IMG/VR virus record: IMGVR_UViG_3300008266_000033
Location: 64,412-128,411 of that record
Reading direction: 5' to 3' (one strand)
Source: a virus
Length of the DNA: 64,000 nucleotides
Part shown: in pieces, positions 1-64,000 of the stretch
Layout: each line of letters opens with the position of its first letter
How positions within the stretch are numbered: position 1 is the first letter of the stretch
Position numbers and translations under genes: made by a program
Notes under the pieces: model-generated
Database searches by the model: none
Told to the model about the DNA's origin: nothing
Seen by the model: the letters and a program-made list of their open reading frames with translations, nothing else

Positions 1-1114
1 TATCTCCAATCATAATTTTATCATAAGAACCAGCAATTTTATCTGCTTCTAATACATCATCTTTAGCTCCTGCTCGGTTAATTTGAGAAGGTGAAATAAT
101 TGGAATTTTTAATTCTTTAGCTAAACCTTTAGCATCAGTAAATACATCATCAATTTCATCCTTACGTTCTTTTCGAGGTTTTCGAGTTTTTAGCAAATCA
201 AGATAATCAATGAAAATAGCATCTGGGGTGAAATCATATAGAGATTTAAGTTTTTTCAAGTGTTGCTCAATAGTATCTAATGAGGCTCTTCTTGGTGAAT
301 ATTCCTTAATAATAATAGTTCCAGGAAGTGAATTAATTACTTCTTCTACTTTATCCCTATGATTAGATAATCTATCTACTGGAATTTTAGTTAAATTAGC
401 GTCAAAACGTTTACCTACATAAGATTCACCTAATTCTAAGGCATAGTAAACTATATTATAACCTAATGAGGCAGCATGAGCAGCCATATCCACGATAGCC
501 CAAGATTTACCTCCTCCAGGATTACCAAAAATTAATACTAAGTCTCCTTTTCCATAACCGCCTTGAGTAACCTCATTAAATTTAGGCCATGGAAATGGTA
601 TAGGAGCCCTATCTTCGTCTCGATATCTAGTTTCAATATCTTTTGTGTATTCGTGTCCGATTGTTTTGTCTTGTCCTGAACGTAATGCATTATCAATTAA
701 GGTTCTAATAGAGTCATAATCTCCAAGTTTTAATAAGTCTACTGAGGATAATAAGGCTCCTTTTAAATTTTGATTTTTACAGAATTTAGAGAATTCTTTT
801 TGTACATATTCTAAATCTTTAGCTTCAGTTGATGCTTCATATGCTTCTTTTAATTGTTCTTTAATAGAAACTTTCAATACATCATTATCTAATTTTTTTA
901 GCTCAATCTTTAATACCTCTATTGTAGGGGTAGTATGATATTTGTGGTAATATGATAGTATTTCTTTTAGAACCCACTTATGTGCTTGGTTACTAAAATG
1001 TTCTTCATCTAAAACATCATGTACATTATTTAAAAATTCTTTATTTGTTAATAAAGAAGCAATTACTTTAACCTGGAAATTAATTCCATAGCTTTCTAGA
1101 GATGATAGGGTCAT
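1..1114 (-). CDS. dnaB: DnaB/T4 gp41-like replicative helicase (3' end runs off the window; not in the ORF track)
   Basis: Manual translation from the ATG at 1114 (MTLSSLESYGINFQVK...). Shows Walker A FGNPGGGKS, YALELGE, IFIDYLD and SQINR...IAGS motifs of SF4 helicases. Confidence 0.9.
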   Translation of the reverse strand, partial: MTLSSLESYGINFQVKVIASLLTNKEFLNNVHDVLDEEHFSNQAHKWVLKEILSYYHKYHTTPTIEVLKIELKKLDNDVLKVSIKEQLKEAYEASTEAKDLEYVQKEFSKFCKNQNLKGALLSSVDLLKLGDYDSIRTLIDNALRSGQDKTIGHEYTKDIETRYRDEDRAPIPFPWPKFNEVTQGGYGKGDLVLIFGNPGGGKSWAIVDMAAHAASLGYNIVYYALELGESYVGKRFDANLTKIPVDRLSNHRDKVEEVINSLPGTIIIKEYSPRRASLDTIEQHLKKLKSLYDFTPDAIFIDYLDLLKTRKPRKERKDEIDDVFTDAKGLAKELKIPIISPSQINRAGAKDDVLEADKIAGSYDKIMIGD

Positions 1115-1118
1115 GTTT

Positions 1119-2162
1119 TTATTTTTTAATTGAATTTAAAATTCTAAATGTGTCTTTTAACCAAAGTTCAACTCCTTTTATAATAATAGCTAAATCATCT
1201 TGATTAGCTAAATGTAGAAATTCTTTAGTTTTCAATTCAGGGATGGGACTATCAACTGTTTCAATAATAAACTCTTTTTCATTATCATCTATCAACGGGT
1301 TTTTAAGATCCATTAATCTATAAAAATTCTTTACATTCTCAAAGTCATGTAATACCCTTGAGTAAATTTTATTATCTTTTAGTTTAGTTTCACAGATATT
1401 AAATATATCGTCTAATGAAAGAATAGTTTGTCCTACCTCAGGAAATTTTTCTATCAGTGTTTTTGGTCCTAAATCTTTTACTCCAGGAATTTTATCTGAG
1501 GTATCTCCTACTAATGTTTTATAAATAATAAAGTTTTCAGCTAATACTCCAAATTTTTCCCTAATTAATGCTTTATTATAAAATACTTTTTCACCAGTTT
1601 TATAAACTGTAATATTATCATCTATTAACTGGAAAAAATCTTTATCATTAGAAGCAATAAAAACCTGAGAATTATATTGGGTTGAAAGGTGAGTGGCTAA
1701 AAATGCTATAATATCATCAGCCTCTACTTTACTTATTGATAAAGTTTTAACAGGTAAACATTGAAGATAATTTATTAGCCTAGATATTTGGTCTACTTGA
1801 GCATCTACTTCAGTTGACTTATCTTCAAAAATATCCCAATTGGTGATTTTATTTACATTTCGTCCAGATTTGTATTCGGGGAGTAAGTTCTTCCTGTTTG
1901 TGGAAGAACCTACCCCATCAAATACTACATAAACTGAAGTGGGTTTGGTGTGGTTAATTAGGCTTCCTAATGATCTTAAAAAGCCTCCTAACCCACCAAT
2001 ATGGGCGTTATTTTGATTAACGTAATTTAAAACTGCAAAGTTTCTTAAAAATAAATTTAAACCATCAACTAATAATACTCTATCATTTTTACTGAAGGAT
2101 GTTTCTTTTTCGTGTTCTAAACTTACCTCTTCTAGCAGTTTTAAATATTCTTTCTTTCCCAT
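1119..2162 (-). CDS. 5'-3' exonuclease / flap endonuclease (T4 RNase H, PolI N-terminal-like)
   Basis: LLVDGLN, VVFDG, YKSGR, EADDIIA, SNDKDFFQL, GDTSDKIPGVKDLGPKT motifs. Confidence 0.93.
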   Translation of the reverse strand: MGKKEYLKLLEEVSLEHEKETSFSKNDRVLLVDGLNLFLRNFAVLNYVNQNNAHIGGLGGFLRSLGSLINHTKPTSVYVVFDGVGSSTNRKNLLPEYKSGRNVNKITNWDIFEDKSTEVDAQVDQISRLINYLQCLPVKTLSISKVEADDIIAFLATHLSTQYNSQVFIASNDKDFFQLIDDNITVYKTGEKVFYNKALIREKFGVLAENFIIYKTLVGDTSDKIPGVKDLGPKTLIEKFPEVGQTILSLDDIFNICETKLKDNKIYSRVLHDFENVKNFYRLMDLKNPLIDDNEKEFIIETVDSPIPELKTKEFLHLANQDDLAIIIKGVELWLKDTFRILNSIKK

Positions 2163-2163
2163 A

Positions 2164-3240
2164 TTAATCTTCAGATGTATCTACTTCTCCATTAGCTTCA
2201 TCTTCAGTAACAATCTTGAAATTGGTACCTCCTAAAATCTTAGCCCATTCATCAGCATGTTCTTTTTTATACTTATCTACTGATAGAGGTGTATCTTTAA
2301 TAAAACCATGTGCTGTCATAATAATAGAACCTCTAGTAGAAATCCCATTGATGTGATTTTTATCTACTGAAACTTTAGTTCGTTTAGCAAACTCAACATC
2401 TTTTTTATCTTTAACAGCCTTGATTTTATTTGTACCTGCATTAGCAATATTACCAAAAGTAACAATTAGTGAGGCATCAAAAAACATCGTATTTCCTCCT
2501 TTATTTTTCATTTTAGGTTGTTCCATAGGAAGCGAAGGTTTTTCAACCCATACTTTATTTACACAAACAAATGTATTTGTATAAGGAGAATTTTCTTTAC
2601 GTGAAAGTACAATCTTTTGATTTACAAAATTACCAAACTGTTGAGACATAGCACCAGCATTCCACTCATTACTATTTGATGATTTTTCAATACTCATTTT
2701 GCAAGGAATAGAACCTACTGAATCCCATAAAAATAATAGATCATAAGGTAAATTGCCTTTAGCTTGTTCATCCAAAAGATCTAAAATAAATGCAGCAACA
2801 TCTTCTACAGATTGTAAAGAACTTCTATCAGCATAGATAAAAAATCCTTCATAATTTTGTATTTCACCTGTAGCTGGATCAATAACTTCGTTCACATCAA
2901 AACCCATAGTTTTAAGATGTCCAAAATCAAATTTCATCTCAGTTACTATTAGTACTGGAAGGATTCCTGCTTTTTGAGCATTAACTGCTGCTTCAATAAG
3001 TGCAGTAGTTTTACCTGTATCAGAGTGTCCTCGGAGTAATGTAATATGACCCATAGGAATACCTGGAAGCGAGATAATATCTGATAAAGCTTCCGAAACT
3101 GGTATCCATTTCTGTTCTTTGAACTTAACATTTGAATTTAGAAGTTTCTTATCTTTAAACTTATTTAGGTCAAACCCTTTTTTAAGTTCAGAGGAAACAG
3201 CCTCATTCAAAGAAGTTGACTTCTTTGTTATTGTTGTCAT
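2164..3240 (-). CDS. uvsX: RecA/UvsX-like recombinase
   Basis: Walker A GHSDTGKTT, WDSVGS, GG...F.AS; lies next to the SSB and helicase genes. Confidence 0.88.
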   Translation of the reverse strand: MTTITKKSTSLNEAVSSELKKGFDLNKFKDKKLLNSNVKFKEQKWIPVSEALSDIISLPGIPMGHITLLRGHSDTGKTTALIEAAVNAQKAGILPVLIVTEMKFDFGHLKTMGFDVNEVIDPATGEIQNYEGFFIYADRSSLQSVEDVAAFILDLLDEQAKGNLPYDLLFLWDSVGSIPCKMSIEKSSNSNEWNAGAMSQQFGNFVNQKIVLSRKENSPYTNTFVCVNKVWVEKPSLPMEQPKMKNKGGNTMFFDASLIVTFGNIANAGTNKIKAVKDKKDVEFAKRTKVSVDKNHINGISTRGSIIMTAHGFIKDTPLSVDKYKKEHADEWAKILGGTNFKIVTEDEANGEVDTSED

Positions 3241-3256
3241 AAAATTTAGTTTTTAA

Positions 3257-4093
3257 TTATTCCTCGGAAAATAAAGCATCAAACTTTTCTGAAGTCTTTG
3301 CTTTTTTACCACCCATTTTCTTTTCAGTTACTTTAGCGGTAATACTTTCTGATTCTTCTTTCCAAGGTGCTTCACTTGGGGTTTCAGCTTCTTCTGTATC
3401 CTCAATAACTTCTCCATTTTCATCTTCTGGGTTTAGCCAGTTTTGAAGAGTAGTTTTGATTTCTTCATAAGAATGTTTCTTGTTGATTTCCAAAATATTA
3501 GGTTGTTCTGTTAACCAAAGTTCAGCTTGTTTAGCATCATCACTAAGAGGAGTAGTTTTTGGTTTTACTCGGATAGTACATTTGATGCCTTTACGTCCAG
3601 CAATATCAGCTTCAACAGCCTCTACATTAAAATCACGACCCTCAGTAACATCAGTATAATCACCATAATCTTCATCTTCAGCAATACCTAATAGTTGCAT
3701 GTAAATTTCTTTACCAAACTCCCAAAGACGAACACCCATATCTTCTTCACCACGTACAATTACTGGTGCAAAAATACGCATTTTTGGATCAAGCTTTTTA
3801 GCTAGGGACCAATTTTCTTTATCTGATGTTGAGCGAAGTTTTTTAGTAAACTCTACAATAGGGTCTGATTCATCCCAATTAGTAAGAGCAAAAATAGGAT
3901 ACTTAGCGAACCCATAGTGAACATAAACTTCTTTAAAAGGATTAGCTTTATCGGATTTAGAAGGTACGATACGAACCTGGTGTTTACCTACTTTTGGTTT
4001 CCAAAAGATTTTTGAATAATCAACTTTTTCTTTTTTTGCCCCTGGTTTTTGCTGTAGAGACTCCAGCCTGTTTTTGATTTTACTTAAATCCAT
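3257..4093 (-). CDS. gp32-like single-stranded DNA-binding protein
   Basis: FWKP..G...VRIVP, WEFGK, D.TEGRDF, acidic C-terminal tail ending FDALFSEE. Confidence 0.85.
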   Translation of the reverse strand: MDLSKIKNRLESLQQKPGAKKEKVDYSKIFWKPKVGKHQVRIVPSKSDKANPFKEVYVHYGFAKYPIFALTNWDESDPIVEFTKKLRSTSDKENWSLAKKLDPKMRIFAPVIVRGEEDMGVRLWEFGKEIYMQLLGIAEDEDYGDYTDVTEGRDFNVEAVEADIAGRKGIKCTIRVKPKTTPLSDDAKQAELWLTEQPNILEINKKHSYEEIKTTLQNWLNPEDENGEVIEDTEEAETPSEAPWKEESESITAKVTEKKMGGKKAKTSEKFDALFSEE

Positions 4094-4145
4094 AAAATTT
4101 GTTTTTAAAACGGTTAATAAATGTGGTTAATTCTAAATCGTGGCG

Positions 4146-4177
4146 ATAATATAATGAAAAGGCCTTAAAATTCCAAC
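4146..4177 (-). promoter_or_regulatory. Bacteroidota-type -33/-7 promoter upstream of the SSB-UvsX operon
   Basis: Sense GTTG-N20-TATATTAT, same spacing as six other copies. Confidence 0.65.
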
Positions 4178-4190
4178 CTGAATGATTAAC

Positions 4191-4577
4191 TTATAATTCA
4201 ATTATTTTGTATAATTTGGTGTTAAGTGATTTAAATTCGTTTTGTTGAGTTAATAATATGCAATTTTTATAATGATTCCAATTAACTCTAAAGGAAGGAT
4301 CTACTATACCCCCATTGAGTCTTTTTATCAGTTCATTTAATGCATTTATGGTATATAATGTATTAGTGTCTTTTTTTCTATGTACTGAAATAGTATTAGG
4401 AGGTAAACTACCAATGTTACCACTGTCTGTATTATAGGTAATTACATATTCATCAGTAGATTTTACATAAAGTATAAATAATTTATCGTAGTTTATAACA
4501 TAATCAGTAGATATAGTTTCTATCAGATCTTCTAAATTATCTATTTGAGTAAATGAAGCAAATAATTTGTTATTCAT
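4191..4577 (-). CDS. hypothetical protein
   Basis: 128-aa ORF preceded by the ATATTTATAA motif (4597-4606). Confidence 0.75.
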   Translation of the reverse strand: MNNKLFASFTQIDNLEDLIETISTDYVINYDKLFILYVKSTDEYVITYNTDSGNIGSLPPNTISVHRKKDTNTLYTINALNELIKRLNGGIVDPSFRVNWNHYKNCILLTQQNEFKSLNTKLYKIIEL

Positions 4578-4616
4578 TTTTAAAGAGTCGATTTTGTTAT
4601 AAATATCAACTCTTTT

Positions 4617-5903
4617 TTATGAAAAAGTGTAGTCGGATCCTTTATTTATTTTTATAGTGAGTTTTTTTCTTTCAAATATTTTTTGAATCTCTAATAATAA
4701 ATCTTTTTCTTTTCTATCTACATCAAATAAAAAACTATCATAAACATATAAAATAAGTTTAGTTTTTTTACCTACCAATAACTTATGTATTTCTAATAGA
4801 ATTTCAATATTGTTGGCTGTTTCATAGTGTTGTAGTAAATAGTTAAATAATTTTTGAGGATTCATATCATTTAACTTATCCCTATAAAATCTATAATTAG
4901 AAACAGGACATTCAATAAATCCACCATAATTAAAATCATCCCACAACTTATCTATAAATGTGCTTATTTTCTTAAAAAACTCGATATGACTGTATTCTTG
5001 TTTTATACCGCCATATAAATTTTTAAAAATGATTTCCTTAGCATCATCATACGAAACATCATAAGTTTTAGAAAATTCATTATAAACGTTATCTTCAAAA
5101 TTAAAATCTATTAATTGAGCAGCCAATGTAGGATGATAGGCTGAAATATCAAACTCAACCAATAAATCATTTGAAGGAACAAAACTTTCTCTAACTTTAT
5201 TGTCTTTAGGTAATGCAGCAAAATTTATACCATTAAATGAATTTGAAGGTCGTTTGGTTGTAGTGTATAAATTATATTCTGTAAAAATCTTATTTTCTAA
5301 TATAGAGTATTCTGGGTGGGGTAGATCAAAATGATCATAAAATGAAGATGGGCTTAAAGTTAATCCATTTCTTTCTATACCTAAAAAGGCTAATGGGGCT
5401 TTAGTATTTAAAAATTCTAATTCTTTAGGATAATTTAAAGGCAAATACTTTTGAATTAACTTAAATAAATCCTCACAATATTCATAATGTTTAGTTATAG
5501 GAATTATTCTATTTAAATCAGATATATCAGAATGTTTTGAATAAAAATAATTATAAACTAAATTATCAGGATACTTAAACCCATCAGGCATTAAATAAGT
5601 TAAATCATATAAGTTTTTATAGGGCAGATGATATAGTTTTTGTTTTTTATTAATCACATATATTTCATCTATATCCTTTAATAGCGCGTCTATTAGCATT
5701 TTATTAAGCGAGAATCCCTCGTTGTGGCACACGCACAACATATAACCCTTCTCATCTATAAACGGTTTAATAAAGATAAGACTTATTTCGCTTAAAGAAG
5801 GATGATAATAATGATGGTAAGGAACAATCTCTAAAAATACCTTTTTAAATTTTTTTTCCTTTAATTCTTCAAACTGTTCATCAGTTTCTATTAACCAGTA
5901 CAT
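4617..5903 (-). CDS. short, divergent family A DNA polymerase-like protein
   Basis: T.RPS, motif A FDISAYHP, motif B AKEIIFKNLYGG, motif C YVYDSFLFD; only 428 aa. Confidence 0.75.
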   Translation of the reverse strand: MYWLIETDEQFEELKEKKFKKVFLEIVPYHHYYHPSLSEISLIFIKPFIDEKGYMLCVCHNEGFSLNKMLIDALLKDIDEIYVINKKQKLYHLPYKNLYDLTYLMPDGFKYPDNLVYNYFYSKHSDISDLNRIIPITKHYEYCEDLFKLIQKYLPLNYPKELEFLNTKAPLAFLGIERNGLTLSPSSFYDHFDLPHPEYSILENKIFTEYNLYTTTKRPSNSFNGINFAALPKDNKVRESFVPSNDLLVEFDISAYHPTLAAQLIDFNFEDNVYNEFSKTYDVSYDDAKEIIFKNLYGGIKQEYSHIEFFKKISTFIDKLWDDFNYGGFIECPVSNYRFYRDKLNDMNPQKLFNYLLQHYETANNIEILLEIHKLLVGKKTKLILYVYDSFLFDVDRKEKDLLLEIQKIFERKKLTIKINKGSDYTFS

Positions 5904-5907
5904 GAGG

Positions 5908-5939
5908 TAAAGATAATAAAAATATTATATTTAACCAAA
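5908..5939 (-). promoter_or_regulatory. Bacteroidota-type -33/-7 promoter (probably near-leaderless mRNA)
   Basis: Sense TTTG-N20-TATCTTTA-CCTC-ATG. Confidence 0.7.
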
Positions 5940-5952
5940 TTTAATTATTTTT

Positions 5953-7311
5953 TTAAATAAATCTGTTTATATATTCTAAATAAGTATTTTCAGAATCGTA
6001 TGCAAATGAACCACTTTTAACATTAGCAAGACTACTAACAACACCAAATTTTTCAGCTGGTTGACCAGGTGCACTAAACCAACCTCTAATAGGAGTACGT
6101 GATTGTGCTGTTATAGGATATAATGTGGGGTCTTTAGCAGTTTTATAAGGTATACCACCATCAACCCCTCCATCTGAGTTATCTAGGTTAGTAGTAGCTA
6201 AAATCAAAGGAGATTCTGGAATGCTAGATAAAAAACTATTATTTATAACTAAATTATTTATTTGATTTAAATAAGTAAAAGTAGGAGTATATCTTTGTAT
6301 AAATCTATCAGGGGGTCCTGGGTTTGCGGTAAGATTTGGAGTTCCTGTAACAGTTCCAGGATATGTAGTAGTTAAATCATTATTTGGACCTCCTAAAAAT
6401 TCACCATTTTCTAAATCTAAATTAGTTACATTAAAAGAAAATGGTAATATAGAAGTACCGTTATATATTGTAGGATTAGGTAAATCTAATTCGGTATCAT
6501 TTAAAGTAGTTTCTAATACTGATTCACCATTATATGTTGTAGGATTAGGTAAGTCTAATTCAGTAGAATTTAATGAAAAATATAATAAAGGCTCACCTAA
6601 TGAAGTCTGACCTAATATATCATTATAAGTTACAGGATTAGAAAAATCCAATTCTGTAAAATCTAAAATATTGTTATTATTTAATAAAAATTCTTCAGAA
6701 TTAAGATAAGCTGTAGGATTTGATGAATCATAAATAGTATAATCTAAAATATTATTACTATTTAAATAAAATGTTGGAGAATCAACATAAGATATAGGAT
6801 TAGGTGAATCTAATTCTGTAAAATCTAAAACACCATCAATACTTAAAAACCCAGCCCCACTATAAACTGAGATATTTAGTGGATCTAAATAAGTAAAATC
6901 TAAAACATTGACAGTACTTAAAAGTCCAGCTCCAATATAAACTGAGGGGTTGGGTAAATCATAATTGGTTGCTTCTAGGGAATTATATAATATAGAAATA
7001 CCATCATATGTTGAAGGATTTGGTAAATCTAATTCGGTTTGTTCTAAAGTATATTCTAATGGGGCCCCACCATATGTTGCTATACCTCCTAAATCTAAAA
7101 CAGTTTGATCTAAAGAATTAGCTAATACAGAATTATTACTAAAAATTGAACTTTCTAAATCTAAAACAGTTTGGCCTAAAGAATTAGCTAATGTCAGATT
7201 ATTATTTGTTGGGGGTGTTCCTAAACCTAAATCAGTTTGACTAAGTAAATTAACTAATTGTGATTCTCCATTAAGATAATTTTCTTGAGAAGGATTAAAA
7301 ATATAAGCCAT
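5953..7311 (-). CDS. acidic repeat protein (L-x-x-T-x-L-D-L-P-N-P repeats), probably virion-associated
   Basis: About 13 imperfect repeats; sits at the end of the baseplate cluster; late motif at 7318-7327. Confidence 0.7.
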   Translation of the reverse strand: MAYIFNPSQENYLNGESQLVNLLSQTDLGLGTPPTNNNLTLANSLGQTVLDLESSIFSNNSVLANSLDQTVLDLGGIATYGGAPLEYTLEQTELDLPNPSTYDGISILYNSLEATNYDLPNPSVYIGAGLLSTVNVLDFTYLDPLNISVYSGAGFLSIDGVLDFTELDSPNPISYVDSPTFYLNSNNILDYTIYDSSNPTAYLNSEEFLLNNNNILDFTELDFSNPVTYNDILGQTSLGEPLLYFSLNSTELDLPNPTTYNGESVLETTLNDTELDLPNPTIYNGTSILPFSFNVTNLDLENGEFLGGPNNDLTTTYPGTVTGTPNLTANPGPPDRFIQRYTPTFTYLNQINNLVINNSFLSSIPESPLILATTNLDNSDGGVDGGIPYKTAKDPTLYPITAQSRTPIRGWFSAPGQPAEKFGVVSSLANVKSGSFAYDSENTYLEYINRFI

Positions 7312-7317
7312 ATTTTA

Positions 7318-7998
7318 TTATAAATATTGGGCAAATTTAAGATAATCTTTTTTTAAATAATTATCAAATTGGGGTAGTTTATTTTTTTTCATAGTTAATT
7401 CAACTATGTTTTTATTAGTATTATAAACAGATTGTTCACTACCAGTTAATTTCCAATTAATTTGAAAAGGAACATAAAGATACCAATCAATATCAGGATC
7501 TTTATTTGAGAGTTTATCAAAAATTTCTTTTGATATTTCTATATAAATAAATTCATTTGCCTTTTTACAAAAATATCTTACAAAAGTTCCATTTTTATAA
7601 TCTTCTTCGGTAGGTTTGTTAAAAGCAAAATAAGGAATAGCAATTTGTTTTTCTAATTCTTCTTCAGGATAATCTTTTGCATTTAAATATTCACGAAGAA
7701 TAGAAAAATTATTATATTTAAATATTTCTTCATCTGAATAGGCATTAATTGGACCTTCAGGATCAATATAAGGATATATTGTTGAATAAGATTTGGATAA
7801 AGTAGCCTGGTTAATTGATGTTGGAGGATTTAATATTAATTTTTGTACAATTGAATCTTGTGGTGTTTTTCCTGTAAAATATTCACCTTTAGAGGTTTCC
7901 CAATAATACCCTATATAATCATCTCCAGTAGATTCAATAATAAATTTTCCTCCATCAGTATATAAATTTGTTTTTATTTGAGATTTAGGATAATACAT
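7318..7998 (-). CDS. hypothetical baseplate-region protein
   Basis: 226-aa ORF directly downstream of the baseplate hub gene. Confidence 0.7.
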   Translation of the reverse strand: MYYPKSQIKTNLYTDGGKFIIESTGDDYIGYYWETSKGEYFTGKTPQDSIVQKLILNPPTSINQATLSKSYSTIYPYIDPEGPINAYSDEEIFKYNNFSILREYLNAKDYPEEELEKQIAIPYFAFNKPTEEDYKNGTFVRYFCKKANEFIYIEISKEIFDKLSNKDPDIDWYLYVPFQINWKLTGSEQSVYNTNKNIVELTMKKNKLPQFDNYLKKDYLKFAQYL

Positions 7999-8040
7999 TG
8001 TTATAGTGAATTTATTTTTTAATTAAATTAACTTGTTCTT

Positions 8041-11000
8041 CTAATTTGCATTAAGTCTAAAATTACTAATTTTACCACCTTTACTTATAATAGCTGAATC
8101 AAATGCTGAGGCTTGAGCCCATGTTGCAGGATATAAATTTCCATTTCGAGGACCATTATTACCTACTGATATTAACATACTAACTACTTCTAATGTAGGT
8201 ACTAAATCTACTTTACCCCCAAAAACAGACCCATGGCTGTATATCCCAGGTTTAGTTCTCCAAAGTCCATTTCCAATTTCATCTACTTCATACCATATAC
8301 TTCTCCAAGTTTTTTCACCTTCCCATATAAAAGGAATTTTATAACTGTACATTAGTTTTAAAAGAAGACCTCTTAAACTTGCCATTTGTAAACCAGTATA
8401 AGTAAATCCATATTTATAAGTTCTATAAGTTGTTGGGTTAAGATTCCAATCTACTATATTTGATATACCATTACCAATACCAATACCACTTACACCATCA
8501 AATCCTAATTGATATTTTTGTCCTCGTTGTCCTTTAGATATATTTTTTCCTGATGCATCAAACCAATCACCACCTCGTTCAAAAGCTTGACCTGGGTTTA
8601 TTACTTCAATACCAATACCATGTACGTTTGGGTCAGGACTGAACTTTGAACCTTGGGTTATATATTTAAAACGTTCATCAGCTAATCTTTCAACATGTCC
8701 ATCACCATCTAAAACAAAGGGAGCACTAGGAACCCATCCTTTTGTGCTACGAAGACTTGTACCATTTGATAAACAATGTGGGTTCCAACAAGCTTCTACA
8801 ACATGTAAACCTTTATCTCCAGCCCAATTAGTACCTTGAATATAAGTAGCAGTATGATGTAAATATATACGAGATTTTGGAAAAATTTTAGGTTTTGCTA
8901 TAGTTAAATTACTACCCCAACTACCTTGATCAGTTGCACTAGAAAGTTGGTATTTATCTACACACCAACCTGAAGGTTCTGATTTTACATATACATGATC
9001 TGTTCTAGTTCTTTGATTTGAAGGACATCCTGTTGCTGGATCTGCAGAACCAACCCCAGTAAAAGCTGCATCTTTATATGAACCCCCTGATGATGATGCT
9101 TTCTTTTGCTTTTTCTTTTTCTTTGCTGCAGGTGCTGCTGCTGTATTATCAGCACTTTTTCCTACAATTACTGAATCAATTTTTGTTTCCCAAAGATTAT
9201 TTTTAACAGTATGGGTAATTCCTTTAATTAAAATCTCTACAGCATCAGGATAATTAGAAGGAAGAAACTCAGTGTTAAGATTAAATTTTTGAAAAATTTT
9301 CATTCCTGATAATCCATCCATAGTTAAAGATACATTAATAGGAATAAATCCTGAACCTGCTGAAACAGTTGAATTTGATTTATATTCATTAGCTTTTCCT
9401 TTATTAATGAAATAAACCAAATTAGATAAAATACTTTTATTAGCTTCCCATACTTCAGGTTGCCAAACTATATTAGAAGAATCTCCTCCTCCTACAACAT
9501 ATTGGAAAAATGTACCTGAAGCCCCTATTAGTGAATCAGGAGTATCATCTGGATTAGTACTTGACTCATTTCCATCGGTTACAATTTCTGCAAATCTAGT
9601 AAATAATCCTCTATTTAATCTTGAAAAAGCTGTTGTGTCTTCTCCAACAGATTTTTTATTAGCTGCAGCTCCAATAGAAATAATTGTAGCAAAATCTGGA
9701 GGAATGGTTGTTTGGAAGTCTAATTGTTTAACCATAGAACCTTCCCCTATAAAAGTAATAGGATTTCCTTGTGAATCTTGTCCTGAAAGTGCTTTAAACC
9801 CAGAAACATTGAATGTAGTTGTTGGTCTTACTGTTGCTCCTACTGTTTGTAATACAGTATCTCTATAAGGATAAGGATTTTTATCAATAATTTTTAATTC
9901 ATTGTTTTCTTGATCTACAAAAACTTCTAATGTATTTGAACTGCCTAAAGCTCTTGATATTTCATTTAATACTTCATTTAAAAACTGTTTTAATGATACC
10001 CTGTTTGTTTTTTCATCTACAAGATCATTTATTTTTTCTAATAAAAAGTCAAAATTTACATAAACATTCATTAAATCTCCATAATATGATGTTGTTCCTG
10101 AGGAGAATAAGAAAGGATCAAGATCTTTAAAAAACTCATAAGTAAAACTACTATCAACATTAGTTGCTCCAGGAAATAATGCTTGAGGGTTAATAGTATC
10201 AGTTCTAGAAACTATGCATACTCTAGGATCTGCACTAATTGTTAATTCATTTACTGGAATTAGATTTTTTCCTCGCTCATAATTTATTTTTAATGATGGA
10301 TCTCCATTAAATCTTAATACATAACTTGATTGAATTTCAGCTAATAATCTGTTGAATTTTACATAATATTGAGATGTAGCAGAACCTTGAAATTTTAATC
10401 TAGCAAAGGTTTTTTCACCAACACTTATTCCTGTTATTGGAGTACCTACTTCTGACCAAACATATCCTGTTGCACCAATTATTTTTTTAGCAACTGTATA
10501 ATACAATGCTCCTATAGCATTTTGATCTCTATAAAGATCTATAGGGTCTGGGGTTGTTTTGTTAGCATCTATAGGGGCAGGTTCATTTAAGAGTTTTTGA
10601 GAGTTCATTTTTAACCCTTCAATAATATCTCCTACACTTCTTAAATTAAGAGTAATATCAAAAGTACCATCAGGAGAATAACTCCAATTAAAATTTATAA
10701 CTTTTCCAAATAAAGCATCATAATTTCCATTACTTTCTTTTTTTACTGTTTTTATAGCACTTAACATATCACTTATATATTTTGCCGCAGGATCAAAAAA
10801 GAATTCTTGCAAGGTATTATCACCTCCATCTGTAAATATATTAAATTTATTATCTACATAAACAACATTCCCCCATTCTAAAAGCATATAATACCCTAAA
10901 CGCAAATAAAGAGCCTCTATTATTTCTAATTGTTCTGAATTATATGCTTTAATTTTTACAACAGCTGATGTTGTATATCCATCACCATCGGTTTTTACTT

Positions 11001-11415
11001 CTATGGAACTTATACCCATCATAGGTCTAAAACCTAGTGTTTTTCCTCCGGTTCCATAAGCTCCTTCTGAACTAATTCCATATCTTAATTCATTATAAGT
11101 TGATGAATCTCGAGGTGCTACTGTACCTGCTTCAACTCCTGGATCAGTAAATACTACGGGTGAAGTACCAGCAAATAATACATATTTTTTAGCTAATTCA
11201 AGTCCTTTTAAACCTAGTGAATTTACAAATTTATAATTACTATTACCTTTAAATTCAACTGAAGACATTAACCTAACATAAGCTACTTTAGAATTTTTAT
11301 AAATAGTTCCAGCTAAATTAGAGTCACTAGAATTAAAATTTCTTCCTAAAAAATCTTGTCTAACTTTAACTTGTTCATCTACATAAGTTTCAAAACTTTC
11401 ACCTAATATATTCAT
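8041..11415 (-). CDS. baseplate hub-like protein with C-terminal N-acetylmuramoyl-L-alanine amidase domain
   Basis: N-terminal hub-like region (LEWG, FNWSY..DG.FDITL); C-terminal IYLHHTA...GIGIEVIN...IYSHG...KVD Zn-amidase motifs. Confidence 0.7.
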   Translation of the reverse strand: MNILGESFETYVDEQVKVRQDFLGRNFNSSDSNLAGTIYKNSKVAYVRLMSSVEFKGNSNYKFVNSLGLKGLELAKKYVLFAGTSPVVFTDPGVEAGTVAPRDSSTYNELRYGISSEGAYGTGGKTLGFRPMMGISSIEVKTDGDGYTTSAVVKIKAYNSEQLEIIEALYLRLGYYMLLEWGNVVYVDNKFNIFTDGGDNTLQEFFFDPAAKYISDMLSAIKTVKKESNGNYDALFGKVINFNWSYSPDGTFDITLNLRSVGDIIEGLKMNSQKLLNEPAPIDANKTTPDPIDLYRDQNAIGALYYTVAKKIIGATGYVWSEVGTPITGISVGEKTFARLKFQGSATSQYYVKFNRLLAEIQSSYVLRFNGDPSLKINYERGKNLIPVNELTISADPRVCIVSRTDTINPQALFPGATNVDSSFTYEFFKDLDPFLFSSGTTSYYGDLMNVYVNFDFLLEKINDLVDEKTNRVSLKQFLNEVLNEISRALGSSNTLEVFVDQENNELKIIDKNPYPYRDTVLQTVGATVRPTTTFNVSGFKALSGQDSQGNPITFIGEGSMVKQLDFQTTIPPDFATIISIGAAANKKSVGEDTTAFSRLNRGLFTRFAEIVTDGNESSTNPDDTPDSLIGASGTFFQYVVGGGDSSNIVWQPEVWEANKSILSNLVYFINKGKANEYKSNSTVSAGSGFIPINVSLTMDGLSGMKIFQKFNLNTEFLPSNYPDAVEILIKGITHTVKNNLWETKIDSVIVGKSADNTAAAPAAKKKKKQKKASSSGGSYKDAAFTGVGSADPATGCPSNQRTRTDHVYVKSEPSGWCVDKYQLSSATDQGSWGSNLTIAKPKIFPKSRIYLHHTATYIQGTNWAGDKGLHVVEACWNPHCLSNGTSLRSTKGWVPSAPFVLDGDGHVERLADERFKYITQGSKFSPDPNVHGIGIEVINPGQAFERGGDWFDASGKNISKGQRGQKYQLGFDGVSGIGIGNGISNIVDWNLNPTTYRTYKYGFTYTGLQMASLRGLLLKLMYSYKIPFIWEGEKTWRSIWYEVDEIGNGLWRTKPGIYSHGSVFGGKVDLVPTLEVVSMLISVGNNGPRNGNLYPATWAQASAFDSAIISKGGKISNFRLNAN

Positions 11416-11717
11416 ATAACATTATTTAAACTATTAAAACTTGATAAAATTCTTGATGGATTAACAGGAATTCTTATTTGGATTCCTTCTGGGATTATTA
11501 ATGAATTTTGGGGTATTGAAGGATTAGCAGAAGATATTATCCACCAATATGATTGATTTCCATAATATCGTTGAGCTAAAAGATCAAATCTATCTCCCTG
11601 GGTTGTATAGACATATGTGTCGTTTTCATTCAAAGGAATTTCAGGGTATATAACAGTTTGGTATAACTGTTTTCCATTTATCTTTTTCTTAGGTACATTT
11701 ATATATCTATTAGACAT
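11412..11717 (-). CDS. LysM-domain baseplate protein (P2 gpX/T4 gp53-like)
   Basis: TTQGDRFDLLAQRYYGNQSYWWII..AN...IPEG.QIRIP. Confidence 0.85.
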   Translation of the reverse strand: MSNRYINVPKKKINGKQLYQTVIYPEIPLNENDTYVYTTQGDRFDLLAQRYYGNQSYWWIISSANPSIPQNSLIIPEGIQIRIPVNPSRILSSFNSLNNVI

Positions 11718-11736
11718 GTTAAAAAAATATTAACCA

Positions 11737-13953
11737 TTAGGGAGTATCTCCCAATATATCATTTATTATTTGTTGTTGATTTTGAGGAGGAGCACTATTA
11801 TCTGGAGGATCAGGAACAGTACCTGGGTCTGGAGGGAGCCCTCCTCCATTATTTTGATTGTTTAAATCAAGAGTTGGGATATCATCGCCTTGTTCGACAT
11901 TAACAGTTATATTAAATGTTTTATTTTGATCAATATATTGTTCATATAAATTATATTCATTTTTATCTTCTATATTATCAAGATTATAATCAGTATTTAA
12001 ATCATCCTCTAAAATATTATTAACTTTAATAGATTGTAATTTTGGCACAAAATTATGAATAGGAATAAAATTAAACCCAGATACTTTAATCATATGAGGT
12101 AATTCATATTCGGTATCCCAAGTTGCATTAGAATCATTCATTTCATAACTAAATCCTGTTATAATACCTAGTTGTTGAATAAAATAACCTCCTATACTTA
12201 ACACAACAAAATTTCCTCTCATATATCCTGTTTCACTATAATTTGGGGCGCATGCTGAGGCTAAATAGTTTAATTTATTATATAATGATTTTAATTCAAT
12301 TTGTGATTGTGCATATACTGTCCAAGATAATGAGACTTTTCTATCAAAACCAGTGTAATTATAAAATTTTTCACCTCTTCCTAAATATCTATAATCTTGC
12401 CATTCTGTACTATAAGTATCAGAAATTTGATCTAGATATGCTCTAAATTGGATATAATTTATAGCCACATTATTTAATGAAACATCTTCTGAACCAAGAG
12501 AAAAAACATCTGTTAATAATTGATAATCTATTATACCTATTCTAAAAGGTATTAAATCAGGAAGAGTTGAAGTATTATTACTGATAGATATACCAGGATT
12601 TGTTTTATATATAGGATAAAGATTTAATTTATCATAAGAATTTATACCTGCAGTATTTCCTAAATTATTACCAACAAAAGTCCCATAAACCTTCTTATCT
12701 AAAGGATTTCCAGGATCTCCTAAAAGATATCTTGATTCTATAGTAGATTTAAGTTGTGAATTATATGGGTTATATTCTCCATCTTGAATAACAGACTCAT
12801 TATTATTTAAAGGTTTTATTATTTCATTTATCTTTTGTCTAAAATCACGTTGTCTAAGATTAGGAATATAACCTTTATATGATCTTTCATTAAAGTAATT
12901 ATCATTACCCCTAACAGTAACAATATTACTATCTGTTGATCCAGCTTCCATTAATTGATTATATCCTAAAGTATAATAATTTATTTCAGGATTTGTAATA
13001 TCGTTAACTAAATTAGTTTTTACAGAAGGATTATCTAAACGAATTCTAGTTCTTCCTATTCCTAAAATAGAATTAGGTCCTCCAGGATAATTAAACAAAA
13101 TATCAGGATCAGTGCCTATATAATCCAATGATATATTACTTGGATTATCATTTAGAAATTTTTTACCATATAGTCTAATTAAACGATTATCTGTTTGAAT
13201 TTCTGTATTTTTTACTACATCAGAATATTTTCTTAAATCTCCAGGACCACCACCAATTAATCCTTGTTTATTAAGATGTAAACCTAAAGGACCTCCTATA
13301 ACTTGAGCTAATGTATTTATTGGATTATAAATACCTTCATTATAAATAAGAGGATTTAAATTAGCAGGATTTAAGAATCCACCTATTACAGTGTTTGATG
13401 AAATTGTTCTAGTTGATTGAGAAGGAAGAGCAGATTTAGAAAGTATATTTTGTTTTAAAATAAAAAGATTTCCTTCAGTAGATTTAAAAAATTTAGTTAT
13501 TCTTTCAAAATCATTTGTTACAGCTTTTGGTAATAAACCTCCTCCTCTAATAAGCCAATCAGGTCCTCCTGTTCCAGCAGCAGCTGGTTTTAAAGAAACA
13601 CTAGTTCCAGAAAAATCAAATAAACTTTTATTTAATGTTCCATCTTCTATACCTCCAACAATAATTCTTGCTGTATTTAATATACCAGAATATAATAAAA
13701 TTGGTCCAACAATTGGTGCAAGACCATCAGCAATTGCACCAATTGCCGAGAGACCTGCTTTACCTAAAACTTCAAAATTTGATGGATCAGGATTGTATGA
13801 AATATTAAAATTAAGATCATTTGTAGTATTTAACTGTTCATTAGTTGCAGGGATAGCTGTTTGAATATAAGGTTGATCAGAAGATCCACCCCCTGACTCA
13901 TCATGTCCAAATTTTAAAGATTTAAGATTGGTTGTAAGATTTATTAAAGCCAT
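11737..13953 (-). CDS. baseplate/tail tube initiator-like protein
   Basis: C-terminal FRAYLDQISD...W..YLGRGEKFYNY.GF.R..S.SW region; lies between tape measure and LysM genes. Confidence 0.6.
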   Translation of the reverse strand: MALINLTTNLKSLKFGHDESGGGSSDQPYIQTAIPATNEQLNTTNDLNFNISYNPDPSNFEVLGKAGLSAIGAIADGLAPIVGPILLYSGILNTARIIVGGIEDGTLNKSLFDFSGTSVSLKPAAAGTGGPDWLIRGGGLLPKAVTNDFERITKFFKSTEGNLFILKQNILSKSALPSQSTRTISSNTVIGGFLNPANLNPLIYNEGIYNPINTLAQVIGGPLGLHLNKQGLIGGGPGDLRKYSDVVKNTEIQTDNRLIRLYGKKFLNDNPSNISLDYIGTDPDILFNYPGGPNSILGIGRTRIRLDNPSVKTNLVNDITNPEINYYTLGYNQLMEAGSTDSNIVTVRGNDNYFNERSYKGYIPNLRQRDFRQKINEIIKPLNNNESVIQDGEYNPYNSQLKSTIESRYLLGDPGNPLDKKVYGTFVGNNLGNTAGINSYDKLNLYPIYKTNPGISISNNTSTLPDLIPFRIGIIDYQLLTDVFSLGSEDVSLNNVAINYIQFRAYLDQISDTYSTEWQDYRYLGRGEKFYNYTGFDRKVSLSWTVYAQSQIELKSLYNKLNYLASACAPNYSETGYMRGNFVVLSIGGYFIQQLGIITGFSYEMNDSNATWDTEYELPHMIKVSGFNFIPIHNFVPKLQSIKVNNILEDDLNTDYNLDNIEDKNEYNLYEQYIDQNKTFNITVNVEQGDDIPTLDLNNQNNGGGLPPDPGTVPDPPDNSAPPQNQQQIINDILGDTP

Positions 13954-14026
13954 TTATTTTTAAGGAATTTTATTTTCCTTTTTTGCCTTTTTATTTTATA
14001 TTTTTTTATTTAATCTAGTGGGGTAT

Positions 14027-14230
14027 TTATTGAACAATTGGGCTCCTGATATGTCCCCCCTTTTTCTTACCGCCTGCTTTTACAGCTAATGGAGAAGGAA
14101 TATTTCCATTATCAGTATCAACTGTTCGTTGAACAATTGGGCTCCTGATATGTCCCCCCTTTTTCTTACCGCCTGCTTTTTCAGTTAATGGAGTATCTTT
14201 ATTTAAAAATTTGTCTTCTAAACTAGCCAT
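14027..14230 (-). CDS. small basic protein with internal duplication
   Basis: KAGGKKKGGHIRSPIVQ occurs twice; own late motif at 14248-14257. Confidence 0.7.
   Translation of the reverse strand: MASLEDKFLNKDTPLTEKAGGKKKGGHIRSPIVQRTVDTDNGNIPSPLAVKAGGKKKGGHIRSPIVQ
14030..14180. repeat. 52-bp perfect direct repeat, period 99 bp
   Basis: 14030-14081 is identical to 14129-14180. Confidence 0.9.
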
Positions 14231-14265
14231 GATTTATATGTTTTTTATTATAAATATTAATTTTT

Positions 14266-16860
14266 TTATTTTAGTATTTCAGTACTTAAACCTTCATTTA
14301 ATTTTACCCCACTTATTGATATTACTGGGTTATAATTTTTATTAGCTATAGTATTGTTTAACATGTCTAATTTATTTAACATATTTTCTAATATTTTTAA
14401 TGAATTAGTTCCTAAGTATGCTTCACCAGTATCTACTTTTGCAAGCCCTCCTTTTAATACTACACCTCCATTAGCTAATTCTTCTATATTTACTCCTTGA
14501 GCTTGTTGTACTATTCCTTCAGGATAAGCACCTGGATTACCTAATATATCTTGGATTAATTGTTTATTATCTGTTGACATAGGGGTTCTACTGTTGTCAG
14601 GATCTCTACCTGAGGCATGAAATATCGCTCTAGCATTAGCTATATCATCAATATCCATTCCTGGGATGAATACTCCTGATCCCCCAAATGCATTAGCTGT
14701 TCCACTAATTGCTCCCATAGATACAGTATCTAATATTTGCATTCCTGAACCACCTAAAGATTCAAGATATCCTCCAATTCCTGTATTTGTAGTTCTTTTA
14801 TCTGAAAGAAAATCATATTGATCTTTTAAAGTTTGAGCTACAGCAACACCAGCTGCTAAACGTCCTGCTGCTCTACCAAAACCACCCATTTTACCTCCAC
14901 CACCAGGTCCACCAGGTCCCGGACCACCCCCCGGTCCGCCAGGCATTTGATTAACAACAAATACTTTTTGAATTCCAGTAACCATTCTTGTAACACCATG
15001 AAATAAAGTCATGATAGCAGCCCCCATTCCTATAGTCCCTGCTACTGGAAGAATATATTTTATTCCTGGGATTTTAGTTATATTAGAAAGCATATCAAGA
15101 ACTGTTTGAGACATTTTTCCTAAAGGTCCTTCAACTAAAGATACAAACTGGCCTTTAATTTTTTTTATAGTATTTTCAAATTTTTCCTGGTTATCCAGTT
15201 CCATTTTAGCTACATCAAAATTCTTATTTCTTAAAGTTAGCTTTTCTAATTCTGCTGCTTTTTCATATTCTCCATTTTCTCTATAAGCCTTCATTTGTTT
15301 TTCTAATTCAATTCTTGAAGCCTTATCTAAATTATTCAATTGTTCTTTTTTAATTAAAGTATCTACTAATTCATCTGATGTCATTCCTATAGCTTTAGCT
15401 AAGGCATTTTGTTGAATAACATTTAAGTTTTGGAAATCATTTAAACTTCCAACATTTCTCATTAATTCTTCCGCAGCTCCTGCTGAATCCCCCATTAAAG
15501 CTAAATATCTAGCTTTTTCTAAATTTAAATCCCGGCCTGTTAATAATTCTGCTTCTAATTCTGCAGTTATAGATTCCTCAAAATTTAATAAACTATTTGA
15601 AGCTTTTTTAGCATCTTGTAAAGTTAATCCTAATTTTTGTGTTTGGATTACTGCTTTTGCTATTAGATCAGGACTACCTTTGTATTGGGCAAATAATTGA
15701 CCATTTACTTTAGCTACTTCTTGAATAATTTTTTTATTATTTAATAATCTTGGGGTTTGTTTTCCTATAGCATTAACTATACCAACTGCATCTTGTCCTG
15801 TTAATTGAGCTAATTGTTCAAATCGAGCTGCTTCTTCATTATTTAAACCTAATCTAGTTGTTAAATCTATATTATTTTTTAATACCTGATCTGAAAACAT
15901 AACAGATGTTCCAAAAGCATCATTAAGACTTAAAAAAGCAGTTTTTAAATTTTCTTGATTAAGAAGAATATCTGAGGTGTTTCCTGCAATTTTAGAAAAG
16001 TTTTCATTTAAAATATGAGATTCTTCAGTTATTAAACCTAAAGATTTAGATATTTCTCTGGTTCTTTTATTAAATTCGTTTGCGATATCTATAACGAATT
16101 TAAAAGCTGCAATTATTAAACTTAATTGTACTAAAGGATCTTTTAAAGCTGTTGCCACACCACTAAATATTCCTTTAATACCAGTTCCTAATACTAAAAA
16201 TGAATTTCCAGATTTTGCAGCTTCACGAAGATCAGCATTCATCTGTTTAAAATATTTACTGTCAATTCCTATTTTAGCAAGTGTTTTTTGGATTCCATTA
16301 AAAAATGCCCCAGTTACTCCTAATGTTTTTTCAATATTTTTTTCTGTTTCATATAATTCCTCAGCTAATTCATTTAATCTAGTTAAATAACCTGTTCTTT
16401 GATCTAAAGCTTTAGTCAACTCTTGTTGCATCTGGAGATTTAATCCAGTTACTCTAGCTTGGGATAATTCATATTTTAAAATTTCTATTTCGGCTTTAAC
16501 CTTTTTTGAAATAGATTTTAATTCAACAGAATCTAAAGTTCCTCCTTCTTTTTTATGGTAATTTAATTTTCTAGCTAATGAATCTAATTCATCATAACTA
16601 TCTACTATCTTATCAGCAGCTGATTGGGTAGCCCCTAAACCATCAACTAATTTTTCAACAGATCTAGCAATATTACCAAAAATTCCTTCTAAAATTCTAA
16701 CTTCATAAGTTAAATCATTAACAAGTTTAGCGGCTTTACTTATATTACCCCCTAAATTATTAATTTCTGCATTTACATCAGCAAAGCCTGTACCTCCTAG
16801 ATCTTTAATTCTTTGATCTAAATCTCTAATTTGTCTTTCTAAATCTGCAAAAGTAGCCAT
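14266..16860 (-). CDS. tail tape measure protein
   Basis: 864-aa helical, Ala/Leu/Gly-rich protein with hydrophobic segments and C-terminal LANGGVV...GEA motif; follows tube and chaperone genes. Confidence 0.85.
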   Translation of the reverse strand: MATFADLERQIRDLDQRIKDLGGTGFADVNAEINNLGGNISKAAKLVNDLTYEVRILEGIFGNIARSVEKLVDGLGATQSAADKIVDSYDELDSLARKLNYHKKEGGTLDSVELKSISKKVKAEIEILKYELSQARVTGLNLQMQQELTKALDQRTGYLTRLNELAEELYETEKNIEKTLGVTGAFFNGIQKTLAKIGIDSKYFKQMNADLREAAKSGNSFLVLGTGIKGIFSGVATALKDPLVQLSLIIAAFKFVIDIANEFNKRTREISKSLGLITEESHILNENFSKIAGNTSDILLNQENLKTAFLSLNDAFGTSVMFSDQVLKNNIDLTTRLGLNNEEAARFEQLAQLTGQDAVGIVNAIGKQTPRLLNNKKIIQEVAKVNGQLFAQYKGSPDLIAKAVIQTQKLGLTLQDAKKASNSLLNFEESITAELEAELLTGRDLNLEKARYLALMGDSAGAAEELMRNVGSLNDFQNLNVIQQNALAKAIGMTSDELVDTLIKKEQLNNLDKASRIELEKQMKAYRENGEYEKAAELEKLTLRNKNFDVAKMELDNQEKFENTIKKIKGQFVSLVEGPLGKMSQTVLDMLSNITKIPGIKYILPVAGTIGMGAAIMTLFHGVTRMVTGIQKVFVVNQMPGGPGGGPGPGGPGGGGKMGGFGRAAGRLAAGVAVAQTLKDQYDFLSDKRTTNTGIGGYLESLGGSGMQILDTVSMGAISGTANAFGGSGVFIPGMDIDDIANARAIFHASGRDPDNSRTPMSTDNKQLIQDILGNPGAYPEGIVQQAQGVNIEELANGGVVLKGGLAKVDTGEAYLGTNSLKILENMLNKLDMLNNTIANKNYNPVISISGVKLNEGLSTEILK

Positions 16861-16894
16861 TAACTATATGTTTTATTATAAATACAAAAAGGTA

Positions 16895-17173
16895 TCACTT
16901 TTTTGATACCTTTGTTGTATATGTTGGTTTTTCTTTAGGGATGATGTTATCTGCTTTAGCCTGTTTTAAAACAGATATTGATTTATTTACTACATCTTCG
17001 GTGTCGTCCTTAGAATACTTCGTTTTATAATGTTGATATATTTTATTATAAGTGAATTTTCTTAACCAAATGGGCATGTTATAAACTGTTTCAAAATTAT
17101 AACCTCCCTGTCCCCAAAAAACTATTTCATGTATTTCGGAAAATAAAAAATCTCTATACTCAGGCGTCAGGCC
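16895..17173 (-). CDS. tail assembly chaperone C-terminal extension (gpT-like), probably reached by frameshift
   Basis: Frame is open from the T7 run (17174-17180): GLTPEYRDFLFSEIHEIVFWGQGGYNFETVYNMPIWLRKF...; the ORF track starts it only at the internal ATG 17077. Confidence 0.65.
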   Translation of the reverse strand, partial: GLTPEYRDFLFSEIHEIVFWGQGGYNFETVYNMPIWLRKFTYNKIYQHYKTKYSKDDTEDVVNKSISVLKQAKADNIIPKEKPTYTTKVSKK

Positions 17174-17921
17174 AAAAAAAGTTAAGAGTAATTGGTACGT
17201 TGATGTCCTCCTCTACACCGCTTTCGAATTGATAAGTATATTTTAAGTCTATTCCTGGGGATATTGTAGCTACATATTCTCTAAATGCTTTGGCATCTCG
17301 AGCTAATAAACCATTGTTAATAAAATTATTTATAGTTTCTGGTGAACTATCTCCATTAACTGAGATTATCATGTGTCTAAGTCTAGTAACTAGTTCAAAA
17401 TTATCTTTAGGATTAATTTTCTTTAATCCTTTGATTTCTTTATCTATATTTTGTTCATCTTTATTAGTTAATAACTTAAATGTTATTTTATTATTTGTAT
17501 TAGGAAGTTTAAAACTAAATTCATTTCTTCCTGGTGAAACTAAATTATCAACAACAAGAGATTTTTCTTTTAGTTGAGTTAAATCTACAGTAACTTTCTC
17601 TGTAGAACTATTAGCATAAGAATAATAACTAAAAGTATAGTCTTTTCCATATCCTAAAATTCTAGCAGATAACATTAAAAGATCTTTATCACCTATCAAA
17701 AGATCATCATAATTGAATTTAGTCACCACCATTGATTGGAGTAATTTATCAATTACTATCCCCTGTTCAATATAGTTTCTGTTAGTTAAAATATCTTCTT
17801 CCCTAGCAGTCATGTATTTCATTTCTACTTTTCCGGATGCTAAAGGAGAATCTGGTGGGTAAAGTAAACCCTTAGAGGGTAATTCAATTATTTCCGTTGG
17901 GAAATTAAAATTTGATTCCAT
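17160..17921 (-). CDS. tail assembly chaperone / baseplate hub assembly protein (gp26/gp51-like)
   Basis: IELPSKG..Y, MTAREEDIL, L.IGD, ARILGYG, ends NFFWPDA; lies between tube and tape measure. Confidence 0.75.
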   Translation of the reverse strand: MESNFNFPTEIIELPSKGLLYPPDSPLASGKVEMKYMTAREEDILTNRNYIEQGIVIDKLLQSMVVTKFNYDDLLIGDKDLLMLSARILGYGKDYTFSYYSYANSSTEKVTVDLTQLKEKSLVVDNLVSPGRNEFSFKLPNTNNKITFKLLTNKDEQNIDKEIKGLKKINPKDNFELVTRLRHMIISVNGDSSPETINNFINNGLLARDAKAFREYVATISPGIDLKYTYQFESGVEEDINVPITLNFFWPDA

Positions 17922-17980
17922 TTAATATAACTTTTTTAAATTAAAGATTGTTATTTTATTATAAATATCATAAAAAAAAT

Positions 17981-18010
17981 AAAAAAAGGCTCGGGACATC
18001 CAAGCCTTTT
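17981..18010 (-). terminator. intrinsic terminator after tail tube gene
   Basis: Sense AAAAGGCTTGGATGTCCCGAGCCTTTTTTT. Confidence 0.75.
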
Positions 18011-18027
18011 AAAATTTTTTAAATTTA

Positions 18028-18516
18028 TTAGAAGTTTAGTACACAGTAATCAGGTTGAACTGTCATAGTAATACTCTGAGCAGCAGATTCATTATCATAG
18101 CTATATTCACCAAAGTTAGCTTCAGTGATTAAAGCTCCTTTAATAATCCATTCAGAAACAATATCTCCTACAGGACCTAATACGTTAAAAGTAAGATCTC
18201 TTTTATAGAAGTCCGAATACCCATCTCTACCTGTTACAGATTCATGATGTAAACGTACCCATTCCATTACTGCTTGAGCACCAGATGGTGTAATAGGATC
18301 AAATAGTGTAAAAGTAATTGTACCCCATTTAGATTTACCCTTAACAAATCTTTGAATGTTTATATGGTTAAGAGCAATTGATTCTTGAGTTAATGTAATA
18401 GCACTTACTCCTTTAATTATATATGAAGGAATACCTCCAATATACATAACAAATCTGTTTTGCTGTTTGGGTTCAAATGGAGTAAAAAATATTTCGTTTG
18501 GATTTAAAATTGCCAT
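18028..18516 (-). CDS. tail tube protein (gp19-like)
   Basis: FEPKQQNRF, GKSKW..IT.TLFDPI, EW..LHHES.TGRDGY..FYK; follows the sheath gene. Confidence 0.88.
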   Translation of the reverse strand: MAILNPNEIFFTPFEPKQQNRFVMYIGGIPSYIIKGVSAITLTQESIALNHINIQRFVKGKSKWGTITFTLFDPITPSGAQAVMEWVRLHHESVTGRDGYSDFYKRDLTFNVLGPVGDIVSEWIIKGALITEANFGEYSYDNESAAQSITMTVQPDYCVLNF

Positions 18517-18554
18517 GTCTTTTTATTATTTTTTATTATAAATATCAATTTTTT

Positions 18555-18586
18555 AAAAAAGGGGTGGGTTATTAATCCACCCCTTT
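18555..18586 (-). terminator. intrinsic terminator after tail sheath gene
   Basis: GGGGTGGATT-AAT-AACCCACCCC followed by a T-run. Confidence 0.8.
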
Positions 18587-18593
18587 AAAAATT

Positions 18594-20663
18594 TTAATCA
18601 AAAGTTACTCCAGTTGGTGTGATGTTGAATGTTAAGTAAATAAATTCAGCTGTTTTAGTTGGTTGTAAATAAATTTGACCAACTAACTGATTTCTATCTA
18701 TCACATCTGGTGTATTGTTTGAATCATCCATTACTATTCTAAAAGCATATAATCCTTGACGTTGTTGAACACTTGCTAAATATGGATCAACTTGAGATAA
18801 GAAACTATTTCTTGTAGCTATAGTATTTTGTTCAAACACTAATGTATTAGCTACTTGAGAAATATATGATTTAAGAGCAATTAATAAACGACGAACATTT
18901 ACTCTATCAAGTGCTGAGGCTTTTAATTGTAAGGTTTTCTGACCATATACCACAATACCTTGTCCTGGGAATGTTGCAATTGGATTTACTTTATTTTGGT
19001 ATAAGTTATCACGAGTTGATTGAGATAATTTTTGTTCAACTCTAATTACAGTTGATAAACCACCTCTATTAATGCCTGCAGGAGCAAACCAAGGTTCAGC
19101 AATGTAGTCATTATTTGAATACACACCAGCAATCATAGTTGAAGCAGGTACCCAAACATTTTTACCTGTTGCTGGGTCAACTATTTGACACCATGGCCAA
19201 TAAGCAGCAGCATATGATGTATCTCTAGATGATGCTTGTGAAATAACTTCTTGAGCAGTTGAAGCATATCCAACTAAATCTACTACATATATATTATCTC
19301 CTCTTTCTTGAGTATTATTTATAATTGTAGATATTTTGGAAGTATGAGTTGTGAATTCATCTATTAATCCTGGGGTGAATAATATGTTGAATCTATAATC
19401 ATCTTGATTTGATAATAGATTAATCATATTAGTATAATTAGCTGCTACTAATCCTTGAGAATTATTTTCTTCAATTTCATTCCAAAATTTAGTCCCTGCT
19501 TTTACATCACCCGTAGCTCCAGTAAATGAACCACTTTGAGCAATAGGAAGTGAAGCTGTATATTGAGATTTAAATTGTCCATTATTGTCAAAATAATTTG
19601 GAGTTAATTGATTAACTGATTTAACTCTTATATATCTACTTCCATTTGGATAGGAACCACTTAATTCAATTTGATTAGTTGAAGGATTGTAATTATAAAT
19701 ATAATCACCTATTACTTTAGAAATATAATTAGAAGTAAAAGGATCTAATGATACAGTAAAAGTTTCTAATACTGTTGGGGAATTAGTAACATCATCTCCT
19801 TGTCTAATTAATATTGTAAATTGACCTGAAGAAGATACTGGGTTAATGATTTGCCATCTTATGTTATTAACTGAGCCGCTTACTAAAGCACCAGCACTAT
19901 CTTCACTTCCTGAGCTATTCATAATAACTCCTTCAGAGATAGTTTCTAATACAAATGATGGTTGATTTGTTCCTCCTGTAAACGATACTGTAGTACTTCC
20001 TGAAATAAATGAATATGTATTTCCTGTTAATCCGTTTACTCCAGTAGTTGAGTTAAATAAAATTCCTGTAGAAGCAGAAACACTTGAGGTAATGTATTGT
20101 AAAGAAGTATTATAAGGAGATACAGAAGCACTAGCATTAAATGCGGCAACTACAGCTGTTGTTGTGTTTGCAGCAGATGAACCAGATGATACATAAATTG
20201 CAGTACTAGTATTAGTTGGTAATGAACTTCCTGTTACAGTAAATGTAATTCCTCTAACACTAAATGATGCTGAACCAACTGAAGCAGCACCGGTATGAAG
20301 ATAAGTAAATTCTGCATTAGCTGATGCTGTAGTAGCTAAAATATTACTATTAATAGTAGTAGAAATTGCAGGAGAATATGAACCAGAAACTACTCTTGCT
20401 ACTAATAATGATAAGCCATTATTATTAAAATAATTATAAGCGGCAATAGAAGTAAAATAAGAATACGTATCACTTCCGCTTAATAATACATCCCCAAATT
20501 TACTAACATAGTCACTATAAGAAGTTACTATAGTAGGTAATTCAACAGGTCCTTTAACTGTAGGTCCGATAATAGCGGCTCCTACAGTTACTGGTTGTTG
20601 TCTGATAAAAGACTGGTCGTTTTCTATTGCTAAAACACCAGGTGATAATAAAACGTTAGCCAT
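18594..20663 (-). CDS. contractile tail sheath protein (gp18-like)
   Basis: LSPGV...END, GPTVKGP, YWPW, WFAPAG.NRG, VNPIATFPG.G, YGQKTL, RVNVRRL, FEQN, PTKTAEFI. Confidence 0.95.
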   Translation of the reverse strand: MANVLLSPGVLAIENDQSFIRQQPVTVGAAIIGPTVKGPVELPTIVTSYSDYVSKFGDVLLSGSDTYSYFTSIAAYNYFNNNGLSLLVARVVSGSYSPAISTTINSNILATTASANAEFTYLHTGAASVGSASFSVRGITFTVTGSSLPTNTSTAIYVSSGSSAANTTTAVVAAFNASASVSPYNTSLQYITSSVSASTGILFNSTTGVNGLTGNTYSFISGSTTVSFTGGTNQPSFVLETISEGVIMNSSGSEDSAGALVSGSVNNIRWQIINPVSSSGQFTILIRQGDDVTNSPTVLETFTVSLDPFTSNYISKVIGDYIYNYNPSTNQIELSGSYPNGSRYIRVKSVNQLTPNYFDNNGQFKSQYTASLPIAQSGSFTGATGDVKAGTKFWNEIEENNSQGLVAANYTNMINLLSNQDDYRFNILFTPGLIDEFTTHTSKISTIINNTQERGDNIYVVDLVGYASTAQEVISQASSRDTSYAAAYWPWCQIVDPATGKNVWVPASTMIAGVYSNNDYIAEPWFAPAGINRGGLSTVIRVEQKLSQSTRDNLYQNKVNPIATFPGQGIVVYGQKTLQLKASALDRVNVRRLLIALKSYISQVANTLVFEQNTIATRNSFLSQVDPYLASVQQRQGLYAFRIVMDDSNNTPDVIDRNQLVGQIYLQPTKTAEFIYLTFNITPTGVTFD

Positions 20664-20720
20664 ATTTTATTTAATTTTTTTAAGTTTTGTTATAAATATG
20701 GCAACCCTTTGCGAAAAACT

Positions 20721-20972
20721 TTATTGAGAAGATATAAACTCGCCTTTAGCTAAATCTATAGAACCTTCACCATATTTTTCTTGTAATGTTTTTGCTAAAT
20801 TTATCTCAGTTTGTTTTAAATTAAGTATTTGTTTTTTTAAACTTTCTTTTTCTAATTCAATTTGATGAAATTGAAATTCACATTGTCCGAATTTAATAAT
20901 TAATTCAGAACGTTTTTGTTCTAAATTTTTTAATTGAGAGATCTCTTCTTGTGTTAAAACTTTTGTTGTCAT
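20721..20972 (-). CDS. small coiled-coil protein
   Basis: 83 aa with heptad pattern, ends KYGEGSIDLAKGEF. Confidence 0.7.
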   Translation of the reverse strand: MTTKVLTQEEISQLKNLEQKRSELIIKFGQCEFQFHQIELEKESLKKQILNLKQTEINLAKTLQEKYGEGSIDLAKGEFISSQ

Positions 20973-20985
20973 AAATTTTTATTTG

Positions 20986-22620
20986 TTAATTAAATGATGA
21001 TGAACGCCAAGCGGTTCCATTATAAATATATAAAAGATTTGTAGAAGGGTTAAAATACATAGAACCTGTTTTAGGAGAGGATGGGTTGTTTGTATTGGTT
21101 GGTATCATAATAGAGCCTGATAAATTAGTATCTACATCTACTGTAAAACCATCTTTTCTAGTAGTATTATTACCTATACCAACTATGAATGAAGAACTAA
21201 CATTACCTTGAACATTATAAGAACCAAATACTGTTTGGCTTGAGCCCGAGGCTATTGTGTTAAATCCCCCAGCATGTGAATAATCTCCTAATGCTATTGT
21301 TCCAGTTCCTTCGGCGTGTGAATAATCTCCTATTGCTTGAGTACCAAATCCTTCAGCATGTGAACCATCTCCTGTTGTTGCAGAGCCTTTTCCTTCAGCA
21401 TGTGAGTAAGCTCCATTTGTTGTAGTAGCTTCTCCTTCGGCATGTGAACGAAGACCTATTGCTAAAGTACTGTATCCTTCAGCATGTGAATAATCTCCTC
21501 TTGCTTCTGTACCAGTTCCTTCAGCATGTGAATAATCTCCTCTTGCTTCTGTACCAGTTCCTTCAGCATGTGAATTAATACCCGTTGCTAAAGTATTATA
21601 TCCTTCGGCATGTGAATAATTACCAAATGATATTGTATTTTCTCCTTCAGCGTGTGAAAATGCTCCTATTGCTATTGTAGCAGATCCTTCAGCATGAGAC
21701 CAATCTGCTAATGTTACTGTATTACCTCCTTCAGCATGTGAATAGGATCCTAATGTAAGACTAGTATTTCCTTCAGCATGTGAATAAGCTGCAGATGATA
21801 TTGTTTGATCACCTGTCCAATTTTTTACTCCATATATTAAATCACCTACATAAGCTGTAGTTGTATTAATTAAAGAAGTATATAATTCAATTATTGTTTC
21901 TGTAGTATAATATGATTGACTTATTTTAAATGATGTTATTCCATAATTATTATCAAATAGGGCATCATATACTAACAATTGATTATTTGTAATAAACTCA
22001 CCACTAACATCTCCATAAGCCGCAGATAATGTTACTATGCCACTTGATATTGATGCTGAGTATGCGGTGTTTGTGCCTGTGAGAGAGGATCTTCCTTCGG
22101 CATGTGAATAATCTCCTAAAGTTAATGTTAATCCTCCTTCTGCATGTGAGTAAGAGCCTGAAGCTATTGTACTATTTCCTTCAGTATGAGAATAATTTCC
22201 AAAAGCTACTGTTGATGATCCTTCAGCATGTGACCAATGTCCTTTAGCTTGAGCATCATTTCCTTCAGCATGTGATGCATCTCCTATTGCATCTGTATCT
22301 GCTCCTTGAGCAAAAGAATATTGACCTGATGCTACAACATTTGTATCTCCAAATTGTAAAGATTGACTAGCTGCTATAAATGTAAAACTAACATCTCCAC
22401 CAAATGCTCCTCCATTATTGAATTGAACTTGTGTATTTGAACCACCTGGTGTTCCACTACCACCTCCACCTACTGCGGTTGAAGTAGTATAACTAATGAC
22501 ACCTGAAGCAGAATTATAAACTAATATATTAGTTAATGATGATGCTGTGGGTAAATTATTTAATAATAAAGAAGCTGTTGAACTTCCACTAATTATAATA
22601 TCTGATGTTATTAATCCCAT
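20986..22620 (-). CDS. tail fibre/adhesin with YadA-head-like 14-aa SHAEG repeats
   Basis: 18 xSH(A/T)(E/G)G repeats; probable true start at ATG 22620 (MGLITSD), not 22680. Confidence 0.8.
   Translation of the reverse strand: MGLITSDIIISGSSTASLLLNNLPTASSLTNILVYNSASGVISYTTSTAVGGGGSGTPGGSNTQVQFNNGGAFGGDVSFTFIAASQSLQFGDTNVVASGQYSFAQGADTDAIGDASHAEGNDAQAKGHWSHAEGSSTVAFGNYSHTEGNSTIASGSYSHAEGGLTLTLGDYSHAEGRSSLTGTNTAYSASISSGIVTLSAAYGDVSGEFITNNQLLVYDALFDNNYGITSFKISQSYYTTETIIELYTSLINTTTAYVGDLIYGVKNWTGDQTISSAAYSHAEGNTSLTLGSYSHAEGGNTVTLADWSHAEGSATIAIGAFSHAEGENTISFGNYSHAEGYNTLATGINSHAEGTGTEARGDYSHAEGTGTEARGDYSHAEGYSTLAIGLRSHAEGEATTTNGAYSHAEGKGSATTGDGSHAEGFGTQAIGDYSHAEGTGTIALGDYSHAGGFNTIASGSSQTVFGSYNVQGNVSSSFIVGIGNNTTRKDGFTVDVDTNLSGSIMIPTNTNNPSSPKTGSMYFNPSTNLLYIYNGTAWRSSSFN
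21475..21575. repeat. exact 42-bp tandem duplication within the SHAEG array
   Basis: tccttcagcatgtgaataatctcctcttgcttctgtaccagt x2 plus a partial third copy. Confidence 0.85.
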
Positions 22621-22639
22621 TTTTTCATTTATTTTTTTA

Positions 22640-24304
22640 TTATGGTGTAACAGTTGTTCCTCCTGAATATGAGGTTCCATTCCATTTTTGGATAACTAAA
22701 TTTGCACCTGATGGAGCTATTCTCCAACTACCTACTGATCCACTAGCTCCTAAATATATAGCACAGTCATTTGATGTATTAGTAGATCCACTAGTTATTG
22801 TTAAACTTCCTGAAGTTACAATACTTCCTGAATTTGATAATATACCAGAAGGTACATCTAATGTCATTTTTTTAGTAGTTGAACCTAAAGTAAAACCACT
22901 ATCATAATGCCATTCAAATGAACTAGCTGCAGAAGTATTAAGAATTGAATTAATATATTTTATTGGTCTGTTTACATCTCCTGTAGAAATAGGATATACT
23001 GAAAAATTAGTACCTCCTGCAAAATAAGTATTAATAGTACTACTTTTTGGTAATGTTACTATTGCTGCTCTTGAACCAGTAATTCCATTTCCTGCATCAA
23101 CTTGAAAAGTAGTATATGCTGAGGATCCATTGTTTGTATTAACAATATCTGCTGATTGAAGACTATTTTGATTAGCAGTAATATTTAATGAACCAGTTAT
23201 TATAGCTGAACCTGTTACTATTAATGAACCTGTTAATCTTGCAGTATTGTTTGTATAATTAAATGTAAAATTACCTGAACCGCTAAAAGCTGATCCACTA
23301 TTAAATTGGATTTGAGTATCTGAACCACCAGGTGTAGTTGATGGTCCACCACCAGATCCAGTTGCAACTGTTAAGCTAAATTGATTACCATTGCCTTTTG
23401 TGAATGTAATTGTATTCGAGCTTACAGAAGCTGTTAAAAGAGCTGTAAGAGCATAAGAAGATGTCGTTGCAAAAGATGCTGTTCCTAATAATGAACCAGT
23501 AGCAATTAAATTTTCTAATGTTAATTGTCCGTTTATATTATTATAAGAACTACTAACTACCCCACCAAAAAGACCACCTCCTGCATTGTATTGAAGACTA
23601 TTTATGGGGGCAGATGATGCCCCAGATCCTGTTTTAGCTAATAAAGCTATAACTCCTGGTGTTGCATAACTTACCTCTAGGGTAGCTATATTTGAAGAAG
23701 ATATATTGATATATGAAGCACTGATTGCTTGAGAGGCTGATTGAGCCCATGAAGAAGTTCCTAATAATGAACCTGTAAATGATCCAGTAAATGAACCTGT
23801 TGCTCTTAATCCAAATGAAGAACTATAAACTAAATCAGGTACCCCTCCAAAAGCACTTCCACTATTATATTGAATTTCTGTTGGATTACCACCAGGTGTT
23901 GTTGGGCTTCCGCCACCTCCACCAGAACCTGTAGTATGGACTACACCAGTTGTAGTATCAACTACTAAAAATTTAGTTCCTGATGATTTATCAATTAATG
24001 AACCTGTTATAATAACATTACTACCTGAAACTACTAAAGCGTAATTTGAAGGATTTCCCATTTTAATTTGATTATCGGAAAATACTTCTAATATAGATAA
24101 ACCAGATATATTATTTACAGAAAATAATGAACCTGATAAGTTGTCCATTATTTTTAGAATTGAACCTGTAGTACCTACAAAATTTACTGAACCTGAAGGT
24201 TCAACTAATAAAACTATAGGGTTAGCTGCACTACCACTAAATTGCATTAATGATTGGCTAGGGATTATAAATATATCGTTGTTAGTATTCGATTGTAATG
24301 ACAT
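22640..24304 (-). CDS. Ser/Gly/Thr-rich tail fibre protein
   Basis: TGSFTGS and PGG.xTxIQ(Y/F)NSGSAF repeats; lies in the fibre cluster. Confidence 0.75.
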   Translation of the reverse strand: MSLQSNTNNDIFIIPSQSLMQFSGSAANPIVLLVEPSGSVNFVGTTGSILKIMDNLSGSLFSVNNISGLSILEVFSDNQIKMGNPSNYALVVSGSNVIITGSLIDKSSGTKFLVVDTTTGVVHTTGSGGGGGSPTTPGGNPTEIQYNSGSAFGGVPDLVYSSSFGLRATGSFTGSFTGSLLGTSSWAQSASQAISASYINISSSNIATLEVSYATPGVIALLAKTGSGASSAPINSLQYNAGGGLFGGVVSSSYNNINGQLTLENLIATGSLLGTASFATTSSYALTALLTASVSSNTITFTKGNGNQFSLTVATGSGGGPSTTPGGSDTQIQFNSGSAFSGSGNFTFNYTNNTARLTGSLIVTGSAIITGSLNITANQNSLQSADIVNTNNGSSAYTTFQVDAGNGITGSRAAIVTLPKSSTINTYFAGGTNFSVYPISTGDVNRPIKYINSILNTSAASSFEWHYDSGFTLGSTTKKMTLDVPSGILSNSGSIVTSGSLTITSGSTNTSNDCAIYLGASGSVGSWRIAPSGANLVIQKWNGTSYSGGTTVTP

Positions 24305-24325
24305 ATTATTATTTTGTTATAAATA

Positions 24326-25483
24326 TTATAAGGTTTGCCAAGGTCTAAATCTGTATCGATGAGCAAAATAATTTTGTTCTACTTCTTGTGGGGTTAATGC
24401 TCTGTTATAGACTTGAAATAAATAAAAATAGGCATCTGATTGGTATGCAGTTCCTAAAGCAGATGCTGGAGTAGGTCCATTTATTGATCCTTCTAATTGT
24501 CTATCAGTAGCACCAACCCAAGCACCTAAAGATAGTGCTGAATTACTTCCTAGATAATTTCCAGTAGTGCTAGCTCCTGAAACTGTATCCCCAACTGTTT
24601 TATATCCATTTACATAAAGTTTAACTCTTCCATTATTTGCAGGTTGAGTATAATCAAATGTTATACATACATTTATGGGTTCTTTATCAGGAATAGTATA
24701 TTGAGTATTAGTAATAATAATAGGTCTTCTTGTTGTTCCTCCTATAGATTGAGGATTTTCACTAAATTCAGCTCTTATATAATATGGATTAGTAGTAACA
24801 TTGGGTAAAGGAGTATCAGTAGTTTTATCCCATGCTGAAGGGAAAAATAAACCTATATAAAAATGTCTGTTTTCTCCTAAATTACTACCTATCCATCCTG
24901 GTCCTGATTCTACTATAATATTATCAGCATATTTAGCTACTAACATTGGAAAATTTCTACGAGGAAACCAATCTCTACTAGTAAGACCACTAGATATACT
25001 TTGGGCTATTTGTTTAGAATAATCTATTTCAAACCACAAGTTTATAGTAAAAGTAGGAGAAGTTCCTGTAGCTATATTTCCTCCTCCTCCTTGTGTGGTT
25101 CCTTTAATTGAACCTGTTCCTACAAATACATTATCTAATATTTTTCCAAAATTAACGAATGAACTACTCATAGGAGTATTTAAATCAGTTCCAGGGATTA
25201 CATAACTTGAACTAGCTTTTATATGAATTCTTCCTTGATCTATAGAATCCCATGAAGGAACTACTGCTACTGAACCAGATAAACTACCACTATAATTATT
25301 TTTAGTTAAATCATACCATATATCTCCTGAGCCTGGATAGCTTAAAGGATTAGCAGCATCTACATATAATACTAAACCATCGGAAACTTGTTTAGGTCCA
25401 TATGCTACTGATCCTGAGTGATTACTAAATAGACCACCAGAGGTAATTAAAACACTACCTGAGGCTGATGAAACTATAGACAT
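24326..25483 (-). CDS. LamG/concanavalin A-like lectin domain virion protein
   Basis: GLVLYVDAAN..SYPGSG..WYDL, KLYVNG, YNRALT..EV.QNY. Confidence 0.85.
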   Translation of the reverse strand: MSIVSSASGSVLITSGGLFSNHSGSVAYGPKQVSDGLVLYVDAANPLSYPGSGDIWYDLTKNNYSGSLSGSVAVVPSWDSIDQGRIHIKASSSYVIPGTDLNTPMSSSFVNFGKILDNVFVGTGSIKGTTQGGGGNIATGTSPTFTINLWFEIDYSKQIAQSISSGLTSRDWFPRRNFPMLVAKYADNIIVESGPGWIGSNLGENRHFYIGLFFPSAWDKTTDTPLPNVTTNPYYIRAEFSENPQSIGGTTRRPIIITNTQYTIPDKEPINVCITFDYTQPANNGRVKLYVNGYKTVGDTVSGASTTGNYLGSNSALSLGAWVGATDRQLEGSINGPTPASALGTAYQSDAYFYLFQVYNRALTPQEVEQNYFAHRYRFRPWQTL

Positions 25484-28000
25484 TTATAATATTGTTTTTA
25501 ATTTTGGAACATCTTTTCTTTCAGCAAATATTTGATAATGGAAATTAGGAGTTAATGTATTTGATCCTATAATAACTTTATTATCTATGATATCTAATAT
25601 ATGAAGATTTTGATATTCTCCAACACTAGTTAAATTAACTGTTATTGTATCTTGATCTATTAACCAACTCCATTCCTCAGGTAATTCAATTATGTGAGAA
25701 TTTGATTTACCTCTTACAAACACACTATGTTCTGGTCCTTCGGTTACACCATATTGTAGATATTTACCTTCTTGTGTTTTATGGGGTACAATAAATGATT
25801 TTGTTGTAGCACCGAATGAACCTGATACTTCTAATGTATATTCAGGAGTAATTTTATTTATACCTAATCTATTAGTACTAATATCCCAAAATACTCCTAT
25901 CTGATTACTTGCTGAAACAGGATATAATGATTGAGAGGTACTTCCTGAATAAAAAGATAAATATCCTGTAGGTCCTGGATTGATATAACTTGGTATATTA
26001 ATAGAGGCTGTTACTGGATCTGCTGAGTAGGTAACTGATACTCCAGATCCTGTAAATTCTATCATTCTGGAACTGGTTATATTAGAACCGGATTTAACTT
26101 TTACTCGTTGATATTCATCACTAGATGTATAATATAATTGTCCTGTAGTTGGATTATATGTTATTATATTTGAGATTGATGATGTTGTGGCCAATCCTGT
26201 GAAAAACACAGAACTGGTTGTATATAACGATGAAGAAAATACTGCCCCAGAAGACGATAATATATAAGTTCCTCCTGAGTTGCTAACTATTAAACTTCCT
26301 GTTAATTGTACTTGATTTGAGGAAGATATAAAATTAAATGTTGTTGCACCAGCAGGTGATGAACCACTATTATATTGAATATTTCCATTAACTCCTGCAG
26401 TGCCTGGTATATGGATAGATGCTGTGTTTGTATTTACTTGAGTTGGAACAACTCCACTTCCTGAAAATAAAAACGATGAAGCGGTTGGAACTAATGAATT
26501 ATTAGAGGTACTTTGAACTGAAGGTAAACCTGAAGGAGAAGATATAGTAATAGTTGCTGTTCCTGAAGAGGTAGCAACTGTTGCTCCTACAAAATTAATA
26601 GTTGTATTTGAACCTTTATTAGCTCCATTATCTTGAATTATTACACCACTGGTTGCTGGGATAAAAATACTTGCTGTATTTCCAACTACTGAAACTGTAG
26701 ATACTCCTGAACCTGAGAAATTTAATAGTTTAACTATATTTGAGGAGTCAACAGCACCATCTTTAGCTACTTTCATTGTTCCATCAATAGTAGCAACATT
26801 TCCTGCCACACTAACATCTAAATTATCAGCAAAATTTAATGTAAATGCTGAACCTTCACCACTTCCTCCATCTTGGATTTGAACCCCTCCTAAAATACTA
26901 CTAGAAACTGATATAGTTGCAACTCCTCCTACTACACTAGCAGTAATAAAATCAGTAAAATTTAAAGTAACTGCTTGATTGGTAACACCCCCATCATCTT
27001 GAACTCCAACAGTACCATTTATTCTAATATTAGGAGTATAATTTATATAATCAATTTCAATATTAGAATTTCCAGTTAAAGGAACATATGAAGCGGTAAG
27101 TGCTCTAGAAGCAGTACTTGCAAAAGAAGCTGTTCCAAATAATGATCCACTGAATGAGCCAGTAAATGAACCTGTTGCTATTGTATTAAATAAAGTTGTT
27201 TGTCCACCTGATACTATTAAACTTCCAGTAATTGTTTGATTTCCATTAAATTGATTAGAGGATGTAGTGGCAAATGCCCCAGTTTGTGCAACTAACAAAT
27301 ATGGAGACAACATTGAAGATGTTTGAGCTATAAGTAGATATCCACTTAAATCTGGGGGTGTTAATGCACTAGTACTTTGGGTGTAAAATAATTGTCCTGT
27401 AGTGTTGTCATAGGTTAAAATATAACCACCACCTACTCCTTGTGTTAAACCTGGAAGATTTGTTGAACCCGTAACAGTTAAATTACCTGAGATGATCTGG
27501 TTTCCTCTAAAAATATTAGAAGCAGTTGTAGCAAATGCCCCAGTTTGAGCTATCAATAGATAAGGAGCTAACATCGAAGATGTTTGAGCTATCAATAGAT
27601 AAGGCCCCAACATTGATGCTGTTTGATTTACTAATAAGTAATTTCCTAATAATCCTGCGCTTGAAGTAGTATAAATTTTGCCAGTTGATGAATCGTATGT
27701 TACAAAATTAGTTGCTGTAGCAGAAGTACCTAAACTATCTATTATTAATTCAGCTGAGCTTCCTGAAAGTAAAAATGTATTATTATTAAATTGTTTTCCA
27801 TTTACAACTAATTTATATACAGGAGATGGATTGATAGTATTAATACCAACATTTCTAGAGGCACTAACATATAAAATTCCTAACCCTGCATTAATATCAT
27901 AACCAGTAGTCCCGCTTAAACCATCAATAATTCTATAAACGTGTTCATCATAAATTATCTGACCATCGACAATACCACCAGAAGGAATATAATTTGGCAT
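25484..28000 (-). CDS. long tail fibre with C-terminal intramolecular chaperone/autocleavage-like domain
   Basis: VGINT..P...L.V.G fibre motifs, repeated xQDxG..xxTLNF units, C-terminal KSFIVPH...EGPE...IELP..W...AERKD. Confidence 0.78.
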   Translation of the reverse strand: MPNYIPSGGIVDGQIIYDEHVYRIIDGLSGTTGYDINAGLGILYVSASRNVGINTINPSPVYKLVVNGKQFNNNTFLLSGSSAELIIDSLGTSATATNFVTYDSSTGKIYTTSSAGLLGNYLLVNQTASMLGPYLLIAQTSSMLAPYLLIAQTGAFATTASNIFRGNQIISGNLTVTGSTNLPGLTQGVGGGYILTYDNTTGQLFYTQSTSALTPPDLSGYLLIAQTSSMLSPYLLVAQTGAFATTSSNQFNGNQTITGSLIVSGGQTTLFNTIATGSFTGSFSGSLFGTASFASTASRALTASYVPLTGNSNIEIDYINYTPNIRINGTVGVQDDGGVTNQAVTLNFTDFITASVVGGVATISVSSSILGGVQIQDGGSGEGSAFTLNFADNLDVSVAGNVATIDGTMKVAKDGAVDSSNIVKLLNFSGSGVSTVSVVGNTASIFIPATSGVIIQDNGANKGSNTTINFVGATVATSSGTATITISSPSGLPSVQSTSNNSLVPTASSFLFSGSGVVPTQVNTNTASIHIPGTAGVNGNIQYNSGSSPAGATTFNFISSSNQVQLTGSLIVSNSGGTYILSSSGAVFSSSLYTTSSVFFTGLATTSSISNIITYNPTTGQLYYTSSDEYQRVKVKSGSNITSSRMIEFTGSGVSVTYSADPVTASINIPSYINPGPTGYLSFYSGSTSQSLYPVSASNQIGVFWDISTNRLGINKITPEYTLEVSGSFGATTKSFIVPHKTQEGKYLQYGVTEGPEHSVFVRGKSNSHIIELPEEWSWLIDQDTITVNLTSVGEYQNLHILDIIDNKVIIGSNTLTPNFHYQIFAERKDVPKLKTIL

Positions 28001-28024
28001 ATTTTTATTTTTTTATTATAAATA

Positions 28025-28891
28025 TTAAGATTTAATGTTTTTAATATCAGAAACCACTTCTGTTGTAAAAGTTAATTTAGATCTATTAGAGAATTTTTTA
28101 ATAGAATTCAAATCTTTTTGTATTACATCAGGAATTAAATACCCAGCTAATTTAAAAGTAAAAGTACATTTAACTATCCTATCTTCAGTTTCTGAAACTT
28201 CTATAGTATCAGTAAATGAATCTATTGTAACCTTAAATTTAAAACGTTCAGGCTCACCCCAATAAGAATCTGATGCGTATTGCATCATTTCTATTAATTT
28301 ATTCATCTGTTCTACATAATATGTAAACATTACACATTCATATGTTGCTGTAACAAAATCAGGAACAACAACAGCATAATATGTTTCTTCAGGAATAGTA
28401 TTATTTAAAATAGAAAAATTATCATAATAATTTTTAGGAGAATATTTTTTTACTGAAACACCATAATTAATGGGATTATTAGCATCTAATTTATTTGTAA
28501 CTGTTCTATTTTTATCTAAAGATGTTCTTTTAAATACTATTAAAGGACTCATTCCTTTACCTTTTAAATCTCTATAATACCCATCTTTTTGATATGATTT
28601 CCATTTTTCAGGGGAGCCATAAATTATAGGTACAGGAATTCTTTGTTCATTTTGTAAAACAGAAGGTTTTATAATATTTTCAAAATAATAAAATACAGCT
28701 TCATCTAAATCTTGTATATTGATACTAAAAGGTTTTGTTGTATCTCCTTTAAATGAAGTTTGTAAAGCTCTATTATTTTTGTCAGGTACAGAATCATTAG
28801 GATTCCCTGATTCTTTATCATAAGCAGTATGTTGACCTATTGATATTTCTTTTTGAGTTTTAGGAATAGGTTTACGTCCTTGTTGTGCCAT
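28025..28891 (-). CDS. tail sheath stabiliser/terminator (gp15-like)
   Basis: VPIIYGSPEKW, P.IVFKR, F.F.L.GYL.P; follows the neck genes. Confidence 0.7.
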   Translation of the reverse strand: MAQQGRKPIPKTQKEISIGQHTAYDKESGNPNDSVPDKNNRALQTSFKGDTTKPFSINIQDLDEAVFYYFENIIKPSVLQNEQRIPVPIIYGSPEKWKSYQKDGYYRDLKGKGMSPLIVFKRTSLDKNRTVTNKLDANNPINYGVSVKKYSPKNYYDNFSILNNTIPEETYYAVVVPDFVTATYECVMFTYYVEQMNKLIEMMQYASDSYWGEPERFKFKVTIDSFTDTIEVSETEDRIVKCTFTFKLAGYLIPDVIQKDLNSIKKFSNRSKLTFTTEVVSDIKNIKS

Positions 28892-29400
28892 TATAATCTA
28901 GTTTTATCAATATTATATTTATCAGCAGGAACATAATGAGTTTTACATATAATAGATACATCCCAACCAAAATTAGATAATCCTGGGTTTAATGGGTTTG
29001 TTTCATTTGGGAAATCGGGATCTTTACCTACAAATAATTGATTATTAATTATAGTATCTACTTCAAAATAACCTTCTTGATACATAATAACATCACCAAT
29101 TTCAGGGAGTACATTTGCTATTTTTAGATCATCTAATAGGAAAGCAAAATTAGCCCCCCAAATTAAATCAACACCAAACCCATTAGTTGGATAAGATTGA
29201 TCATTTCTTTCAACTAAACAATTAAGTAATACTGGAGGGTTAAAATATTTATTTTGAGCAGCTTCCCCATAAATATTAGTTTTAGTTTTTTCTAAAATAT
29301 ATTTATAATATGCTGCTTGTTGAGTAATGATATCTCCCATTAACTCTCGGTTAATATATCTAAATACAGAAATATCTCTAGATGAGCCAAATAATGCCAT
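28891..29400 (-). CDS. neck/head-closure protein (gp14-like)
   Basis: NIYGEA, PEIGD.I.Y...YFEV; synteny. Confidence 0.7.
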   Translation of the reverse strand: MALFGSSRDISVFRYINRELMGDIITQQAAYYKYILEKTKTNIYGEAAQNKYFNPPVLLNCLVERNDQSYPTNGFGVDLIWGANFAFLLDDLKIANVLPEIGDVIMYQEGYFEVDTIINNQLFVGKDPDFPNETNPLNPGLSNFGWDVSIICKTHYVPADKYNIDKTRL

Positions 29401-29401
29401 A

Positions 29402-30559
29402 TTATCCTATATATATTGTTAATGGTACTTTATTTAATTCTTGAATTCTAAAGTCACTTTCATCTTTTCTTCTTTCCAATAATGCTTTATTAGAAGTCTC
29501 ATCAAGATAAGTTCTTAATCTTTCAATTAAAGCTGTTCTTTCATTAGCTGCGGCTGAAATTAAATCAGCAGCATTTAACCTAACTTCACTATTAGGAATG
29601 GGTACATTATCGTATTTACCTCTAACATATCCTAACATTTCTTTACATAATGCTAAAGTATATTCAAAAATCCACGATCTACCAACTGAATTTATTTGGG
29701 TATAAGTAGGATTAGTATAAGGTACATTAGATACATTAGTTATACCACTTCCACTTCCAGGATATGTAATTGAATTTAATAATCTATCTTCAGTTTTAAT
29801 ATATCTAAACCAAAGATTATGATGATTTCGTGGAATAGGAAATATTTTTAATCGATTATTTATAATTTCAAATGTATAATTAGATAATCGGATTTGCTCA
29901 CTCATTTCTAATTGTTGTAAAACCTGCATATCATAATTTACAGGTGACATTAGAAAATTCAATGCTGGGCTAAAACTACCAAATCCAAATGAATTAATAG
30001 CATTAGCAGCTCCAAATCCTGAACCTAATCCAGCATAAGGATCATAAAATCTAGTTAATGCAGGAGGTGCTTGATAAAATACTTGTTTTATTTCTATAGG
30101 ACTAGTAATACTTTGCGAAACAGCCCATTCATTTAAATCATATTCTTGAACTCCTGGTTGTAAATGTAATGAACCTGAATACCATGTTACATTTCCACCA
30201 ACACCAGCCTCTGCTCCATATTGTTCAGATATTTTAATTACATTGGCTAAATTAGGAGTAATTAATGCATTATTTAATGAAACTATATCTTCTGTGGGGG
30301 TACCATCTAAGGTCAAAATATTATCCCTAACTTTATAGGCATATAATTCATTACCATAAGTAGTAACAGCCATTTCAAAAGCTGTATAAAAATTTATATT
30401 CTGTAGTTCAACTTCCATTATAGGATATCCTAAACGTTGAGCACAGAATTTAGCTACTTTATCTGCATCTAATTGAAATTGGAGATCAGTATCATAAAAT
30501 CCAAAAGGAGTATCTCCTATAGAAAATGAACTAGATCCAGGCCAAATAGGTTTGTTCAT
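29402..30559 (-). CDS. neck protein (gp13-like)
   Basis: RLGYP..EVEL, WIFEYTLAL.KE.LG.VRGKY, ends P..IYIG. Confidence 0.8.
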   Translation of the reverse strand: MNKPIWPGSSSFSIGDTPFGFYDTDLQFQLDADKVAKFCAQRLGYPIMEVELQNINFYTAFEMAVTTYGNELYAYKVRDNILTLDGTPTEDIVSLNNALITPNLANVIKISEQYGAEAGVGGNVTWYSGSLHLQPGVQEYDLNEWAVSQSITSPIEIKQVFYQAPPALTRFYDPYAGLGSGFGAANAINSFGFGSFSPALNFLMSPVNYDMQVLQQLEMSEQIRLSNYTFEIINNRLKIFPIPRNHHNLWFRYIKTEDRLLNSITYPGSGSGITNVSNVPYTNPTYTQINSVGRSWIFEYTLALCKEMLGYVRGKYDNVPIPNSEVRLNAADLISAAANERTALIERLRTYLDETSNKALLERRKDESDFRIQELNKVPLTIYIG

Positions 30560-30581
30560 GGCGGTTTTTGTTATAAATATG

Positions 30582-30613
30582 AAAAAAAGAAGGCTCGTCT
30601 AATTGACGAGCCC
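30582..30613 (-). terminator. intrinsic terminator
   Basis: GGCTCGTC-AATTA-GACGAGCC followed by TTCTTTTTTT. Confidence 0.8.
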
Positions 30614-30632
30614 TTATATAAATATATATTTT

Positions 30633-30959
30633 TTAAACTAATGAACCTGATCTCCAAGCTCCTCCTAACCAAACAAACATTTTATAACCGCCAGAACCAC
30701 TTCCAAACAAAAATTGACCTTCTGAGCCATTAAATGTAGGAGCAATCCCTGATAATGAAGCTGTTGGAGTTAATAAAGCCCCAAAAACATTATTTATAGT
30801 TAATAATCCTGAAATATCAGTAGATCCTGTAATTATTAAAGATCCTGAGGTGGTGAAAGAACCAGTTACAGCATGTGAACCAGTAAAATATTCAAAATTA
30901 GCATCTAATTCTTGAATTGTTAATGCTGAACCTTTGGTTTGTCTGTATGTTAGTGCCAT
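30633..30959 (-). CDS. short fibre-like virion protein
   Basis: R..KGSALT..ELDANF N-terminus, TGS repeats, VW.GGAW C-terminus like the other fibres. Confidence 0.65.
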   Translation of the reverse strand: MALTYRQTKGSALTIQELDANFEYFTGSHAVTGSFTTSGSLIITGSTDISGLLTINNVFGALLTPTASLSGIAPTFNGSEGQFLFGSGSGGYKMFVWLGGAWRSGSLV

Positions 30960-30984
30960 TTTTTTGTTATAAATATTAAAGGGT

Positions 30985-31470
30985 TTATGAAGATGCTACT
31001 ACATATTCAAGTTGAATGTTAGAACCAGATGCTTTTGCTTTTACAGTATCATAATAATAAAAATTAGAATAATATGTTTCATCAACATAATTTTCAACTA
31101 CATAATCATTAGTTGATGAAGCATTAAATTCAGCATTACTTAACATTAATGATTTTTTAGAATCTAATTGAAAAATTGAACTTTCATTACCTGTAGAAAT
31201 CAAGTATATTTCAGCTGATCCAGTAGAAGATAAATTAGTAATTCTTATATATTTTACTTGATCCTTTACAAAAGATCCTGCAGTTTGTTGTTCTTCACTA
31301 TCTACAAATTTTAAAATTTCAATCCCTGAACCACTAAAAGTTGTTGATATAGTATCAACTCTTTTTACCATTTGATTAACGCCCGATATTGTAACAGTAT
31401 TTAAAGATGTTTCAATATTTTTATTAGGTAAAGTAATTTGTTCTGAGATGATAATTTTTAAATCAGACAT
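30985..31470 (-). CDS. hypothetical (putative structural) protein
   Basis: 161-aa beta-rich ORF containing YIRITNL. Confidence 0.65.
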   Translation of the reverse strand: MSDLKIIISEQITLPNKNIETSLNTVTISGVNQMVKRVDTISTTFSGSGIEILKFVDSEEQQTAGSFVKDQVKYIRITNLSSTGSAEIYLISTGNESSIFQLDSKKSLMLSNAEFNASSTNDYVVENYVDETYYSNFYYYDTVKAKASGSNIQLEYVVASS

Positions 31471-31498
31471 GGTGTTTTTATAATAAATATGATAAGAA

Positions 31499-32185
31499 TT
31501 AGTCTCTATATTCCATATAGACTTTTAAAATTTCTTCTACTATTTCATGGCGATGATTAGTTTTAAGAGTCATTACTTTAACTCCTTTAACCCGCTCTTC
31601 TAATCGTAAAAAGAAATCAATACCTGAATCTTTTCTAACTTTTAAGTCAATTTGGGCTATATCTCCACAGAATACCATTTTACCACCTCTACCTAAACGA
31701 CCTAACATCATTTCAGTTTGCTGGTGAGTAATATTTTGACATTCATCTACAATTACAAATGAATTAGGAAATGTTCTACCTCTCATAAATGCAAAAGGTA
31801 CTATCTCAATTTCACCTTCAGCTACCATTTTATCTATTCTATCTTTATCATAAAGTAAATAAAGATTAGCATAAATAGGAGCTAACCAAGGATCCATTTT
31901 TTCCTTTAAATCACCTGGTAAAAAACCAATTTCTTCTTTTGCTACTGTAGGACGAGTAATAATAATTTTCTCTATATCCTTTTTAAAAAACATATCTAGT
32001 GCAGATTGACAGGCAACTAATGTTTTACCTGAACCTGCCATACCTTTTAATAAAACTATCGGGTTTGAATATATTAACTGTTTGGCTTCTTTTTGTTCAT
32101 CGTTTAAAGTAAGCTTAAACTTAATTTCACCTTTAGGTTTTCTTTTTTCTTTGAAGATCTCGTCTTCATGGTGATTACTAGCCAT
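31499..32185 (-). CDS. phoH: PhoH-like ATPase
   Basis: GMAGSGKT, IGFLPG, FMRGRTF, DECQN, RLG, GD..QIDL, RH.IV. Confidence 0.95.
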   Translation of the reverse strand: MASNHHEDEIFKEKRKPKGEIKFKLTLNDEQKEAKQLIYSNPIVLLKGMAGSGKTLVACQSALDMFFKKDIEKIIITRPTVAKEEIGFLPGDLKEKMDPWLAPIYANLYLLYDKDRIDKMVAEGEIEIVPFAFMRGRTFPNSFVIVDECQNITHQQTEMMLGRLGRGGKMVFCGDIAQIDLKVRKDSGIDFFLRLEERVKGVKVMTLKTNHRHEIVEEILKVYMEYRD

Positions 32186-32203
32186 AATGTTTTATTATAA
32201 ATA

Positions 32204-32929
32204 TTAATCTCTTGTTGAAATTTTTACCAATTTATCAATTCCTGCTTCAACATGCATATGTTCAGGTAAACATAATTCAAAATCAAAACGTGAATCTAAA
32301 GGCAATACTAAATCTGTTTGAGAACCCCATCTGATAAGAGAAAATCTACTATTTTGAGTAAATAATTCATTTTGATCTGTAGTAAAAGGAACTATAACAT
32401 CTACATCCTCGTCTGCAATTTGTATCATATAATAAGAATAATCTAAAGATGGAGAATATACTTTATTCCACATTCTTTCATTATTTTTTACATAAGGAAT
32501 AACATGCTTTGGATTTATAACTCCATTTAATAGATTTTTTTCAACAGCCAACATAGGTTTATTACTTGATTCAATTGAATCTAATTGTTTATATTGTAAT
32601 ACACCTGTATATGGGATTCTATTAATATGAACATCATAAAATGACATGAATATACCAATTACAAGAGATGGTTTATTATAACTTTTATCACCCATTAATT
32701 CTTGTAATGAATAGTTCATACCCTTTACCTCAACCATAGCTTTTGAAGGATCCTCTACTATTTTTTGATATAAAACCACACCATCTGCTGGAGCGTAGAA
32801 ATGTTGATTATCTATATAAGTGGGGCGCATAGGATCCCTAAAGAAAAATGTATTTCCTAATTCTACTAGGGATAATTTTTCTAATTCGGCTACATCAGTA
32901 TCCAACCATTCTTCTATTGTTTTTGCCAT
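32204..32929 (-). CDS. psd: phosphatidylserine decarboxylase-family (pyruvoyl) enzyme lacking a membrane anchor
   Basis: FFRDP.R, APADG, IFMS.YDVH.NR.P, IRWGSQTD (G|S self-cleavage site). Confidence 0.8.
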   Translation of the reverse strand: MAKTIEEWLDTDVAELEKLSLVELGNTFFFRDPMRPTYIDNQHFYAPADGVVLYQKIVEDPSKAMVEVKGMNYSLQELMGDKSYNKPSLVIGIFMSFYDVHINRIPYTGVLQYKQLDSIESSNKPMLAVEKNLLNGVINPKHVIPYVKNNERMWNKVYSPSLDYSYYMIQIADEDVDVIVPFTTDQNELFTQNSRFSLIRWGSQTDLVLPLDSRFDFELCLPEHMHVEAGIDKLVKISTRD

Positions 32930-32930
32930 C

Positions 32931-33845
32931 TTATACTAACTGTTTGTAATAATCAACATAATTTAAATGCATAACCATACAGCTCAATAAAGCTCCTGAT
33001 TTCATATATTCTGATAGGTTAAAGAATACTGGTTCCATTCCTTCTTTAGCACATATTGCTTCTAATGAATTAATCTTATGTTTTTCATAAGCATAATCCT
33101 CATGAGTTTTACTTAATTCAGAAATATTAGAAGCACATAAAATTAAATTACCAAAACGAACTGAATTAGTAATACCACCCAAGGCATCATCTTCATCTAT
33201 GTCTATAACTTGAGTATATTTTTCTATATCGCGGATCTCTTCAGGATCAAACATCGACGTGCAAATCATAGTTTTTTCTTTACTGAGTGGAAAAATTGAA
33301 CAGTCCAAATGATATAAATAATCATCAACCATTTCAACATCAATAATATTCATACCAAATTGTTCCCGCATCCACTCATATGTTTTATGATCGGTACGGA
33401 TACCTGAACCACCAATATAATTATTACCTCCAATAAATTTAAGATCAGCCTCTCCTTCCCATTTATAAGGACATAAATGAGTATCATAATTCATTAATTT
33501 GAAAAATGCCTCTCCAATTTTTTCTTCTCCTATTCTAGGTTCTGAGGTGTAATTAGATAAAACTATATTATTTGAATCTTTAATATGAGGTAAATAAATA
33601 CCTAAATTAGCCACATATACTTGATCTTGAAAATCACCAAGAGATGGAAGTAAATATACTAACCCATCTCCTGATAGGAAATTATAAAGATCCATAAATT
33701 GTTTATAAGCTTTTTTTCTATTTACTTGTAGATCATCTGGTGATAATTCTTTCATCCAAATGTTATTAGGATTCTTAGTATCCAAAGTAAATGGGAAATT
33801 CATTACATAACTTGGGATGTTTAATTGTGATGGGGTTTCTTTCAT
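32931..33845 (-). CDS. amidinotransferase superfamily enzyme (arginine dihydrolase/citrullinase/DDAH-like)
   Basis: DQVYVAN, EGEAD, YHLDC, SEYMKSGALLSC. Probable start at ATG 33845 (MKETPSQ), because the ORF-track extension overlaps the promoter. Confidence 0.85.
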   Translation of the reverse strand: MKETPSQLNIPSYVMNFPFTLDTKNPNNIWMKELSPDDLQVNRKKAYKQFMDLYNFLSGDGLVYLLPSLGDFQDQVYVANLGIYLPHIKDSNNIVLSNYTSEPRIGEEKIGEAFFKLMNYDTHLCPYKWEGEADLKFIGGNNYIGGSGIRTDHKTYEWMREQFGMNIIDVEMVDDYLYHLDCSIFPLSKEKTMICTSMFDPEEIRDIEKYTQVIDIDEDDALGGITNSVRFGNLILCASNISELSKTHEDYAYEKHKINSLEAICAKEGMEPVFFNLSEYMKSGALLSCMVMHLNYVDYYKQLV

Positions 33846-33867
33846 ATTTGTTAACATTGATTTAACA

Positions 33868-33899
33868 TAAATATAATAAAACCTACTAAAAACCACAAG
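33868..33899 (-). promoter_or_regulatory. Bacteroidota-type -33/-7 promoter for the amidinotransferase-PSD cassette
   Basis: Sense CTTG-N20-TATATTTA. Confidence 0.65.
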
Positions 33900-33917
33900 T
33901 TAAATAAAAAGAAAAAC

Positions 33918-33942
33918 AAAAAGGGCCGCAAATTGCGGCCCT
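33918..33942 (-). terminator. intrinsic terminator after major capsid gene
   Basis: AGGGCCGCAA-T-TTGCGGCCCT followed by a T-run. Confidence 0.85.
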
Positions 33943-33964
33943 CTGTTTTTATATGTTATGTAGA

Positions 33965-35581
33965 TTAAAGAGTATTTAATCCAGATACATAAATTTTCCC
34001 ATAAAACTCGGGACGTAACATCTTCTTAGCGTAACGAGTCAAGAGACCTTTTCTTGGTGTAAAGGTATCAGGATCGTACACTAATGGAGTCATTACGAGT
34101 GGTACATAAGGAGCAAATACAGCACCTGCTTCTAAGAACTGGCTACCTCTGAAACCTAATAAAATAGTGTTTTCAGTCATGTATGGGTTCTTGTAAACAT
34201 TGTATCTACCATTCAATGAACCAGCTTTCTGAACACCAAACGCATATTGCATTTGAGCAGCATCACCATTGTTATTAGCAGCGAATCCTGGAATTGATTC
34301 AAGGATAGTTGCTACTGTAGGAGAGCATACTAAGAAGTTTGCACCACCACGAAGTGTTAATTGGTGAATTTTGTTGCTAAGTTTCTGAATCTTAGTACCA
34401 AGAGTTTGGAACCAACCACCTTGAGTATTATAGAATCCTAAAGTAGCTGCAGGAGTTGCTGATGCACCAGTAATAACAGTGTTATTAATTGCTGACCAAT
34501 ATTCAGTACCAGCTGCTGCATCTTGAATCAACATATCAAGAATTTCGAGGTCAATTTCCATAGAAATATACTCGCTCATGATGTTAGTTAATTCAGCTTC
34601 AGCATCGATATTTTGGTAAGCACTTAAATCTTGTGCATATTCAGGTGTCCAAACTGCCTTTAATTTACGTGTTTTAGCCACAATTGCTTGTGATTGCATT
34701 TTTACGTTAATTTCTGGGATTGCAATTGGGTTATTTTGACCATTCAACTGAGTGTTACCATCTTCAAAGTCGCCTCTCTTATTATCGGCTGTGGCTAATG
34801 AATGAGAAACAACAAATGTTAATGTTCCACCACCTACTTGTGAACCAGTTACTACAAATGTTACTGAAGTTCCGCTTGTAGTTGTGAAAGCTGGTAAATA
34901 AGTTAAAGCAACACTTGATGAATATGGAACAAAACTTCTAGCTGCTTCAAAATCTGTAGTAGTTGGTAAAGAAACTGTAATAGTTTTCCATTGACCTGCT
35001 ACAGCTGAAGCTGAGTAATCAGAATCAAAATTAAAAGTTGTACCCCAGTTAGCTGAACTAGTAGTTGAAGTAGCTGTAGATGCTGTGTTATTTACTGAGT
35101 AACCAAATCTACCAGCACCATAAAGACCACCATCAGTAGTGTTAGTAGCGAATGGATAGGTAGAGTTAACTGTTGAAGTACCACCGTACATTGAACCATT
35201 TTGAGTAAATGGAGCTTTGTTAGTACCGTATTGAAAATCTAGGAAGAATACTAGTCCAGAAGGTAAGTTCATTGGTTGAACTGAAACGAATTCTTTCGCT
35301 ACAATTTGACCAAATACCTTACGTACTAATGGAAGAGCAATACCAGCCCAGTTCTCACCTTGTCCTACTGTAAAAGTGTTATTTGTAGTAGAAGTAGTTG
35401 AGTTTTCAGTTACTAATTGTTTTGCTTGATTTTCAAGCAACATTGCCATGTTGTTTCTGTCGGCTTCTGTTAAACCTTCCAATAAACCGGTTTTAGACCA
35501 TTTAGAGGCCAATCTACCGGCATCACTTTGAAGTGATTTCCAAGGGTTAGCAGATTCCAATAATGATTGAATTGAGTTCAT
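33965..35581 (-). CDS. major capsid protein (gp23-like)
   Basis: LPLVRKVF, VSVQPMNLPSGLVFFLD, AKTRKLKA.WT.E.AQDL, EIDLEIL, RGGANF, APYVPL, FTPRKG..TRYA. Confidence 0.96.
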   Translation of the reverse strand: MNSIQSLLESANPWKSLQSDAGRLASKWSKTGLLEGLTEADRNNMAMLLENQAKQLVTENSTTSTTNNTFTVGQGENWAGIALPLVRKVFGQIVAKEFVSVQPMNLPSGLVFFLDFQYGTNKAPFTQNGSMYGGTSTVNSTYPFATNTTDGGLYGAGRFGYSVNNTASTATSTTSSANWGTTFNFDSDYSASAVAGQWKTITVSLPTTTDFEAARSFVPYSSSVALTYLPAFTTTSGTSVTFVVTGSQVGGGTLTFVVSHSLATADNKRGDFEDGNTQLNGQNNPIAIPEINVKMQSQAIVAKTRKLKAVWTPEYAQDLSAYQNIDAEAELTNIMSEYISMEIDLEILDMLIQDAAAGTEYWSAINNTVITGASATPAATLGFYNTQGGWFQTLGTKIQKLSNKIHQLTLRGGANFLVCSPTVATILESIPGFAANNNGDAAQMQYAFGVQKAGSLNGRYNVYKNPYMTENTILLGFRGSQFLEAGAVFAPYVPLVMTPLVYDPDTFTPRKGLLTRYAKKMLRPEFYGKIYVSGLNTL

Positions 35582-35612
35582 ATTATTTTAAATCTTTTTT
35601 TAGGGTTAATAA

Positions 35613-36593
35613 TTATTTTAATCCAGCTAATTTTTGCATTCTTGAGAATACATCATTAACTTCGATTATTGGTTGTTTTGTCTCTGGTTTTGAAATAACT
35701 TTAGAAGCTGAACCTAATGATTCTTTAATAGATGATTTGGTTTTGTTAGTATTTACCATTAAAGATTCATAAACTAGTTTTACTTCTTTTACATTTAATG
35801 CTTTATCAAAAGCACTTAAAACTTTAACTTTTTCAGACTCAGTCAATGATTTAGCTTTGAAAATCTTGTTGGTATAAAGAAGTTTTGCATTCAAAAGATT
35901 AATTTCGTTAAGTTCGCTTTTTAATGTTTTAATAACATCATATGCTTCTTTTAACTTTTCATCTTCTTCATCTTTTTTAGGAGCTGATTTTTTCTTATCT
36001 CTCATTGCTTGCATTTTCATCTTCATTGATTTTTCTTTTGCTGCTTCAGCTAAAAGTTCATCAATGCTGATTTCTTCTGCACCTCCCATTTCTTCTTCAC
36101 CACCCATTTCTGGTTGGCCACCTTCTAATTCTCCAGAAGCTACCATATCTTGAATTACATCTTCAATAAATTTGGTAAGATCTCCTTCTGACATGTCTTC
36201 GATGTTAAACTCTTCTTCAGTTTCCATTTCTTCGCCTTCTTCATCACCTTCGGCTTCGTAAAGTTCTTCTAAATCTTCACCTTCTTCCATTGGTTCTGAA
36301 TCTTTGTCTAATTCGGCTAGAAGTTCTTCTAAATCGAGTTCTCCTTCTTCCATTGATTCTTCGCCTTCTTCCATTTTCATATCGTCACCTTCATACATTT
36401 TTTCTTCATCCATGTACATGTTTTCTTCCATTTCATCCGCTTCATCTAATGCAGCGATTCTAGTGGCTAAGGTTTCTTTTAAAAATGGAGTAAAAGCTTC
36501 TTCTAAAGCAACTTTAGCTTGAGCTAATGCGGTTTCTTTTACTGCTTTGGCATCAGCGATAGCTTCTTTAAGCAGGTCTCTGTTTGATTCCAT
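35613..36593 (-). CDS. prohead core/scaffold protein (gp22-like)
   Basis: Very acidic and coiled-coil, many LxE sites, lies between protease and MCP, ends RMQKLAGLK. Confidence 0.8.
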   Translation of the reverse strand: MESNRDLLKEAIADAKAVKETALAQAKVALEEAFTPFLKETLATRIAALDEADEMEENMYMDEEKMYEGDDMKMEEGEESMEEGELDLEELLAELDKDSEPMEEGEDLEELYEAEGDEEGEEMETEEEFNIEDMSEGDLTKFIEDVIQDMVASGELEGGQPEMGGEEEMGGAEEISIDELLAEAAKEKSMKMKMQAMRDKKKSAPKKDEEDEKLKEAYDVIKTLKSELNEINLLNAKLLYTNKIFKAKSLTESEKVKVLSAFDKALNVKEVKLVYESLMVNTNKTKSSIKESLGSASKVISKPETKQPIIEVNDVFSRMQKLAGLK

Positions 36594-36626
36594 AAAATTT
36601 AATCCTCAAAATTTTTTGTTGGGAAA

Positions 36627-36690
36627 TATACTTATTAGTCAAGTATAATAAAAATAGATAGTTATCGATGCTATATCAGTAAAATAGCAT
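36627..36690 (-). promoter_or_regulatory. two-hairpin 5' leader of the scaffold-MCP operon
   Basis: Inverted repeats TATACTT/AAGTATA (36627-36647) and ATGCTAT/ATAGCAT (36668-36690). Confidence 0.45.
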
Positions 36691-36732
36691 ATTCGGGCAT
36701 ACATACCGCAAAAATTTTCAAAAAATCGATAT

Positions 36733-36783
36733 AAAAAAAGAAAGGCGCATTTCTGCGCCTCGATCCTAAAAGACTATTTTAGG
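36733..36783 (-). terminator. terminator (with an upstream hairpin) after prohead protease
   Basis: CCTAAAA-TAGTC-TTTTAGG, then AGGCGCA-GAAA-TGCGCCT followed by TTCTTTTTTT. Confidence 0.8.
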
Positions 36784-36790
36784 AGGGGTT

Positions 36791-37435
36791 CTAATATAAT
36801 GGGCATGTGCCATTAGCACATAAAATTTCGGTAATTAATTTATTTACTTTATTATATGGGTTTATATCGGTAGATTTACCTTCGGCTAATTGAACTGTTT
36901 TCATCCAAGATCCTGGATTTGATGGGTTTGATACTGCGTCCCATGTTAATAAATCAAAATCATCTTGAACTTCCATTACTTCTCCTACTTGTTCCAATGA
37001 ACCCATACCACGAGAAGAAATTCCAAATAATAGTTTATTTTTTATATAGGCTCCTAAAATTCTTCCTGATACTGTACCATATTCACCTGGATCAGAAAAT
37101 ACTTCTAATATTCCTTTTACATGATCACCATCCCACCATATTTTTCTGATTGCATGAGAGCCATTTTTTAAATTGATGATTTGGCTATCAGGATGGTCTA
37201 ATTCTCCCACTGTTTCAGTGGTACCCATATTAATTTTTTGCTGGAATTTATTTAATTCTCTTTCCCAAAGTTCTTTTTTATAATAACGACCATTACCATT
37301 TTTTACCTCTACAGTGGCTAATACCCCTTCAACAAATATGTTTTTATTTGAAGATATATTACCTAATCCTTCTATTAATTTAATAGGAGGAGTAGTATAA
37401 GTGAATGGTTTGGTTTCTATTAATAATTCTTTCAT
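36791..37435 (-). CDS. prohead core protease (gp21-like)
   Basis: N.NGRYY, GELDHP, SH.I, GISSRG.GS, DF.L..WD.VS.PS. Confidence 0.95.
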   Translation of the reverse strand: MKELLIETKPFTYTTPPIKLIEGLGNISSNKNIFVEGVLATVEVKNGNGRYYKKELWERELNKFQQKINMGTTETVGELDHPDSQIINLKNGSHAIRKIWWDGDHVKGILEVFSDPGEYGTVSGRILGAYIKNKLLFGISSRGMGSLEQVGEVMEVQDDFDLLTWDAVSNPSNPGSWMKTVQLAEGKSTDINPYNKVNKLITEILCANGTCPLY

Positions 37436-37441
37436 GAATAT

Positions 37442-38260
37442 CTATTTATTACTAAATTGTTTTTGATAAGCATTATCACCAATTGCGTTTCTATGGAGTT
37501 GATTAATCTCATCCCAACCATCATCATTTACATATATTTTATCTTTAGTACCATCATCATAAGTTATATTATATGATGTATCACCATTTTGGGTATATGT
37601 TCTAACTGTTTTTCCATTAATCTCAATAGAACCTTCATTTAATTCTTCTTTAATAATTTTAGAAATATGTTCACGAAGTTTAGATTCTTTTACAATTTTG
37701 GGAGCTACTTCAACACCTGCGGCTTTATATTTACCTTTTACTTCTTTAGTAGGAGTTGATTCTTTATAACCTATACCTTTAATACCAAATTGGCTGTTTT
37801 TAGTATAATACATGATATCTTTAGCTAAATTTTTAGCTACGATAGCCTTTAATTCTTCAACTGTTTTTTCAGAATTTTTAGGATCTTTCATCTCAACATA
37901 GTAACCTGTAAGAAATTGAGGTCCAAAAACATTATCAATATTTTTAGGATCTTTATAATCAAAACCTCTAGTTTCCATATCAACTATTTCTTTAGTTGGT
38001 TTAGATTCTATAGCTTTAGCTTCATTAATATTTTCATCAAAAATTTTAAACCAATCTGGTTTTTGATCTGATTGAGTTACTAAACCACCAATAAATCTTT
38101 CAGTTAAAATAGATTTATTTTTTAAAATTTTAGTAGCATCATTAAATGAAGTGTATTGATTTACATATTGAGGAAATATACGTCTTGCAGATTTCATAAA
38201 GAAATCTTTATCACCTTTTCCTTCTAAAATTAAATTATATTGTTCTTGTAGTGTTTTCAT
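37442..38260 (-). CDS. hypothetical head-associated protein with LxE-ending leaders
   Basis: Begins MKTLQEQYNLILE; internal SKLREHISKIIKEELNE. Confidence 0.7.
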   Translation of the reverse strand: MKTLQEQYNLILEGKGDKDFFMKSARRIFPQYVNQYTSFNDATKILKNKSILTERFIGGLVTQSDQKPDWFKIFDENINEAKAIESKPTKEIVDMETRGFDYKDPKNIDNVFGPQFLTGYYVEMKDPKNSEKTVEELKAIVAKNLAKDIMYYTKNSQFGIKGIGYKESTPTKEVKGKYKAAGVEVAPKIVKESKLREHISKIIKEELNEGSIEINGKTVRTYTQNGDTSYNITYDDGTKDKIYVNDDGWDEINQLHRNAIGDNAYQKQFSNK

Positions 38261-38263
38261 TTG

Positions 38264-38773
38264 TTAGTCTTTAAATAAGGTTATTAAATCATCTAAGTAA
38301 GATTCAGCTATATCTGTACCAAACAATACTTGAAATTCTTTATTTCTTTCATAGAAATTTATAGTTTGTTGTTTAGCACTTTTAATTAAAGGAACTAATT
38401 CATTAATTTTATTTTCAATATTATCAAATCCTAAAATTCTATTAGAAATAAATTTCTTTAATTTTTTGTCTTCAATGCCTAATGAATTAATGTAAGTTTC
38501 TAAATCAAATTTATCTTCATTTAGTTTACTTTTCCATAAATCCTTATGGTCTATTCCTTTAGCTTTTTTATGTAGTGCCTTAGCATTTACAGGTTTGAAT
38601 CCTAACTTATAATAGTAAATATTTTGAGCACCTTTAGCTTTTTTATTTGGATTAAAAGCATTAGGAGTAGCATAATTAGCTCCTACACCAGGAGTAAAAG
38701 AAGCGCCACCACCAGTGGTGTTCATTTCTTTAATTTTTTTTCTAATTATTTCTCTAAGGTTAAGATTTTCCAT
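38264..38773 (-). CDS. hypothetical head-associated protein
   Basis: LREIIRKKIKE leader, then TTGGGASFTPG.G.NYATP.AF. Confidence 0.7.
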   Translation of the reverse strand: MENLNLREIIRKKIKEMNTTGGGASFTPGVGANYATPNAFNPNKKAKGAQNIYYYKLGFKPVNAKALHKKAKGIDHKDLWKSKLNEDKFDLETYINSLGIEDKKLKKFISNRILGFDNIENKINELVPLIKSAKQQTINFYERNKEFQVLFGTDIAESYLDDLITLFKD

Positions 38774-39614
38774 GGATTTTCTGTAATTCTTCTACTAATG
38801 AGCAATACTGAAGTAGATTTACTAAATCTTCATCTTTGATTTTATCTGATTCTTTTAATAAACTAGTAATTTCGTTTAATTTTATCTTTACTGATTCATC
38901 AGTAACTTTTTTAGTTAATGATAGTAAAGTTTTTTTAAACTCAAAAATCTTGGTATTATAAACTTCTTTTAATTTAACTATATTATCCGATGAATTAATA
39001 AATTCTTTTAGAATCAATTTCTGACCAGATGATAAATCCTTATATTTTTCGTTAAATTTTTCAAGTAAAATCTTATATGTTAAAACCCGAACATCTTTAT
39101 CGTAGCTTTTAAACTCAGAAATAACATCGTTTTCTACTTTTTGTTTATTGATAGTAGAAGCTGTTAAGTATTCTAATAAAGTGAGTTTATTATCTATAAT
39201 TTGTTTTGGATTTTTGGTCTTATTTTCTGAGGTGTAAAGCTCAATTAAGTTATATAATGAGGCTTGAGCTTTGTAATTAGGAAGTTTAGTTTGAAATAAT
39301 TCTTCTAAATTAAGAGTTTCTTTTATTTCTTTAACAAGATTATATTTTTGTCGTCTTAAAAGAGACTTATTTAAACCTTTAGAAGTTTCTATAACCGTAT
39401 TTAAAATAGACTCAGCTTTTGCTTCACTTATATTTCGATAGGAAAATAAAGTTTCATAAAGTTTATATTCTTTACCTAATTCTGTTTTTACAAAATATTT
39501 TTTCAAAATAGGTAAAGCTTTAGAATCTTTTCCTGATAAAGAATCGGCTGTGATTTTCCTTACTAAAATCTCAAATATAATTCCTGTGTTTCTAAGCTTA
39601 TTGTGCTTTATCAT
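38760..39614 (-). CDS. hypothetical protein of the head module
   Basis: 284-aa ORF between portal and protease; late motif at 39636-39645. Confidence 0.75.
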   Translation of the reverse strand: MIKHNKLRNTGIIFEILVRKITADSLSGKDSKALPILKKYFVKTELGKEYKLYETLFSYRNISEAKAESILNTVIETSKGLNKSLLRRQKYNLVKEIKETLNLEELFQTKLPNYKAQASLYNLIELYTSENKTKNPKQIIDNKLTLLEYLTASTINKQKVENDVISEFKSYDKDVRVLTYKILLEKFNEKYKDLSSGQKLILKEFINSSDNIVKLKEVYNTKIFEFKKTLLSLTKKVTDESVKIKLNEITSLLKESDKIKDEDLVNLLQYCSLVEELQKIHGKS

Positions 39615-39655
39615 TAGGATAAAAAGTTATTTTTGTTATAAATATGTAAAAAAGA

Positions 39656-41545
39656 TTAATCTTCCCGTATATTGTCTTCATCTAGTAAAGAGCTGGCTTC
39701 TTGTTCTTCTCTAAAAAGATTTAACTTTTTATCCAACCCTTCAAGTAATGATTTACTTTGTTTATAGTGTGTTTTACTTTCTAAATTTAATCCACTTTTG
39801 CCCTTTCCGATATCAGGTTGATCATCTACTTTCATAGCTTTTACTCCTAATCTATCTTTACCTAAAGCATTATCTTGAGTATTAATATCAGATGCTTTTT
39901 CTACAGGTCGTCCTAAAGGAATATTTTCATTATACCCATCAGGTAAGTTATCAGGATTTGAACCCATTCTACCTTTACCATATAGGAATGCTAAATCATG
40001 TGGTGTACCGTAAGATTTACCAGATTCTAATGGATCATTTCCTTCGTTTAATATTTGATTAAATCTAAATGCACGTTTTTGATCTTGTACAATTAAGTCT
40101 CTATATTCAGAATATTCATCTTCACTTAAATGGAATATATTATCATAAACCCAATCTGAAGGGAGTAACTTTTTATCTAAAACATCACCTGCTAATGCTA
40201 CTTTTTCTTTTAATAAAGCAATCCTTTCCTGATCATAAATAATAGATGGAGTTGTTAATGATAATTCAAAATTAGTTAAACTTTCATCTTTATATCCCTG
40301 AGTGTATAAATGGATTAATGCTATTTTATATAATTCAGATAAAGCAATTCTTTGAATTCTATCAATAGTACGAGCAAATCTAATATCTTCTGCTGCTAAA
40401 GTAGCTTTACCTGTTAAATCTTTATCATAACCCAAAAATGCTTTTGGTACTTTTAATGCAGCAAATAATTTATCTCTTAAATAAGCAACGTCTTGAATAC
40501 CATCATAATCTAATCCTTTTGTAGTATCAATTCTAGTAGCACTATCATTACCTCTAACAGGAATGTAAAAATCTTCTAACATGTTTTGCATGTTATATTT
40601 TAAATTATACTCACCTGTTTGAGGATCCATAAGAGGAGTACGTTTCATAGTGGTAATAGTTTTTTGCATAAAACCTTCTACCTCGTTTGGTGGAATACCT
40701 CCTACGTTAATATAAAATATACGTTTCTCAGGAGCTCTAGCTATTCTATGAATAAGCATAGCATCTTCCATTAAAGTATATTGTTTAAATATTTTTCTAG
40801 CTGGTTCCAAATATGATCTACCATAAGGTAAAAAATTCATATCTGTTAATAATCTAAAGTGAACTATTTCGTAATTATCAAAAGTTACTCTATTAGATTC
40901 TTTATTTAAAGCTTGATTAGGTAAAGTATAATATCCTGAGGTTCCACTATAAAAACCTTCAGGTGAATAAATAAATCTTACTGCAGCTGGATGTTCTCTA
41001 TCATAATGCTCTTCTCGTGAAATGTGATAAGCAGCATATGGAATTACATTATAAACACCAAATTTTTCAGCAATTTCTAATTTTAGGAAAAAGTCACCGT
41101 ATTTACACATTTGGCGAATCCAACTCCATAAATTAAACTCAACATTTAATACATCATAAAATAAATTATAAAGAATCTTTTGAATATCATCATTAGAACT
41201 TCTAATTTGTAATACTTCTCCTAAATCATTCTTTAATGTACATTCATCTGCTATAATATCTAAACTCGAAGCAACGATAGCATCAGCATCCATCACATCA
41301 TAGTCAGAATATATTTGAGGTCTTAAATATTGGTAATTTAAATTAAGTTGATTACCATATAAAGATGTAGCTGCGGGGGAGTAAATTCGATTGAATCTAT
41401 CTATAAGAGAGTTAGTGACTACATCACCGGAGGTTTGAATGGAATCAGTATCCATTACTGTTAATTGATTACCCCCAGTGTTTCTTATAACAACATCGGT
41501 TGAAAATAATCTTTGTAATCTTGAAAATATACTTTTATCAGCCAT
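39656..41545 (-). CDS. portal protein (gp20-like)
   Basis: DIIADE, KYGD.F, PYGRSYLE, EDAMLIHRI.RAPEKRIFY, EDFYIP.RG, ALKVPK, EDIRFAR. Confidence 0.95.
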   Translation of the reverse strand: MADKSIFSRLQRLFSTDVVIRNTGGNQLTVMDTDSIQTSGDVVTNSLIDRFNRIYSPAATSLYGNQLNLNYQYLRPQIYSDYDVMDADAIVASSLDIIADECTLKNDLGEVLQIRSSNDDIQKILYNLFYDVLNVEFNLWSWIRQMCKYGDFFLKLEIAEKFGVYNVIPYAAYHISREEHYDREHPAAVRFIYSPEGFYSGTSGYYTLPNQALNKESNRVTFDNYEIVHFRLLTDMNFLPYGRSYLEPARKIFKQYTLMEDAMLIHRIARAPEKRIFYINVGGIPPNEVEGFMQKTITTMKRTPLMDPQTGEYNLKYNMQNMLEDFYIPVRGNDSATRIDTTKGLDYDGIQDVAYLRDKLFAALKVPKAFLGYDKDLTGKATLAAEDIRFARTIDRIQRIALSELYKIALIHLYTQGYKDESLTNFELSLTTPSIIYDQERIALLKEKVALAGDVLDKKLLPSDWVYDNIFHLSEDEYSEYRDLIVQDQKRAFRFNQILNEGNDPLESGKSYGTPHDLAFLYGKGRMGSNPDNLPDGYNENIPLGRPVEKASDINTQDNALGKDRLGVKAMKVDDQPDIGKGKSGLNLESKTHYKQSKSLLEGLDKKLNLFREEQEASSLLDEDNIRED

Positions 41546-41567
41546 GACTATACGATAATGAATTTTT

Positions 41568-43151
41568 TTAAATTAACCAACTTAAGTTTTCCTTATTTCC
41601 ATTTATATCCATTTGATAAGGATTAGGAACATTACCATTAGGAGTATAAAGACCTTTATTAGATACTCTACTAACTCCTAAATTATTTAATGCTGCTCTA
41701 GCTAAGTCTTGATTTTGTGTTTTAAATTTTAAAGAAGTATCTCTTAAATACATTCCAATAGCAAAAGACATCACTAAATCATCATTATATCCTGATTGTG
41801 CTTCTGCTCTACCATTTTTCCAAACGAATACCTTCATTTCTTCTACTAATCGTTTAGATTGAATAATAACGGCTCTATCACCAACATATTCTCTGAATTT
41901 ATTAATTACTAATGGTCTTGATCTTAAAGACATAGTAAACCCAGGCACTTGACTTGTTGGATCTTGATAATAACCTTGAGAATAAGATTCAGCATTAAAA
42001 CTTTCATTTTTAGGAGAATAATAAAAATTTCTATATCCTTTTTCTAAAATAGTTTCAACTGTTGACCATCCTATGTTTGAATTTTCAACAGCTAGTAATG
42101 CCTCATTATATTCAGTTGCTATTGATATTAATAATAAGGCAAATTCTTTAGGAGCCAATTGACCTTTATATTCAGCTACTTGTGTGTTTGTTTCTATATC
42201 AAAAACATGAAATGCTGAAAAGTCTTTACTATCTCCTCTAGCAACGTCAGCCGTTACCATATAATTTCTAGAATAATCAACAGGTTCCCAAATCCATAAG
42301 TTTTGTTCAGTACCCCTTTTTTCTAATGGTTCTTTCAAATATGTGTTTTCATAAAACTCAATTAATTCAGGATAAAATACTACATCTCCTGATGTTGAGA
42401 AATTACAGTCACATTCTTGAGCTGCTAATCTAGGATCTCCTAAATCTTCATCTTGTTTTCGTCTCCAAGCATCATCTCGTTCTGGGTGTACAAACCAAGG
42501 TAATTTAATTGGTAAGAAGTTATTTTCTTTATTTTCAGCTTTTACCCATGTTTGGTGAAACCAATTACCTGTACCATATGGAGTAGATAATACTATAGCA
42601 CCACCACCAGTGGCTAATGTTTGTTGAGCTGAGGCCCAAATCTCACCAATTCCTTCAATAAATGCTGCCTCGTCTATAATTAATAGTGATACTGCTTCTG
42701 ATCGACCTGAATCTGCTGCTGCTGAAACTGCTTTAATTTGGGAACCATTAGATAATCTTAAACTTAATTTATTATCTTCTTCTGCTTTTATTTTTAACCA
42801 GGAAGGTAAATTACTATACATAAATTTTACCTTGGTTACCATGTTTTTAGCAGTTTCAGTTTTGGTTGCTATACATAATACATTTCGGTCTTTGTTAAAT
42901 AACATTAACCAAAGTGAATAACCTGCTGTTAATGTTGATATACCTAATTGTCTTGACTTTAAAACTATTGAATTAGGATTATCTTTCCATAACTTTAATA
43001 CTTTATCCTGAAATGGATAGAGGCCAAACATTATTCGGCCTCGGGTAGGATGCTGTATATAACAGTATTTACGCATAAAATGTCCAGGGTCATTGGCACA
43101 TTGTAAATACTCTTGTTTAATTATTTCTTTATAATTGGGTTCAGAACTCAT
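41568..43151 (-). CDS. terL: terminase large subunit (gp17-like)
   Basis: KSRQLG.ST, IIDEAAFI, STPYG.GN.F, DVARG...D.S, VENSNIG, NDDLVM. Confidence 0.96.
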   Translation of the reverse strand: MSSEPNYKEIIKQEYLQCANDPGHFMRKYCYIQHPTRGRIMFGLYPFQDKVLKLWKDNPNSIVLKSRQLGISTLTAGYSLWLMLFNKDRNVLCIATKTETAKNMVTKVKFMYSNLPSWLKIKAEEDNKLSLRLSNGSQIKAVSAAADSGRSEAVSLLIIDEAAFIEGIGEIWASAQQTLATGGGAIVLSTPYGTGNWFHQTWVKAENKENNFLPIKLPWFVHPERDDAWRRKQDEDLGDPRLAAQECDCNFSTSGDVVFYPELIEFYENTYLKEPLEKRGTEQNLWIWEPVDYSRNYMVTADVARGDSKDFSAFHVFDIETNTQVAEYKGQLAPKEFALLLISIATEYNEALLAVENSNIGWSTVETILEKGYRNFYYSPKNESFNAESYSQGYYQDPTSQVPGFTMSLRSRPLVINKFREYVGDRAVIIQSKRLVEEMKVFVWKNGRAEAQSGYNDDLVMSFAIGMYLRDTSLKFKTQNQDLARAALNNLGVSRVSNKGLYTPNGNVPNPYQMDINGNKENLSWLI

Positions 43152-43564
43152 AAAATTAATAATATAGAAATAATAAGTAACCCAATACTAGTACCAATTA
43201 AAACATTCTTTACATTTTTGGTAGTAGTTAATTTAGAATCTAAGGTTTTTATTTTTTCTGTTTTTAAAGAATCTACTTGTTGATAAGTATTTATCTGTTT
43301 AATATATGATTCTTCTTTTTTTCCCATTAATGAAATAGCATCATTTAAATAATAGATTTTTTTATTTAAACTAGCTGTATCTTCTTTAATTAATTCTAAT
43401 TCATCAGCACATAAATCACCACTTTCTAGATCAAATATTATCTGTTTAGATACTGATAAAGGAAGACATATTACTGTATCATTATTTATTGTTGTAACGG
43501 TTTGTGAAATAAGCGGAGACACCATTAGAGCTAAACTTATTAATAAGAGATATGTTTTTTTCAT
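43148..43564 (-). CDS. putative spanin-like subunit (signal peptide, coiled coil, C-terminal hydrophobic helix)
   Basis: Hydrophobic N- and C-termini; overlaps the upstream gene by 83 nt. Confidence 0.5.
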   Translation of the reverse strand: MKKTYLLLISLALMVSPLISQTVTTINNDTVICLPLSVSKQIIFDLESGDLCADELELIKEDTASLNKKIYYLNDAISLMGKKEESYIKQINTYQQVDSLKTEKIKTLDSKLTTTKNVKNVLIGTSIGLLIISILLIL

Positions 43565-43820
43565 ATTGTTTACGTAAATTAATTAATTTTTTCTGATTAT
43601 CTTGTAATACTGAATCTATTGTGGTTAATGAATCTTGGATTTGTATTAATTTAAAATTTAATGAATCTATTTTTTTAGATTCTAATTTAATTTCAATAGC
43701 TAAACTATCAATTTTTTTATCAGTAGTATTCTCTACTTTTGGTATAAAAGGGTTCCAAGTAATAAAAATTCCTAATAAAACTACCAATATAACTAAAAAT
43801 ATTTTATCCTGCGTTTTCAT
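43482..43820 (-). CDS. putative i-spanin (N-terminal TM plus coiled coil)
   Basis: IFLVILVVLLGIFITW followed by heptad KIDSL repeats. Confidence 0.5.
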   Translation of the reverse strand: MKTQDKIFLVILVVLLGIFITWNPFIPKVENTTDKKIDSLAIEIKLESKKIDSLNFKLIQIQDSLTTIDSVLQDNQKKLINLRKQYEKNISLINKFSSNGVSAYFTNRYNNK

Positions 43821-44337
43821 CTGAACCTTGTGATTTTAATTGTTTTTCTAATGATCTAACTTTTTTTGCTAAAAAAGCTAATTCTTTATTAGCTAATTTT
43901 AATTTTTGGTTTTTATTTGGTTCTAATTCTGTAAGATTTAGTTCATTAGTAGTAGCTCTTATTCTTTGACCAGGGGCAGCAGTTTTTAGTGCTTTTACAA
44001 CAGCTGATTTTTGTTGAATTTTAGGATCTTGTTGAACTGAAGTTTCTTCTTCATTACTAGATGTAGCTATAATATCTATTGTTCCTTCAGATAAAGTTTC
44101 AATAATAACTTCTTTAATATATTCTTTAAACTTAGATTTAGTCATTTTATTAGATTCATCTAAATTAAAACCTACATTAGCACCAGGAGAAGTTTTAACA
44201 AATGATTTATAATGATTATATAATCTAATAACCTTTACAAGATCATCTTTTATTGATTCTAGTTCTTTCATTTGATCAGAATCCTCACCAAATTTTTTAA
44301 CCAAATAAGATTTTAAATTTCCGTAATAATCTTTCAT
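43804..44337 (-). CDS. hypothetical protein with internal head-targeting-like helix
   Basis: LDESNKMTKSKFKEYIKEVIIETLSE; late motif at 44351-44360. Confidence 0.7.
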   Translation of the reverse strand: MKDYYGNLKSYLVKKFGEDSDQMKELESIKDDLVKVIRLYNHYKSFVKTSPGANVGFNLDESNKMTKSKFKEYIKEVIIETLSEGTIDIIATSSNEEETSVQQDPKIQQKSAVVKALKTAAPGQRIRATTNELNLTELEPNKNQKLKLANKELAFLAKKVRSLEKQLKSQGSDENAG

Positions 44338-44371
44338 ATAAAGTATTTTGTTATAAATATATTAAAAGGAT

Positions 44372-44395
44372 AAAAAAAGCCCACTTATGTGGGCT
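44372..44395 (-). terminator. intrinsic terminator
   Basis: AGCCCAC-ATAA-GTGGGCT followed by TTTTTT. Confidence 0.8.
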
Positions 44396-44415
44396 TAACT
44401 AATAAATATATAAAC

Positions 44416-44946
44416 TTAAATAAAATTTACTGGTAATTTTAATTTAATAGAATTAATACGTTCTTCAGTTGTACCTGAAATGGTATAATATGTATTTTGA
44501 TTAATATCCAGTATTTCTCTTATTATATAATCAATATAATTTCTATATTCAACGTCTATGGTACGAACACCATTATCCTCGATTTCAAGACCATCAGGCG
44601 CTATATAAAATATATAATCGTATTTTTCAATAAAATTACGAGCATAATTGGTAAAATTAATTTTATCAATAAAACTTATAGATTTAGCCGCTTGAGTAAA
44701 AGCCATAACATCAATAACAGTTCTATCTGTTATAATATTAGGTTTCATAAGCTCAGAACAACGTTCAGCCAAAAATATAGTTTGACCTTCAATAGTACTA
44801 TCTGTATTTAATGGAATACCTAAATCACGTAAATATTTACTGCGTTCAGTAGCAAACTCATAGTCTTTAAATTCAGGTAACTGTTTGAGAGCATTTACCA
44901 ATGTAGTTTTACCTACAGACATTGTACCACAAAATCCTATCTTCAT
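44416..44946 (-). CDS. NadR/Ttd14-like P-loop nucleotide kinase (AAA_28)
   Basis: GTMSVGKTT, ITDRT..D, YDYIFY, EDNGVR, G..EER. Confidence 0.8.
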   Translation of the reverse strand: MKIGFCGTMSVGKTTLVNALKQLPEFKDYEFATERSKYLRDLGIPLNTDSTIEGQTIFLAERCSELMKPNIITDRTVIDVMAFTQAAKSISFIDKINFTNYARNFIEKYDYIFYIAPDGLEIEDNGVRTIDVEYRNYIDYIIREILDINQNTYYTISGTTEERINSIKLKLPVNFI

Positions 44947-44961
44947 AATTTTTTATTTAAT

Positions 44962-45201
44962 TTAAAAACGAGCCTTTGCAGAACCACCCTTATACCAAGG
45001 AAGTCCTTCTCTTGATTTTAAACGATCTTTAAACTGTTTTTCAGTGTACCTAATTCCATAAAGATACCATTCTTTAGTACCATCAGGATTAATCAATGCG
45101 GGTCCATCCCAATTATGGATTTTTCCATCCCAAATATACATTTGAGTACCATCGGGTTTAGTGGTTTTTTTAGATTGGGGAAAGGGGGTTTTTTGTTCCA
45201 T
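44962..45201 (-). CDS. hypothetical protein with H.xDGPA motif
   Basis: GKIHNWDGPALINPDGTKEWYLYG. Confidence 0.7.
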   Translation of the reverse strand: MEQKTPFPQSKKTTKPDGTQMYIWDGKIHNWDGPALINPDGTKEWYLYGIRYTEKQFKDRLKSREGLPWYKGGSAKARF

Positions 45202-45206
45202 AGTTT

Positions 45207-45386
45207 TTAGTATAGTTCAGGGTGAAAAGTATAAATTTTTCCAGTTTGTACTTCTTCAAGATATATTACTTGTTCGTCTGTCCACTCAATAGTATCAATA
45301 TCTCTCATATCTTGGAGAATAAAGTTTTTGTTGTTAGTGGTTACAATCTCTGATGAACCATCTAAAAATGTTACGTAGAATTGCAT
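45207..45386 (-). CDS. small acidic hypothetical protein (59 aa, not in the ORF track)
   Basis: MQFYVTFLDGSSEIV...FHPELY*; own promoter directly upstream. Confidence 0.65.
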   Translation of the reverse strand: MQFYVTFLDGSSEIVTTNNKNFILQDMRDIDTIEWTDEQVIYLEEVQTGKIYTFHPELY

Positions 45387-45410
45387 GTTTTTGTGGTTTT
45401 AATTATGACG

Positions 45411-45442
45411 TAAAGATACGAATGGCCTCTTGCGAGGCCAAA
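45411..45442 (-). promoter_or_regulatory. Bacteroidota-type -33/-7 promoter with a GCAA-loop hairpin in its spacer
   Basis: Sense TTTGGCCTCGCAAGAGGCCATTCGTATCTTTA. Confidence 0.7.
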
Positions 45443-45473
45443 CGTTTATATTACTTTAATATGACTTTTTTTC

Positions 45474-45713
45474 TTAAGCAACTGTTTCAGATACTTTTTT
45501 ACGGCGAAAAGACATATAATACATAACATCTGCAACTTCATCAGTAATCCTACGACGACCTGCAATCATGTTTGAAATATGAGACGTTGAATACCCAGTA
45601 CGTTCTGAAATGGTATTAATGTCTCCTTGACGAGTACGAGCTTTGTAAAATTGCAAAATTGCTGTACGGTTCATTCTGCGCTTGAGCGACTTTCTACGAT
45701 TTGTGTTTCTCAT
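45474..45713 (-). CDS. small basic helix-turn-helix protein
   Basis: INTISERTGYSTSHISNMIAGRR (XRE-like HTH). Confidence 0.7.
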   Translation of the reverse strand: MRNTNRRKSLKRRMNRTAILQFYKARTRQGDINTISERTGYSTSHISNMIAGRRRITDEVADVMYYMSFRRKKVSETVA

Positions 45714-45735
45714 AACATTTATTTTTTAATTTATA

Positions 45736-45767
45736 TAAAGATACGAATGATTTTTTTATAAACCAAC
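45736..45767 (-). promoter_or_regulatory. Bacteroidota-type -33/-7 promoter
   Basis: Sense GTTG-N20-TATCTTTA. Confidence 0.7.
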
Positions 45768-45768
45768 C

Positions 45769-47097
45769 TTAATTTAAAAGACTTTCTGCTACATAGATTC
45801 CTTGCGCACCTGATACTGTAATACCACGAGCACTTAAAGCATCACCTACAAAATGTACATTTGGATATTCAGTTAGTGCTAGATTTGTATAATCAACTAA
45901 TGGTTCAGGAGATAAATATTTTACCTCAGGTATATACATTCCCCAATCATCACCAAATTGAAATACCTCGTTCATTTGGTCAATAAAGTTAAGAATATAA
46001 TCTGCGTATTCACTAAATGCGTCTGTAAACCATGATAATTCAGCAATTTGATAACTATCAACAATATTACTTTCAGATGTTAATGATGGTTTACGTGTTA
46101 AATTAGGTGAATAGTATAAACCGCTTTTTTTAGTTACTGGTAGATCCATTTGACATTTTTTAACTACATCTCTACACCATTCAAATGGATTTTCAATACC
46201 TTTGATTTCCATCAGAATACCAAAATTGGTCATATCGTTTCTAAATTCTTCACCTTTTTTAGCATGACCGTTGTAACTAATATCTCCATATGTTTCCTCT
46301 ACTGCCACATAAGCTGCATTATTGTTAGTGCAGAATGAGCGTAATGATATATTATCAAACTTTTGATATAGTTTAAAATCATAACTAACATCAATTAATT
46401 TTTGAAAATATTTTTGTGGTGCTTCAAAACGTACACCTATTTGTACCGATTTTGGTTCAGTTGGTAGTTTATAATCGTCTGCTAGTTGTTTACCAAAGTC
46501 AATACCTGATTTACCTACCGCAAAGATTAGTTCATCATAAGTAAGACTTTTTACTTTACCCAATTTTATAGGAATATTTGAGTATCCTAAAGTATTTTTA
46601 TTAAAATTAATACTAATAACTTCTGTTTCCCAACTAAATTTAACACCTTTATCAACTAAATAGTCATACCAACGTTTTCCTATTTCGTGTAGATAATCTG
46701 TACCTATATGATATACGGGAAATAAACGGAGACCGAAGTGAGGTTTGATGAAGTCGGGTTCTGCTTGGGGGTTAGAATACATAATTTTAGAGGGATCAGG
46801 ATGAAAACGCTTCCACATTTCAATAGCCTGATCCATTAATTCATATGCTTTGTCTTCACCACAATATTTACTTAATTGGCCACCAATTGCAGTATGATAT
46901 GTTAATTTGCCATCAGAGAATCCTCCAGCTCCTGCGAAACCTGTCATAACTTCCTCAGGTTTACGAGTATAAGGATCTTTACCTTTATCAATTATTGTAA
47001 TAAGTTCACCTGGGTAGTTATTATCTACTAATTTTAGGGCAGCACTAATTCCAGCTACTCCACTTCCTACAATTATAATTTTATTTGTATTTTTCAT
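45769..47097 (-). CDS. FAD-dependent oxidoreductase (COG2509-like)
   Basis: IVGSGVAG Rossmann motif, GAGGFSDGKL, GVRFE, RSFC.N, NGH, TNFGIL, PEVKY, GD...RG....G. Probable start at ATG 47097. Confidence 0.85.
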   Translation of the reverse strand: MKNTNKIIIVGSGVAGISAALKLVDNNYPGELITIIDKGKDPYTRKPEEVMTGFAGAGGFSDGKLTYHTAIGGQLSKYCGEDKAYELMDQAIEMWKRFHPDPSKIMYSNPQAEPDFIKPHFGLRLFPVYHIGTDYLHEIGKRWYDYLVDKGVKFSWETEVISINFNKNTLGYSNIPIKLGKVKSLTYDELIFAVGKSGIDFGKQLADDYKLPTEPKSVQIGVRFEAPQKYFQKLIDVSYDFKLYQKFDNISLRSFCTNNNAAYVAVEETYGDISYNGHAKKGEEFRNDMTNFGILMEIKGIENPFEWCRDVVKKCQMDLPVTKKSGLYYSPNLTRKPSLTSESNIVDSYQIAELSWFTDAFSEYADYILNFIDQMNEVFQFGDDWGMYIPEVKYLSPEPLVDYTNLALTEYPNVHFVGDALSARGITVSGAQGIYVAESLLN

Positions 47098-47098
47098 A

Positions 47099-47716
47099 TT
47101 ATTTATATTTCCATTTAAATCCAAAGGCAGTTTTTTGTCTTCCTAATATACAATCCTTTATTTGAGACATCAAGTTACTTGTTTTGCCTGTTTGTTCTTT
47201 TATCCATAAAGCTGCTTGACCTTTACTTTCCCATTCTTTAATAATATTACCATTTAAATCACATTGTAAAACAGGTTTAGCTTGTTTACGTTTAGCTATA
47301 CCCATATTTTTTGTATGTTCTTCTGTAAAGGGTTTTGGTTTTCCTTTATTACTTTTACTTATTTTAGTTTTAACTTCATCTGTATAATACTGAGAGTGGT
47401 TTCTTTCTTTTAATGTTTTACTTATTTTTTCCCCAGAACCTGGTCTTGGTTTTCTCATTTTTTGTTTTTGTTCTTCAGTATAGCTTGAAGGACCACCCCC
47501 ACCATTATTTTTATTTTCTAATTTGAATCCCCAACATTTAAACTGCTCTATCCAATAACTTTCCCAAAATTTCCAATCTTCAACTTCATCAATTATTTCT
47601 AATTTAATATTAGTTCCATATGTATTATAATGTTTGTGTTTACGTCTGATTGGATTTTTAGCCTTTCCAACATAAAATGGAACACCATCTCTTTCTAATA
47701 TATAAATTTTAGTCAT
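47099..47716 (-). mobile_element. free-standing GIY-YIG homing endonuclease with NUMOD DNA-binding repeats
   Basis: IYIL...FYVGK, E.YWI, L.NKN.GG.G, NUMOD3-like (TDEVKTKISKSNKGK), C-terminal NUMOD1-like (V.Q.DL.G..IKEW.S...A...G..KTA.GFKW). Confidence 0.85.
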
Positions 47717-47760
47717 ATTATTTTATTATACATATTCTAAAATTCCGTCAGACCATCCCC

Positions 47761-47792
47761 CTAATATACGATTTTTTATTTAATATTCCAAA
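47761..47792 (-). promoter_or_regulatory. Bacteroidota-type -33/-7 promoter
   Basis: Sense TTTG-N20-TATATTAG. Confidence 0.65.
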
Positions 47793-47794
47793 TT

Positions 47795-47822
47795 AAAAGT
47801 GGCACCCTTTTAGGGGTGCCAC
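47795..47822 (-). terminator. intrinsic terminator
   Basis: GTGGCACCC-CTAAAA-GGGTGCCAC followed by TTTT. Confidence 0.8.
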
Positions 47823-47876
47823 AGCTACCATAATTTATCTCTTGTTAGAGCGACCAGCTATGAATTGGTCTGTATG
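47820..47876 (-). ncRNA. candidate structured RNA (three-way junction plus pseudoknot) in a 3' UTR
   Basis: P1 CAUA/UAUG, P2 GACCA/UGGUC, P3 CUCU/AGAG; the P2 loop CAUAGC is complementary to downstream GCUGUG. Confidence 0.4.
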
Positions 47877-50621
47877 TTATTTTTTAAGTCCTGCAATTTT
47901 TTGCATACGCAAAAATTCTTCAGATTTATTTTCTTTTAAATTATATTTGAAATTTGTTGTACCTGTAGAAGATGTGGTTCCTGAGGGTTTATTTTGAGGT
48001 GTTGTGGATGGGTTTTCTAAATTTTTATCTTTATTATATTCAGTAAATGCATCTCTTATAGCATTTTTTAATTTATTTGAATCTTTTTTTAAATTAGGTC
48101 CTAAAAAAGGAATTATTTCTCTTAATATTATTTGAATAGCACCTTCAGGTGTTTTTATATAACCAAATAAGGTTTTTAAATATCCATCTTTTACAATACT
48201 ATTAACAACATTTTGAGTATCTTTATTATCAATTTCTTGGATTCTATTTCTTAAACCTGTAAAAACAGATTGAATTTTTATATTATCTTGTTTTAAATCT
48301 TTATCAAGAGTATTAAAAATAGCTAATACTAATTCTTTAAATTCATCTTGAGTATCAATTTTAGACATATAATTTTTTAAACTTGTCCTTTGGGATATAG
48401 TGTCACCTATTTTATTAACAGCTGGTAAAGTTTTATTTTTATCTTGAAGTTTATCAAAATAACTTTTTTTAGTTTCACCTTTTCCTAAAAATACATAATT
48501 TCCTCCAGGTTGAGGATTAAATCCTATATCTTTAAGATCATTTTTTTCTTCATCAGATAATTCATCAGTATTTAATATACTTAAAGTATTATCTGCTTCA
48601 GAAGCATACATACTACCTAATAAAGCTAATAGTTGAACTTTTTTATTTTTTACATCATCATCTGATACCCCAAATTCATTAAATATATCATCAATCAGTG
48701 CTTCATTTAAGTAAAGTAATGTTTGATTTTTTATTTCTTGAAGTTTTTGAATTTGAGCTTGTGTGTCTTTACCTGGACGAGTTGATATTGCTTTGGCTCT
48801 AGGTTTTAATGTTACTCCTAAAATTCCTGAATATTTTTTGGTTAAACTATCAGGTGATTTTCTTAGGGTTATAATTAATTTAGCTAATTTTTTAGCTTTA
48901 TCTGATGTTTGATTACCTTTATAATCACCTTTAATAATATTATTTAAAGTAGTATCACTAAGATTAATAATATTTTTTTCACCTAATTCAGAATAAATAT
49001 TAAGTTCAGGACTAGTACGAGATAATACAAATCCTATTTGACCATTTCTATTAAATTTAGAAATATTTTCTACATCCTGTTTTATTTTACTAGGTTCAGG
49101 TGGAGGTATGTCAAGAATAATAGGTTTAGTTTCTTCTTCATCAGATTTAGGTTCATCAGATTTAGGTTTTTCTGGTTTTGGTTTTTCTCTAGGAGTTAAA
49201 TCAGGAGCTAAAAATTGATAATAAAGTAATTTTATTGGATCTCCTTGTTCAGAAGTTTCAATATCACTTTTTATTTTTTGAAATGAAGATTGGGTTTCTA
49301 AATTATCTTGAGCTTTTTGTATTTTTTGATCATCAATACCATCAGTAGTATTAACTTTCTTATATTTTATATTTACATCAAAATCTTCACCATATGTTTT
49401 TTTAATGAGTTTTTCTATTTTTTCACCAGCCGCTTTAGCTACTTTTTCAGATGAATCTAAACGTTTAGCATTTAAATCTCCTCCATCACCAGCTACATTA
49501 CTATCATCTCCTTGATTATGAGATACAGAAGAACCATAATCTATTTCTAAATCAATTTTAGATAATTTTTGACCTTTATTATCTTTAAATTTATTATTTA
49601 AGTCTTCTATTGTTTTTTTAACTAATTCATCTGATGCTTTATTTACATCATCTTCAGATAAATCTCCTTCACCAGTATCATATGTTTGAGCAGTAGTCGC
49701 ATTACTATCATCATCTGAAAAATCGATACCTTGAGTATCAACATTATTATTTTCAAGATTTTTTACTACTTGATCAGAATCTACAGTAATATCAACATCA
49801 CCCCCAGAAATTGGTTTAATAACTTCATCAGCATTTTGATCAAAATCTGAATCTTGGGATAAATCTAATACTCCTTGAATATCTTTATCAGCTAAAGCTC
49901 CACTAGGACCATATTCTCCTTCTACTGCTATATCGGCTGCTAAAGCTATAGTAGGAGCTGCTACTCCTTGTAATACAGAGGCCGCAGCTAAAATAGGCAT
50001 AAAAGTTTTAAAACCTTTAAGTAATCCTGGGAATTTTTTTCTTAGAAATTTTAAAACTCCTCCTTCTTGCGAATTGTCTGTGTATTTTTTATTTCTTAAT
50101 GAAACTATAGTAGGAGGAATTGATGCATCTTCAAGAGAATACCCTGACAATACTGTGTATGCTACTCCTGGTTGGAGACCTTGTTTCTTTTTTGATTTTT
50201 CATCAGCATTGATAAGTATTCCTTCATATTCAGCATCTGGAAGAGAATCTCCATCCCATTTAAATATATCTCCTGGTTCTAATTGATTTAATTGAGATAA
50301 TTCAGTAAATGAACCTTTATCTGCTTCTGATAAAGGTTTATTAGGTGTAATAATACTTTGAAAAGCTCTTAAAAAATCTTTAGAACTTTTAAAAACTTTT
50401 AATTTATTTAATTCTTTAAAAACTTCTTTAGGAGAATAACCAGCTTGTTTTATATCATCAAGAACATTTTTTATAAATTCTTTAGATTCAGGTTGAAGTT
50501 TTTGATAATTTTGTTGAATTTTATTATCTCCAGCAAATTCTAATAATATATCATTAGATTTAAATTCAATTCCTGCTAATTGTTGCATACGCAGAAATTC
50601 ACCATTTAAAGACTTCTCCAT
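47877..50621 (-). CDS. large putative internal/ejection protein with RMQ(K/Q)(L/I)AG at both termini
   Basis: EFLRMQQLAG (N-terminus) and EFLRMQKIAG (C-terminus); central hydrophobic stretch; several LxE sites. Confidence 0.7.
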   Translation of the reverse strand: MEKSLNGEFLRMQQLAGIEFKSNDILLEFAGDNKIQQNYQKLQPESKEFIKNVLDDIKQAGYSPKEVFKELNKLKVFKSSKDFLRAFQSIITPNKPLSEADKGSFTELSQLNQLEPGDIFKWDGDSLPDAEYEGILINADEKSKKKQGLQPGVAYTVLSGYSLEDASIPPTIVSLRNKKYTDNSQEGGVLKFLRKKFPGLLKGFKTFMPILAAASVLQGVAAPTIALAADIAVEGEYGPSGALADKDIQGVLDLSQDSDFDQNADEVIKPISGGDVDITVDSDQVVKNLENNNVDTQGIDFSDDDSNATTAQTYDTGEGDLSEDDVNKASDELVKKTIEDLNNKFKDNKGQKLSKIDLEIDYGSSVSHNQGDDSNVAGDGGDLNAKRLDSSEKVAKAAGEKIEKLIKKTYGEDFDVNIKYKKVNTTDGIDDQKIQKAQDNLETQSSFQKIKSDIETSEQGDPIKLLYYQFLAPDLTPREKPKPEKPKSDEPKSDEEETKPIILDIPPPEPSKIKQDVENISKFNRNGQIGFVLSRTSPELNIYSELGEKNIINLSDTTLNNIIKGDYKGNQTSDKAKKLAKLIITLRKSPDSLTKKYSGILGVTLKPRAKAISTRPGKDTQAQIQKLQEIKNQTLLYLNEALIDDIFNEFGVSDDDVKNKKVQLLALLGSMYASEADNTLSILNTDELSDEEKNDLKDIGFNPQPGGNYVFLGKGETKKSYFDKLQDKNKTLPAVNKIGDTISQRTSLKNYMSKIDTQDEFKELVLAIFNTLDKDLKQDNIKIQSVFTGLRNRIQEIDNKDTQNVVNSIVKDGYLKTLFGYIKTPEGAIQIILREIIPFLGPNLKKDSNKLKNAIRDAFTEYNKDKNLENPSTTPQNKPSGTTSSTGTTNFKYNLKENKSEEFLRMQKIAGLKK

Positions 50622-50643
50622 TATACTATTTTATTTATACATA

Positions 50644-51117
50644 TTAACAAATCCATAAAGGTTTTTTGTCGGGTATTTTTTTCCACCCTAAACCCTTAAC
50701 AGCTATTTTATCGTTAATATAAAAGTTTCTATATCCTTCAATTACATCTGATTTTCTAAACTCCTCAGGCATACATTGAGGTGGTGGGGTAAAACCATTA
50801 TCAGGTAAATTAGGTTTATTATATTGTAACCAAACTAATATTTTTTTAGTGGCATGTTCTTTACCATATCGTAACTCAAATTCATTACATATTTCTAAGC
50901 CATGCTGTACCAACCAATCATAATGTTGTATTGATTCACGTACCCATTTTGTTGAAGGGTGATTAACATGAGCACGTTTATATGGGGCAGATGAACCAAT
51001 TTCCCAATGTGCTGTACAACACATTTGTGCTGATTCAATTTGCATTTTACGAATATGATCGTCTGCTAGTTGTTGTGCGGCCTTAATAGGGTCAGCATCA
51101 ATATAAAATATGTTCAT
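50644..51117 (-). CDS. pyrimidine-dimer DNA glycosylase (DenV-like family)
   Basis: MNIFY.D.DP..AA..L.D.H..KM..ESAQM, H.NHP...W.R.S, E...RYGK.H, PQCMP. Probable start at ATG 51117. Confidence 0.75.
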   Translation of the reverse strand: MNIFYIDADPIKAAQQLADDHIRKMQIESAQMCCTAHWEIGSSAPYKRAHVNHPSTKWVRESIQHYDWLVQHGLEICNEFELRYGKEHATKKILVWLQYNKPNLPDNGFTPPPQCMPEEFRKSDVIEGYRNFYINDKIAVKGLGWKKIPDKKPLWIC

Positions 51118-51129
51118 ATGTTTTTTTGG

Positions 51130-51161
51130 TAAATATACGAACAAATTTTTTGAATCCCAAA
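51130..51161 (-). promoter_or_regulatory. Bacteroidota-type -33/-7 promoter
   Basis: Sense TTTG-N20-TATATTTA. Confidence 0.7.
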
Positions 51162-51163
51162 TT

Positions 51164-51352
51164 TTAACCCATAGAATCTTGAATCATTTCAATCTTTGAA
51201 ACTATAGATTCAAGTTCAGATCTCATTTCTGGGTGTTGTTTCTGTATTGCTCTTATATCTAAAATTAGATCTGATAGTTGGTCTAATGGACTTTCTGTTA
51301 GTCTTTTTTTAAGAGCCTCTTTAATTAGTTTGGTGATAAGTTGATTTTTCAT
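51164..51352 (-). CDS. small protein with LIKE...LTE leader
   Basis: MKNQLITKLIKEALKKRLTES. Confidence 0.7.
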   Translation of the reverse strand: MKNQLITKLIKEALKKRLTESPLDQLSDLILDIRAIQKQHPEMRSELESIVSKIEMIQDSMG

Positions 51353-51492
51353 TAGCCTTGTCCTACTGATAATTTTATATAATTTTTGGAGCTTTTCAAA
51401 CCAGAACTTCTTTTTTTGGAATGAACTCCTTTTCTTCTAACTTTTGGTTTTTCTATTCTTTTAGGTGTGGATTGTGTTTTTGCTTTTGCCAT
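51352..51492 (-). CDS. 46-aa highly basic protein (not in the ORF track)
   Basis: MAKAKTQSTPKRIEKPKVRRKGVHSKKRSSGLKSSKNYIKLSVGQG*; fills the gap exactly with a TAATG overlap. Confidence 0.7.
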   Translation of the reverse strand: MAKAKTQSTPKRIEKPKVRRKGVHSKKRSSGLKSSKNYIKLSVGQG

Positions 51493-51493
51493 T

Positions 51494-51760
51494 TTAGTAT
51501 TCTTCTATTTTTAATTTTAAATTAGTAGTTCCTTTTATAACTCGATGCCATTCTAATGCAGGTATAACTATTTGATCTCCAGGATTTAATTGTTTTGGTA
51601 AAGAATCTTCTTGTTGATAAGACCAACCTATACCTTCTAAAATTGTTATTTGCCTTGTTTTAAGATCTCTATGCCACATAAGTTCAATAGGATCTATATT
51701 TTCGTCAAATATACGAATTTTAGTATCTTCAGATATTATATTATCTTGGTATGGTTTCAT
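51494..51760 (-). CDS. cupin-fold protein
   Basis: WHRD...EG.GW...L.PGD...IP...WHRV; probable start at ATG 51760. Confidence 0.7.
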   Translation of the reverse strand: MKPYQDNIISEDTKIRIFDENIDPIELMWHRDLKTRQITILEGIGWSYQQEDSLPKQLNPGDQIVIPALEWHRVIKGTTNLKLKIEEY

Positions 51761-52167
51761 TTTATAGGACCTCCAACAACCCAAGCATCACAAGTTCGAG
51801 CTGAGGCGCATTTGAATTTAAGCATTCTACAGTATCCTAATTTTCCAGCTTCAATAACATCAAATGGATCTTCTGTACCTTCATCATCTCCTATCCCTTT
51901 AGCAATACAATCTAATGTTTTAGTTGTAACATCAAATGCGGCACAATTACCACATAAAGATTTTTTTGCTTCTTCTACATTATCCAATTGCCACATTTCT
52001 GCTTTTTTAGCCCAAAACTTTTGATTTGGTTCATTTGGATTTAAAGGTCCATAACCATATTCATCAATAGCTTTTTGTCTATTTTGCAGATTCAATTCTA
52101 TGTTTTGAGTTGGAGCAGGACATTTATCCAATTCAGCTTCACTTAGTATGTTAATTAGTTTTATCAT
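51757..52167 (-). CDS. Cys-rich hypothetical protein with leader MIKLINILSE
   Basis: CGNC, GYC, C...RTCDAW. Confidence 0.75.
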   Translation of the reverse strand: MIKLINILSEAELDKCPAPTQNIELNLQNRQKAIDEYGYGPLNPNEPNQKFWAKKAEMWQLDNVEEAKKSLCGNCAAFDVTTKTLDCIAKGIGDDEGTEDPFDVIEAGKLGYCRMLKFKCASARTCDAWVVGGPIK

Positions 52168-52934
52168 TTTGTTTTACCCCATTTTTTACCTTTACCAGGT
52201 GTTTTACATTGAGCGGGTGTAGGACGACATGAAGGATATTTAGCACGTTTTTCACCTTTTTGTCTACCACAAGGTTTACATTTACCATTGCGGCATGTAT
52301 TACAATCTACCCATCCACCTGTTTTACCAGGAGCACCTTTGCGTTTAAACCAGGTGCGCAGAGTTTCTTTTTGTGCTTCGGTTAATTCTTCTGTAACTAT
52401 TTTTTTATAACTATTTTTAATATTATTTATTCTTTTTAGCCATTCTTCTTTATAATTAATACCATTTGGAGCGGGTTTATCTGTTACAAATTGCTCAATT
52501 CTTGGTTCAATATAAATTAAAAAACCTCTTATTATACCTAATATAGATGAGAGCAGTTTTGGGTTGCTGGGAATATTATTGATATTATCTTTAAGAAAAT
52601 CAAAATAATTTTTACCATTTATTATTGGTTTTCTTAATTGTTGCATCATAAGAGTAAGTTCTTTAGTTGCATTTTCATCTTTTCCCATTTTAGTAATTTG
52701 ACTAAAATTAAGAGATATAAGTGTGCTAAAATCTACTAAAAAATCTTTAACCTCAGCAGGAGTAGATGCTTCTTTTAAATCTTTCCAGATTTTACCTTTA
52801 CGACACCTAACGATAGCACCTGATTTATAAGCAGAAGGTTTATCAAATTTGCGATCTGCAATACGTTTACAACGATCAGCTTTCTTTTTTTCTTCTAAAA
52901 GAATTTCATTTAATATATCAATAAGTTTTACCAT
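52164..52934 (-). CDS. modular Cys/basic protein with leader MVKLIDILNEILLEE
   Basis: Basic Cys module, then LKE, helical insert, LTE, and a second basic Cys module (WVDCNTC...KPCGR...YPSCRP). Confidence 0.75.
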   Translation of the reverse strand: MVKLIDILNEILLEEKKKADRCKRIADRKFDKPSAYKSGAIVRCRKGKIWKDLKEASTPAEVKDFLVDFSTLISLNFSQITKMGKDENATKELTLMMQQLRKPIINGKNYFDFLKDNINNIPSNPKLLSSILGIIRGFLIYIEPRIEQFVTDKPAPNGINYKEEWLKRINNIKNSYKKIVTEELTEAQKETLRTWFKRKGAPGKTGGWVDCNTCRNGKCKPCGRQKGEKRAKYPSCRPTPAQCKTPGKGKKWGKTK

Positions 52935-55900
52935 GATTTCTTTTGAGTAAAGAATTGAGTTAAATCTTTAGAAATTGTTTCTTTTAAATCACTTTCAACC
53001 ATTTTTAAATCATTCATACCATATACTCTTTGGTAAGATCTTTCTACATCAGCATATCCACCTTCAATACTATTATTATTTAATGTACTTTTTCCGGATA
53101 AGGTTTTAACTATTTTACCTTTATCATCAGATAATACCCATTTAGGATATAAAGTAGATCTTTCTTTATCAACAGGTAATAATGCATATGTGTTTGAACC
53201 ATCTTTTATAATAAAAGGTAATCCCCATATTAATGTAGCATATTCTGTATTTTGATCGTATTTTTCAGCTAATGTCATAATAGCTTTTCTTTCAGAATCG
53301 GATAAAGCAGTCCATTGAGAATATAACATTGGTCTAGGATCAATTTGCTGTTCAGGCATATCTGATAAATTTTCTAACTGTTCATCATCAATGTTAGTAT
53401 TGGCTTCATATTCCCAAGAATCAAATAATTTAGAATAAATTTCAAATAATTGCTTTAATTTAGGATCTTTAATATACTTGGATGCTTCTTTTGGTAAAAA
53501 GTCAAGATTTTTAATTTGTTTATTTACATAATCTGAGGTTACTTTTTCACCAAAGTATTTATCTAAATATTCATATGTTAAATATCCATCAAATGTATCA
53601 GCATACTTTTGTTTAGCGGCATCATCCAAATATTTTACATAAGGTAATGGAATTGGGTCTGCAGAATAATTAGTATGTCTAAATCTGAAAACTGCATATC
53701 GTTTTGCTAATGCTTCATTATCCTTTAAGGCAGAATATGAGAATTTTTGTCCACTATCGATAGCAACATTAGCTAATGTGGTTGATCTACCTTCTAAATT
53801 AATTTTATATTTAGGTAAGATAGCTAAAATATCAGGAGTAATTGCATTTTTAGAGGCTTTACCTTGAATATAGAGAATTTTTTCATCTTGAGTTAATTCT
53901 TTAAATTCATCTAAAGTTAAGTTTTTACCCGAAGCAAATTTTCTACCTCTTTCAACTGGTGATAAAGCAATTGGTTTAAAGTAATCTTTTAAATCTTTAA
54001 TTTTAGCCCATGTATCAGGAGGTACTATTTTTTCTATACCTTCCCAACCATTAGCACGTATATCACCTCTATTATTAGCTCCTGTAACAATATATGTTTT
54101 ACCATCTGCTGTTACTTGAATTACAAAAGCATGCCATTGATCATCAAAGCTTCCTTTAGGACCAGATGATGGTTTATTTCTATCAAATACAAAATAGAAT
54201 GTAGGTGATTGATCACCAAATCTATAATAATCATAATTTGTGTTTCCTATTTGAGTAACACACCACCCGTATTTTTTCGTACCTTTTTCTACTGGATTGT
54301 AAGAAATACATTTATGTACATCATCTCCTTTATAGATTTCTATTCCGTTTTTATCATAGATTTTATCAGCATCTGTAGATACTGTATTTTCTTCTCCTTC
54401 TACTGATTTTCCTGCTGCAGGAAATAATGCATCCATCATTTGTTCAAATGGTTCCCATGTCCAATTTCTAGGGTCTAGGTATGCATTGTTAATCATTAAA
54501 CGTTTAGGAACAAATTGATCTATATCTTCTTTTGATATGGTACTTCCTTCTTGTCCAGCAAATTTTAAATCATCTTTTTTGGTCATGAAGCGAGCTACAT
54601 AAGATTGAGCTGTATTTCTATCAATTCCTTCTTTTTCAACAAACTTTTTTATTGCTTCTTTTTTAGCTTTTTCTGGGTTTTCAGGGATTGAGGCAATTAA
54701 TTTAATCATATCCTCAAATGAGTATTGGTTAATATCTAAGTATTTGTTACTCTTTTTTAATTCATCTGGTAGAACAACTATATCTAATTTTTGTGCTAAT
54801 GAACCTTTAATTTGATCAAAACGTTGAATCAATTGTTTTGCAGCATTTTGATCATATCCTTTTTCATCTTTCCAACGATCAAGAGTAGCATTAATTACTT
54901 TATCACTATATTCATTTAATTGATCAGGTTCAGCATTATCATTAATTTTTAATGCTTGTAAAATTTGTTCTTTGGTAGCATTTCCATCAGCAAATATCTT
55001 ACTGTCATCTATATTTTTTTCATCAGGATCAGGTAATCTTAAAGCTTTTCCTGATTTAAAATACTTACTATAAATATATAGTTGACCAGCTTGTGGATTT
55101 TCTGTTTGAGTTTGAGCTATTAATATAGGTTCTCCTTTGTAATAAGATAATACAAAAGTAGATCTCATACTTCTAACATAATCACCATCACCTTTTATCC
55201 ATCCTACCCAAGTTTCTTTAGGTTCAATTCCTAATTTATTAAAAACACTTAAAACTCTTTGTCTAGTTCTATTATCAACATTTTTACCATAGAAAGAAAC
55301 TGAGGCTCCTACTCTTCCTTTAGAAACATCATATTTTCCTATTTTTAAATCTAAAACGGGGAATGAGCTAGGATCTTTAATTTTACTACTAGGTGCTTTT
55401 ACTCTAATTTCATCTAAACCTGTTGCGCTAAAGTCATCTGATTTTAAATCAACAGTAATATCTCTTAAAGTATCTTTAACCCATTTTTGTTGTGATGGAG
55501 TTAATTCTTCGTTTATTGCGTTTTCTATAAATAAAATAAATTCATCATCATCTAATTGATATACTTCTTGGAAAAAGAATTCTCTAGCTCTTAAATCATC
55601 AGAAAGTCCACTATCAATAAAAGCATTATTTAAAGCATCAAAAATGAATTTACCATAACGAATATCTGATGGTTCGTTTTTAAGTAAATCTACTTTATCA
55701 ACTACTGCTTGATTAGCTTCTTTATCTCCTTTAAATCCTTGTAATGAAATTAATTCATATAAACCTTTAATTAATTCGTGAACTAACATTGGAAAACAAA
55801 TTGCACGAGCTTTAATTGTAATACCTGAATCTGCTTCGATTATTTGGCTTTCAGTTAAAATATTTTTTATTTTATCTTCAATCTCATTTTTAAAATCTTC

Positions 55901-56644
55901 AAAACCTTCTTCATCATCACTAAAAAAGAATTTTTCCCAAACTAAATTATTTATTGCGTCTTCAGATTTAAGTTTAACAATAGTATTAATGATTTCATCA
56001 TAATATTCATTATTTTCATCATCATCCTCATCTTGCAATGATTTAAAATAATCTATAACTGCTTGTCTATAATATTTAAATCTATTAGGAACTAGAACTT
56101 CAATTTCTTTCATAATTACTTTAGAAGAACCACCAGCCATTTTTTGTCCTTGTGCTAACATAGACAAAAACATAGCTATTGCGTTTTCATCATCATAAAC
56201 ACCAAATACTTTTTTCATTATTTGGTTGTAATTTTCTACTAATGATGGATCTAAATCATCTAAATGTTCTTTAAATAAATAGAATGCAAATGCCCCACGC
56301 AATGCAGCACCTTGTGTAATTGCGTTAGTAATACGACGACGAGATTCTGGTGAAAGGGCTTCATCTAATTCTCTTCCTACCTCAGCCATATCCACTATTT
56401 TAGCATCTAAAACAATACCTTCTTGATCAATGATAGGGTAAAGTTCTTTAACCATATCTACAGCTAATTGTTCTAACTGTGCTTTATATGGTGCTTCTGC
56501 TCTAATGATTTGAGATAACAATCGTTGAGAAGACATCATAGCCTGCATGAGATTTTCATTACCTAACATATCTTTTAGGTTCTCTGAAGACTTTTTATTT
56601 AATTTTTGTAATGTTTTAGAGCTAAAAAAATCTTTGTATTCCAT
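52928..56644 (-). CDS. large modular protein (putative polyprotein)
   Basis: 1238 aa; junctions IMKEIEVLVP, ILTE/IIE, GLDEIRVKAP, QLNE, DLKE. Confidence 0.75.
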   Translation of the reverse strand: MEYKDFFSSKTLQKLNKKSSENLKDMLGNENLMQAMMSSQRLLSQIIRAEAPYKAQLEQLAVDMVKELYPIIDQEGIVLDAKIVDMAEVGRELDEALSPESRRRITNAITQGAALRGAFAFYLFKEHLDDLDPSLVENYNQIMKKVFGVYDDENAIAMFLSMLAQGQKMAGGSSKVIMKEIEVLVPNRFKYYRQAVIDYFKSLQDEDDDENNEYYDEIINTIVKLKSEDAINNLVWEKFFFSDDEEGFEDFKNEIEDKIKNILTESQIIEADSGITIKARAICFPMLVHELIKGLYELISLQGFKGDKEANQAVVDKVDLLKNEPSDIRYGKFIFDALNNAFIDSGLSDDLRAREFFFQEVYQLDDDEFILFIENAINEELTPSQQKWVKDTLRDITVDLKSDDFSATGLDEIRVKAPSSKIKDPSSFPVLDLKIGKYDVSKGRVGASVSFYGKNVDNRTRQRVLSVFNKLGIEPKETWVGWIKGDGDYVRSMRSTFVLSYYKGEPILIAQTQTENPQAGQLYIYSKYFKSGKALRLPDPDEKNIDDSKIFADGNATKEQILQALKINDNAEPDQLNEYSDKVINATLDRWKDEKGYDQNAAKQLIQRFDQIKGSLAQKLDIVVLPDELKKSNKYLDINQYSFEDMIKLIASIPENPEKAKKEAIKKFVEKEGIDRNTAQSYVARFMTKKDDLKFAGQEGSTISKEDIDQFVPKRLMINNAYLDPRNWTWEPFEQMMDALFPAAGKSVEGEENTVSTDADKIYDKNGIEIYKGDDVHKCISYNPVEKGTKKYGWCVTQIGNTNYDYYRFGDQSPTFYFVFDRNKPSSGPKGSFDDQWHAFVIQVTADGKTYIVTGANNRGDIRANGWEGIEKIVPPDTWAKIKDLKDYFKPIALSPVERGRKFASGKNLTLDEFKELTQDEKILYIQGKASKNAITPDILAILPKYKINLEGRSTTLANVAIDSGQKFSYSALKDNEALAKRYAVFRFRHTNYSADPIPLPYVKYLDDAAKQKYADTFDGYLTYEYLDKYFGEKVTSDYVNKQIKNLDFLPKEASKYIKDPKLKQLFEIYSKLFDSWEYEANTNIDDEQLENLSDMPEQQIDPRPMLYSQWTALSDSERKAIMTLAEKYDQNTEYATLIWGLPFIIKDGSNTYALLPVDKERSTLYPKWVLSDDKGKIVKTLSGKSTLNNNSIEGGYADVERSYQRVYGMNDLKMVESDLKETISKDLTQFFTQKKSW

Positions 56645-56645
56645 A

Positions 56646-56930
56646 TTATCGTATAAATATTCTATTTAATGTAAATAAGAATTCTTCTTCACCATATCCC
56701 ATATCTTCATATATTTTAGATATTTCTACTAAACTATTAACATCATCTGGGACTTCGCTTAGTGCTTGTTTAAAATCAGCTATATATTCTTCAGGATCTT
56801 CAAATTCAAGCTCTTCTGCTGTATCTGCCATATCTTGTACTAGAGCTGCTTTTAATGTATCTAACGAAACAGGAATAATCCCACCTGGGGATTTTACCTT
56901 AATTTCATTTAAAAGATCAACTAGTTTCAT
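56646..56930 (-). CDS. small acidic protein with leader MKLVDLLNEIKVKSP
   Basis: 94 aa; D/E-rich after the leader. Confidence 0.75.
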   Translation of the reverse strand: MKLVDLLNEIKVKSPGGIIPVSLDTLKAALVQDMADTAEELEFEDPEEYIADFKQALSEVPDDVNSLVEISKIYEDMGYGEEEFLFTLNRIFIR

Positions 56931-57163
56931 TTTGATAATTTTTTAAAGCGAGCAGCAATTTTTTTAGCCATTTCTTCTTCCTTCATCATAGCCTTTGGTC
57001 TAGGATTAGGAGCTTTATCTTTATCAGGAACTAAGGATCTACGTTTAGGTTTAGTTCCAGTTTCTTCTTTTTCTTTGGTTCCTGGTTTAGTTATAGTTTC
57101 GTTTTCTTTTAAAGAATTTAAAAGTTCTTCTTTAATAATTCTACGGAGTTCTGAAAGATTCAT
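56927..57163 (-). CDS. small protein with leader MNLSELRRIIKEE
   Basis: 78 aa; K/P/E-rich. Confidence 0.7.
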   Translation of the reverse strand: MNLSELRRIIKEELLNSLKENETITKPGTKEKEETGTKPKRRSLVPDKDKAPNPRPKAMMKEEEMAKKIAARFKKLSK

Positions 57164-57178
57164 AGTTTATTTGTTTTT

Positions 57179-57727
57179 TTATCCGAAATATTGATTTTCA
57201 AAATACAATACTTCAAAGTTATTAGATACGTTAATTAATTGGGCTGCGTTTAATAAATCAGCATATTCTGCTACTGATGTTTTTTGGATAATTCTTAATT
57301 CTTGTAAGAAATCAAAAGTAGCTAAATCTGCTGGAAATACTTCTGCTGAATTTGAGTTATATTTGGCAAATAGATCATATTCTAATTGATATGCTTTATT
57401 TACTACATCGATAAGATTAGAAAATACAGGAATCATTTTAACCGAAGGAATAACAGGCATTACATTCCAACTAGTTAAATAATTTTGTATTTTTTCAGCA
57501 TGAGTTAACTCATTATCTGCTTCTGCTTTAAAATAAGCTGCTGCTTTTTTATATGCTTTATCTTCACACCAGTTAGATGCGTTTCTATAGAAATAGTGAG
57601 CAGTATATTCGTCACCTATTCTTTCAATAAGCATTTTAGCTACTTCAGGTGATAAAGTTTTAGGAATTAAAACTTCTGATTGTGAAGCAGGTTGTATTTC
57701 GTTAAGTAAATTTAACTTATTATTCAT
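57179..57727 (-). CDS. ferritin-like protein
   Basis: E..A..FY....WC....Y..AA.YF..EA..E..HA.K..Y; E; D.AT.DFLQ....Q..EY ferroxidase pattern. Confidence 0.85.
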   Translation of the reverse strand: MNNKLNLLNEIQPASQSEVLIPKTLSPEVAKMLIERIGDEYTAHYFYRNASNWCEDKAYKKAAAYFKAEADNELTHAEKIQNYLTSWNVMPVIPSVKMIPVFSNLIDVVNKAYQLEYDLFAKYNSNSAEVFPADLATFDFLQELRIIQKTSVAEYADLLNAAQLINVSNNFEVLYFENQYFG

Positions 57728-57739
57728 ATCAATTTATTT

Positions 57740-58642
57740 TTACCAGTAACCACTAAAGTTTTTAGAACCACCCAAAGATTTCCAATATCTACCTATTCGG
57801 CAAGACCAATATGAGGCTTTAGTTCTATCTGTCTTTTGTGCACATTTGTGTCGTTTAGCAAAAGCATTTCTAGCTTTAGGATCATTTATTTTTGTTGATA
57901 AACCACCTGAATCTCCAAAAGATACTTTTCTAACTTTACCTTTATCCATTACATAAACATAGAATTTCTTACCTGAAGATCCTCCACGTTTTGGTTTACC
58001 AATTTGTACTTTTTTGCCTTGATATTCTGCTTCATTTAAATCTAATAAATGTTTATAATCATCATAAACATCATAATCTATTAAAATAGACATAATATTA
58101 TTTAAATCAAATTTAGGAGCAGAATATGCATCTAATAAATCTTGATATAAATCTGAATCAGGGCCCCAATCATTACTAACATAAGTTAGAATTTTTTCAT
58201 AAGGTACAGCAGATACCATATCAGCCATTTCTATATCTTCCATTCCTCCTAATGTATCTCCAAAAATGTCAAGAGTTTCTTCAATCATAGGCATATCTAA
58301 GGGTACTAATTTACCCTCATATAAACCATATTGACCTAAATCAGTTTCTAATATAATTTCTTTATCTAATCCTGATAAACTAACGGCATTGCGAGAATAT
58401 AAATAACGAGCTTCAGCCCATAAATCTAAAAATGATTTAGAGCCATATCGGAATGTGTTTTCAGTAAGCGGTTTTTTATTGTCTATATGATATTTCATAT
58501 TTTCGGTCATAACCACTTGCGCTTTTAAACCTTCATTTAATATAGGCGCTTTAGAACAACCACCACCACATCCACAACCACAGTCATGTTTTACATTTTG
58601 TTTTAATAAAACTTCTCTAATGATTTTTTTGATGTTTTCCAT
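57740..58642 (-). CDS. modular protein (CxCxC N-terminus; LNE-preceded basic C-terminal module)
   Basis: IKKIIREVLL leader; LNEAEYQGKKVQIGKP...KVSFGD...RHKC...YWSC. Confidence 0.75.
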   Translation of the reverse strand: MENIKKIIREVLLKQNVKHDCGCGCGGGCSKAPILNEGLKAQVVMTENMKYHIDNKKPLTENTFRYGSKSFLDLWAEARYLYSRNAVSLSGLDKEIILETDLGQYGLYEGKLVPLDMPMIEETLDIFGDTLGGMEDIEMADMVSAVPYEKILTYVSNDWGPDSDLYQDLLDAYSAPKFDLNNIMSILIDYDVYDDYKHLLDLNEAEYQGKKVQIGKPKRGGSSGKKFYVYVMDKGKVRKVSFGDSGGLSTKINDPKARNAFAKRHKCAQKTDRTKASYWSCRIGRYWKSLGGSKNFSGYW

Positions 58643-58653
58643 AATTATAAATA

Positions 58654-59787
58654 TTACTGTATTTTGACAAATTCTCCATCTATCAATTCATAAATATGGG
58701 TAGCTGAAGTTGCTATTTTTTTAGTTTGAACAATTGATTCATTGTGTTTTATTCCAAACATATTTCTATCATAACGATATGAAGCCACAAAATATGGATA
58801 GTAATCACCTTGAGGGATTTGTGGGGGTAATAAATAGTAAGGAGCAGATAAACTATATAAATTTTCTCCTTGAGGTATAAGTTGGATTTCTCCTTGTGTT
58901 ATAATGTTTACATTTTCTGATCCATAAGAATTACTTCCATATTCAGGACCATAAATTAATTTTCTGATTAAATTTTCATTCTTTACAGGAGCTATAAATT
59001 TTGTAGTATTAGGCATTCCTACTAAACCTTTATCAATAAGAAACTTTTTTAATTTTAAAATGAATTCTTCAACTTCAGGTTCATTTTCATATCTAGTAAA
59101 ACCACTCCATCTTATAAAATCACCTGCAGATGGTTCTGATCCTCCTGATTTTTTATGAGAGATAAAAATTTGAGGATTACTATCTTGATCAAATAAGAAA
59201 AAATCTGCTTTTGGTGTTTTAGGTTGAGTTGCAGCTCCTATAATATTATTATAAATTTGTCCTCCAACTATTATATTGATAGGTTCTCCATTATTTTGTT
59301 CAATACGAGTTTGAATTTTTTCTGAGAGTAATCTTAGATTATAATCTTCAACTTTTGTACCTGAGCCTTTGCCTTTACCTCCAAAATATGGATCTTTTAA
59401 TAAATCAGAAATACTATATTCTGTTCCTGAATCGTCTTTAAAAAACTTAAATAAATTTATATCTTTAGGGGAAAATAATTTTATTCTAGCATCTTCTGCT
59501 TTTTCAAAAGCCTCTTGATATTCAGGTTTTGAAAATTCTAAAGCAGTAGAACTTCCGTTAACTAATTCAAATGGAACTTTATTTTTAATTCTAGTGGCTA
59601 GATCTTTAAATCTATAACCTCCTCGTTTTTTTAAATCTCCAAATGATAGTTGCTTAAAAATTTCGTGTAAACCCATTTGTTCAAAAACTGATTCCAAAAT
59701 TAAGATATCCTGTTCATTATTCATGTCAGGATATCCTTTTGGAAATTTATATGCTATTTTATTTAAGAATGTATCTAAAATGTCCAT
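58654..59787 (-). CDS. putative PD-(D/E)xK-fold nuclease with N-terminal leader
   Basis: E.YNL...TPKADF...IFISHK; leader YKFPKGYPD...ILE...LHE. Confidence 0.5.
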   Translation of the reverse strand: MDILDTFLNKIAYKFPKGYPDMNNEQDILILESVFEQMGLHEIFKQLSFGDLKKRGGYRFKDLATRIKNKVPFELVNGSSTALEFSKPEYQEAFEKAEDARIKLFSPKDINLFKFFKDDSGTEYSISDLLKDPYFGGKGKGSGTKVEDYNLRLLSEKIQTRIEQNNGEPINIIVGGQIYNNIIGAATQPKTPKADFFLFDQDSNPQIFISHKKSGGSEPSAGDFIRWSGFTRYENEPEVEEFILKLKKFLIDKGLVGMPNTTKFIAPVKNENLIRKLIYGPEYGSNSYGSENVNIITQGEIQLIPQGENLYSLSAPYYLLPPQIPQGDYYPYFVASYRYDRNMFGIKHNESIVQTKKIATSATHIYELIDGEFVKIQ

Positions 59788-60299
59788 TATGCTGGTACTT
59801 CAGGTGTTTCTTCTTCTGGTGCTTCTTCTGGTGTTTCTGGTGGTGCTTCACCTGTTTCTTCTGGTGGTGTTTCACCTTCTCCTGGTTCTTTTTCAGGTTG
59901 TTCTGGGGCTGTAAAGTAAAGTAGTCTTGCTATTGCTTCGGCTGCTCTTTCTTCTTCATCTAAATTAAGTAAATAATATTTTTTACCTTCTACTTGAGCT
60001 ATCCAACTTCTATCAGTATGAATTATATAAAATAATTGGTTATTTTTTAATTCAATTTGAAAAGTGGTTGGTCTAGGAGCAATCCATGCTACATCTTCAA
60101 CAAATAAATTATAATTTGTGGTTAAAAGATCTATTAAAACTTGCTTTAATTCAGGAAACTTAGATAATATAGGTATAACATTATCATCTAGTGATATGTC
60201 TCCAGAATTTGGCATATCTAAATCTACGGACTTTTGTTTAGAAGACCAAACTTGCTTAACTAAAGTTTTAATTTTATCTTTTAATTCAGACTTAGTCAT
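59787..60299 (-). CDS. hypothetical protein with acidic Pro/Glu tail
   Basis: MTKSELKDKIK leader; EETPE repeats at the C-terminus. Confidence 0.7.
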   Translation of the reverse strand: MTKSELKDKIKTLVKQVWSSKQKSVDLDMPNSGDISLDDNVIPILSKFPELKQVLIDLLTTNYNLFVEDVAWIAPRPTTFQIELKNNQLFYIIHTDRSWIAQVEGKKYYLLNLDEEERAAEAIARLLYFTAPEQPEKEPGEGETPPEETGEAPPETPEEAPEEETPEVPA

Positions 60300-61108
60300 T
60301 ACTTACCTTTTAATTTAGAAATTACTTTTTCAGCTAGTTTCTTTTTATATTCATTAAGTACTGGTTCTTCATCAGAGTAATCTACATATTCCATAATGTA
60401 ATGCATAGGTTCACCTTGAGGTTCATCTTCACTTTGTAGATAATCAGAAACAGATTGTAAATAATCTTGAGCTTTAGTTAATTTGGATTGAACCCATGCA
60501 TCTAATTGTTCCCCATCATCTATAAGATTAGCTAATTTATCAACATTTTGCTTAATAGATGTTAATTGAGAATCAGCCATGCTTGATTCATCATTTTGTT
60601 GCATCCAATCATCTTCTTTAAGCATAGCTTTTTTAATAGCTAAATCTCTTGCAGCTAAATAATCTTTAGAATCAATTTTTCCATCAGGTTTTCCTTCAGG
60701 TCCTGTTAAATCTTTACCTTTTTTTTCAGGAATTGGTTTCATTAAAGCAGATTTAACTGCTTCTTTAATTTTTGATTGAGTTTCTTTTTTCATTGTACTT
60801 TTAGCTCTTTTTATTGAAGAACCTTTAGCCATTTTTTCAGCATCTTTACCATATTTACTAACTAATGATCTTTTATTAGTGGCGATCATAGCATTAAAAT
60901 ATTCTTGGGCTAATTCTTCTTCTTTATCAGATAAACCTTCAGAAACTTTAAGTGCTTTTTTAAGAGGTTTAATTGCTTTTTCTCTTTTTTTCTCTAAAGA
61001 TTTAGTTAATTTAGCTTTTTTGGCACCAGGTTGAGTTTGAGGTTTTCCTGTTTTAGCTAAATTAGTAGCTAAAGCATATGCTAACCCTGTTTTCTCTTTT
61101 TTTGTCAT
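60299..61108 (-). CDS. modular hypothetical protein
   Basis: Basic N-terminus, DGKIDSKDY, MA.SQL...L.AWVQSKLT.A.DYL; LKE/LNE linkers. Confidence 0.7.
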   Translation of the reverse strand: MTKKEKTGLAYALATNLAKTGKPQTQPGAKKAKLTKSLEKKREKAIKPLKKALKVSEGLSDKEEELAQEYFNAMIATNKRSLVSKYGKDAEKMAKGSSIKRAKSTMKKETQSKIKEAVKSALMKPIPEKKGKDLTGPEGKPDGKIDSKDYLAARDLAIKKAMLKEDDWMQQNDESSMADSQLTSIKQNVDKLANLIDDGEQLDAWVQSKLTKAQDYLQSVSDYLQSEDEPQGEPMHYIMEYVDYSDEEPVLNEYKKKLAEKVISKLKGK

Positions 61109-61530
61109 TACATTTCTTCGTCTGAGGAAATCTGAGTTCTGGTGAAATAAGTTAAAACATTACCTATTTGTCTAGTAAGTTTTTTATCTCCTAATTTTTT
61201 AGATGCTTTTAGAGCTTGCATTAACTCTTTTTGAACTTGTTCAGGAGTAGTTAATTCAGTATCTCCTTCATCATCCATAGGCATTTCATCAGCAGGCATT
61301 TCTTCTGGTGCTTCTTCAGCAGGCATTTCTTCTTCTGCTGGTACTTCTTCTTCTGCTTTTTTGGCCTCTTCTAATTCATCTTCAGGAGTTTCCATTTCCT
61401 TAAGAATCATTTCTTTAATTTTAGCTTTTAAAGAAGATTTAGTATATGTTTCTTGCATTTCTTCCTCAGGCATAAAACCTTCTGTTAATATACCTGCAAG
61501 TTTTTGCATTCTTTTAATATCTAAGCTCAT
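61108..61530 (-). CDS. acidic scaffold-like protein with N-terminal RMQKLAG
   Basis: MSLDIKRMQKLAGILTE; SSLKAKIKEMILKE. Confidence 0.75.
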   Translation of the reverse strand: MSLDIKRMQKLAGILTEGFMPEEEMQETYTKSSLKAKIKEMILKEMETPEDELEEAKKAEEEVPAEEEMPAEEAPEEMPADEMPMDDEGDTELTTPEQVQKELMQALKASKKLGDKKLTRQIGNVLTYFTRTQISSDEEM

Positions 61531-61557
61531 AATATTTTTATTTTATTTATAAATATG

Positions 61558-62172
61558 TTATTTTTTTAAAAAAGTATCTAGTATAGTTCCAATAGAGCCT
61601 ACCTTTTGTCTAACAAATATAGATTCTTCATTATTTAATCGTCTGTGGGCTTTATTAAAGGAAATACCTAATAAAGCTACAAACCTTCCACTTAAATCAT
61701 CAATAGCATAAAAATATAGTGATTCACCAGGAATATCTGTAAATGAATGTAGATTATATTCTTCAGTAGCAGTTTTAGTTAAAATTTCTAAATTTCCCTC
61801 TTTATAAACTCTAGATAATAATTTAGGAAATAACGATACTGGAATATTATGAAATGTATCTGTTATAGAATGAGTTTGTGGAGAGGTTTTTTCAAAAAAT
61901 ATTGAGAATTTTTGAATTGATTTTCCTGTAGGGTAAAAATGACCTCCATTGTGGAATTGAGCTATCCATATTCTATCACACTCAATAATCTCCATTATAT
62001 TATGAAGTTGCTGATCAATTAAATTATTATTATCAATAGATTCTTTTAAAGGATCATATTTTTTAGCTATTTTTTCTCTAAACCAGGCTACTACCATAGG
62101 TCCAATAACAGCAGTTATTAGAGCAACAAATATAGTAACCCACTGTTGAGTAACTACAAATAAATTAATCAT
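61558..62172 (-). CDS. putative holin (single N-terminal TM plus GAF-like domain, T4 T-like)
   Basis: TIFVALITAVIGPMVVAWF, then CDRIWIAQFHNG GAF-like pattern. Confidence 0.55.
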   Translation of the reverse strand: MINLFVVTQQWVTIFVALITAVIGPMVVAWFREKIAKKYDPLKESIDNNNLIDQQLHNIMEIIECDRIWIAQFHNGGHFYPTGKSIQKFSIFFEKTSPQTHSITDTFHNIPVSLFPKLLSRVYKEGNLEILTKTATEEYNLHSFTDIPGESLYFYAIDDLSGRFVALLGISFNKAHRRLNNEESIFVRQKVGSIGTILDTFLKK

Positions 62173-62178
62173 GTTAGG

Positions 62179-62751
62179 TTAGGTTTTTTTGAGGTTTTGT
62201 AAGTATTTGATTGTCTCTTCTTTACTTTCAAGTAACCTTTGTTTTGAAGAACCTATCCATCTTTCAACATCTCCAGCTTCGGTAATGTATGATTGATTAG
62301 ATTCATTTATTAAATCCTCCATCCAGGATTCAAAATCAACTATTAAATTATCAATGTCATTATTGATTATATTTTTTTCATATTCATCCCATAAACCTAG
62401 TCTTCTTAATTCTGTTTCAAACTCAATTTGACAACCATAACATCTTTTATACTGGATGTAAAATGGTTTATCGTATTTGTGTTTCATTAGCTTATTACAG
62501 CTAGTACAGAACAAGGGAAAAGAGGCAGATTTTTTAGCAGTATCTAATTTGGTAAAATTTTGTTTAATACCATTTTTAATGGTCCATTTTCTACCATCTT
62601 CTTCCCAAACATCACCTTCTTTATGAGATTCTTCTTTTTTTGTATAACCTACTCCAGAAGTAGAACGTTCCCCATATTTACCTTGAACTAAATTACGAAG
62701 GCGCTGGATGTCTTTCTTTTGGAATTCTTTCTTTAAAACTGATTCTGACAT
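62179..62751 (-). CDS. hypothetical Zn-ribbon protein
   Basis: C..C (CTSC) and CYGC; EGDVWEE.G..W.IKNGIK. Confidence 0.7.
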   Translation of the reverse strand: MSESVLKKEFQKKDIQRLRNLVQGKYGERSTSGVGYTKKEESHKEGDVWEEDGRKWTIKNGIKQNFTKLDTAKKSASFPLFCTSCNKLMKHKYDKPFYIQYKRCYGCQIEFETELRRLGLWDEYEKNIINNDIDNLIVDFESWMEDLINESNQSYITEAGDVERWIGSSKQRLLESKEETIKYLQNLKKT

Positions 62752-62756
62752 TGGAG

Positions 62757-63137
62757 TTATTTTTTCTTATTCATTGGGGTTTCCCCTTTTAATTTAGCAA
62801 TTCTTTCCTTAGCGGCTTTAGCTTTTTCAGAAATTTCTTTTTTAGTACTTCTGTAGCTTTCCATTTCAGTTTCTAATTCATTTAATTGAGATTCAAACTC
62901 TTTGAGTAATTCATTAGCTGTTCTATTAGCTTCTGATCTATTTTTATATACTCCGTGAGTTTCATCTTTATTAATTTCATCAAAAACTGTAACTTCACAA
63001 ACCATATCTTCTTTAGCCATTCCCATTTTAGGACGTTTTACTTGATAAACCTTTCCAATATCATCATATACTTCATATTGGGGTTCGGTTTCTTCTAATA
63101 TTTCTAAAATAAGTGATTTTAATTGTGACAGTTTCAT
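62757..63137 (-). CDS. hypothetical protein with leader MKLSQLKSLILEILEE
   Basis: 126 aa; late motif at 63155-63164. Confidence 0.72.
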   Translation of the reverse strand: MKLSQLKSLILEILEETEPQYEVYDDIGKVYQVKRPKMGMAKEDMVCEVTVFDEINKDETHGVYKNRSEANRTANELLKEFESQLNELETEMESYRSTKKEISEKAKAAKERIAKLKGETPMNKKK

Positions 63138-63170
63138 AATTATTATATTTTTATTTATAAATATATATTT

Positions 63171-64000
63171 TTAACGAGAAGGTTCGTTATATATTACATT
63201 TCCTTTATCATACAAATCTTTTAATACATTTAAATCTCGTTTTGAAAGTGAACCTATAAAAGGATAAAATTCATCTTTTACAACTTGATTTTTTGGTATT
63301 AAAATAATAAATGGTTGGTCTCCATAGGGTAGAAATGTATAATAAGGACCTAAATCAACCAATTCTAATGTATAATCTGCTTTAAAAACATCAGTATCTA
63401 TGATAGCTTTGCATCTATGAATTTTTCCTGTATCAAAATCAAGACTAGAGGGTTTGTTTATCTTAATTTCCTGTAAACCATCTATATCTTTAAGTAGATT
63501 TTTAGGATCTTCAATTGTAAAATATTCTTTTGTAAGTCTAGTAAAATACTCTCCAGATAAATTGTAAGAAAATCTATTTAACATTCCCGTAGGAGGACCA
63601 ACAACTAATTGTTGTGGTAATTCATTTTTTATTTTTTCAAATATTTCAGGTTTAAGAGTTACAAGAATATTTGGTCCTATAGATTGATATGTTTTAGAAC
63701 AACAAAGATCAGAAATAGAACGATCTGTTAATTTCATTCCTTTATAAGAAATAGTTCCTGAAAACATTCCTGGATATTTTTCAGGATTAACAGCATGTTC
63801 AACTGTATAAACTAATAATCCTGAGGGTCGTTTTATAGAAATTTCATCTATATTATATTTTTTATAGTATTTATCTAAGATAGGAGAATTAATATATTGT
63901 TTAAATATTTTTAGTAAAGTTACTTTTTTATTTCCAGGGGCTCGTTTTAAAGCATCTTTTATAACCTCATCATCGAATTTAGCAATAACATCTCCTGCTT
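63171..64000 (-). CDS. modular protein (putative polyprotein), 5' end outside the window
   Basis: Frame is open from the window edge (AGDVIAKFDD...); junctions NIDEISIKRP and GLQEIKINKP. Confidence 0.7.
   Translation of the reverse strand, partial: AGDVIAKFDDEVIKDALKRAPGNKKVTLLKIFKQYINSPILDKYYKKYNIDEISIKRPSGLLVYTVEHAVNPEKYPGMFSGTISYKGMKLTDRSISDLCCSKTYQSIGPNILVTLKPEIFEKIKNELPQQLVVGPPTGMLNRFSYNLSGEYFTRLTKEYFTIEDPKNLLKDIDGLQEIKINKPSSLDFDTGKIHRCKAIIDTDVFKADYTLELVDLGPYYTFLPYGDQPFIILIPKNQVVKDEFYPFIGSLSKRDLNVLKDLYDKGNVIYNEPSR

Follow-up and report, generated by a model that had tools for sequence, protein, structure and literature searches.

Introduction

Two neighbouring genes, hereafter gene 1 and gene 2, in the window (a 64,000-nucleotide stretch of IMG/VR virus record IMGVR_UViG_3300008266_000033) raise the question of whether a phage brings its own route from arginine to a polyamine into the infected cell, or whether these genes do what their database labels say. 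The first-pass annotation, made from the sequence alone, read gene 1 as an enzyme of the arginine dihydrolase type and gene 2 as a soluble decarboxylase with the fold of phosphatidylserine decarboxylase (PSD), and suggested that the pair might make putrescine or another amine. Polyamines neutralise packaged DNA and aid translation. The source phage is uncultured, T4-like and of freshwater origin.

Organisation of the locus

All features of the locus lie on the minus strand. Upstream of the pair is a gp23-type major capsid gene (33965..35581; Pfam Gp23 PF07068, E 1.4e-77), whose product and the Flavobacterium phage immuto capsid protein are 57.5% identical. The terminator that had been placed behind the capsid gene is real. 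It is an intrinsic terminator (33920..33944) with an 11-bp stem containing 7 G-C pairs, a 3-nt loop and the T-rich tail TTGTTTTTCT; a terminator scan of the region found 3 terminator-like sites where 0.9 were expected. By contrast, the -33/-7 promoter proposed for the pair stood only in part, as a sigma-70 scan gave matches at chance level (16 compared with 17.8 expected) but a recurrent promoter-like box, TATATTTATG (33866..33875), lies 30 nt upstream of the ATG at 33845. The box includes the 7-mers TATTTAT and ATATTTA, each of which is present in 16 of the 43 intergenic upstream regions of the phage (2.1 and 2.6 expected, respectively), and it may act as a promoter.

Gene 1 (32931..33845) encodes a protein of 304 aa with a pentein fold, that of guanidino-group-modifying enzymes. 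The full ORF, 32931-33896, reaches up to a GTG at 33896, which would give 321 aa; since most relatives are 303-305 aa in length, the ATG at 33845 is the likely start. Gene 2 (32204..32929) encodes an anchor-less, PSD-fold pyruvoyl decarboxylase proenzyme of 241 aa. The gap of 1 nt reported between the genes is exact, with the gene 1 stop codon at 32931-32933 and the gene 2 ATG at 32927-32929. A PhoH-like ATPase gene (31499..32185; Pfam PhoH, E 1.4e-63) follows 18 nt 3' of gene 2, the terminator scan revealed no terminator-like site between these two genes, and IMG/VR relatives show the same succession of capsid gene, gene 1, gene 2 and PhoH. As genes 1 and 2 are 1 nt apart, they are probably co-produced, late in infection, together with PhoH.

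Contigs from one marine metatranscriptome run overlie parts of both genes, including a 212-nt piece on gene 2 with 6 differences. They come mostly from relatives that are <95% alike and do not demonstrate transcription of the pair. A DNA contig in which 1961 nt appear to be missing, such that PhoH would adjoin the capsid gene, was discounted for its low stringency and its 41-nt side.

Gene 1 is closest to the arginine dihydrolases ArgZ and AgrE

Gene 1 belongs to PHROG 12759 (E 1.1e-59). The motifs cited for it, DQVYVAN, WEGEAD, YHLDC and SEYMKSGALLSC, are present in the translation, and the likeness to arginine dihydrolases that had been noticed by eye was borne out by sequence and by fold. 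In a PDB sequence search, ArgZ (Synechocystis Sll1336) and AgrE (Anabaena Alr4995) were the sole matches (E 7.8e-12 with the single protein and 6.5e-18 with the profile), and it is their N-terminal pentein domain (PDB 6juy-6jv1 and 6lrf-6lrh) that gene 1 resembles. The best Foldseek match of the gene 1 model (pLDDT 80.2) was the N-domain of ArgZ (6jv0; E 2.5e-17, TM 0.73/0.80), dimethylarginine dimethylaminohydrolase (DDAH) was the next family (4.6e-10), and matches to DDAH, amidinotransferases and agmatine deiminase were 7-8 orders of magnitude weaker. Gene 1 is ~21% identical to ArgZ and scores far below the cut-offs of the NCBIfam models for the ArgZ/AgrE arginine dihydrolases, NF052232 / NF052231 (Arg_dihydro, 66.8 compared with 450 bits; bifunc_ArgZ, 62 compared with 1025 bits). 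Unlike ArgZ/AgrE, it stands alone, lacking the C-terminal domain that resembles ornithine cyclodeaminase, and its partner is a decarboxylase where that of ArgZ/AgrE is a cyclodeaminase.

The ArgZ/AgrE residues D65, N71, R90, E118, D122, R139, H168 and D170 (AgrE numbering) are all matched in gene 1, where they align with D74, N80, R104, E130, D134, R150, H179 and D181, respectively; gene 1 has residues at 8-9 conserved ArgZ/AgrE positions, Asn80 and Asp181 among them. The aligned residues are found in 53-56 of the 56 phage and bacterial members of the family, with the exception of position 134, which is D in 37 and E in 19. H179, E130, D181, D74 and N80 each occur in 54-56 members, R104 in all 56 and R150 in 53. 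D181, two residues past His179, is invariant (56/56), and the Lys of DDAH is absent. C289, in the motif G-A-x-L-S-C, is present in 53 of 56; the ArgZ/AgrE alignments stop before this residue, which may be the equivalent of the ArgZ nucleophile Cys264. E132 and C182 are specific to the gene 1 family, and the aligned ArgZ/AgrE sequences read EGAGD and HLDT in their place.

On the basis of the DxxFxxD motif, we take the Asn80/Asn71 site to be that of the second guanidino-binding Asp of arginine deiminase (ADI) and DDAH, and part of what Asn71 and the two Arg would do in ArgZ is assumed. According to the accessible part of one account (PMC11659421), two Arg grip the carboxylate of the substrate in both ADI and DDAH, and the residue two past the catalytic His is Asp in ADI and Lys in DDAH, where it gives the dimethylamino group space; the same part mentions a second guanidino-binding Asp of ADI/DDAH without stating its position. 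R104 and R150 of gene 1, which align with R90 and R139 of ArgZ, may be the counterparts of this pair. Read in this way, they favour an amino acid over agmatine as the substrate.

This bears on the reverse order of reactions, in which gene 2 would be a pyruvoyl arginine decarboxylase (arginine to agmatine) and gene 1 would then convert agmatine to putrescine or N-carbamoylputrescine. Agmatine offers no carboxylate to such an Arg pair, gene 1 gave no match to the agmatine deiminase family PF04371 (Pfam, E <= 0.1), and its Foldseek match to the Campylobacter jejuni agmatine deiminase is weak (E 6e-9, compared with 2.5e-17 for ArgZ).

Asp181 is also the ADI state, which suits another alternative, namely that gene 1 is an arginine deiminase, gene 2 converts citrulline to N-carbamoylputrescine and a host amidohydrolase completes putrescine; by simple chemistry, citrulline minus its carboxyl group is N-carbamoylputrescine. 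Asn80, however, agrees with the dihydrolases and not with the Asp of ADI. Compared with ADIs in size, gene 1 (304 aa) is without their extra helical domain, and a cationic side chain would be a better partner than a neutral ureido group for the acidic residues of gene 2 described below. The passage through citrulline thus has little chance of being the correct one.

Gene 2 is a PSD-fold proenzyme without a membrane anchor

Gene 2 (PHROG 12670) matches Pfam PS_Dcarbxylase (PF02666) with an E of 3.7e-24 and 85.9 bits, the gathering score being 22. The Asp-His-Ser autocleavage motifs pointed out at first pass are those of a PSD-fold pyruvoyl proenzyme: D49, H101, G202 and S203 are conserved, and the self-cleavage site is predicted to lie between G202 and S203. 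FFFRDPMRP, PADG, DVH and WGSQ can all be read in the translation, and FFRDPxR, PADG, DVH and the G-S self-cleavage site are shared with the short-type bacterial and archaeal PSDs (E. coli PSD, PDB 6l06 and 7cnw), whose fold is alike (Z ~11). The gene 2 model (pLDDT 88.7) gave VIA Z scores of 11.3 with E. coli PSD, 10.1 with PsiD and 9.6 with Ao-ADC1 (overall range 9.3-11.3). The fold is equally distant from all three and therefore does not identify the substrate.

Gene 2 differs from the short-type PSDs in having no transmembrane N-terminus, a net negative charge, losses of Arg, an insert with a Glu, and linkage to a pentein gene. The N-terminus, which had been described as acidic and lacking the anchor, consists of 28 hydrophilic residues ahead of FFRDP, compared with ~60 residues in canonical short PSDs, 96% of which (52 sequences) have a transmembrane-like N-terminal segment. 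Windows of 19 residues with a mean hydropathy of >1.6 are absent from all 26 bacterial members and occur in 12% of the 72 sequences of the A2 set, as against 96% of the 52 canonical PSDs. The family has a net charge of ~-6, that of canonical PSDs being +2.4. The canonical residues G173, R177, R178, R204 and T232 are D, D, V/S, Q and D, respectively, in the gene 2 family, and a 16-residue insert brings the invariant E130, such that the acidic E130, D173 and D232 stand for a gap, a Gly and a Thr; the comparison set is mostly from the Sphingomonadales and these 'canonical' residues may therefore be lineage-specific. The reversal of charge near the PSD-like active site, with three canonical Arg lost and three acidic residues gained, argues against phosphatidylserine as the substrate of gene 2.

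If the database labels were right, gene 2 would be a true PSD that boosts phosphatidylethanolamine and gene 1 an unrelated DDAH or amidinotransferase. The Pfam match of gene 2, the match of gene 1 to Pfam DDAH_eukar (26.4 bits, cut-off 23) and the source names agree with these labels, and in its accessible part a survey of metabolic genes in ocean phages (PMC11360552) treats viral psd as a gene of the phosphatidylethanolamine pathway. Against them, gene 2 is without a membrane anchor, has acidic residues in place of basic ones of canonical PSDs, and falls far below the cut-off of every PSD/archaetidylserine decarboxylase equivalog among the 15 models listed (best 68.5 compared with 225 bits). 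Gene 1 reaches 82.2 bits with NCBIfam DdahMtb (cut-off 300), has Asp in place of the DDAH Lys, and its family profile finds no DDAH chain in the PDB at E <= 0.01. Unrelated functions would also leave unexplained the strict linkage of the pair, compared with 0 of 54 loci for real PSDs. We regard the labels as very improbable descriptions of what the two enzymes do.

The claim that PSD-fold enzymes can act on free amino acids has solved precedents in Ao-ADC1 (arginine; PDB 9jer and 9jf5) and the psilocybin enzyme PsiD (tryptophan; PDB 8x4q and 8zia), both of which are soluble pyruvoyl enzymes. Gene 2 resembles them in fold (Z 9.3-10.1, 13-15% identity) and may share a type of substrate with them; both precedents are 100-140 residues longer than gene 2, have an N-terminal helical region and have no pentein partner. 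Ao-ADC1 of Aspergillus oryzae is an arginine decarboxylase without PSD activity, according to the accessible part of its description (PMC12904898). The solved PSD-fold decarboxylase of a basic amino acid hence takes arginine and not ornithine, which counts against ornithine as the substrate and for the reverse order, but gene 2 is no more similar to Ao-ADC1 than to PSD.

The pair is linked in phages and in bacteria

The possibility that the two genes are rarely adjacent in relatives fails, as they are linked in every testable phage relative and in bacteria. Gene 2 is beside gene 1 in 78 of 80 IMG/VR loci, both misses being at contig ends (78/78 testable), and the reverse search from gene 2 recovered gene 1 in 79 of 80, the single miss again being at a contig end (79/79 testable). 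Among phage records, gene 1 and gene 2 are present in 40 and 39, respectively, from Campylobacter and in 6 and 6 from Bacteroides, and these are the same records. The genes are adjacent in the Bacteroides DAC phages (e.g. DAC19, where they are DAC19_243 and DAC19_244) and ~42 kb apart in the Campylobacter Fletchervirus. Bacterial loci were found by a profile scan of genome contigs using a 16-sequence alignment; 25 of the 26, from at least four phyla, have both genes, compared with none of 54 canonical-PSD loci having gene 1. The pair is thus under strict genetic linkage across phages and bacteria. Word-index protein searches returned >1,100 and >2,000 proteins for the two families.

The decarboxylase gene comes first in 22 of the 26 bacterial loci, the reverse of the phage order, and agmatine-deiminase-like genes are close to the pair in two of them (L099 and L100), both of which count for decarboxylation of arginine as the first step. 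Campylobacter and Bacteroides reportedly produce putrescine via agmatine, which counts in the same direction. With the retained Arg pair and the weak likeness of gene 1 to agmatine deiminases on the other side, we consider that order of reactions improbable. L099 and L100 are the only 2 of the 26 loci with polyamine genes near the pair, L100 having a SpeE-like gene immediately after it; a LysA-like PLP decarboxylase is near the pair in L107 and L108.

Of the 26 bacterial loci, 20 have an ABC or MATE exporter next to the pair, compared with 1 of 54 controls; in NCBIfam typing, the exporters matched only generic ABC and MATE models, and none of the matches reached an equivalog cut-off. This neighbour fits a secreted product as well as it fits putrescine. 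There is a minor but appreciable chance that the pair starts from a guanidino or basic amino acid other than arginine and yields some other amine, which would serve as an exported signal, toxin or building block in bacteria and in counter-defence or DNA/virion modification in phages. In addition to the exporters, the carriers include many actinomycetes and one Xenorhabdus, groups with an abundant secondary metabolism. Gene calling also fuses some members of the family to an Acb1 anti-CBASS or an ADP-ribosyltransferase domain, and the NCTC12673 record cites similarity to an ORF of GenBank AF210249. The fusions, however, may be gene-calling run-throughs. Among the NRPS condensation-domain matches listed for Saccharothrix algeriensis, the closest is >200 kb from the pair, and a riboswitch search of 9 bacterial loci found no riboswitch (just a tRNA and an SRP RNA), nor was there a marker of a specific metabolite in these loci. 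The residues common to gene 1 and ArgZ point to arginine itself as the substrate.

Polyamine and DNA-modification genes in the phages

Five phage genomes with the pair were examined: G000 (79% complete), G001, G002, DAC19 and NCTC12673. A search of them turned up neither an AdoMetDC-family gene nor a spermidine synthase, a CN-hydrolase, a PLP Orn/Arg decarboxylase or any further recognisable polyamine gene that would use putrescine, a point against putrescine as the product. Since the phages are without a CN-hydrolase of their own, the citrulline alternative would need a host step.

The suggestion that the product is used in DNA packaging or modification found no support here: no other recognisable polyamine gene was detected in the five genomes, and the sole thymidylate-synthase-family gene of the phage scores as an ordinary ThyA (313 bits, cut-off 108). 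DNA hypermodification through that gene was rejected on this score. A broader form of the idea is that the pair takes part in DNA-base replacement or hypermodification, such as the dG to deoxyinosine change reported in Fletchervirus or the formation of putrescinyl-thymine. All Campylobacter phage matches among those listed are of the Fletchervirus type, and the DNA of these phages is said to have dI replacing dG. A pyruvoyl decarboxylase, however, requires an alpha-amino acid, and gene 1 retains the putative amino-acid-binding Arg pair; DAC19 and NCTC12673 have no thymidylate-synthase-family gene, and the bacterial homologues neighbour exporters, not DNA enzymes. A role in base replacement is therefore barely credible.

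A proposed route to putrescine

The comparisons above establish the two folds, the retained residues, the missing membrane anchor and the linkage of the genes. On this basis, we propose that the pair converts free L-arginine via ornithine to putrescine in the infected cell, a reading to which we give a probability of roughly 45%. In the route that we infer, with its substrates, product, order of steps and benefit to the phage, gene 1 would act first, in the manner of the cyanobacterial arginine dihydrolases ArgZ/AgrE. Its Cys289, His179 and Glu130 would carry out two hydrolyses of the guanidino group, with ornithine, CO2 and two NH3 as the products. In the second step, the gene 2 protein would cleave itself between Gly202 and Ser203 to form the pyruvoyl group and, as a soluble amino-acid decarboxylase, would act on ornithine, the cationic side chain of which may be gripped by the family-specific acidic residues E130, D173 and D232.

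More generally, a stand-alone dihydrolase of the ArgZ type and a PSD-fold pyruvoyl ornithine decarboxylase may together form a route to putrescine that travels as a mobile module both in the T4-like phages of Bacteroidota or Campylobacter and in bacteria of at least four phyla, with the diamine secreted in bacteria; we put forward this wider view tentatively, as a serious possibility short of even odds. Secretion would follow from the bacterial pair being wired to an ABC/MATE exporter, for which reason the diamine would be made for export.

Discussion

Phages are known to encode polyamine enzymes, among them pyruvoyl ODC/ADC that descend from AdoMetDC, as well as PLP-dependent ODC and arginase (Li et al., PNAS 2023, PMC9992855, in its accessible part). 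Like the pair proposed here, these enzymes lead from arginine or ornithine to putrescine-type amines and include pyruvoyl enzymes, but their folds differ from those of gene 1 and gene 2. The words 'phosphatidylserine', 'dihydrolase', 'amidinotransferase' and 'Campylobacter' do not occur in the accessible main text of PMC9992855, and our literature search found no paper on the pair or on a PSD-fold ornithine decarboxylase in phages. None of the routes described combines an arginine dihydrolase with the re-purposed fold of a lipid enzyme.

If the proposed reading is true, the labels 'phosphatidylserine decarboxylase' and 'DDAH/amidinotransferase' of a common gene pair are wrong, and surveys of phage metabolic genes would have to be corrected where they assign viral psd to lipid metabolism. 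Bacteria and phages would then possess a new class of pyruvoyl amino-acid decarboxylase, represented by gene 2. The pair would also provide a testable handle on the supply of polyamines during infection in cultured systems, namely the DAC phages of Bacteroides thetaiotaomicron and the Fletchervirus phages of Campylobacter, while the link to exporters in bacteria hints at a secreted diamine.

Organisation of the phage locus

The window covers the right half of an IMG/VR virus record that is 128,411 bp long and has an estimated completeness of 79%. The source virus is a T4-like myovirus; its capsid protein matches Pfam Gp23 (E = 1.4e-77) and its closest cultured relative is Flavobacterium phage immuto (capsid identity 57.5%). 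Near-identical DNA comes for the most part from freshwater metagenomes. The phage's own genome (G000) encodes tRNA-Leu(TAA) and tRNA-Arg(TCT) at G000:C1:11724-11809 and 13552-13626 (locus L165).

All genes of the region are on the minus strand. The capsid gene (33965-35581) is followed by an intrinsic terminator (33944-33920; a T-rich tail follows an 11-bp stem in which 7 pairs are G-C), the gene 1 ORF (32931-33896; pentein fold), a single spacer base between 32931 and 32929, gene 2 (32204-32929; Pfam PS_Dcarbxylase) and, 18 nt further on, PhoH (31499-32185; Pfam E = 1.4e-63). Gene 1 probably starts at the ATG at 33845 (304 aa), since most of its relatives are 303-305 aa long. A promoter-like box, TATATTTATG (33875-33866, minus strand), lies 30 nt ahead of this ATG, and the 7-mers TATTTAT and ATATTTA, both found in the box, each occur in 16 of the 43 intergenic upstream regions of the phage (expected 2.1 and 2.6, respectively). 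The terminator and the recurrent box thus place the cassette behind a terminator and a promoter-like element. The position after the capsid-gene terminator and the 1-nt gap agree with the first-pass annotation; of the -33/-7 promoter that it assigned to the cassette, the recurrent box stands, but a Bacteroidetes-type -33/-7 pair was not confirmed and a sigma-70 promoter scan of the region was at chance level.

Phage immuto has no match to either gene, and its capsid-PhoH slot (L169, NC_055915.1 128591-130514) holds two unrelated genes, of 89 aa and 546 aa; the pair is therefore cargo and not core, and the cargo at this site varies across the phage group. Outside the window, about a dozen genes of 200-360 aa (G000:C1:25000-36100; L166:6000-17100) form what looks like a phage-borne glycan-synthesis island. 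Four of the eight genes scanned there have Pfam matches, to glycosyltransferase families 2 and 11 or to two methyltransferase families; the other four have none.

Linkage of the two genes in phages and bacteria

Gene 1 lies directly upstream of gene 2 in 78 of the best 80 of 190 gene 2 relatives in IMG/VR, with a gap of ≤12 nt in 77 loci and a 758-nt insertion in one; in the two remaining loci the DNA ends 60 and 8 nt upstream. The reciprocal search placed gene 2 downstream in 79 of the best 80 of 223 gene 1 relatives, the single exception having 85 nt of DNA remaining. These loci belong to one clade (64-87% identity) and are therefore counted as one lineage. The neighbourhood conservation across phages looked for by the first-pass annotation is borne out by these counts, in which the misses are short of DNA, and by Bacteroides phage DAC19, where the genes adjoin with 15 nt between them. 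Independent lineages link the two genes as well: in the cultured-phage collection they share their records (Campylobacter, 40 and 39; Bacteroides, 6 and 6), and in Campylobacter phage NCTC12673 they are about 42 kb apart. Insertions of 758 nt (L007) and 1051 nt separate the genes in two IMG/VR relatives, the others having ≤21 nt.

Bacterial genomes yielded 26 loci with a gene 2 homologue (40-54% identity), from the Pseudomonadota, Actinomycetota, Verrucomicrobiota, Desulfobacterota and Latescibacterota. A gene 1 homologue is present within 2 kb in 25 of them, the Latescibacterota locus being the sole exception, against 0 of 54 ordinary-PSD (phosphatidylserine decarboxylase) loci (26-33% identity). 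The decarboxylase precedes the pentein in 22 of these pairs, two have the phage order and one has the genes on opposite strands. No capsid or PhoH match was found in these loci. The pair is also present in Streptoalloteichus hindustanus (L094). The gp085 note in the NCTC12673 record (L003, NC_015464.1) describes a PSD-like protein similar to 'AF210249_12' and Saccharopolyspora erythraea SACE_0607; AF210249 is probably the bleomycin gene cluster. Bleomycins have agmatine or polyamine end groups.

Similarity of gene 1 to arginine dihydrolases

Pfam assigned gene 1 to DDAH_eukar alone, barely above threshold (26.4 vs 23 bits), while the NCBIfam scores for dimethylargininase (82 bits) and arginine dihydrolase (67 bits) are both well under the cut-offs; in PHROGs it matches phrog_12759, annotated as function unknown. 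Searches of PDB sequences with the protein (E = 7.8e-12) and with a 30-sequence family profile (E = 6.5e-18) returned the cyanobacterial arginine dihydrolases ArgZ and AgrE only, with no dimethylarginine dimethylaminohydrolase (DDAH) at E ≤ 0.01. The AlphaFold model (pLDDT 80.2) likewise has the ArgZ N-domain as its top Foldseek match (E = 2.5e-17; TM 0.73/0.80; identity 21%), followed by DDAH, amidinotransferases and agmatine deiminase (1e-10 to 1e-8). The likeness to ArgZ/AgrE noted by eye in the first pass is thereby upheld, with gene 1 scoring outside the curated ArgZ family.

In the printed alignment, gene 1 residues D74, N80, R104, E130, D134, R150, H179 and D181 correspond to AgrE D65, N71, R90, E118, D122, R139, H168 and D170. 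All except D134 (D in 37, E in 19) are present in 53-56 of 56 family members (30 from its own clade, 24 bacterial, DAC19 and NCTC12673), as is the C-terminal Cys289 in 53. The family shares its Asn with ArgZ N71, at what we presume to be the position of the second Asp of arginine deiminase (ADI) and DDAH. According to excerpts of a 2024 superfamily paper (PMC11659421), both ADI and DDAH bind the guanidino group with a second Asp and the substrate carboxylate with two Arg, and the residue at catalytic His +2 is Asp in ADI and Lys in DDAH. The gene 1 family has Asp there and thus fails this DDAH feature. Two conserved Arg would form the carboxylate-binding pair; with the His +2 Asp and the ArgZ-like Asn, they point to ArgZ-like chemistry on a free guanidino amino acid, arginine being the simplest candidate. 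A citrulline route to N-carbamoylputrescine is improbable.

Comparison of gene 2 with phosphatidylserine decarboxylases

Gene 2 matches Pfam PS_Dcarbxylase (E = 3.7e-24) and phrog_12670, and all PSD equivalog models score it well under their cut-offs. As the first-pass annotation had it, the Asp-His-Ser self-cleavage motifs are kept and an acidic N-terminus replaces the anchor; the family retains FFRDPxR, PADG, DVH and the Gly202-Ser203 cleavage site. Relative to 52 canonical short PSDs from the same scan, the family has 28 hydrophilic residues ahead of FFRDP instead of about 60, a net charge of about -6 to -8 compared with +2.4, and D, D, V/S, Q and D at the positions of G173, R177, R178, R204 and T232; a transmembrane-like segment occurs in 96% of this canonical set, whereas the hydropathy threshold is passed anywhere in 12% of the 72 aligned gene 2 sequences and in 0 of the 26 bacterial members. 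There is also a 16-residue insert with an invariant Glu130. Anchor loss with charge reversal by the active site would be expected if the substrate had switched from the anionic head group of a phospholipid to a positively charged amino acid, with the caveat that the canonical set is mostly Sphingomonadales. Excerpts of a survey of phage metabolic genes in the ocean (PMC11360552) take viral psd as a phosphatidylethanolamine gene; that the database labels are literally right is very improbable here.

The confident gene 2 model (pLDDT 88.7; alignment of 72 diverse relatives) has the PSD fold and is about equidistant from E. coli PSD (Z ~11), the tryptophan decarboxylase PsiD (Z ~10) and Ao-ADC1 (Z 9.3-9.6), which excerpts of PMC12904898 describe as a PSD-family pyruvoyl arginine decarboxylase of Aspergillus oryzae without PSD activity. 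Ao-ADC1 offers a precedent for the reversed order, from arginine through agmatine to putrescine, but this is unlikely given the presumed carboxylate-binding Arg pair retained in gene 1.

Selfish elements seem to target the PSD-like gene: an intein with a LAGLIDADG homing endonuclease lies within its coding sequence in two metagenome relatives (P0245 and P0374), and a Hef-type homing endonuclease gene overlaps its 3' end in Fletchervirus phages. Two relatives, P0247 (1114 aa) and P0253 (390 aa), were called as fusions and may be gene-calling run-throughs. One fusion combines a VapB-like region with an ADP-ribosyltransferase exoenzyme domain at the C-terminus, and another carries an Acb1 anti-CBASS domain.

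Predicted pathway

The dominant bacterial partner of the pair is an exporter, adjoining it in 20 of the 26 loci (10 ABC exporters, 10 MATE transporters) vs 1 of 54 controls; NCBIfam typed these generically. A different amine as product, possibly secreted, is a somewhat unlikely alternative. Polyamine-type neighbours occur in a minority, 2 to 4 of the 26 loci. In Hyphomicrobium (L100) the pair is followed directly by a SpeE-like aminopropyltransferase, and an agmatine-deiminase-like gene is present too; Nocardia (L099) has two agmatine-deiminase-like genes, and L107 and L108 have a LysA-like PLP decarboxylase. All score under equivalog cut-offs. Genes for AdoMetDC, spermidine synthase, CN-hydrolase and PLP Orn/Arg decarboxylase were absent from five pair-bearing phage genomes (our phage, 79% complete, two complete IMG/VR relatives, DAC19 and NCTC12673).

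A DNA-modification role is barely credible. The phage's thymidylate-synthase-family gene (G000:C1:19810-21012, L166:810-2012, minus strand; 400 aa) scores as a true ThyA, so nothing points toward hydroxymethyl-pyrimidine hypermodification. An insertion of about 90 residues lies inside its ThyA profile, and the match in relative G001 is likewise in two parts inside one 378-aa frame.

Literature searches found no published description of the pair, and the main text of a systematic survey of viral polyamine enzymes (PMC9992855) does not mention these families. It is almost certain that the two proteins share one pathway, whose substrate is a basic or guanidino amino acid. Best supported, at a probability of roughly 0.45, is a predicted chemistry in which the ArgZ-like gene 1 enzyme would convert arginine to ornithine and the gene 2 pyruvoyl decarboxylase would convert ornithine to putrescine.

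Follow-up and report, generated by a model that had tools for sequence, protein, structure and literature searches.

Why do many unrelated proteins, encoded near the head genes of one phage, start with similar short sequences, and what could these be for? We asked this of a viral DNA stretch of 64,000 nucleotides (the window), whose positions 35613-64000 had been read in an earlier note as a capsid cargo-loading system: one common amphipathic helix ending in (L/I)xE would target accessory proteins to the head and be removed by the prohead protease. The phage that carries this block is probably T4-like and of aquatic bacteria, with the block an accessory, late-expressed part of its head region. 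The nearest cultured relatives were the Flavobacterium phage 'immuto' group and Microcystis phage Mel-JY01.

Head genes, late units and the loose motif

All window features described here lie on the minus strand. The major capsid protein (33965-35581; gp23 family, Pfam Gp23 1.4e-77) has a propeptide-like N-terminus with five (L/V)xE sites within its first 59 residues, and L49, E50 and E59 were invariant in 34 sequences. LVTE was present at residues 56-59, as the earlier note had said; in an alignment with mature T4-type gp23, residue 82 pairs with residue 30, which puts the T4 cut near residue 52/53. The proposed gp21 homologue at 36791-37435 was real (prohead protease, gp21/Peptidase S77 family; Pfam PF03420 5.3e-24; match to the T4 gp21 structure, PDB 5jbl, 4.6e-15). 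It starts with MKELLIET, to be compared with MNEPQLLIET in T4 gp21 (T4 record), and the orthologue rows shown retain LLIE. An acidic scaffold-like protein of 326 aa (35613-36593) is encoded between the protease and the capsid protein. The head-core unit has as its first gene one for 284 aa (38760-39614), where a late-like promoter motif ends at 39644 and whose homologues adjoin portal in 32 of the 120 loci listed. A head-core-position protein of 272 aa (37442-38260) has a T4-CTS-like N-terminus, MKTLQEQYNLILE followed by GKG, comparable with the MKTYQEFIAE that starts T4 IPII and IPIII (T4 record), and an internal D-like helix, SKLREHISKIIKEELNE; its orthologues had [ILV]xE at residues 11-13 in 13 of the 14 rows shown with such an N-terminus.

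The claim that many of these genes sit in units headed by a late motif was borne out: TAT[TG]TATAA[ATC][AT]AAA occurred 20 times on the coding strand vs once on the other, 15-46 nt ahead of the called start in 19 cases and 25 nt ahead of an internal Met in the 20th. Leaders were carried by 15 of 89 genes behind late-like motifs vs 0 of 71 elsewhere (Fisher p=1.4e-4), all 15 being behind late-type motifs and none behind early ones, a contrast that is partly circular because the A and T4-CTS-like sets were chosen by eye from the block, and the late-unit assignment is crude. No leader was found on the 29 genes of the tail-side region. One B leader is encoded in the genome's early half; its gene is preceded by a late-like motif of its own, 25 nt ahead of the Met.

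All peptides listed earlier were found at their start coordinates, namely MKLVDLLNE (56930), MVKLIDILNEILLEE (52934), MIKLINILSE (52167), MKLSQLKSLILEILEE (63137), MNLSELRRIIKEE (57163), MENIKKIIRE (58642), MKNQLITKLIKEALKKRLTE (51352), ..LREIIRKKIKE (38773), MKTLQEQYNLILE (38260) and MNNKLNLLNE (57727), together with three internal examples in 37442-38260, 43804-44337 and 61108-61530. However, they are not one helix: they split into at least three kinds of leader (B tag, A leader and D leader), families that are far above chance. The loose rule of an (L/I)xE near the N-terminus, on which some of the listed cases depend alone, held only close to the start. Within the first 12 residues, [LI]xE was mildly enriched (14/35 block genes vs 18/120 in the rest of the genome, Fisher p=0.003), whereas within 20 residues it was near chance, with no significant enrichment (16/35 vs 35/120, p=0.10). 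Block proteins contain it in about 27% of their internal 20-residue windows (16-29% over internal windows overall), and taken alone it is weak. An unlisted match in a GIY-YIG-like gene (47099-47716) was clearly due to chance.

Such frequencies would fit composition and chance: in a genome of 30% G+C (window G+C 25-35%), a preference for A/T-rich codons at gene 5' ends enriches N-termini in K, N, I, L and E, amphipathic MK(L/I)..(L/I).E starts would recur, and LxE is common anyway. As an explanation of the leaders this is very improbable, since it does not account for the 0 of 71 genes with leaders outside late units of the same genome, nor for three observations given below: the RMQKLAGI family, the number of junction motifs and the position of the A leader.

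A tag shared with the scaffold

The strongest leader family, RMQKLAGI, was absent from the earlier note, and the best evidence, a C-terminal scaffold tag reused as an N-terminal leader, differs from the scheme described there. The full form of this B tag is (M-K-K-Q-I-L-S-E-E)-F-x-R-M-Q-K-L-A-G-I. The phage's own scaffold ends with it: the extreme C-terminus reads ..KQPIIEVNDVFSRMQKLAGLK, an IIE site followed by the tag. In this genome it occurs at the scaffold end, at both ends of a 914-aa protein and at the start of two small proteins. The 914-aa protein (47877-50621; late-like motif variant 22 nt upstream) carries GEFLRMQQLAGIEF at residues 8-21 and EEFLRMQKIAGLKK at its C-terminus; its orthologues P0018 and P0049 have the tag at both ends, and in P0012 one copy is close to the N-end and the other about 80 residues short of the C-end. 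A long late unit opens with the gene for an acidic 140-aa protein (61108-61530), which starts with the B leader MSLDIKRMQKLAGILTE followed by G, then a second helix, SSLKAKIKEMILKE; the late-like motif of this gene ends at 61555, 25 nt upstream. Two genes of immuto phages (25470-25865 and 111631-112095) have a B leader, and a B-leader-like start was also found on a protein inside the head-core cluster of a complete 183-kb genome (L068). The scaffold tails of the relatives are ..SRWQKLAGIIK (immuto) and ..ERMKKLAGIVK (Mel-JY01), whereas T4 gp22 has no such tail (T4 record), so that mimicry of the scaffold would be a step without direct T4 precedent.

The RMQKLAGI DNA pattern matched in at least 120 IMG/VR stretches. 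All 121 matches listed were in frame, 94 of them forming the very end of scaffold-like ORFs and the other 27 lying elsewhere, nearly all N-terminal; a scaffold homologue was found in 89, and a gp23 homologue in 90, of the 120 loci listed. Among these matches, [ILV]xE followed every unique N-terminal B leader (26/26), with E 4-7 residues after Gly, compared with 18% of background windows, and 68 of 89 unique scaffold tails had one that ended precisely 6 residues ahead of the tag. The bodies behind the leader were unrelated (24 proteins among the matches listed fell into 22 clusters), and 10 of the 26 N-terminal occurrences listed lay on the same strand as TerL, portal or core genes, 0.5-6.5 kb away. 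Furthermore, of 1.84 billion cluster representatives compared with a B-leader profile, 1038 matched at E<=1e-3; in the best 150 of these the motif started within the first 20 residues in 144, [ILV]xE following in 142 of the 144, and the 121 bodies of at least 80 aa formed 80 clusters. Leader codons vary synonymously, and those of RMQKLAGI include G and C; together with the more than 1000 clusters, this is what chance leaves unexplained.

Portability and conservation alone do not name the binding partner of the tag, and no Pfam or PHROG family gave a function for any cargo, so that the earlier labels 'nuclease-like' and 'acidic mimic' are leads only. The leaders may then be real, conserved, portable modules that serve something other than capsid loading, such as cytoplasmic co-assembly or oligomerisation with the scaffold, recognition by phage-encoded GroEL/GroES chaperones, binding of a host target, or protease recognition as a degradation or timing signal, with the adjacent LxE belonging to the helix instead of marking a cut. 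The GroEL/GroES-like genes were read from the N-termini in the ORF list only and by analogy with the immuto annotation. We consider a purpose of this sort unlikely, since the tag is the scaffold's extreme C-terminus in most of the matches listed, the fixed-distance [ILV]xE (26/26, and 142/144 in the best rows) makes a helix continuation hard to invoke, and leader genes are late and often adjoin TerL, portal and core genes.

D leader, A leader and the junction motif

The D leader is an amphipathic helix, x-(E/K)-L-(K/R)-x-(I/L)-(I/V)-x-x-x-(I/L)-x-E, that also forms the N-terminus of a head-core-position protein of 169 aa (38264-38773), its prototype, which reads MENLNLREIIRKKIKE and then MNTTGGGASFTPG. 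Orthologues keep the helix and [IL]xE, followed by a conserved S/TTG..GASFTPG block. A D-HMM built only from these orthologues in other phages gave low scores (3-6 bits vs shuffle maxima of ~4), a point in favour of chance; in its matches the N-terminal position alone is striking, not the score, as 6 of the top 7 non-self matches start at residue 3-4 of the protein. The best of them (5.9 bits) was a late unit's first gene (62757-63137; 126 aa, MKLSQLKSLILEILEE; late-like motif at 63163). A 62-aa protein (51164-51352; MKNQLITKLIKEALKKRLTE) scored 4.9 bits from residue 4, and a 300-aa protein (57740-58642) scored 4.8 bits and combines the D leader, a CGCGC knot and PILNE (MENIKKIIREVLLKQNVKHDCGCGCGGGCSKAPILNE followed by G); helix, Cys block and (A/S)P(I/T)L(N/T)E recurred in most of its homologues' N-termini printed. 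A basic 78-aa protein (56927-57163; pI 10.0) starts with the D leader MNLSELRRIIKEE. Several weak members fell within the shuffle range; for example, the internal D-like helix MTKSKFKEYIKEVIIETLSE of a 177-aa protein (43804-44337; late-like motif at 44359) is weak because it scored 1.9 bits. A 170-aa protein (59787-60299) has the D-like start MTKSELKDKIKTLVKQ but lacks [LIV]xE up to residue 45, which counts against a uniform rule.

The A leader, MKL(V/I)(D/N)(L/I)L(N/S)E, has the same sequence as the junction that joins the modules of very large proteins (..K-I-V-N-x-L-N-E-I-K-V-x-x-P; pattern [LIV]-x-E-I-K-[VI]-x-x-P); this junction recurs 16 times within one 1795-aa protein encoded in the genome. 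The A leader starts a Cys-containing protein of 136 aa (51757-52167; MIKLINILSE) and, as MVKLIDILNEILLEE, a basic protein of 256 aa (52164-52934; pI 9.9), where it precedes a DUF5872-like block (Pfam DUF5872 below the cut-off, residues 16-51 only) and whose homologues (120 listed) bear an A-like or D-like leader on the same body. In an acidic 94-aa protein (56646-56930) it is fused to the junction motif, MKLVDLLNE running into IKVKSPGG. A ferritin-like protein (57179-57727; Pfam Ferritin 1.2e-17, residues 32-163) has a 31-residue N-terminal extension, MNNKLNLLNE and then IQP..., with an A-like leader shorter by one residue; [LIVM]-[NK]-E stood within residues 5-20 in 12 of 30 relatives and was missing in 18. 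One junction motif, GLDEIRVKAPSS, lies at residues 409-420 of a 1238-aa protein of unknown family (52928-56644), which matched no Pfam or PHROG family, and two, NIDEISIKRPSG and GLQEIKINKPSS, in an ORF open at the window and contig end (63171-63998) that shares homology with modules of the 1795-aa protein. Should the contig be circular, these two would belong to the C-terminal region of a tail-fibre-like protein and be beyond reach of the prohead protease.

The A-leader DNA pattern matched in 31 IMG/VR stretches, with about 14 different bodies, and its ATG was the ORF's first in 30 of 31; the S77 protease was encoded in 4 of 5 large contigs with an A leader. The genome holds 23 junction motifs by the strict pattern and 26 by the pattern also requiring [LIVM] at P3, vs a shuffle mean of 3.5. 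Chance explains neither the first-ATG position nor these counts.

For the junction motif only, it is rather doubtful, but conceivable, that modular proteins of the 'polyvalent / poly-immunity' type have here a conserved inter-domain linker or a boundary between cassettes, maintained to space the domains or to let recombination shuffle the modules and, if cut at all, cut by another enzyme such as the protein's own zincin domain; small genes with the short A leader would then retain what is left of a module boundary. Homologues with Imm5, Imm5_like and DUF6931 modules in varied order share the same junction, one of them ends in an HExxH domain, possibly its own processing enzyme, and polyvalent proteins processed by their own peptidases are a published concept (PMC5512222, in excerpt). 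The junction DNA is also fairly uniform (AAT GAA ATT AAA GTA), and the open ORF may be the end of a fibre-like protein. In addition, the I-K-V-x-x-P after the junction Glu is conserved beyond the need of a gp21-type site, for which the excerpted reviews stress few determinants beyond Glu (PMC9026906), and this counts against a protease site. However, in 74 junctions of six homologous proteins P1' was always I and P3 was L, I or V in 66, the gp21-type preference; junction codons vary synonymously; and in one locus (L037) the B tag runs directly into a junction motif (..RMQKLAGINEIKINKP) in place of the usual I-I-T-E. AlphaFold2 predicted the junctions as low-confidence, unstructured linkers between folded modules, yet they are strongly conserved, and the 1795-aa and 500-aa proteins of this genome have no Pfam family and, on reading them, no HExxH.

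Probable capsid loading by scaffold mimicry

What carries over from the earlier reading of capsid cargo loading is its frame of portable leaders, xE sites, late genes, the S77 protease and the gp23-type capsid protein; the single helix and the loose LxE rule do not. The evidence consists of the motifs, their portability and positions, their association with (L/I/V)xE, in which the leaders end or which they precede, the late-type promoter context of genes outside the tail region, and the co-occurrence in the genome with genes for a gp21-type protease and a gp23-type capsid protein. T4 offers a precedent for capsid targeting and clipping, as described in the excerpts of PMC9026906 and PMC3012670. 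We lean towards the view that the leaders on many unrelated late proteins represent such T4-style targeting and protease clipping, here through mimicry of the scaffold tail; binding, cleavage, packaging and injection of the leader proteins are what we infer.

Each leader would dock its protein into the prohead during assembly. In other phages the scaffold binds the coat protein with its extreme C-terminus; the B leader would use this contact of the scaffold tail, and the partner would presumably be the core or the capsid protein's inner face. The gp21-family protease would then cut after the (L/I/V)-x-E downstream of the leader, and also cut the scaffold 6 residues before its tag and the modular proteins at each junction. 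Most likely the leaders serve to load their proteins into the capsid, where these would be clipped free, remain in the head and enter the cell along with the DNA.

The head module and the (L/I)xE rule

The window forms the second half of a virus record of 128,411 bases, with a G+C content of about 30% and nearly all called genes on the minus strand. Judged from its genes, the head module is T4-type. On the minus strand we found a major capsid protein (MCP) of the gp23 family (33965-35581; Pfam 1.4e-77; PF07068, 262 bits), an acidic scaffold-like gene placed as in a T4-type head module (35613-36593), a Peptidase S77 (gp21) protease (36791-37435) and, by position, three small genes at the place of the T4 core genes (37442-39614); the module also holds the portal (39656-41545) and the large terminase (41568-43151). 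By terminase, the nearest named phages were the immuto group of Flavobacterium phages (57% identity), Microcystis phage Mel-JY01 (52%) and an uncultured 484-kb phage. Directly upstream of the terminase, 43148-43564 encodes a small protein that begins like a signal peptide and is hydrophobic at its C-terminal end; Mel-JY01 has a similar protein at the same place (MIKLFIFFVVFLPTTIFSQ..). GroEL- and GroES-like genes, called from their N-termini and the immuto annotation, were seen outside the window at 43010-44964 of the record.

The gp21 homologue proposed in the earlier note was confirmed: the protease matched PF03420 with 85.2 bits (cut-off 27), aligned to T4 gp21 (5jbl, 4.6e-15) and shares LLIET near the N-terminus with it. 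In the 5jbl alignment, the His of ELDHP and a Ser of GISSRG in the query stand opposite A in the crystallised chain (NAP, VASRG); these may be the catalytic positions, mutated in the 5jbl construct. In T4 gp23, LTE stands at 63-65 and the N-terminal piece is cut off near residue 65. Alignment of MCP residue 82 with residue 30 of the mature T4-type protein places the T4 cut near MCP residue 52/53; E50 (LLE) and E59 (VTE) of the MCP were invariant in 34 relatives.

The earlier note had claimed that unrelated proteins of the block 35613-64000 share a start ending in (L/I)xE, which would load them into the head. Its ten N-terminal and three internal peptides were all found at their positions. As a loose rule the pattern is weak: [LI]xE was enriched within the first 12 residues (14/35 genes of the block vs 18/120 other genes, p=0.003), but within 20 residues the enrichment was no longer significant (16/35 vs 35/120, p=0.10), and about a quarter of internal windows carry [LI]xE by chance. 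Families were resolved by an all-against-all short-match search (blastp-short) with shuffled controls followed by motif scans, and by this comparison the examples fall into separate, sharper families, termed here the A, B and D leaders. Of the 15 leader genes, 14 have [LIV]xE within the first 20 residues; in the remaining one, which encodes a 914-aa protein (47877-50621), it stands at residue 28. The ferritin-like gene, outside these 15, has it at residue 10. Two observations count against a general cleavage leader: 59787-60299 has a D-like leader without LxE, and 18 of 30 ferritin-like relatives have no [LIVM]-[NK]-E in residues 5-20. Likeness to the T4 capsid-targeting sequence (CTS), MKTYQEFIAE in IPII and IPIII, was seen only in 37442-38260 (MKTLQEQYNLILE); the A, B and D leaders are unlike it.

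A tag shared by scaffold tails and N-terminal leaders

The B tag, F-x-R-M-Q-(K/Q)-(L/I)-A-G-(I/L), was absent from the earlier list and occurs six times in the genome. It forms the very C-terminal end of the scaffold (35613-36593; ..DVFSRMQKLAGLK), both termini of the 914-aa protein, and the N-terminal starts of 61108-61530 (MSLDIKRMQKLAGILTE) and of one gene that lies in the genome's early half (MKKQIISEEFRRMQKLAGIITKSQLNE). When IMG/VR was scanned with a degenerate DNA pattern for RMQKLAGI, at least 120 stretches matched, and all 121 listed matches were in frame. Ninety-four of the 121 were the ends of scaffold-like ORFs of about 300-470 aa, and the other 27 lay elsewhere, almost all in an N-terminal leader MKKQILSEEFxRMQKLAGIITE. 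A gp23 homologue was encoded in 90/120 and a scaffold homologue in 89/120 of the listed stretches. Among these listed matches, [ILV]xE followed every unique N-terminal B leader (26/26, with Glu 4-7 residues past the Gly, against a background of 18%), and in the unique scaffold tails it ended exactly 6 residues ahead of the tag in 68/89. The bodies behind the leader were unrelated (24 proteins in 22 clusters, again among the listed matches), and the sole Pfam match on them was a weak one to DUF6438 (1/25).

A profile of the B leader run against a library of 1.84 billion proteins gave 1038 representatives at E<=1e-3, 129 of them at E<=1e-10. Among the best 150 of the 1038, the motif began no more than 20 residues from the N-terminus in 144, and [ILV]xE followed in 142 of these 144 (135 at G+4); the 121 bodies of at least 80 aa in the same 150 formed 80 clusters. 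Many leaders have two successive predicted sites, for example IITE-SQLNE, and orthologues of the 914-aa protein keep the tag at both ends. None of the best 150 representatives showed a B leader on bodies that bear A or D here.

Among cultured phages, the immuto scaffold ends in ..SRWQKLAGIIK and the leader begins two small immuto proteins (record positions 25470-25865 and 111631-112095); the Mel-JY01 scaffold ends in ..ILNESNNVVERMKKLAGIVK. The leader was carried by only 4 of 50,697 GenBank phage records, all immuto. A search of GenBank phages with the whole scaffold matched only immuto, Mel-JY01 and LR756508, and tblastn with the 45-residue scaffold tail gave no match there, the query being too short. 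The string 'MQKLAG' was not found in the literature searched. In the immuto record, the scaffold-like gene with the B tag at its end lies between protease and MCP (125582-126823; 26607-27848 of our locus L001) and is annotated as 'DNA polymerase phi-like protein', a label which probably stems from its acidic low-complexity stretch. In a complete 183-kb relative (L068), where the scaffold ends in ..SRWQKIAGIK, a B-leader gene (3516-3929; MNNDIKRMQKLAGILSEGF..) stands within the head-core cluster, between counterparts of the 169-aa (38264-38773) and 272-aa (37442-38260) core-position genes. Complex prediction with an MCP monomer and the last 45 scaffold residues returned a score of 0.00, which is no answer and favours neither side.

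A and D leaders, putative cargo bodies and modular proteins

The A family comprises MKLVDLLNE, MVKLIDILNE and MIKLINILSE, together with MKLINLLSE outside the window, and the ferritin-like gene has an A leader shorter by one residue. A strict DNA pattern for the leader matched 31 IMG/VR stretches; its ATG was the first ATG of the ORF in 30 of these 31, ahead of about 14 different bodies. An S77 protease was encoded by 4/5 large A-leader contigs, a count taken without a base-rate control; the one remaining contig is only 34% complete.

In 56646-56930 the A leader passes into IKVKSP, and this pattern, [LIV]-x-E-I-K-[VI]-x-x-P, recurs as a junction in large proteins. It was found 16 times within a 1795-aa protein (record 4611-9998, outside the window), spaced 80-170 residues, and once more as its first residues (MNEIKV). 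Three copies occur in a 500-aa neighbour of this protein and one in a 1238-aa protein of the window (GLDEIRVKAP), and the ORF at the window's end also has the motif. The genome has 23 copies of the strict pattern and 26 of the one that requires [LIVM] at P3, against a shuffle expectation of 3.5. An internal junction is preceded by ..VKIVNNLNE, which corresponds to MKLVDLLNE of the A leader, so the small A-leader genes begin with a junction. In another locus (L037) the junction directly follows the B tag (..RMQKLAGINEIKINKP), and its I-N-E stands where I-I-T-E is usual.

The search for homologues of the 1795-aa protein gave nine, and in the five that were read (29-48% identical) the junction was common to all, with modules varying in kind and order. 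Over 74 junctions in six proteins, P3 was L (36), I (21) or V (9), P2 was polar and P1' was always I. The conservation of I-K-V-x-x-P after the junction Glu goes beyond the need of a cut site, which counts against the cleavage reading. Two homologues (P0003 and P0006) matched Imm5_like, Imm5 and DUF6931, and the 1795-aa protein of the genome itself matched no Pfam or PHROG family. In P0006 (1699 aa) six modules are of Imm5 type, and TIR_2 and TcdB_N matched weakly, giving no significant stretch; the C-terminal domain of this protein contains HEMIH, an HExxH zincin-like motif, which also counts against cutting by the prohead protease. AlphaFold2 modelled two modules as folded (mean pLDDT 64.5 from a six-row alignment), with the junctions as low-confidence stretches without secondary structure; the model matched nothing in the PDB at E<=0.001. 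Among viral contigs, no relative of the 1795-aa protein was found by protein or by alignment, and 50 stretches matched a pattern; metagenome contigs gave only two short ones (L197 and L198). The two ends of the contig (window 63171-63998 and record 1-1807) join in frame, for which the chance is 1 in 3, into an 878-aa ORF whose N-terminal part is fibre-like, with Gly/Ser/Thr repeats, and whose C-terminal part has junction motifs. No terminal overlap was seen and no homologue spanned the joint; a junction-bearing fibre-like protein of this kind may count against the reading of the junctions as prohead-protease sites.

The D leader, an amphipathic helix, begins the 169-aa core-position gene (MENLNLREIIRKKIKE followed by MNTTGGG), and the helix and [IL]xE are kept in orthologues. 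An HMM built solely from these orthologues gave, as best hits in the genome after self, the N-termini of the genes starting at 62757, 51164, 57740, 59787, 56927 and record 61062, and the internal helix of the gene at 37442. The scores were low (3.0-5.9 bits, with a shuffle first-rank mean of 4.2), and six of the seven top hits began at residue 3-4; the weight of this evidence lies in the N-terminal position. The 272-aa core-position gene starts with MKTLQEQYNLILE followed by G, and [ILV]xE stands at residues 11-13 in 13/14 of the listed orthologue rows with such an N-terminus. In the family of 52164-52934 (3684 hits) an A-like or a D-like leader is found on one body, and in that of 57740-58642 (7719 hits) the helix and a CGCGC block recur along with (A/S)P(I/T)L(N/T)E in most printed N-termini; A and D thus look like one continuum.

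Neither Pfam nor PHROGs assigned a function to the putative cargo proteins. The protein atlas offered no more than weak nuclease-type leads for 58654-59787 and nothing for the 1238-aa protein. Some proteins of the leader system are very basic (pI 9.9-11.7) and others very acidic; the T4 internal proteins are said to be very basic (PMC9026906). A 46-aa product of pI 11.7 without leader (51352-51492; MAKAKTQSTPKRIEKPKVRRKG..) lies in a long late unit and might be a DNA-condensing internal protein.

Late units, known systems and the proposed route

A late-like motif, TAT[TG]TATAA[ATC][AT]AAA, has 20 copies on the coding strand and a single one on the opposite strand, and 19 of the 20 lie 15-46 nt ahead of a called start. 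It heads 12 genes between 4191 and 32185, in a region of fibre-like paralogues, as well as the 1795-aa protein, the core unit (38760), 43804, 47099, 47877, 61108 and 62757; the one further copy stands 25 nt ahead of the Met of the B-leader gene that is placed among early genes. When genes were assigned to late units by a crude rule of the nearest upstream motif, leader genes made up 15/89 in late units and 0/71 elsewhere (p=1.4e-4), a contrast that is partly circular because, unlike the B and D sets, those of the A and T4-like leaders had been picked by eye. No leader was found among the 29 tail-side late genes. All 10 copies of a second promoter-like motif, CGTATNTTTAY, are on the coding strand, three of them at window 51139, 45745 and 45420 and seven in the record's first half; seven of the ten copies lie 14-50 nt ahead of a start, and it heads genes without leaders, three of them within the block. 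For example, it heads 50644-51117, a denV-like pyrimidine-dimer glycosylase gene (Pfam Pyr_excise, 1e-6) between leader-bearing units. In T4, denV adjoins ipII and ipIII, and its nearness to leader genes here may be an old linkage or a coincidence. A homing-endonuclease-like gene (47099-47716; NUMOD3, 0.007; start MTKIYILERDGVPFYVGKA) likewise lies between leader-bearing units, behind a variant late-like motif.

What the sequences give directly is the anatomy of the leaders and its statistics; from these we infer a route of three steps. The leader would dock the protein into the prohead, the B leader through the contact made by the scaffold's tail. The S77 protease would then cut at the neighbouring (L/I/V)xE, freeing the cargo, parting the scaffold from its tail and separating the modules of the large proteins. 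Finally, the cleaved products would exit with the DNA.

In its logic the proposal follows the T4 CTS, and the idea is not new in kind, since a review already proposes the CTS as a route by which T4-like phages take up varied proteins (PMC9026906, PMC3012670). Like the CTS of IPI, IPII, IPIII and Alt, which gp21 removes, the leaders are putative short N-terminal propeptides ending in (L/I)xE, on unrelated, partly basic proteins. The gp21-family protease, the gp23-family MCP and the head-core genes between portal and protease are also shared, and one core protein starts with MKTLQEQYNLILE (T4 IPII and IPIII start with MKTYQEFIAE, and IPI with MKTFKEF..ITE). Both termini of T4 Alt are propeptides (PMC9026906), and the 914-aa protein, tagged at both ends, recalls this. 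In T4, a Glu-to-Asp change at the site left targeting in place and stopped the cutting (PMC9026906). However, RMQKLAGI, which is the best conserved of the tags here, does not resemble the CTS and copies the C-terminal tail of the scaffold, whereas T4 gp22 ends in ..VYAKVASRF. Unlike T4, at least three kinds of leader are present, known from sequence alone; the scale is far larger (15 leader genes here, more than 1000 clusters in public data), and large modular proteins bear a site at every junction. New are a tag that copies the scaffold tail, which T4 gp22 does not have; the invariant coupling of this tag to a predicted cut site, together with its scale; and the modular proteins studded with junctions. 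We class the system as one that would work like that of T4; only its protease and capsid protein make it a member of the family.

In phiKZ, 201phi2-1 and SPN3US, a diverged gp21-like protease cuts many head proteins after Glu, and the propeptides contain several redundant sites with the motif S/A-x-E (PMC9026906). The successive predicted sites in many leaders here are similar, but their P3 residue is L, I or V, and they come after a discrete conserved tag; the account of giant phages in PMC9026906 describes, in the parts consulted, no shared targeting tag. Polyvalent proteins are very large and multidomain, and are encoded beside virion genes; their packaging and processing are predicted, the processing being ascribed to their own metallopeptidase domains (Iyer et al., 2017; PMC5512222), and the main text does not use the word 'linker'. 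A likeness to them may be seen in those homologues of the 1795-aa protein that contain Imm5-type modules; the 1795-aa protein of this genome has no Pfam match.

Compared with capsid cargo peptides, the tag differs in being N-terminal on the cargo and followed by a predicted protease site. An encapsulin cargo peptide is C-terminal, on cargo whose gene adjoins that of the encapsulin shell, whereas the shell here is a phage gp23 with portal and terminase. For the scaffolds of P22 and other phages, with their C-terminal coat-binding peptide, and for encapsulin cargo peptides, a short terminal peptide suffices to place a protein in an HK97-fold shell, and the cargo of such encapsulin and scaffold systems bears the same peptide.

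Taken as a whole, a large, almost wholly uncultured aquatic T4-like clade may load its heads by scaffold mimicry: a scaffold-tail tag of about 20 residues with an invariable prohead-protease site would send more than 1000 unrelated families into the head to be injected, giant modular proteins (with immunity-protein-like and other modules) would be cut up by the same protease at the junction into about 17 injected pieces, and the tag would be a sequence-only marker of the injected proteome. We advance this tentatively, as it is somewhat likelier to be wrong than right in its full form. The accessible literature on immuto and Mel-JY01 yielded no virion proteome of a relative; the immuto phages and their host, Flavobacterium sp. 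LMO8, are a ready test system, because they are the only GenBank phage records with the leader. That cargo borrows the docking peptide of the scaffold is a testable proposal, and the tag may serve to load foreign proteins into capsids, as the T4 CTS already has (PMC3012670, PMC9026906). If true, the proposed route would also explain the invariant junction kept by huge modular proteins, and the leaders would be a computable marker of the proteins that these phages carry into the cell, early-acting effectors of a class otherwise found by virion proteomics alone, with more than 1000 protein clusters of unknown function labelled by the tag.

What the first reader, a model, noticed from the sequence alone, without database searches (positions are those of the whole stretch)
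35622..61512. Scaffold C-terminal peptide RMQKLAG reused as a docking tag in other genes, including both ends of one protein
Seen: the scaffold ends VFSRMQKLAGLK (35622-35642). The 914-aa protein begins EFLRMQQLAGI (50571-50591) and ends EFLRMQKIAGLKK (47889-47909). The 140-aa protein begins DIKRMQKLAGILTE (61492-61512). That is four copies of a 7-residue motif, always at a terminus and next to LxE sites. Known: in several dsDNA phages (e.g. P22) the scaffold's C-terminal helix is the coat-binding element. Inference: cargo proteins mimic the scaffold's coat-binding peptide to be co-assembled into the prohead, a second targeting route alongside the LxE leaders. A protein tagged at both ends could bridge capsomers or tether to the shell.
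Basis: partly seen in the sequence, partly recalled or inferred. Interest (0 to 1): 0.85.

Follow-up and report, generated by a model that had tools for sequence, protein, structure and literature searches.

The report
Scaffold-tail peptide reused as capsid tag
A T4-like phage of aquatic bacteria puts a copy of the last dozen residues of its head-scaffolding protein, next to head-protease cutting sites, on the ends of three otherwise unrelated proteins, most likely as a clip-off label that loads them into the young capsid, though no loading, cutting or binding has been measured.

Summary
R-M-Q-[KQ]-[LI]-A-G occurs 4 times in the window at the stated coordinates and 5 times in the 128-kb genome. 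About 0.0001 are expected. All copies lie at protein termini with an [LI]xE site on the body side.

It is a clade-wide feature. In 77 of 77 relatives picked by capsid-protein similarity alone, the scaffold-position protein ends in R-[MWF]-[QKR]-x-[LI]-A-[GNF]. In an IMG/VR scan for RMQKLAGI, 120 of 121 hits were terminal: 94 C-terminal, mostly scaffolds, and 26 N-terminal on diverse small proteins.

In the 914-aa family the N-terminal tag is near-universal. The C-terminal tag is facultative: 7 of 36 members carry both, and 3 have it at a junction before an extra module.

Best reading: a removable prohead-targeting tag that copies the scaffold's docking tail. It works like the T4 capsid targeting sequence and like SaPI1 CpmB copying the 80alpha scaffold tail. 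The receptor, capsid protein or core, is unresolved.

Two searches found no paper with the motif. This scan noted the same tag earlier on three other genomes.

I rate it a new variant of a known kind, interest 0.6.

The parts
35613..36593 (-). Scaffolding protein gene (326 aa, gp22 position between prohead protease and major capsid protein)
   Evidence: ORF and translation. It lies between the S77 protease and the gp23 MCP. tblastn similarity to the scaffold-position genes of Flavobacterium phage immuto and Microcystis phage Mel-JY01. No Pfam or PHROG hit.
35616..35660 (-). Scaffold C-terminal tail VNDVFSRMQKLAGLK (motif RMQKLAG at 35622-35642), the presumed docking peptide released by cleavage
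   Evidence: Tail variants R-[MWF]-[QKR]-x-[LI]-A-[GNF] end 77 of 77 scaffold-position ORFs of relatives chosen by MCP similarity.
35661..35669 (-). IIE, candidate prohead-protease site just upstream of the scaffold tail
   Evidence: The same register ([LIVM]xE starting 9 residues before R) is found in 69 of 94 C-terminal hits and, as [LIVM]x[ED], in 41 of 77 of the unbiased sample. Cleavage itself is inferred.
47877..50621 (-). 914-aa tagged protein, a candidate internal-head or ejection protein with a hydrophobic stretch and a central alpha/beta domain (residues about 280-460)
   Evidence: 35 homologues found. AF2 model mean pLDDT 62. Fold matches to OmpA-like/MotB/SiiA peptidoglycan-binding domains reach only Z 6.0-6.4 and are tied with FtsZ C-domain rows.
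50538..50621 (-). N-terminal tag and candidate propeptide of the 914-aa protein (M1-E28; motif RMQQLAG 50571-50591; LLE-28 site)
   Evidence: An N-terminal tag is present in 31 of 36 family members. Residues 2-15 are predicted helical, followed by a low-confidence linker.
47880..47930 (-). C-terminal tag of the 914-aa protein (NKSEEFLRMQKIAGLKK after LKE-897; motif 47889-47909)
   Evidence: A C-terminal tag is present in 10 of 36 family members and an internal junction tag in 3 more. Helix 899-909 is predicted, followed by a 5-residue tail (GLKK plus Gly cap), at low pLDDT.
61108..61530 (-). 140-aa acidic tagged protein, a member of a family with a conserved C-terminal domain
   Evidence: BLASTP to tagged ORFs of L028 and L119 beyond the tag, E 1e-11. 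D+E fraction 26%.
61480..61530 (-). N-terminal tag and candidate propeptide of the 140-aa protein (M1-E17; motif 61492-61512; LTE-17 site)
   Evidence: The register (E three residues after ...LAGI) equals the commonest register in relatives, 18 of 26.
36791..37435 (-). Prohead protease (T4 gp21 type, Peptidase_S77), the presumed enzyme that removes the tags
   Evidence: Pfam PF03420, E 5e-24.
33965..35581 (-). Major capsid protein (gp23 family), one candidate receptor. Its first ~59 residues hold four [LIV]xE sites and many invariant residues
   Evidence: Pfam PF07068, E 1e-77. Alignment of 50 homologues: invariant L7 E9 K27 W28 G32-G36 M45 L49 E50 Q52 A53 E59.

Best explanation
The peptide ([SN]-[DE]-x-[FV]-x-)R-M-Q-K-L-A-G-[IL] is the conserved docking tail of the gp22-type scaffolding protein of a large clade of aquatic T4-like phages. 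The nearest named members are Flavobacterium phage immuto, Microcystis phage Mel-JY01 and Rhodothermus phage RM378.

Other proteins carry a copy of it at their N-terminus, their C-terminus, or at a junction inside a polyprotein. During prohead assembly the copy occupies the site that normally receives the scaffold tail, so the tagged protein is built into the core. The gp21-type protease then cuts at the neighbouring [LIV]xE site. This frees the mature protein inside the head and releases the small tag peptide.

The system works like the T4 capsid targeting sequence, but the address is the scaffold's own C-terminal tail. That resembles SaPI1 CpmB, which copies the tail of the 80alpha scaffold.

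Shown here: the sequence pattern, its terminal position, its conservation, its portability across unrelated bodies, the fixed spacing of the candidate cleavage sites, and the presence of an S77 protease.

Inferred: packaging, cleavage, and the receptor. My odds for the receptor are about 50% inner face or N-terminal propeptide region of the gp23 capsid protein, 35% scaffold core, 15% other.

In this window the cargo set is the 914-aa protein (tagged at both ends) and the 140-aa acidic protein. A 176-aa protein elsewhere in the genome is also tagged.
For: 1. Non-random and terminal. 5 hits in the genome against 0.0001 expected, all within 2-3 residues of a stop or starting at residue 7-12 of the protein (6-11 residues after its first Met), with synonymous codon differences.

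2. Scaffold tail is conserved without selecting on the motif. 80 loci were chosen by MCP similarity and 77 had an upstream ORF. All 77 end with R-[MWF]-[QKR]-x-[LI]-A-[GNF], 1-6 residues before the stop. R, L/I and A are invariant across 60 distinct 15-mers. Named phages: immuto ends RWQKLAGIIK*, Mel-JY01 ends RMKKLAGIVK*, RM378 ends RIKRLAGL*.

3. Reuse. Of the 94 C-terminal hits, 89 have a gp23 homologue close downstream on the same strand: about 50-95 nt after the motif in most, about 1.0-1.2 kb in 5 divergent loci. 4 are non-scaffold proteins. 12 of the 26 N-tagged ORFs, plus none of the one 'other' hit, share a locus with a TerL or portal homologue of this clade.

4. Portability. After removing the tag, 35 tagged non-scaffold proteins fall into 30 BLAST clusters. 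Matches of the fifth-copy protein to the others stop within the first ~20-50 residues.

5. Cleavage-site geometry. 26 of 26 N-terminal tags have [LIVM]xE within 12 residues after the tag, against a 17% background, with E at +3 in 18. 69 of 94 C-terminal tags have the site starting exactly 9 residues before R.

6. An S77 gp21-type protease is encoded next to the scaffold.

7. Leader swapping among orthologues. In the 914-aa family, 31 of 36 members have the N-terminal tag. Three of the five without it (P0045-P0047) start with a different conserved leader ending in PLLE, PLME or PLLKE.

8. Precedents read in papers (passages only). T4 CTS propeptides target internal proteins to the core and are removed at L/I-x-E, and Alt is processed at both ends (PMC9026906). 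The 80alpha scaffold's last 16 residues form an 11-residue amphipathic helix plus a 5-residue hook that binds the capsid protein N-arm, and CpmB copies it (PMC5644958). The AF2 model of the 914-aa protein puts an 11-residue helix (899-909) before the final five residues G-L-K-K region, at low confidence.
Against: There is no experimental or proteomic evidence that any tagged protein is in the virion or is cleaved. I found no paper on Mel-JY01, and none of the 8 papers listed for immuto (search listing only) concerns its virion.

The gene for the fifth tagged protein lies among nucleotide-metabolism-like genes and is not in the structural region.

[LI]xE sites are common in these Glu-rich proteins: background is 61% for a 14-residue window in scaffolds. 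For C-terminal tags, only the fixed register is informative, not mere presence.

One of 121 hits (L056) lies 40 residues before the stop, and 3 of 36 family members have the tag 79 residues before the end. The tag is therefore not strictly terminal.

The general motif regex used was written after looking at the tails.

The invariance of RMQKLAG in alignment A1 is circular, because those loci were found with that pattern.

Classical T4-like scaffolds (JS10, S-SSM7, HTVC008M) end differently, so nothing known about T4 gp22's tail transfers directly.
Confidence: 0.62

Rival explanations
1. The peptide is a processing element and not an address. It would be a protease-docking exosite or a latency pro-sequence that the gp21-type protease recognises. 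The tagged proteins would reach the head by other means, or would simply be protease substrates.
For: The tag always lies beside a candidate [LIV]xE site in a fixed register, and the protease gene is adjacent to the scaffold gene. [quoted passage not shown]
Against: The register differs with the side. The E lies 3 residues after the tag at N-termini, but the site E lies 7 residues before R at C-termini, which is hard to fit to one enzyme-substrate geometry. This genome has many other candidate LxE sites and leaders without the tag. The scaffold has many internal [LI]xE sites far from its tail.
Confidence: 0.15
2. The tagged proteins are not cargo. They are extra scaffold or core components, analogues of T4 gp67/gp68, and the shared tail is a core-core polymerisation element. 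They would be degraded and expelled like the scaffold, not delivered.
For: The 140-aa protein is acidic (26% D+E) and belongs to a conserved family. In locus L085 an N-tagged ORF sits between the portal and protease genes, the position of gp67/gp68 in the T4-like phage JS10. T4 internal proteins co-purify with gp22.
Against: 30 sequence clusters among 35 tagged bodies, several only 60-120 residues long and non-acidic, look like a fast-changing accessory set and not like core scaffold parts. The 914-aa protein has folded domains and few internal [LI]xE sites: 9 in 914 residues, two of which flank the tags.
Confidence: 0.15
3. The shared peptide has no function of its own. It would be a by-product of recombination or gene fusion that spreads a piece of the scaffold gene, or of one leader exon, among genes.
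For: In three family members the second tag looks like the start of a formerly separate small gene fused in frame (...NMKKPLLNEEFSRMQKLAGIITEE...). A GIY-YIG-like ORF lies just downstream of the 914-aa gene.
Against: The five copies differ at synonymous positions. The peptide is kept across MCP lineages only 38-70% identical, while everything around it diverges. Its position is terminal in 120 of 121 hits.
Confidence: 0.04

Closest known systems
Capsid targeting sequence (CTS) of phage T4 internal proteins IPI-III, and the propeptides of Alt
   Same: A short terminal peptide on sequence-diverse proteins of a T4-type head. It is removed by a gp21 (S77) protease at L/I-x-E and is sufficient in T4 to load foreign proteins. 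Alt has propeptides at both ends, like the 914-aa protein here (PMC9026906 passages).
   Different: The tag here is longer, with a conserved core of about 8 residues and about 15-22 residues in all. It also occurs at C-termini and at internal junctions. It is a copy of the scaffold's own C-terminal tail. I did not compare it with the T4 CTS letters, because no call returned them. Function here is inferred only.
Helix-and-hook C-terminal tail of the 80alpha scaffolding protein, and its copy on SaPI1 CpmB
   Same: The last ~16 residues of a scaffold (an amphipathic helix plus a short basic hook, RIIK) are the capsid-protein-binding element, and a second protein carries the same tail to use the same site (PMC5644958 passages). 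The tail here also ends in a helix followed by G-I-I-K or G-L-K.
   Different: 80alpha is a siphovirus with an unrelated scaffold. A profile of the tails found no PDB chain of 80alpha or CpmB. CpmB is a competitor from a satellite, whereas the copies here are on the phage's own proteins, are often N-terminal, and are flanked by protease sites. Binding to the capsid protein is not shown here.
P22 scaffolding protein C-terminal helix-loop-helix (RKLK)
   Same: A basic C-terminal element of the scaffold contacts the coat protein (as cited in PMC5644958). The tag here has conserved R and K three residues apart.
   Different: The fold is different (helix-loop-helix). P22 has no protease, and no cargo reuse is known to me (recalled).
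Encapsulin cargo-loading peptides
   Same: A short terminal peptide on diverse cargo docks to the inner face of an HK97-fold shell. This is a recalled, works-like comparison only.
   Different: There is no encapsulin here. The tag is removed by a protease and is shared with a scaffold. No sequence relation was tested.

Membership tests
T4-type capsid targeting propeptide (CTS) system | A gp21-type (Peptidase_S77) prohead protease is encoded with gp20, gp22-position and gp23 genes | tested here: met
   PF03420 E 5e-24, PF07230 E 2e-69, PF07068 E 1e-77 on neighbouring genes.
T4-type capsid targeting propeptide (CTS) system | A short terminal peptide shared by otherwise unrelated proteins | tested here: met
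   35 tagged non-scaffold proteins fall into 30 BLAST clusters once the tag is removed. 120 of 121 hits are terminal.
T4-type capsid targeting propeptide (CTS) system | An L/I-x-E cleavage site separates the tag from the mature protein | tested here: met
   Sequence level only. 26 of 26 N-terminal tags against a 17% background. 69 of 94 C-terminal tags have the site in one register. All five copies in this genome have a site.
T4-type capsid targeting propeptide (CTS) system | The tag is necessary and sufficient for encapsidation and is removed in the prohead | not testable with these tools
   This needs virion mass spectrometry or reporter fusions. No proteomics for relatives was found.
T4-type capsid targeting propeptide (CTS) system | Sequence relatedness to the T4 CTS itself | not tested
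   No call returned the T4 CTS sequence. The review passages read do not print it.
Scaffold C-terminal coat-binding tail (80alpha SP/CpmB helix-and-hook; P22 type) | The element lies at the extreme C-terminus of the scaffolding protein and is the most conserved part of it | tested here: met
   77 of 77 scaffold-position ORFs end in the motif 1-6 residues before the stop, while the rest of the last 42 residues averages 49% column identity.
Scaffold C-terminal coat-binding tail (80alpha SP/CpmB helix-and-hook; P22 type) | Amphipathic helix followed by a short hook | tested here: inconclusive
   The AF2 model of the 914-aa protein gives helices at residues 2-15 and 899-909, the latter followed by the last five residues. 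pLDDT there is about 40-56. The scaffold itself was not folded.
Scaffold C-terminal coat-binding tail (80alpha SP/CpmB helix-and-hook; P22 type) | Direct contact with the major capsid protein N-arm | not testable with these tools
   This needs a prohead cryo-EM map or binding assays. See Tried and rejected for what was attempted.
gp22-type scaffolding protein (for the 326-aa ORF) | Position between the gp21 and gp23 genes, an acidic helical protein, and similarity to the scaffold-position genes of relatives | tested here: met
   Gene order. tblastn to the immuto and Mel-JY01 scaffold-position genes, E 2e-22 and 5e-15. 86 of 94 C-terminal-hit loci show similarity to it. No Pfam or PHROG model matches, so relation to T4 gp22 proper rests on position and on a short shared stretch seen by eye in JS10 gp22.
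OmpA-like peptidoglycan-binding domain (for residues ~280-460 of the 914-aa protein) | Fold match clearly above unrelated folds, and a sequence-family hit | tested here: inconclusive
   Foldseek best E 0.014, none at or below 0.001. VIA-align Z 6.4 (SiiA, rmsd 3.1, 102 aligned) and Z 6.0 (OmpA-like), tied within 1 with FtsZ C-domain rows at Z 5.9. No Pfam hit and no PDB sequence hit.

The most novel reading that the evidence does not exclude
The tail is a position-independent cargo-loading peptide for T4-type capsids. As a helix-and-hook it would bind one conserved pocket of the gp23 propeptide/N-arm region, the same pocket the scaffold uses, whether it sits at an N-terminus, a C-terminus or a polyprotein junction.

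This phage clade may in fact copy both ends of its scaffold as two separate address tags. The second would be the N-terminal ...LL-x-E leader class, which resembles the scaffold's own start MESNRDLLKEAI. The tags are sometimes combined on one protein: L033, L035 and L092 carry an N-terminal leader of the other class plus a C-terminal RMQKLAGIIK.

That would give a natural, programmable two-address system for filling a phage head. It would also give a direct handle on how the T4-type core is built, which a 2023 review calls 'mysterious'.
Probability: 0.3. Interest if true: 0.8.

Novelty: new variant of a known kind. Interest (0 to 1): 0.6.

Why it matters
How proteins are sorted into the scaffolding core of T4-type heads is unsolved. 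The 2023 T4 head review says the mechanisms 'remain mysterious' and that the core structure is unresolved (PMC9958956).

This clade offers a sharply defined peptide of 8-15 residues that is near-invariant, present on the scaffold itself, and present on dozens of unrelated proteins. That turns the question into simple experiments: peptide pull-downs, reporter loading, and prohead cryo-EM. The cultured Flavobacterium phage immuto has both a scaffold copy and one N-terminal copy.

The tag also gives a sequence rule for listing candidate packaged (possibly injected) proteins in hundreds of uncultured aquatic phage genomes. It may also serve as a portable loading tag for engineering.

Tried and rejected
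1. Complex prediction of the full MCP (alignment A2, 50 rows) with the last 42 residues of the scaffold (alignment A1, 86 rows). ipSAE was 0.00 and 0.00, below the mark of 0.32. The verdict was 'no answer' and the controls were not run. This says nothing for or against binding.

2. Covariation between tail position 2 (M/W/F) and MCP columns. The state changes 11 times on an MCP tree, but only 6-8 independent pairs exist. No MCP column followed the state in 4 or more pairs. The test has no power and tells nothing about the receptor.

3. The search for related loci with the 914-aa protein in IMG/VR. 13 pattern matches, none a relative. The homologue search then found 35.

4. Family libraries. 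Pfam and PHROGs gave no family for the scaffold, the 914-aa protein or the 140-aa protein. PHROGs also gave none for the N-terminal 45 residues of the fifth protein.

5. PDB by sequence. The profile of the 914-aa family gave 0 hits at E up to 1. The profile of the scaffold tails gave only two APC16 chains at E 0.25 and 1.2, which I take as chance. No 80alpha or CpmB chain appeared.

6. Foldseek on the 914-aa model found nothing at E 0.001 or better. The OmpA-like resemblance stays a lead only.

7. I looked for a remnant of the 79-residue module that follows the second tag in P0013, P0028 and P0031. Only the tags themselves match in this genome. The C-terminal tag here is therefore not visibly the stump of a recently split gene.

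8. Literature. 0 papers contain 'RMQKLAG' or 'MQKLAG'. 0 papers name Mel-JY01. Of the 8 papers naming immuto, none by title or abstract concerns its virion (listing only).

9. A DNA-repeat or recombination-site reading was rejected because the codons differ among copies.

10. Classical T4-likes (JS10, S-SSM7, HTVC008M) do not carry this tail, so I do not claim the motif for T4 itself.

Full report
**Setting.** The window is the second half of a 128,411-bp genome at 30% G+C, with nearly all genes on the - strand. It holds a T4-type head module:
- large terminase, 41568-43151
- gp20 portal, 39656-41545
- Peptidase_S77 prohead protease, 36791-37435
- a 326-aa acidic protein in the scaffold position, 35613-36593
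- a gp23-family major capsid protein, 33965-35581

The nearest named phages by MCP are Flavobacterium phage immuto (57% identity), Microcystis phage Mel-JY01 (50%) and, more distantly, Rhodothermus phage RM378 (about 41%). Classical T4-like phages match only the C-terminal half of the MCP, at about 28-37% identity.

**The observation.** Looser patterns add nothing. The genome has a fifth copy outside the window, at the start of a 176/187-aa ORF.
- Composition predicts 0.0001 hits, and none of 100 shuffles gave any.
- The copies differ at synonymous positions (AGA/CGT, CTT/TTA/ATT, GCA/GCT/GCG, GGT/GGA/GGC), so the peptide is what is conserved.
- Three copies start at residue 7-12 of their protein (6-11 residues after its first Met), and two end 2-3 residues before the stop.
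- Each has an [LI]xE triplet on the body side.

**It is the tail of the scaffold in a whole clade.** To avoid selecting on the motif, I fetched 80 IMG/VR loci by MCP similarity.
- 77 had an ORF ending just upstream of the MCP gene; 3 were at contig edges.
- All 77 end in R-[MWF]-[QKR]-x-[LI]-A-[GNF], 1-6 residues before the stop. R, L/I and A are invariant over 60 distinct 15-mers. I wrote this regex after seeing the tails.
- An [IVLM]-x-[ED] site starts 9 residues before R in 41 of the 77.
- Named phages: immuto ends RWQKLAGIIK*, Mel-JY01 ends RMKKLAGIVK*, and the RM378 gene upstream of its MCP ends RIKRLAGL*.
- The gp22 proteins of JS10 (T4-like), cyanophage S-SSM7 and pelagiphage HTVC008M end differently. 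This particular tail therefore marks the immuto/RM378-like branch and not T4-likes in general.

**It is reused on unrelated proteins, always at ends.** From base composition I estimated roughly ten chance hits; this is my own arithmetic, not a tool result.
- Of 121 hits, 94 lie 4 or fewer residues before a stop and 26 lie 15 or fewer residues after the start of the ORF. One (L056) lies 40 residues before the stop.
- 89 of the 94 C-terminal hits have a gp23 homologue close downstream on the same strand (about 50-95 nt in most, about 1.0-1.2 kb in 5 divergent loci), and 86 resemble this scaffold. Four (L033, L035, L092, L104) are other proteins.
- 12 of the 26 N-tagged ORFs share their locus with a TerL or portal homologue of this clade. 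In L085 the tagged ORF sits between the portal and protease genes.
- With tags removed, 35 tagged non-scaffold proteins, including the three of this genome and one of immuto, fall into 30 BLASTP clusters.
- The N-terminal form is stereotyped: M-K-K-Q-I-L-S-E-E-F-x-RMQKLAGI-I-T-E. All 26 have [LIVM]xE within 12 residues after the tag, against a 17% background, and E is at +3 in 18.
- For C-terminal tags mere presence of a site is uninformative (85 of 94 against a 61% background). The register is fixed, however: 69 of 94 start 9 residues before R.

**The doubly tagged 914-aa protein.** A database search found 35 homologues at 28-74% identity. Counting the query, the 36 members split as follows:

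| Tag arrangement | Members |
|---|---|
| N-terminal tag only | 21 |
| Both ends (this protein plus P0038-P0043, a sub-lineage 32-34% identical by alignment A3) | 7 |
| N-terminal tag plus a second tag 79 residues before the end, where it leads into an extra small module (...NMKKPLLNEEFSRMQKLAGIITEE...) | 3 |
| C-terminal tag only (one is a fragment) | 3 |
| Neither | 2 |

- Three of the five members without the N-terminal tag (P0045-P0047) begin with a different conserved leader that ends in PLLE, PLME or PLLKE.
- The N-terminal tag is thus the rule and the second tag is facultative. The tag can also sit at a polyprotein-like junction, and different leader types replace each other in orthologues.
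- I found no remnant of the extra module in this genome.
- The AF2 model (mean pLDDT 62) predicts both tags as short helices (2-15 and 899-909) set off by low-confidence linkers. It also predicts confident domains at about 100-175, 300-460 and 510-600.
- The 280-460 domain resembles OmpA-like/MotB/SiiA peptidoglycan-binding domains, but only weakly: Foldseek best E 0.014; VIA-align Z 6.4, rmsd 3.1 over 102 residues; tied with FtsZ C-domain rows at Z 5.9. I keep the idea of an ejection protein that meets the cell wall as a lead only.
- The 140-aa protein is acidic and belongs to a family (with L028 and L119) that shares the tag and a C-terminal domain.

**Mechanism.** The anatomy is a conserved scaffold tail, copied onto diverse proteins, at ends, beside sites of the kind cut by the gp21 protease encoded next door. 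That is what a removable prohead-targeting tag should look like. From passages of PMC9026906:
- T4 internal proteins carry N-terminal propeptides that give affinity for the core.
- Those propeptides are cut off at L/I-x-E and suffice to load foreign proteins.
- Alt is trimmed at both ends.

What is new here is that the address equals the scaffold's own C-terminal tail. The best structural precedent is 80alpha (PMC5644958, passages):
- The last 16 scaffold residues form an 11-residue amphipathic helix plus a 5-residue hook (RIIK).
- This element binds the capsid protein N-arm.
- The satellite protein CpmB carries nearly the same tail and uses the same site.

The tails here (...F-x-R-M-Q-K-L-A | G-I-I-K) have the same outline.

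Whether the receptor is gp23 or the scaffold core is open. The gp23 N-terminal ~59 residues are strongly conserved and hold four [LIV]xE sites. The T4 literature favours the core. Neither of my two attempts to decide between them gave an answer; both are described under Tried and rejected.

**Comparison and novelty.** This works like the T4 CTS and like the CpmB/80alpha tail mimicry. It is not shown to be a sequence relative of either. No paper in the searched library contains RMQKLAG or MQKLAG.

The same tag was already noted by this scan on three other genomes, with the same reading (e1-5705091, e1-5659451, e1-6006929). My results were obtained independently before I read those notes, and they agree.

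What this window adds:
- the doubly tagged large protein and its family history
- the junction form of the tag
- leader swapping in orthologues
- the unbiased 77-of-77 scaffold sample
- the named-phage anchors (immuto, Mel-JY01, RM378)

**Verdict.** I rate it a new variant of a known kind, interest 0.6, with confidence 0.62 in the targeting-tag reading.

Noticed in passing
window 51757-63137, and genome 4253-4624 (outside the window): A second leader class. 14 of 162 ORFs have [LIVMF][LIVM]xE[IAVLS] within residues 2-16, against 2.3% of internal windows. Several read M-K-L-[IV]-[ND]-[LI]-L-[NS]-E-[IA], which resembles the scaffold's own start MESNRDLLKEAI. Cargo leaders may therefore copy both ends of the scaffold. 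In IMG/VR, L033, L035 and L092 combine a different N-terminal leader (M-E-L-R-K-Y-I-R-E-M...) with a C-terminal RMQKLAGIIK.
   Followed up: partly
window 33965-35581 (first ~59 codons of the MCP, about 35405-35581): The gp23 N-terminal region is almost as conserved as the shell domains across 50 homologues (invariant L7 E9 K27 W28 G32-G36 M45 L49 E50 Q52 A53 E59). It holds four [LIV]xE sites (LLE-9, LLE-35, LLE-50, VTE-59), suggesting a multiply cut propeptide.
   Followed up: partly
window 47099-47716 (-): The 205-aa ORF directly downstream of the 914-aa gene starts MTKIYILERDGVPFYVGKAKNPIRRKHKH, which looks to me like a GIY-YIG homing-endonuclease start (by eye, recalled motif). A similar ORF lies at genome 49577-50212.
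   Followed up: no
genome 43010-44964 (outside the window): The phage encodes a GroEL-like 549-aa protein and a GroES-like 96-aa protein, judged by their N-terminal sequences by eye. T4 relies on a GroES substitute to fold gp23 (recalled).
   Followed up: no
window 37442-38260 (-): The 272-aa ORF between the portal and protease genes begins MKTLQEQYNLILEG, that is, a short leader ending in an LxE site inside the head module. It is another candidate core protein with a clip-off start.
   Followed up: no
L001 11998-13239 (immuto NC_055915, 125626-126867): The scaffold-position gene of Flavobacterium phage immuto is annotated 'DNA polymerase phi-like protein' in the public record. Its position, its similarity to this scaffold and its RWQKLAGIIK tail indicate it is the head scaffolding protein.
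   Followed up: yes
PDB chains 8tar_H and 4ui9_E (APC16): Human APC16 contains ...VARMEKLAGL, the only PDB sequence match to the tail profile (E 0.25 and 1.2). I take it as chance.
   Followed up: no
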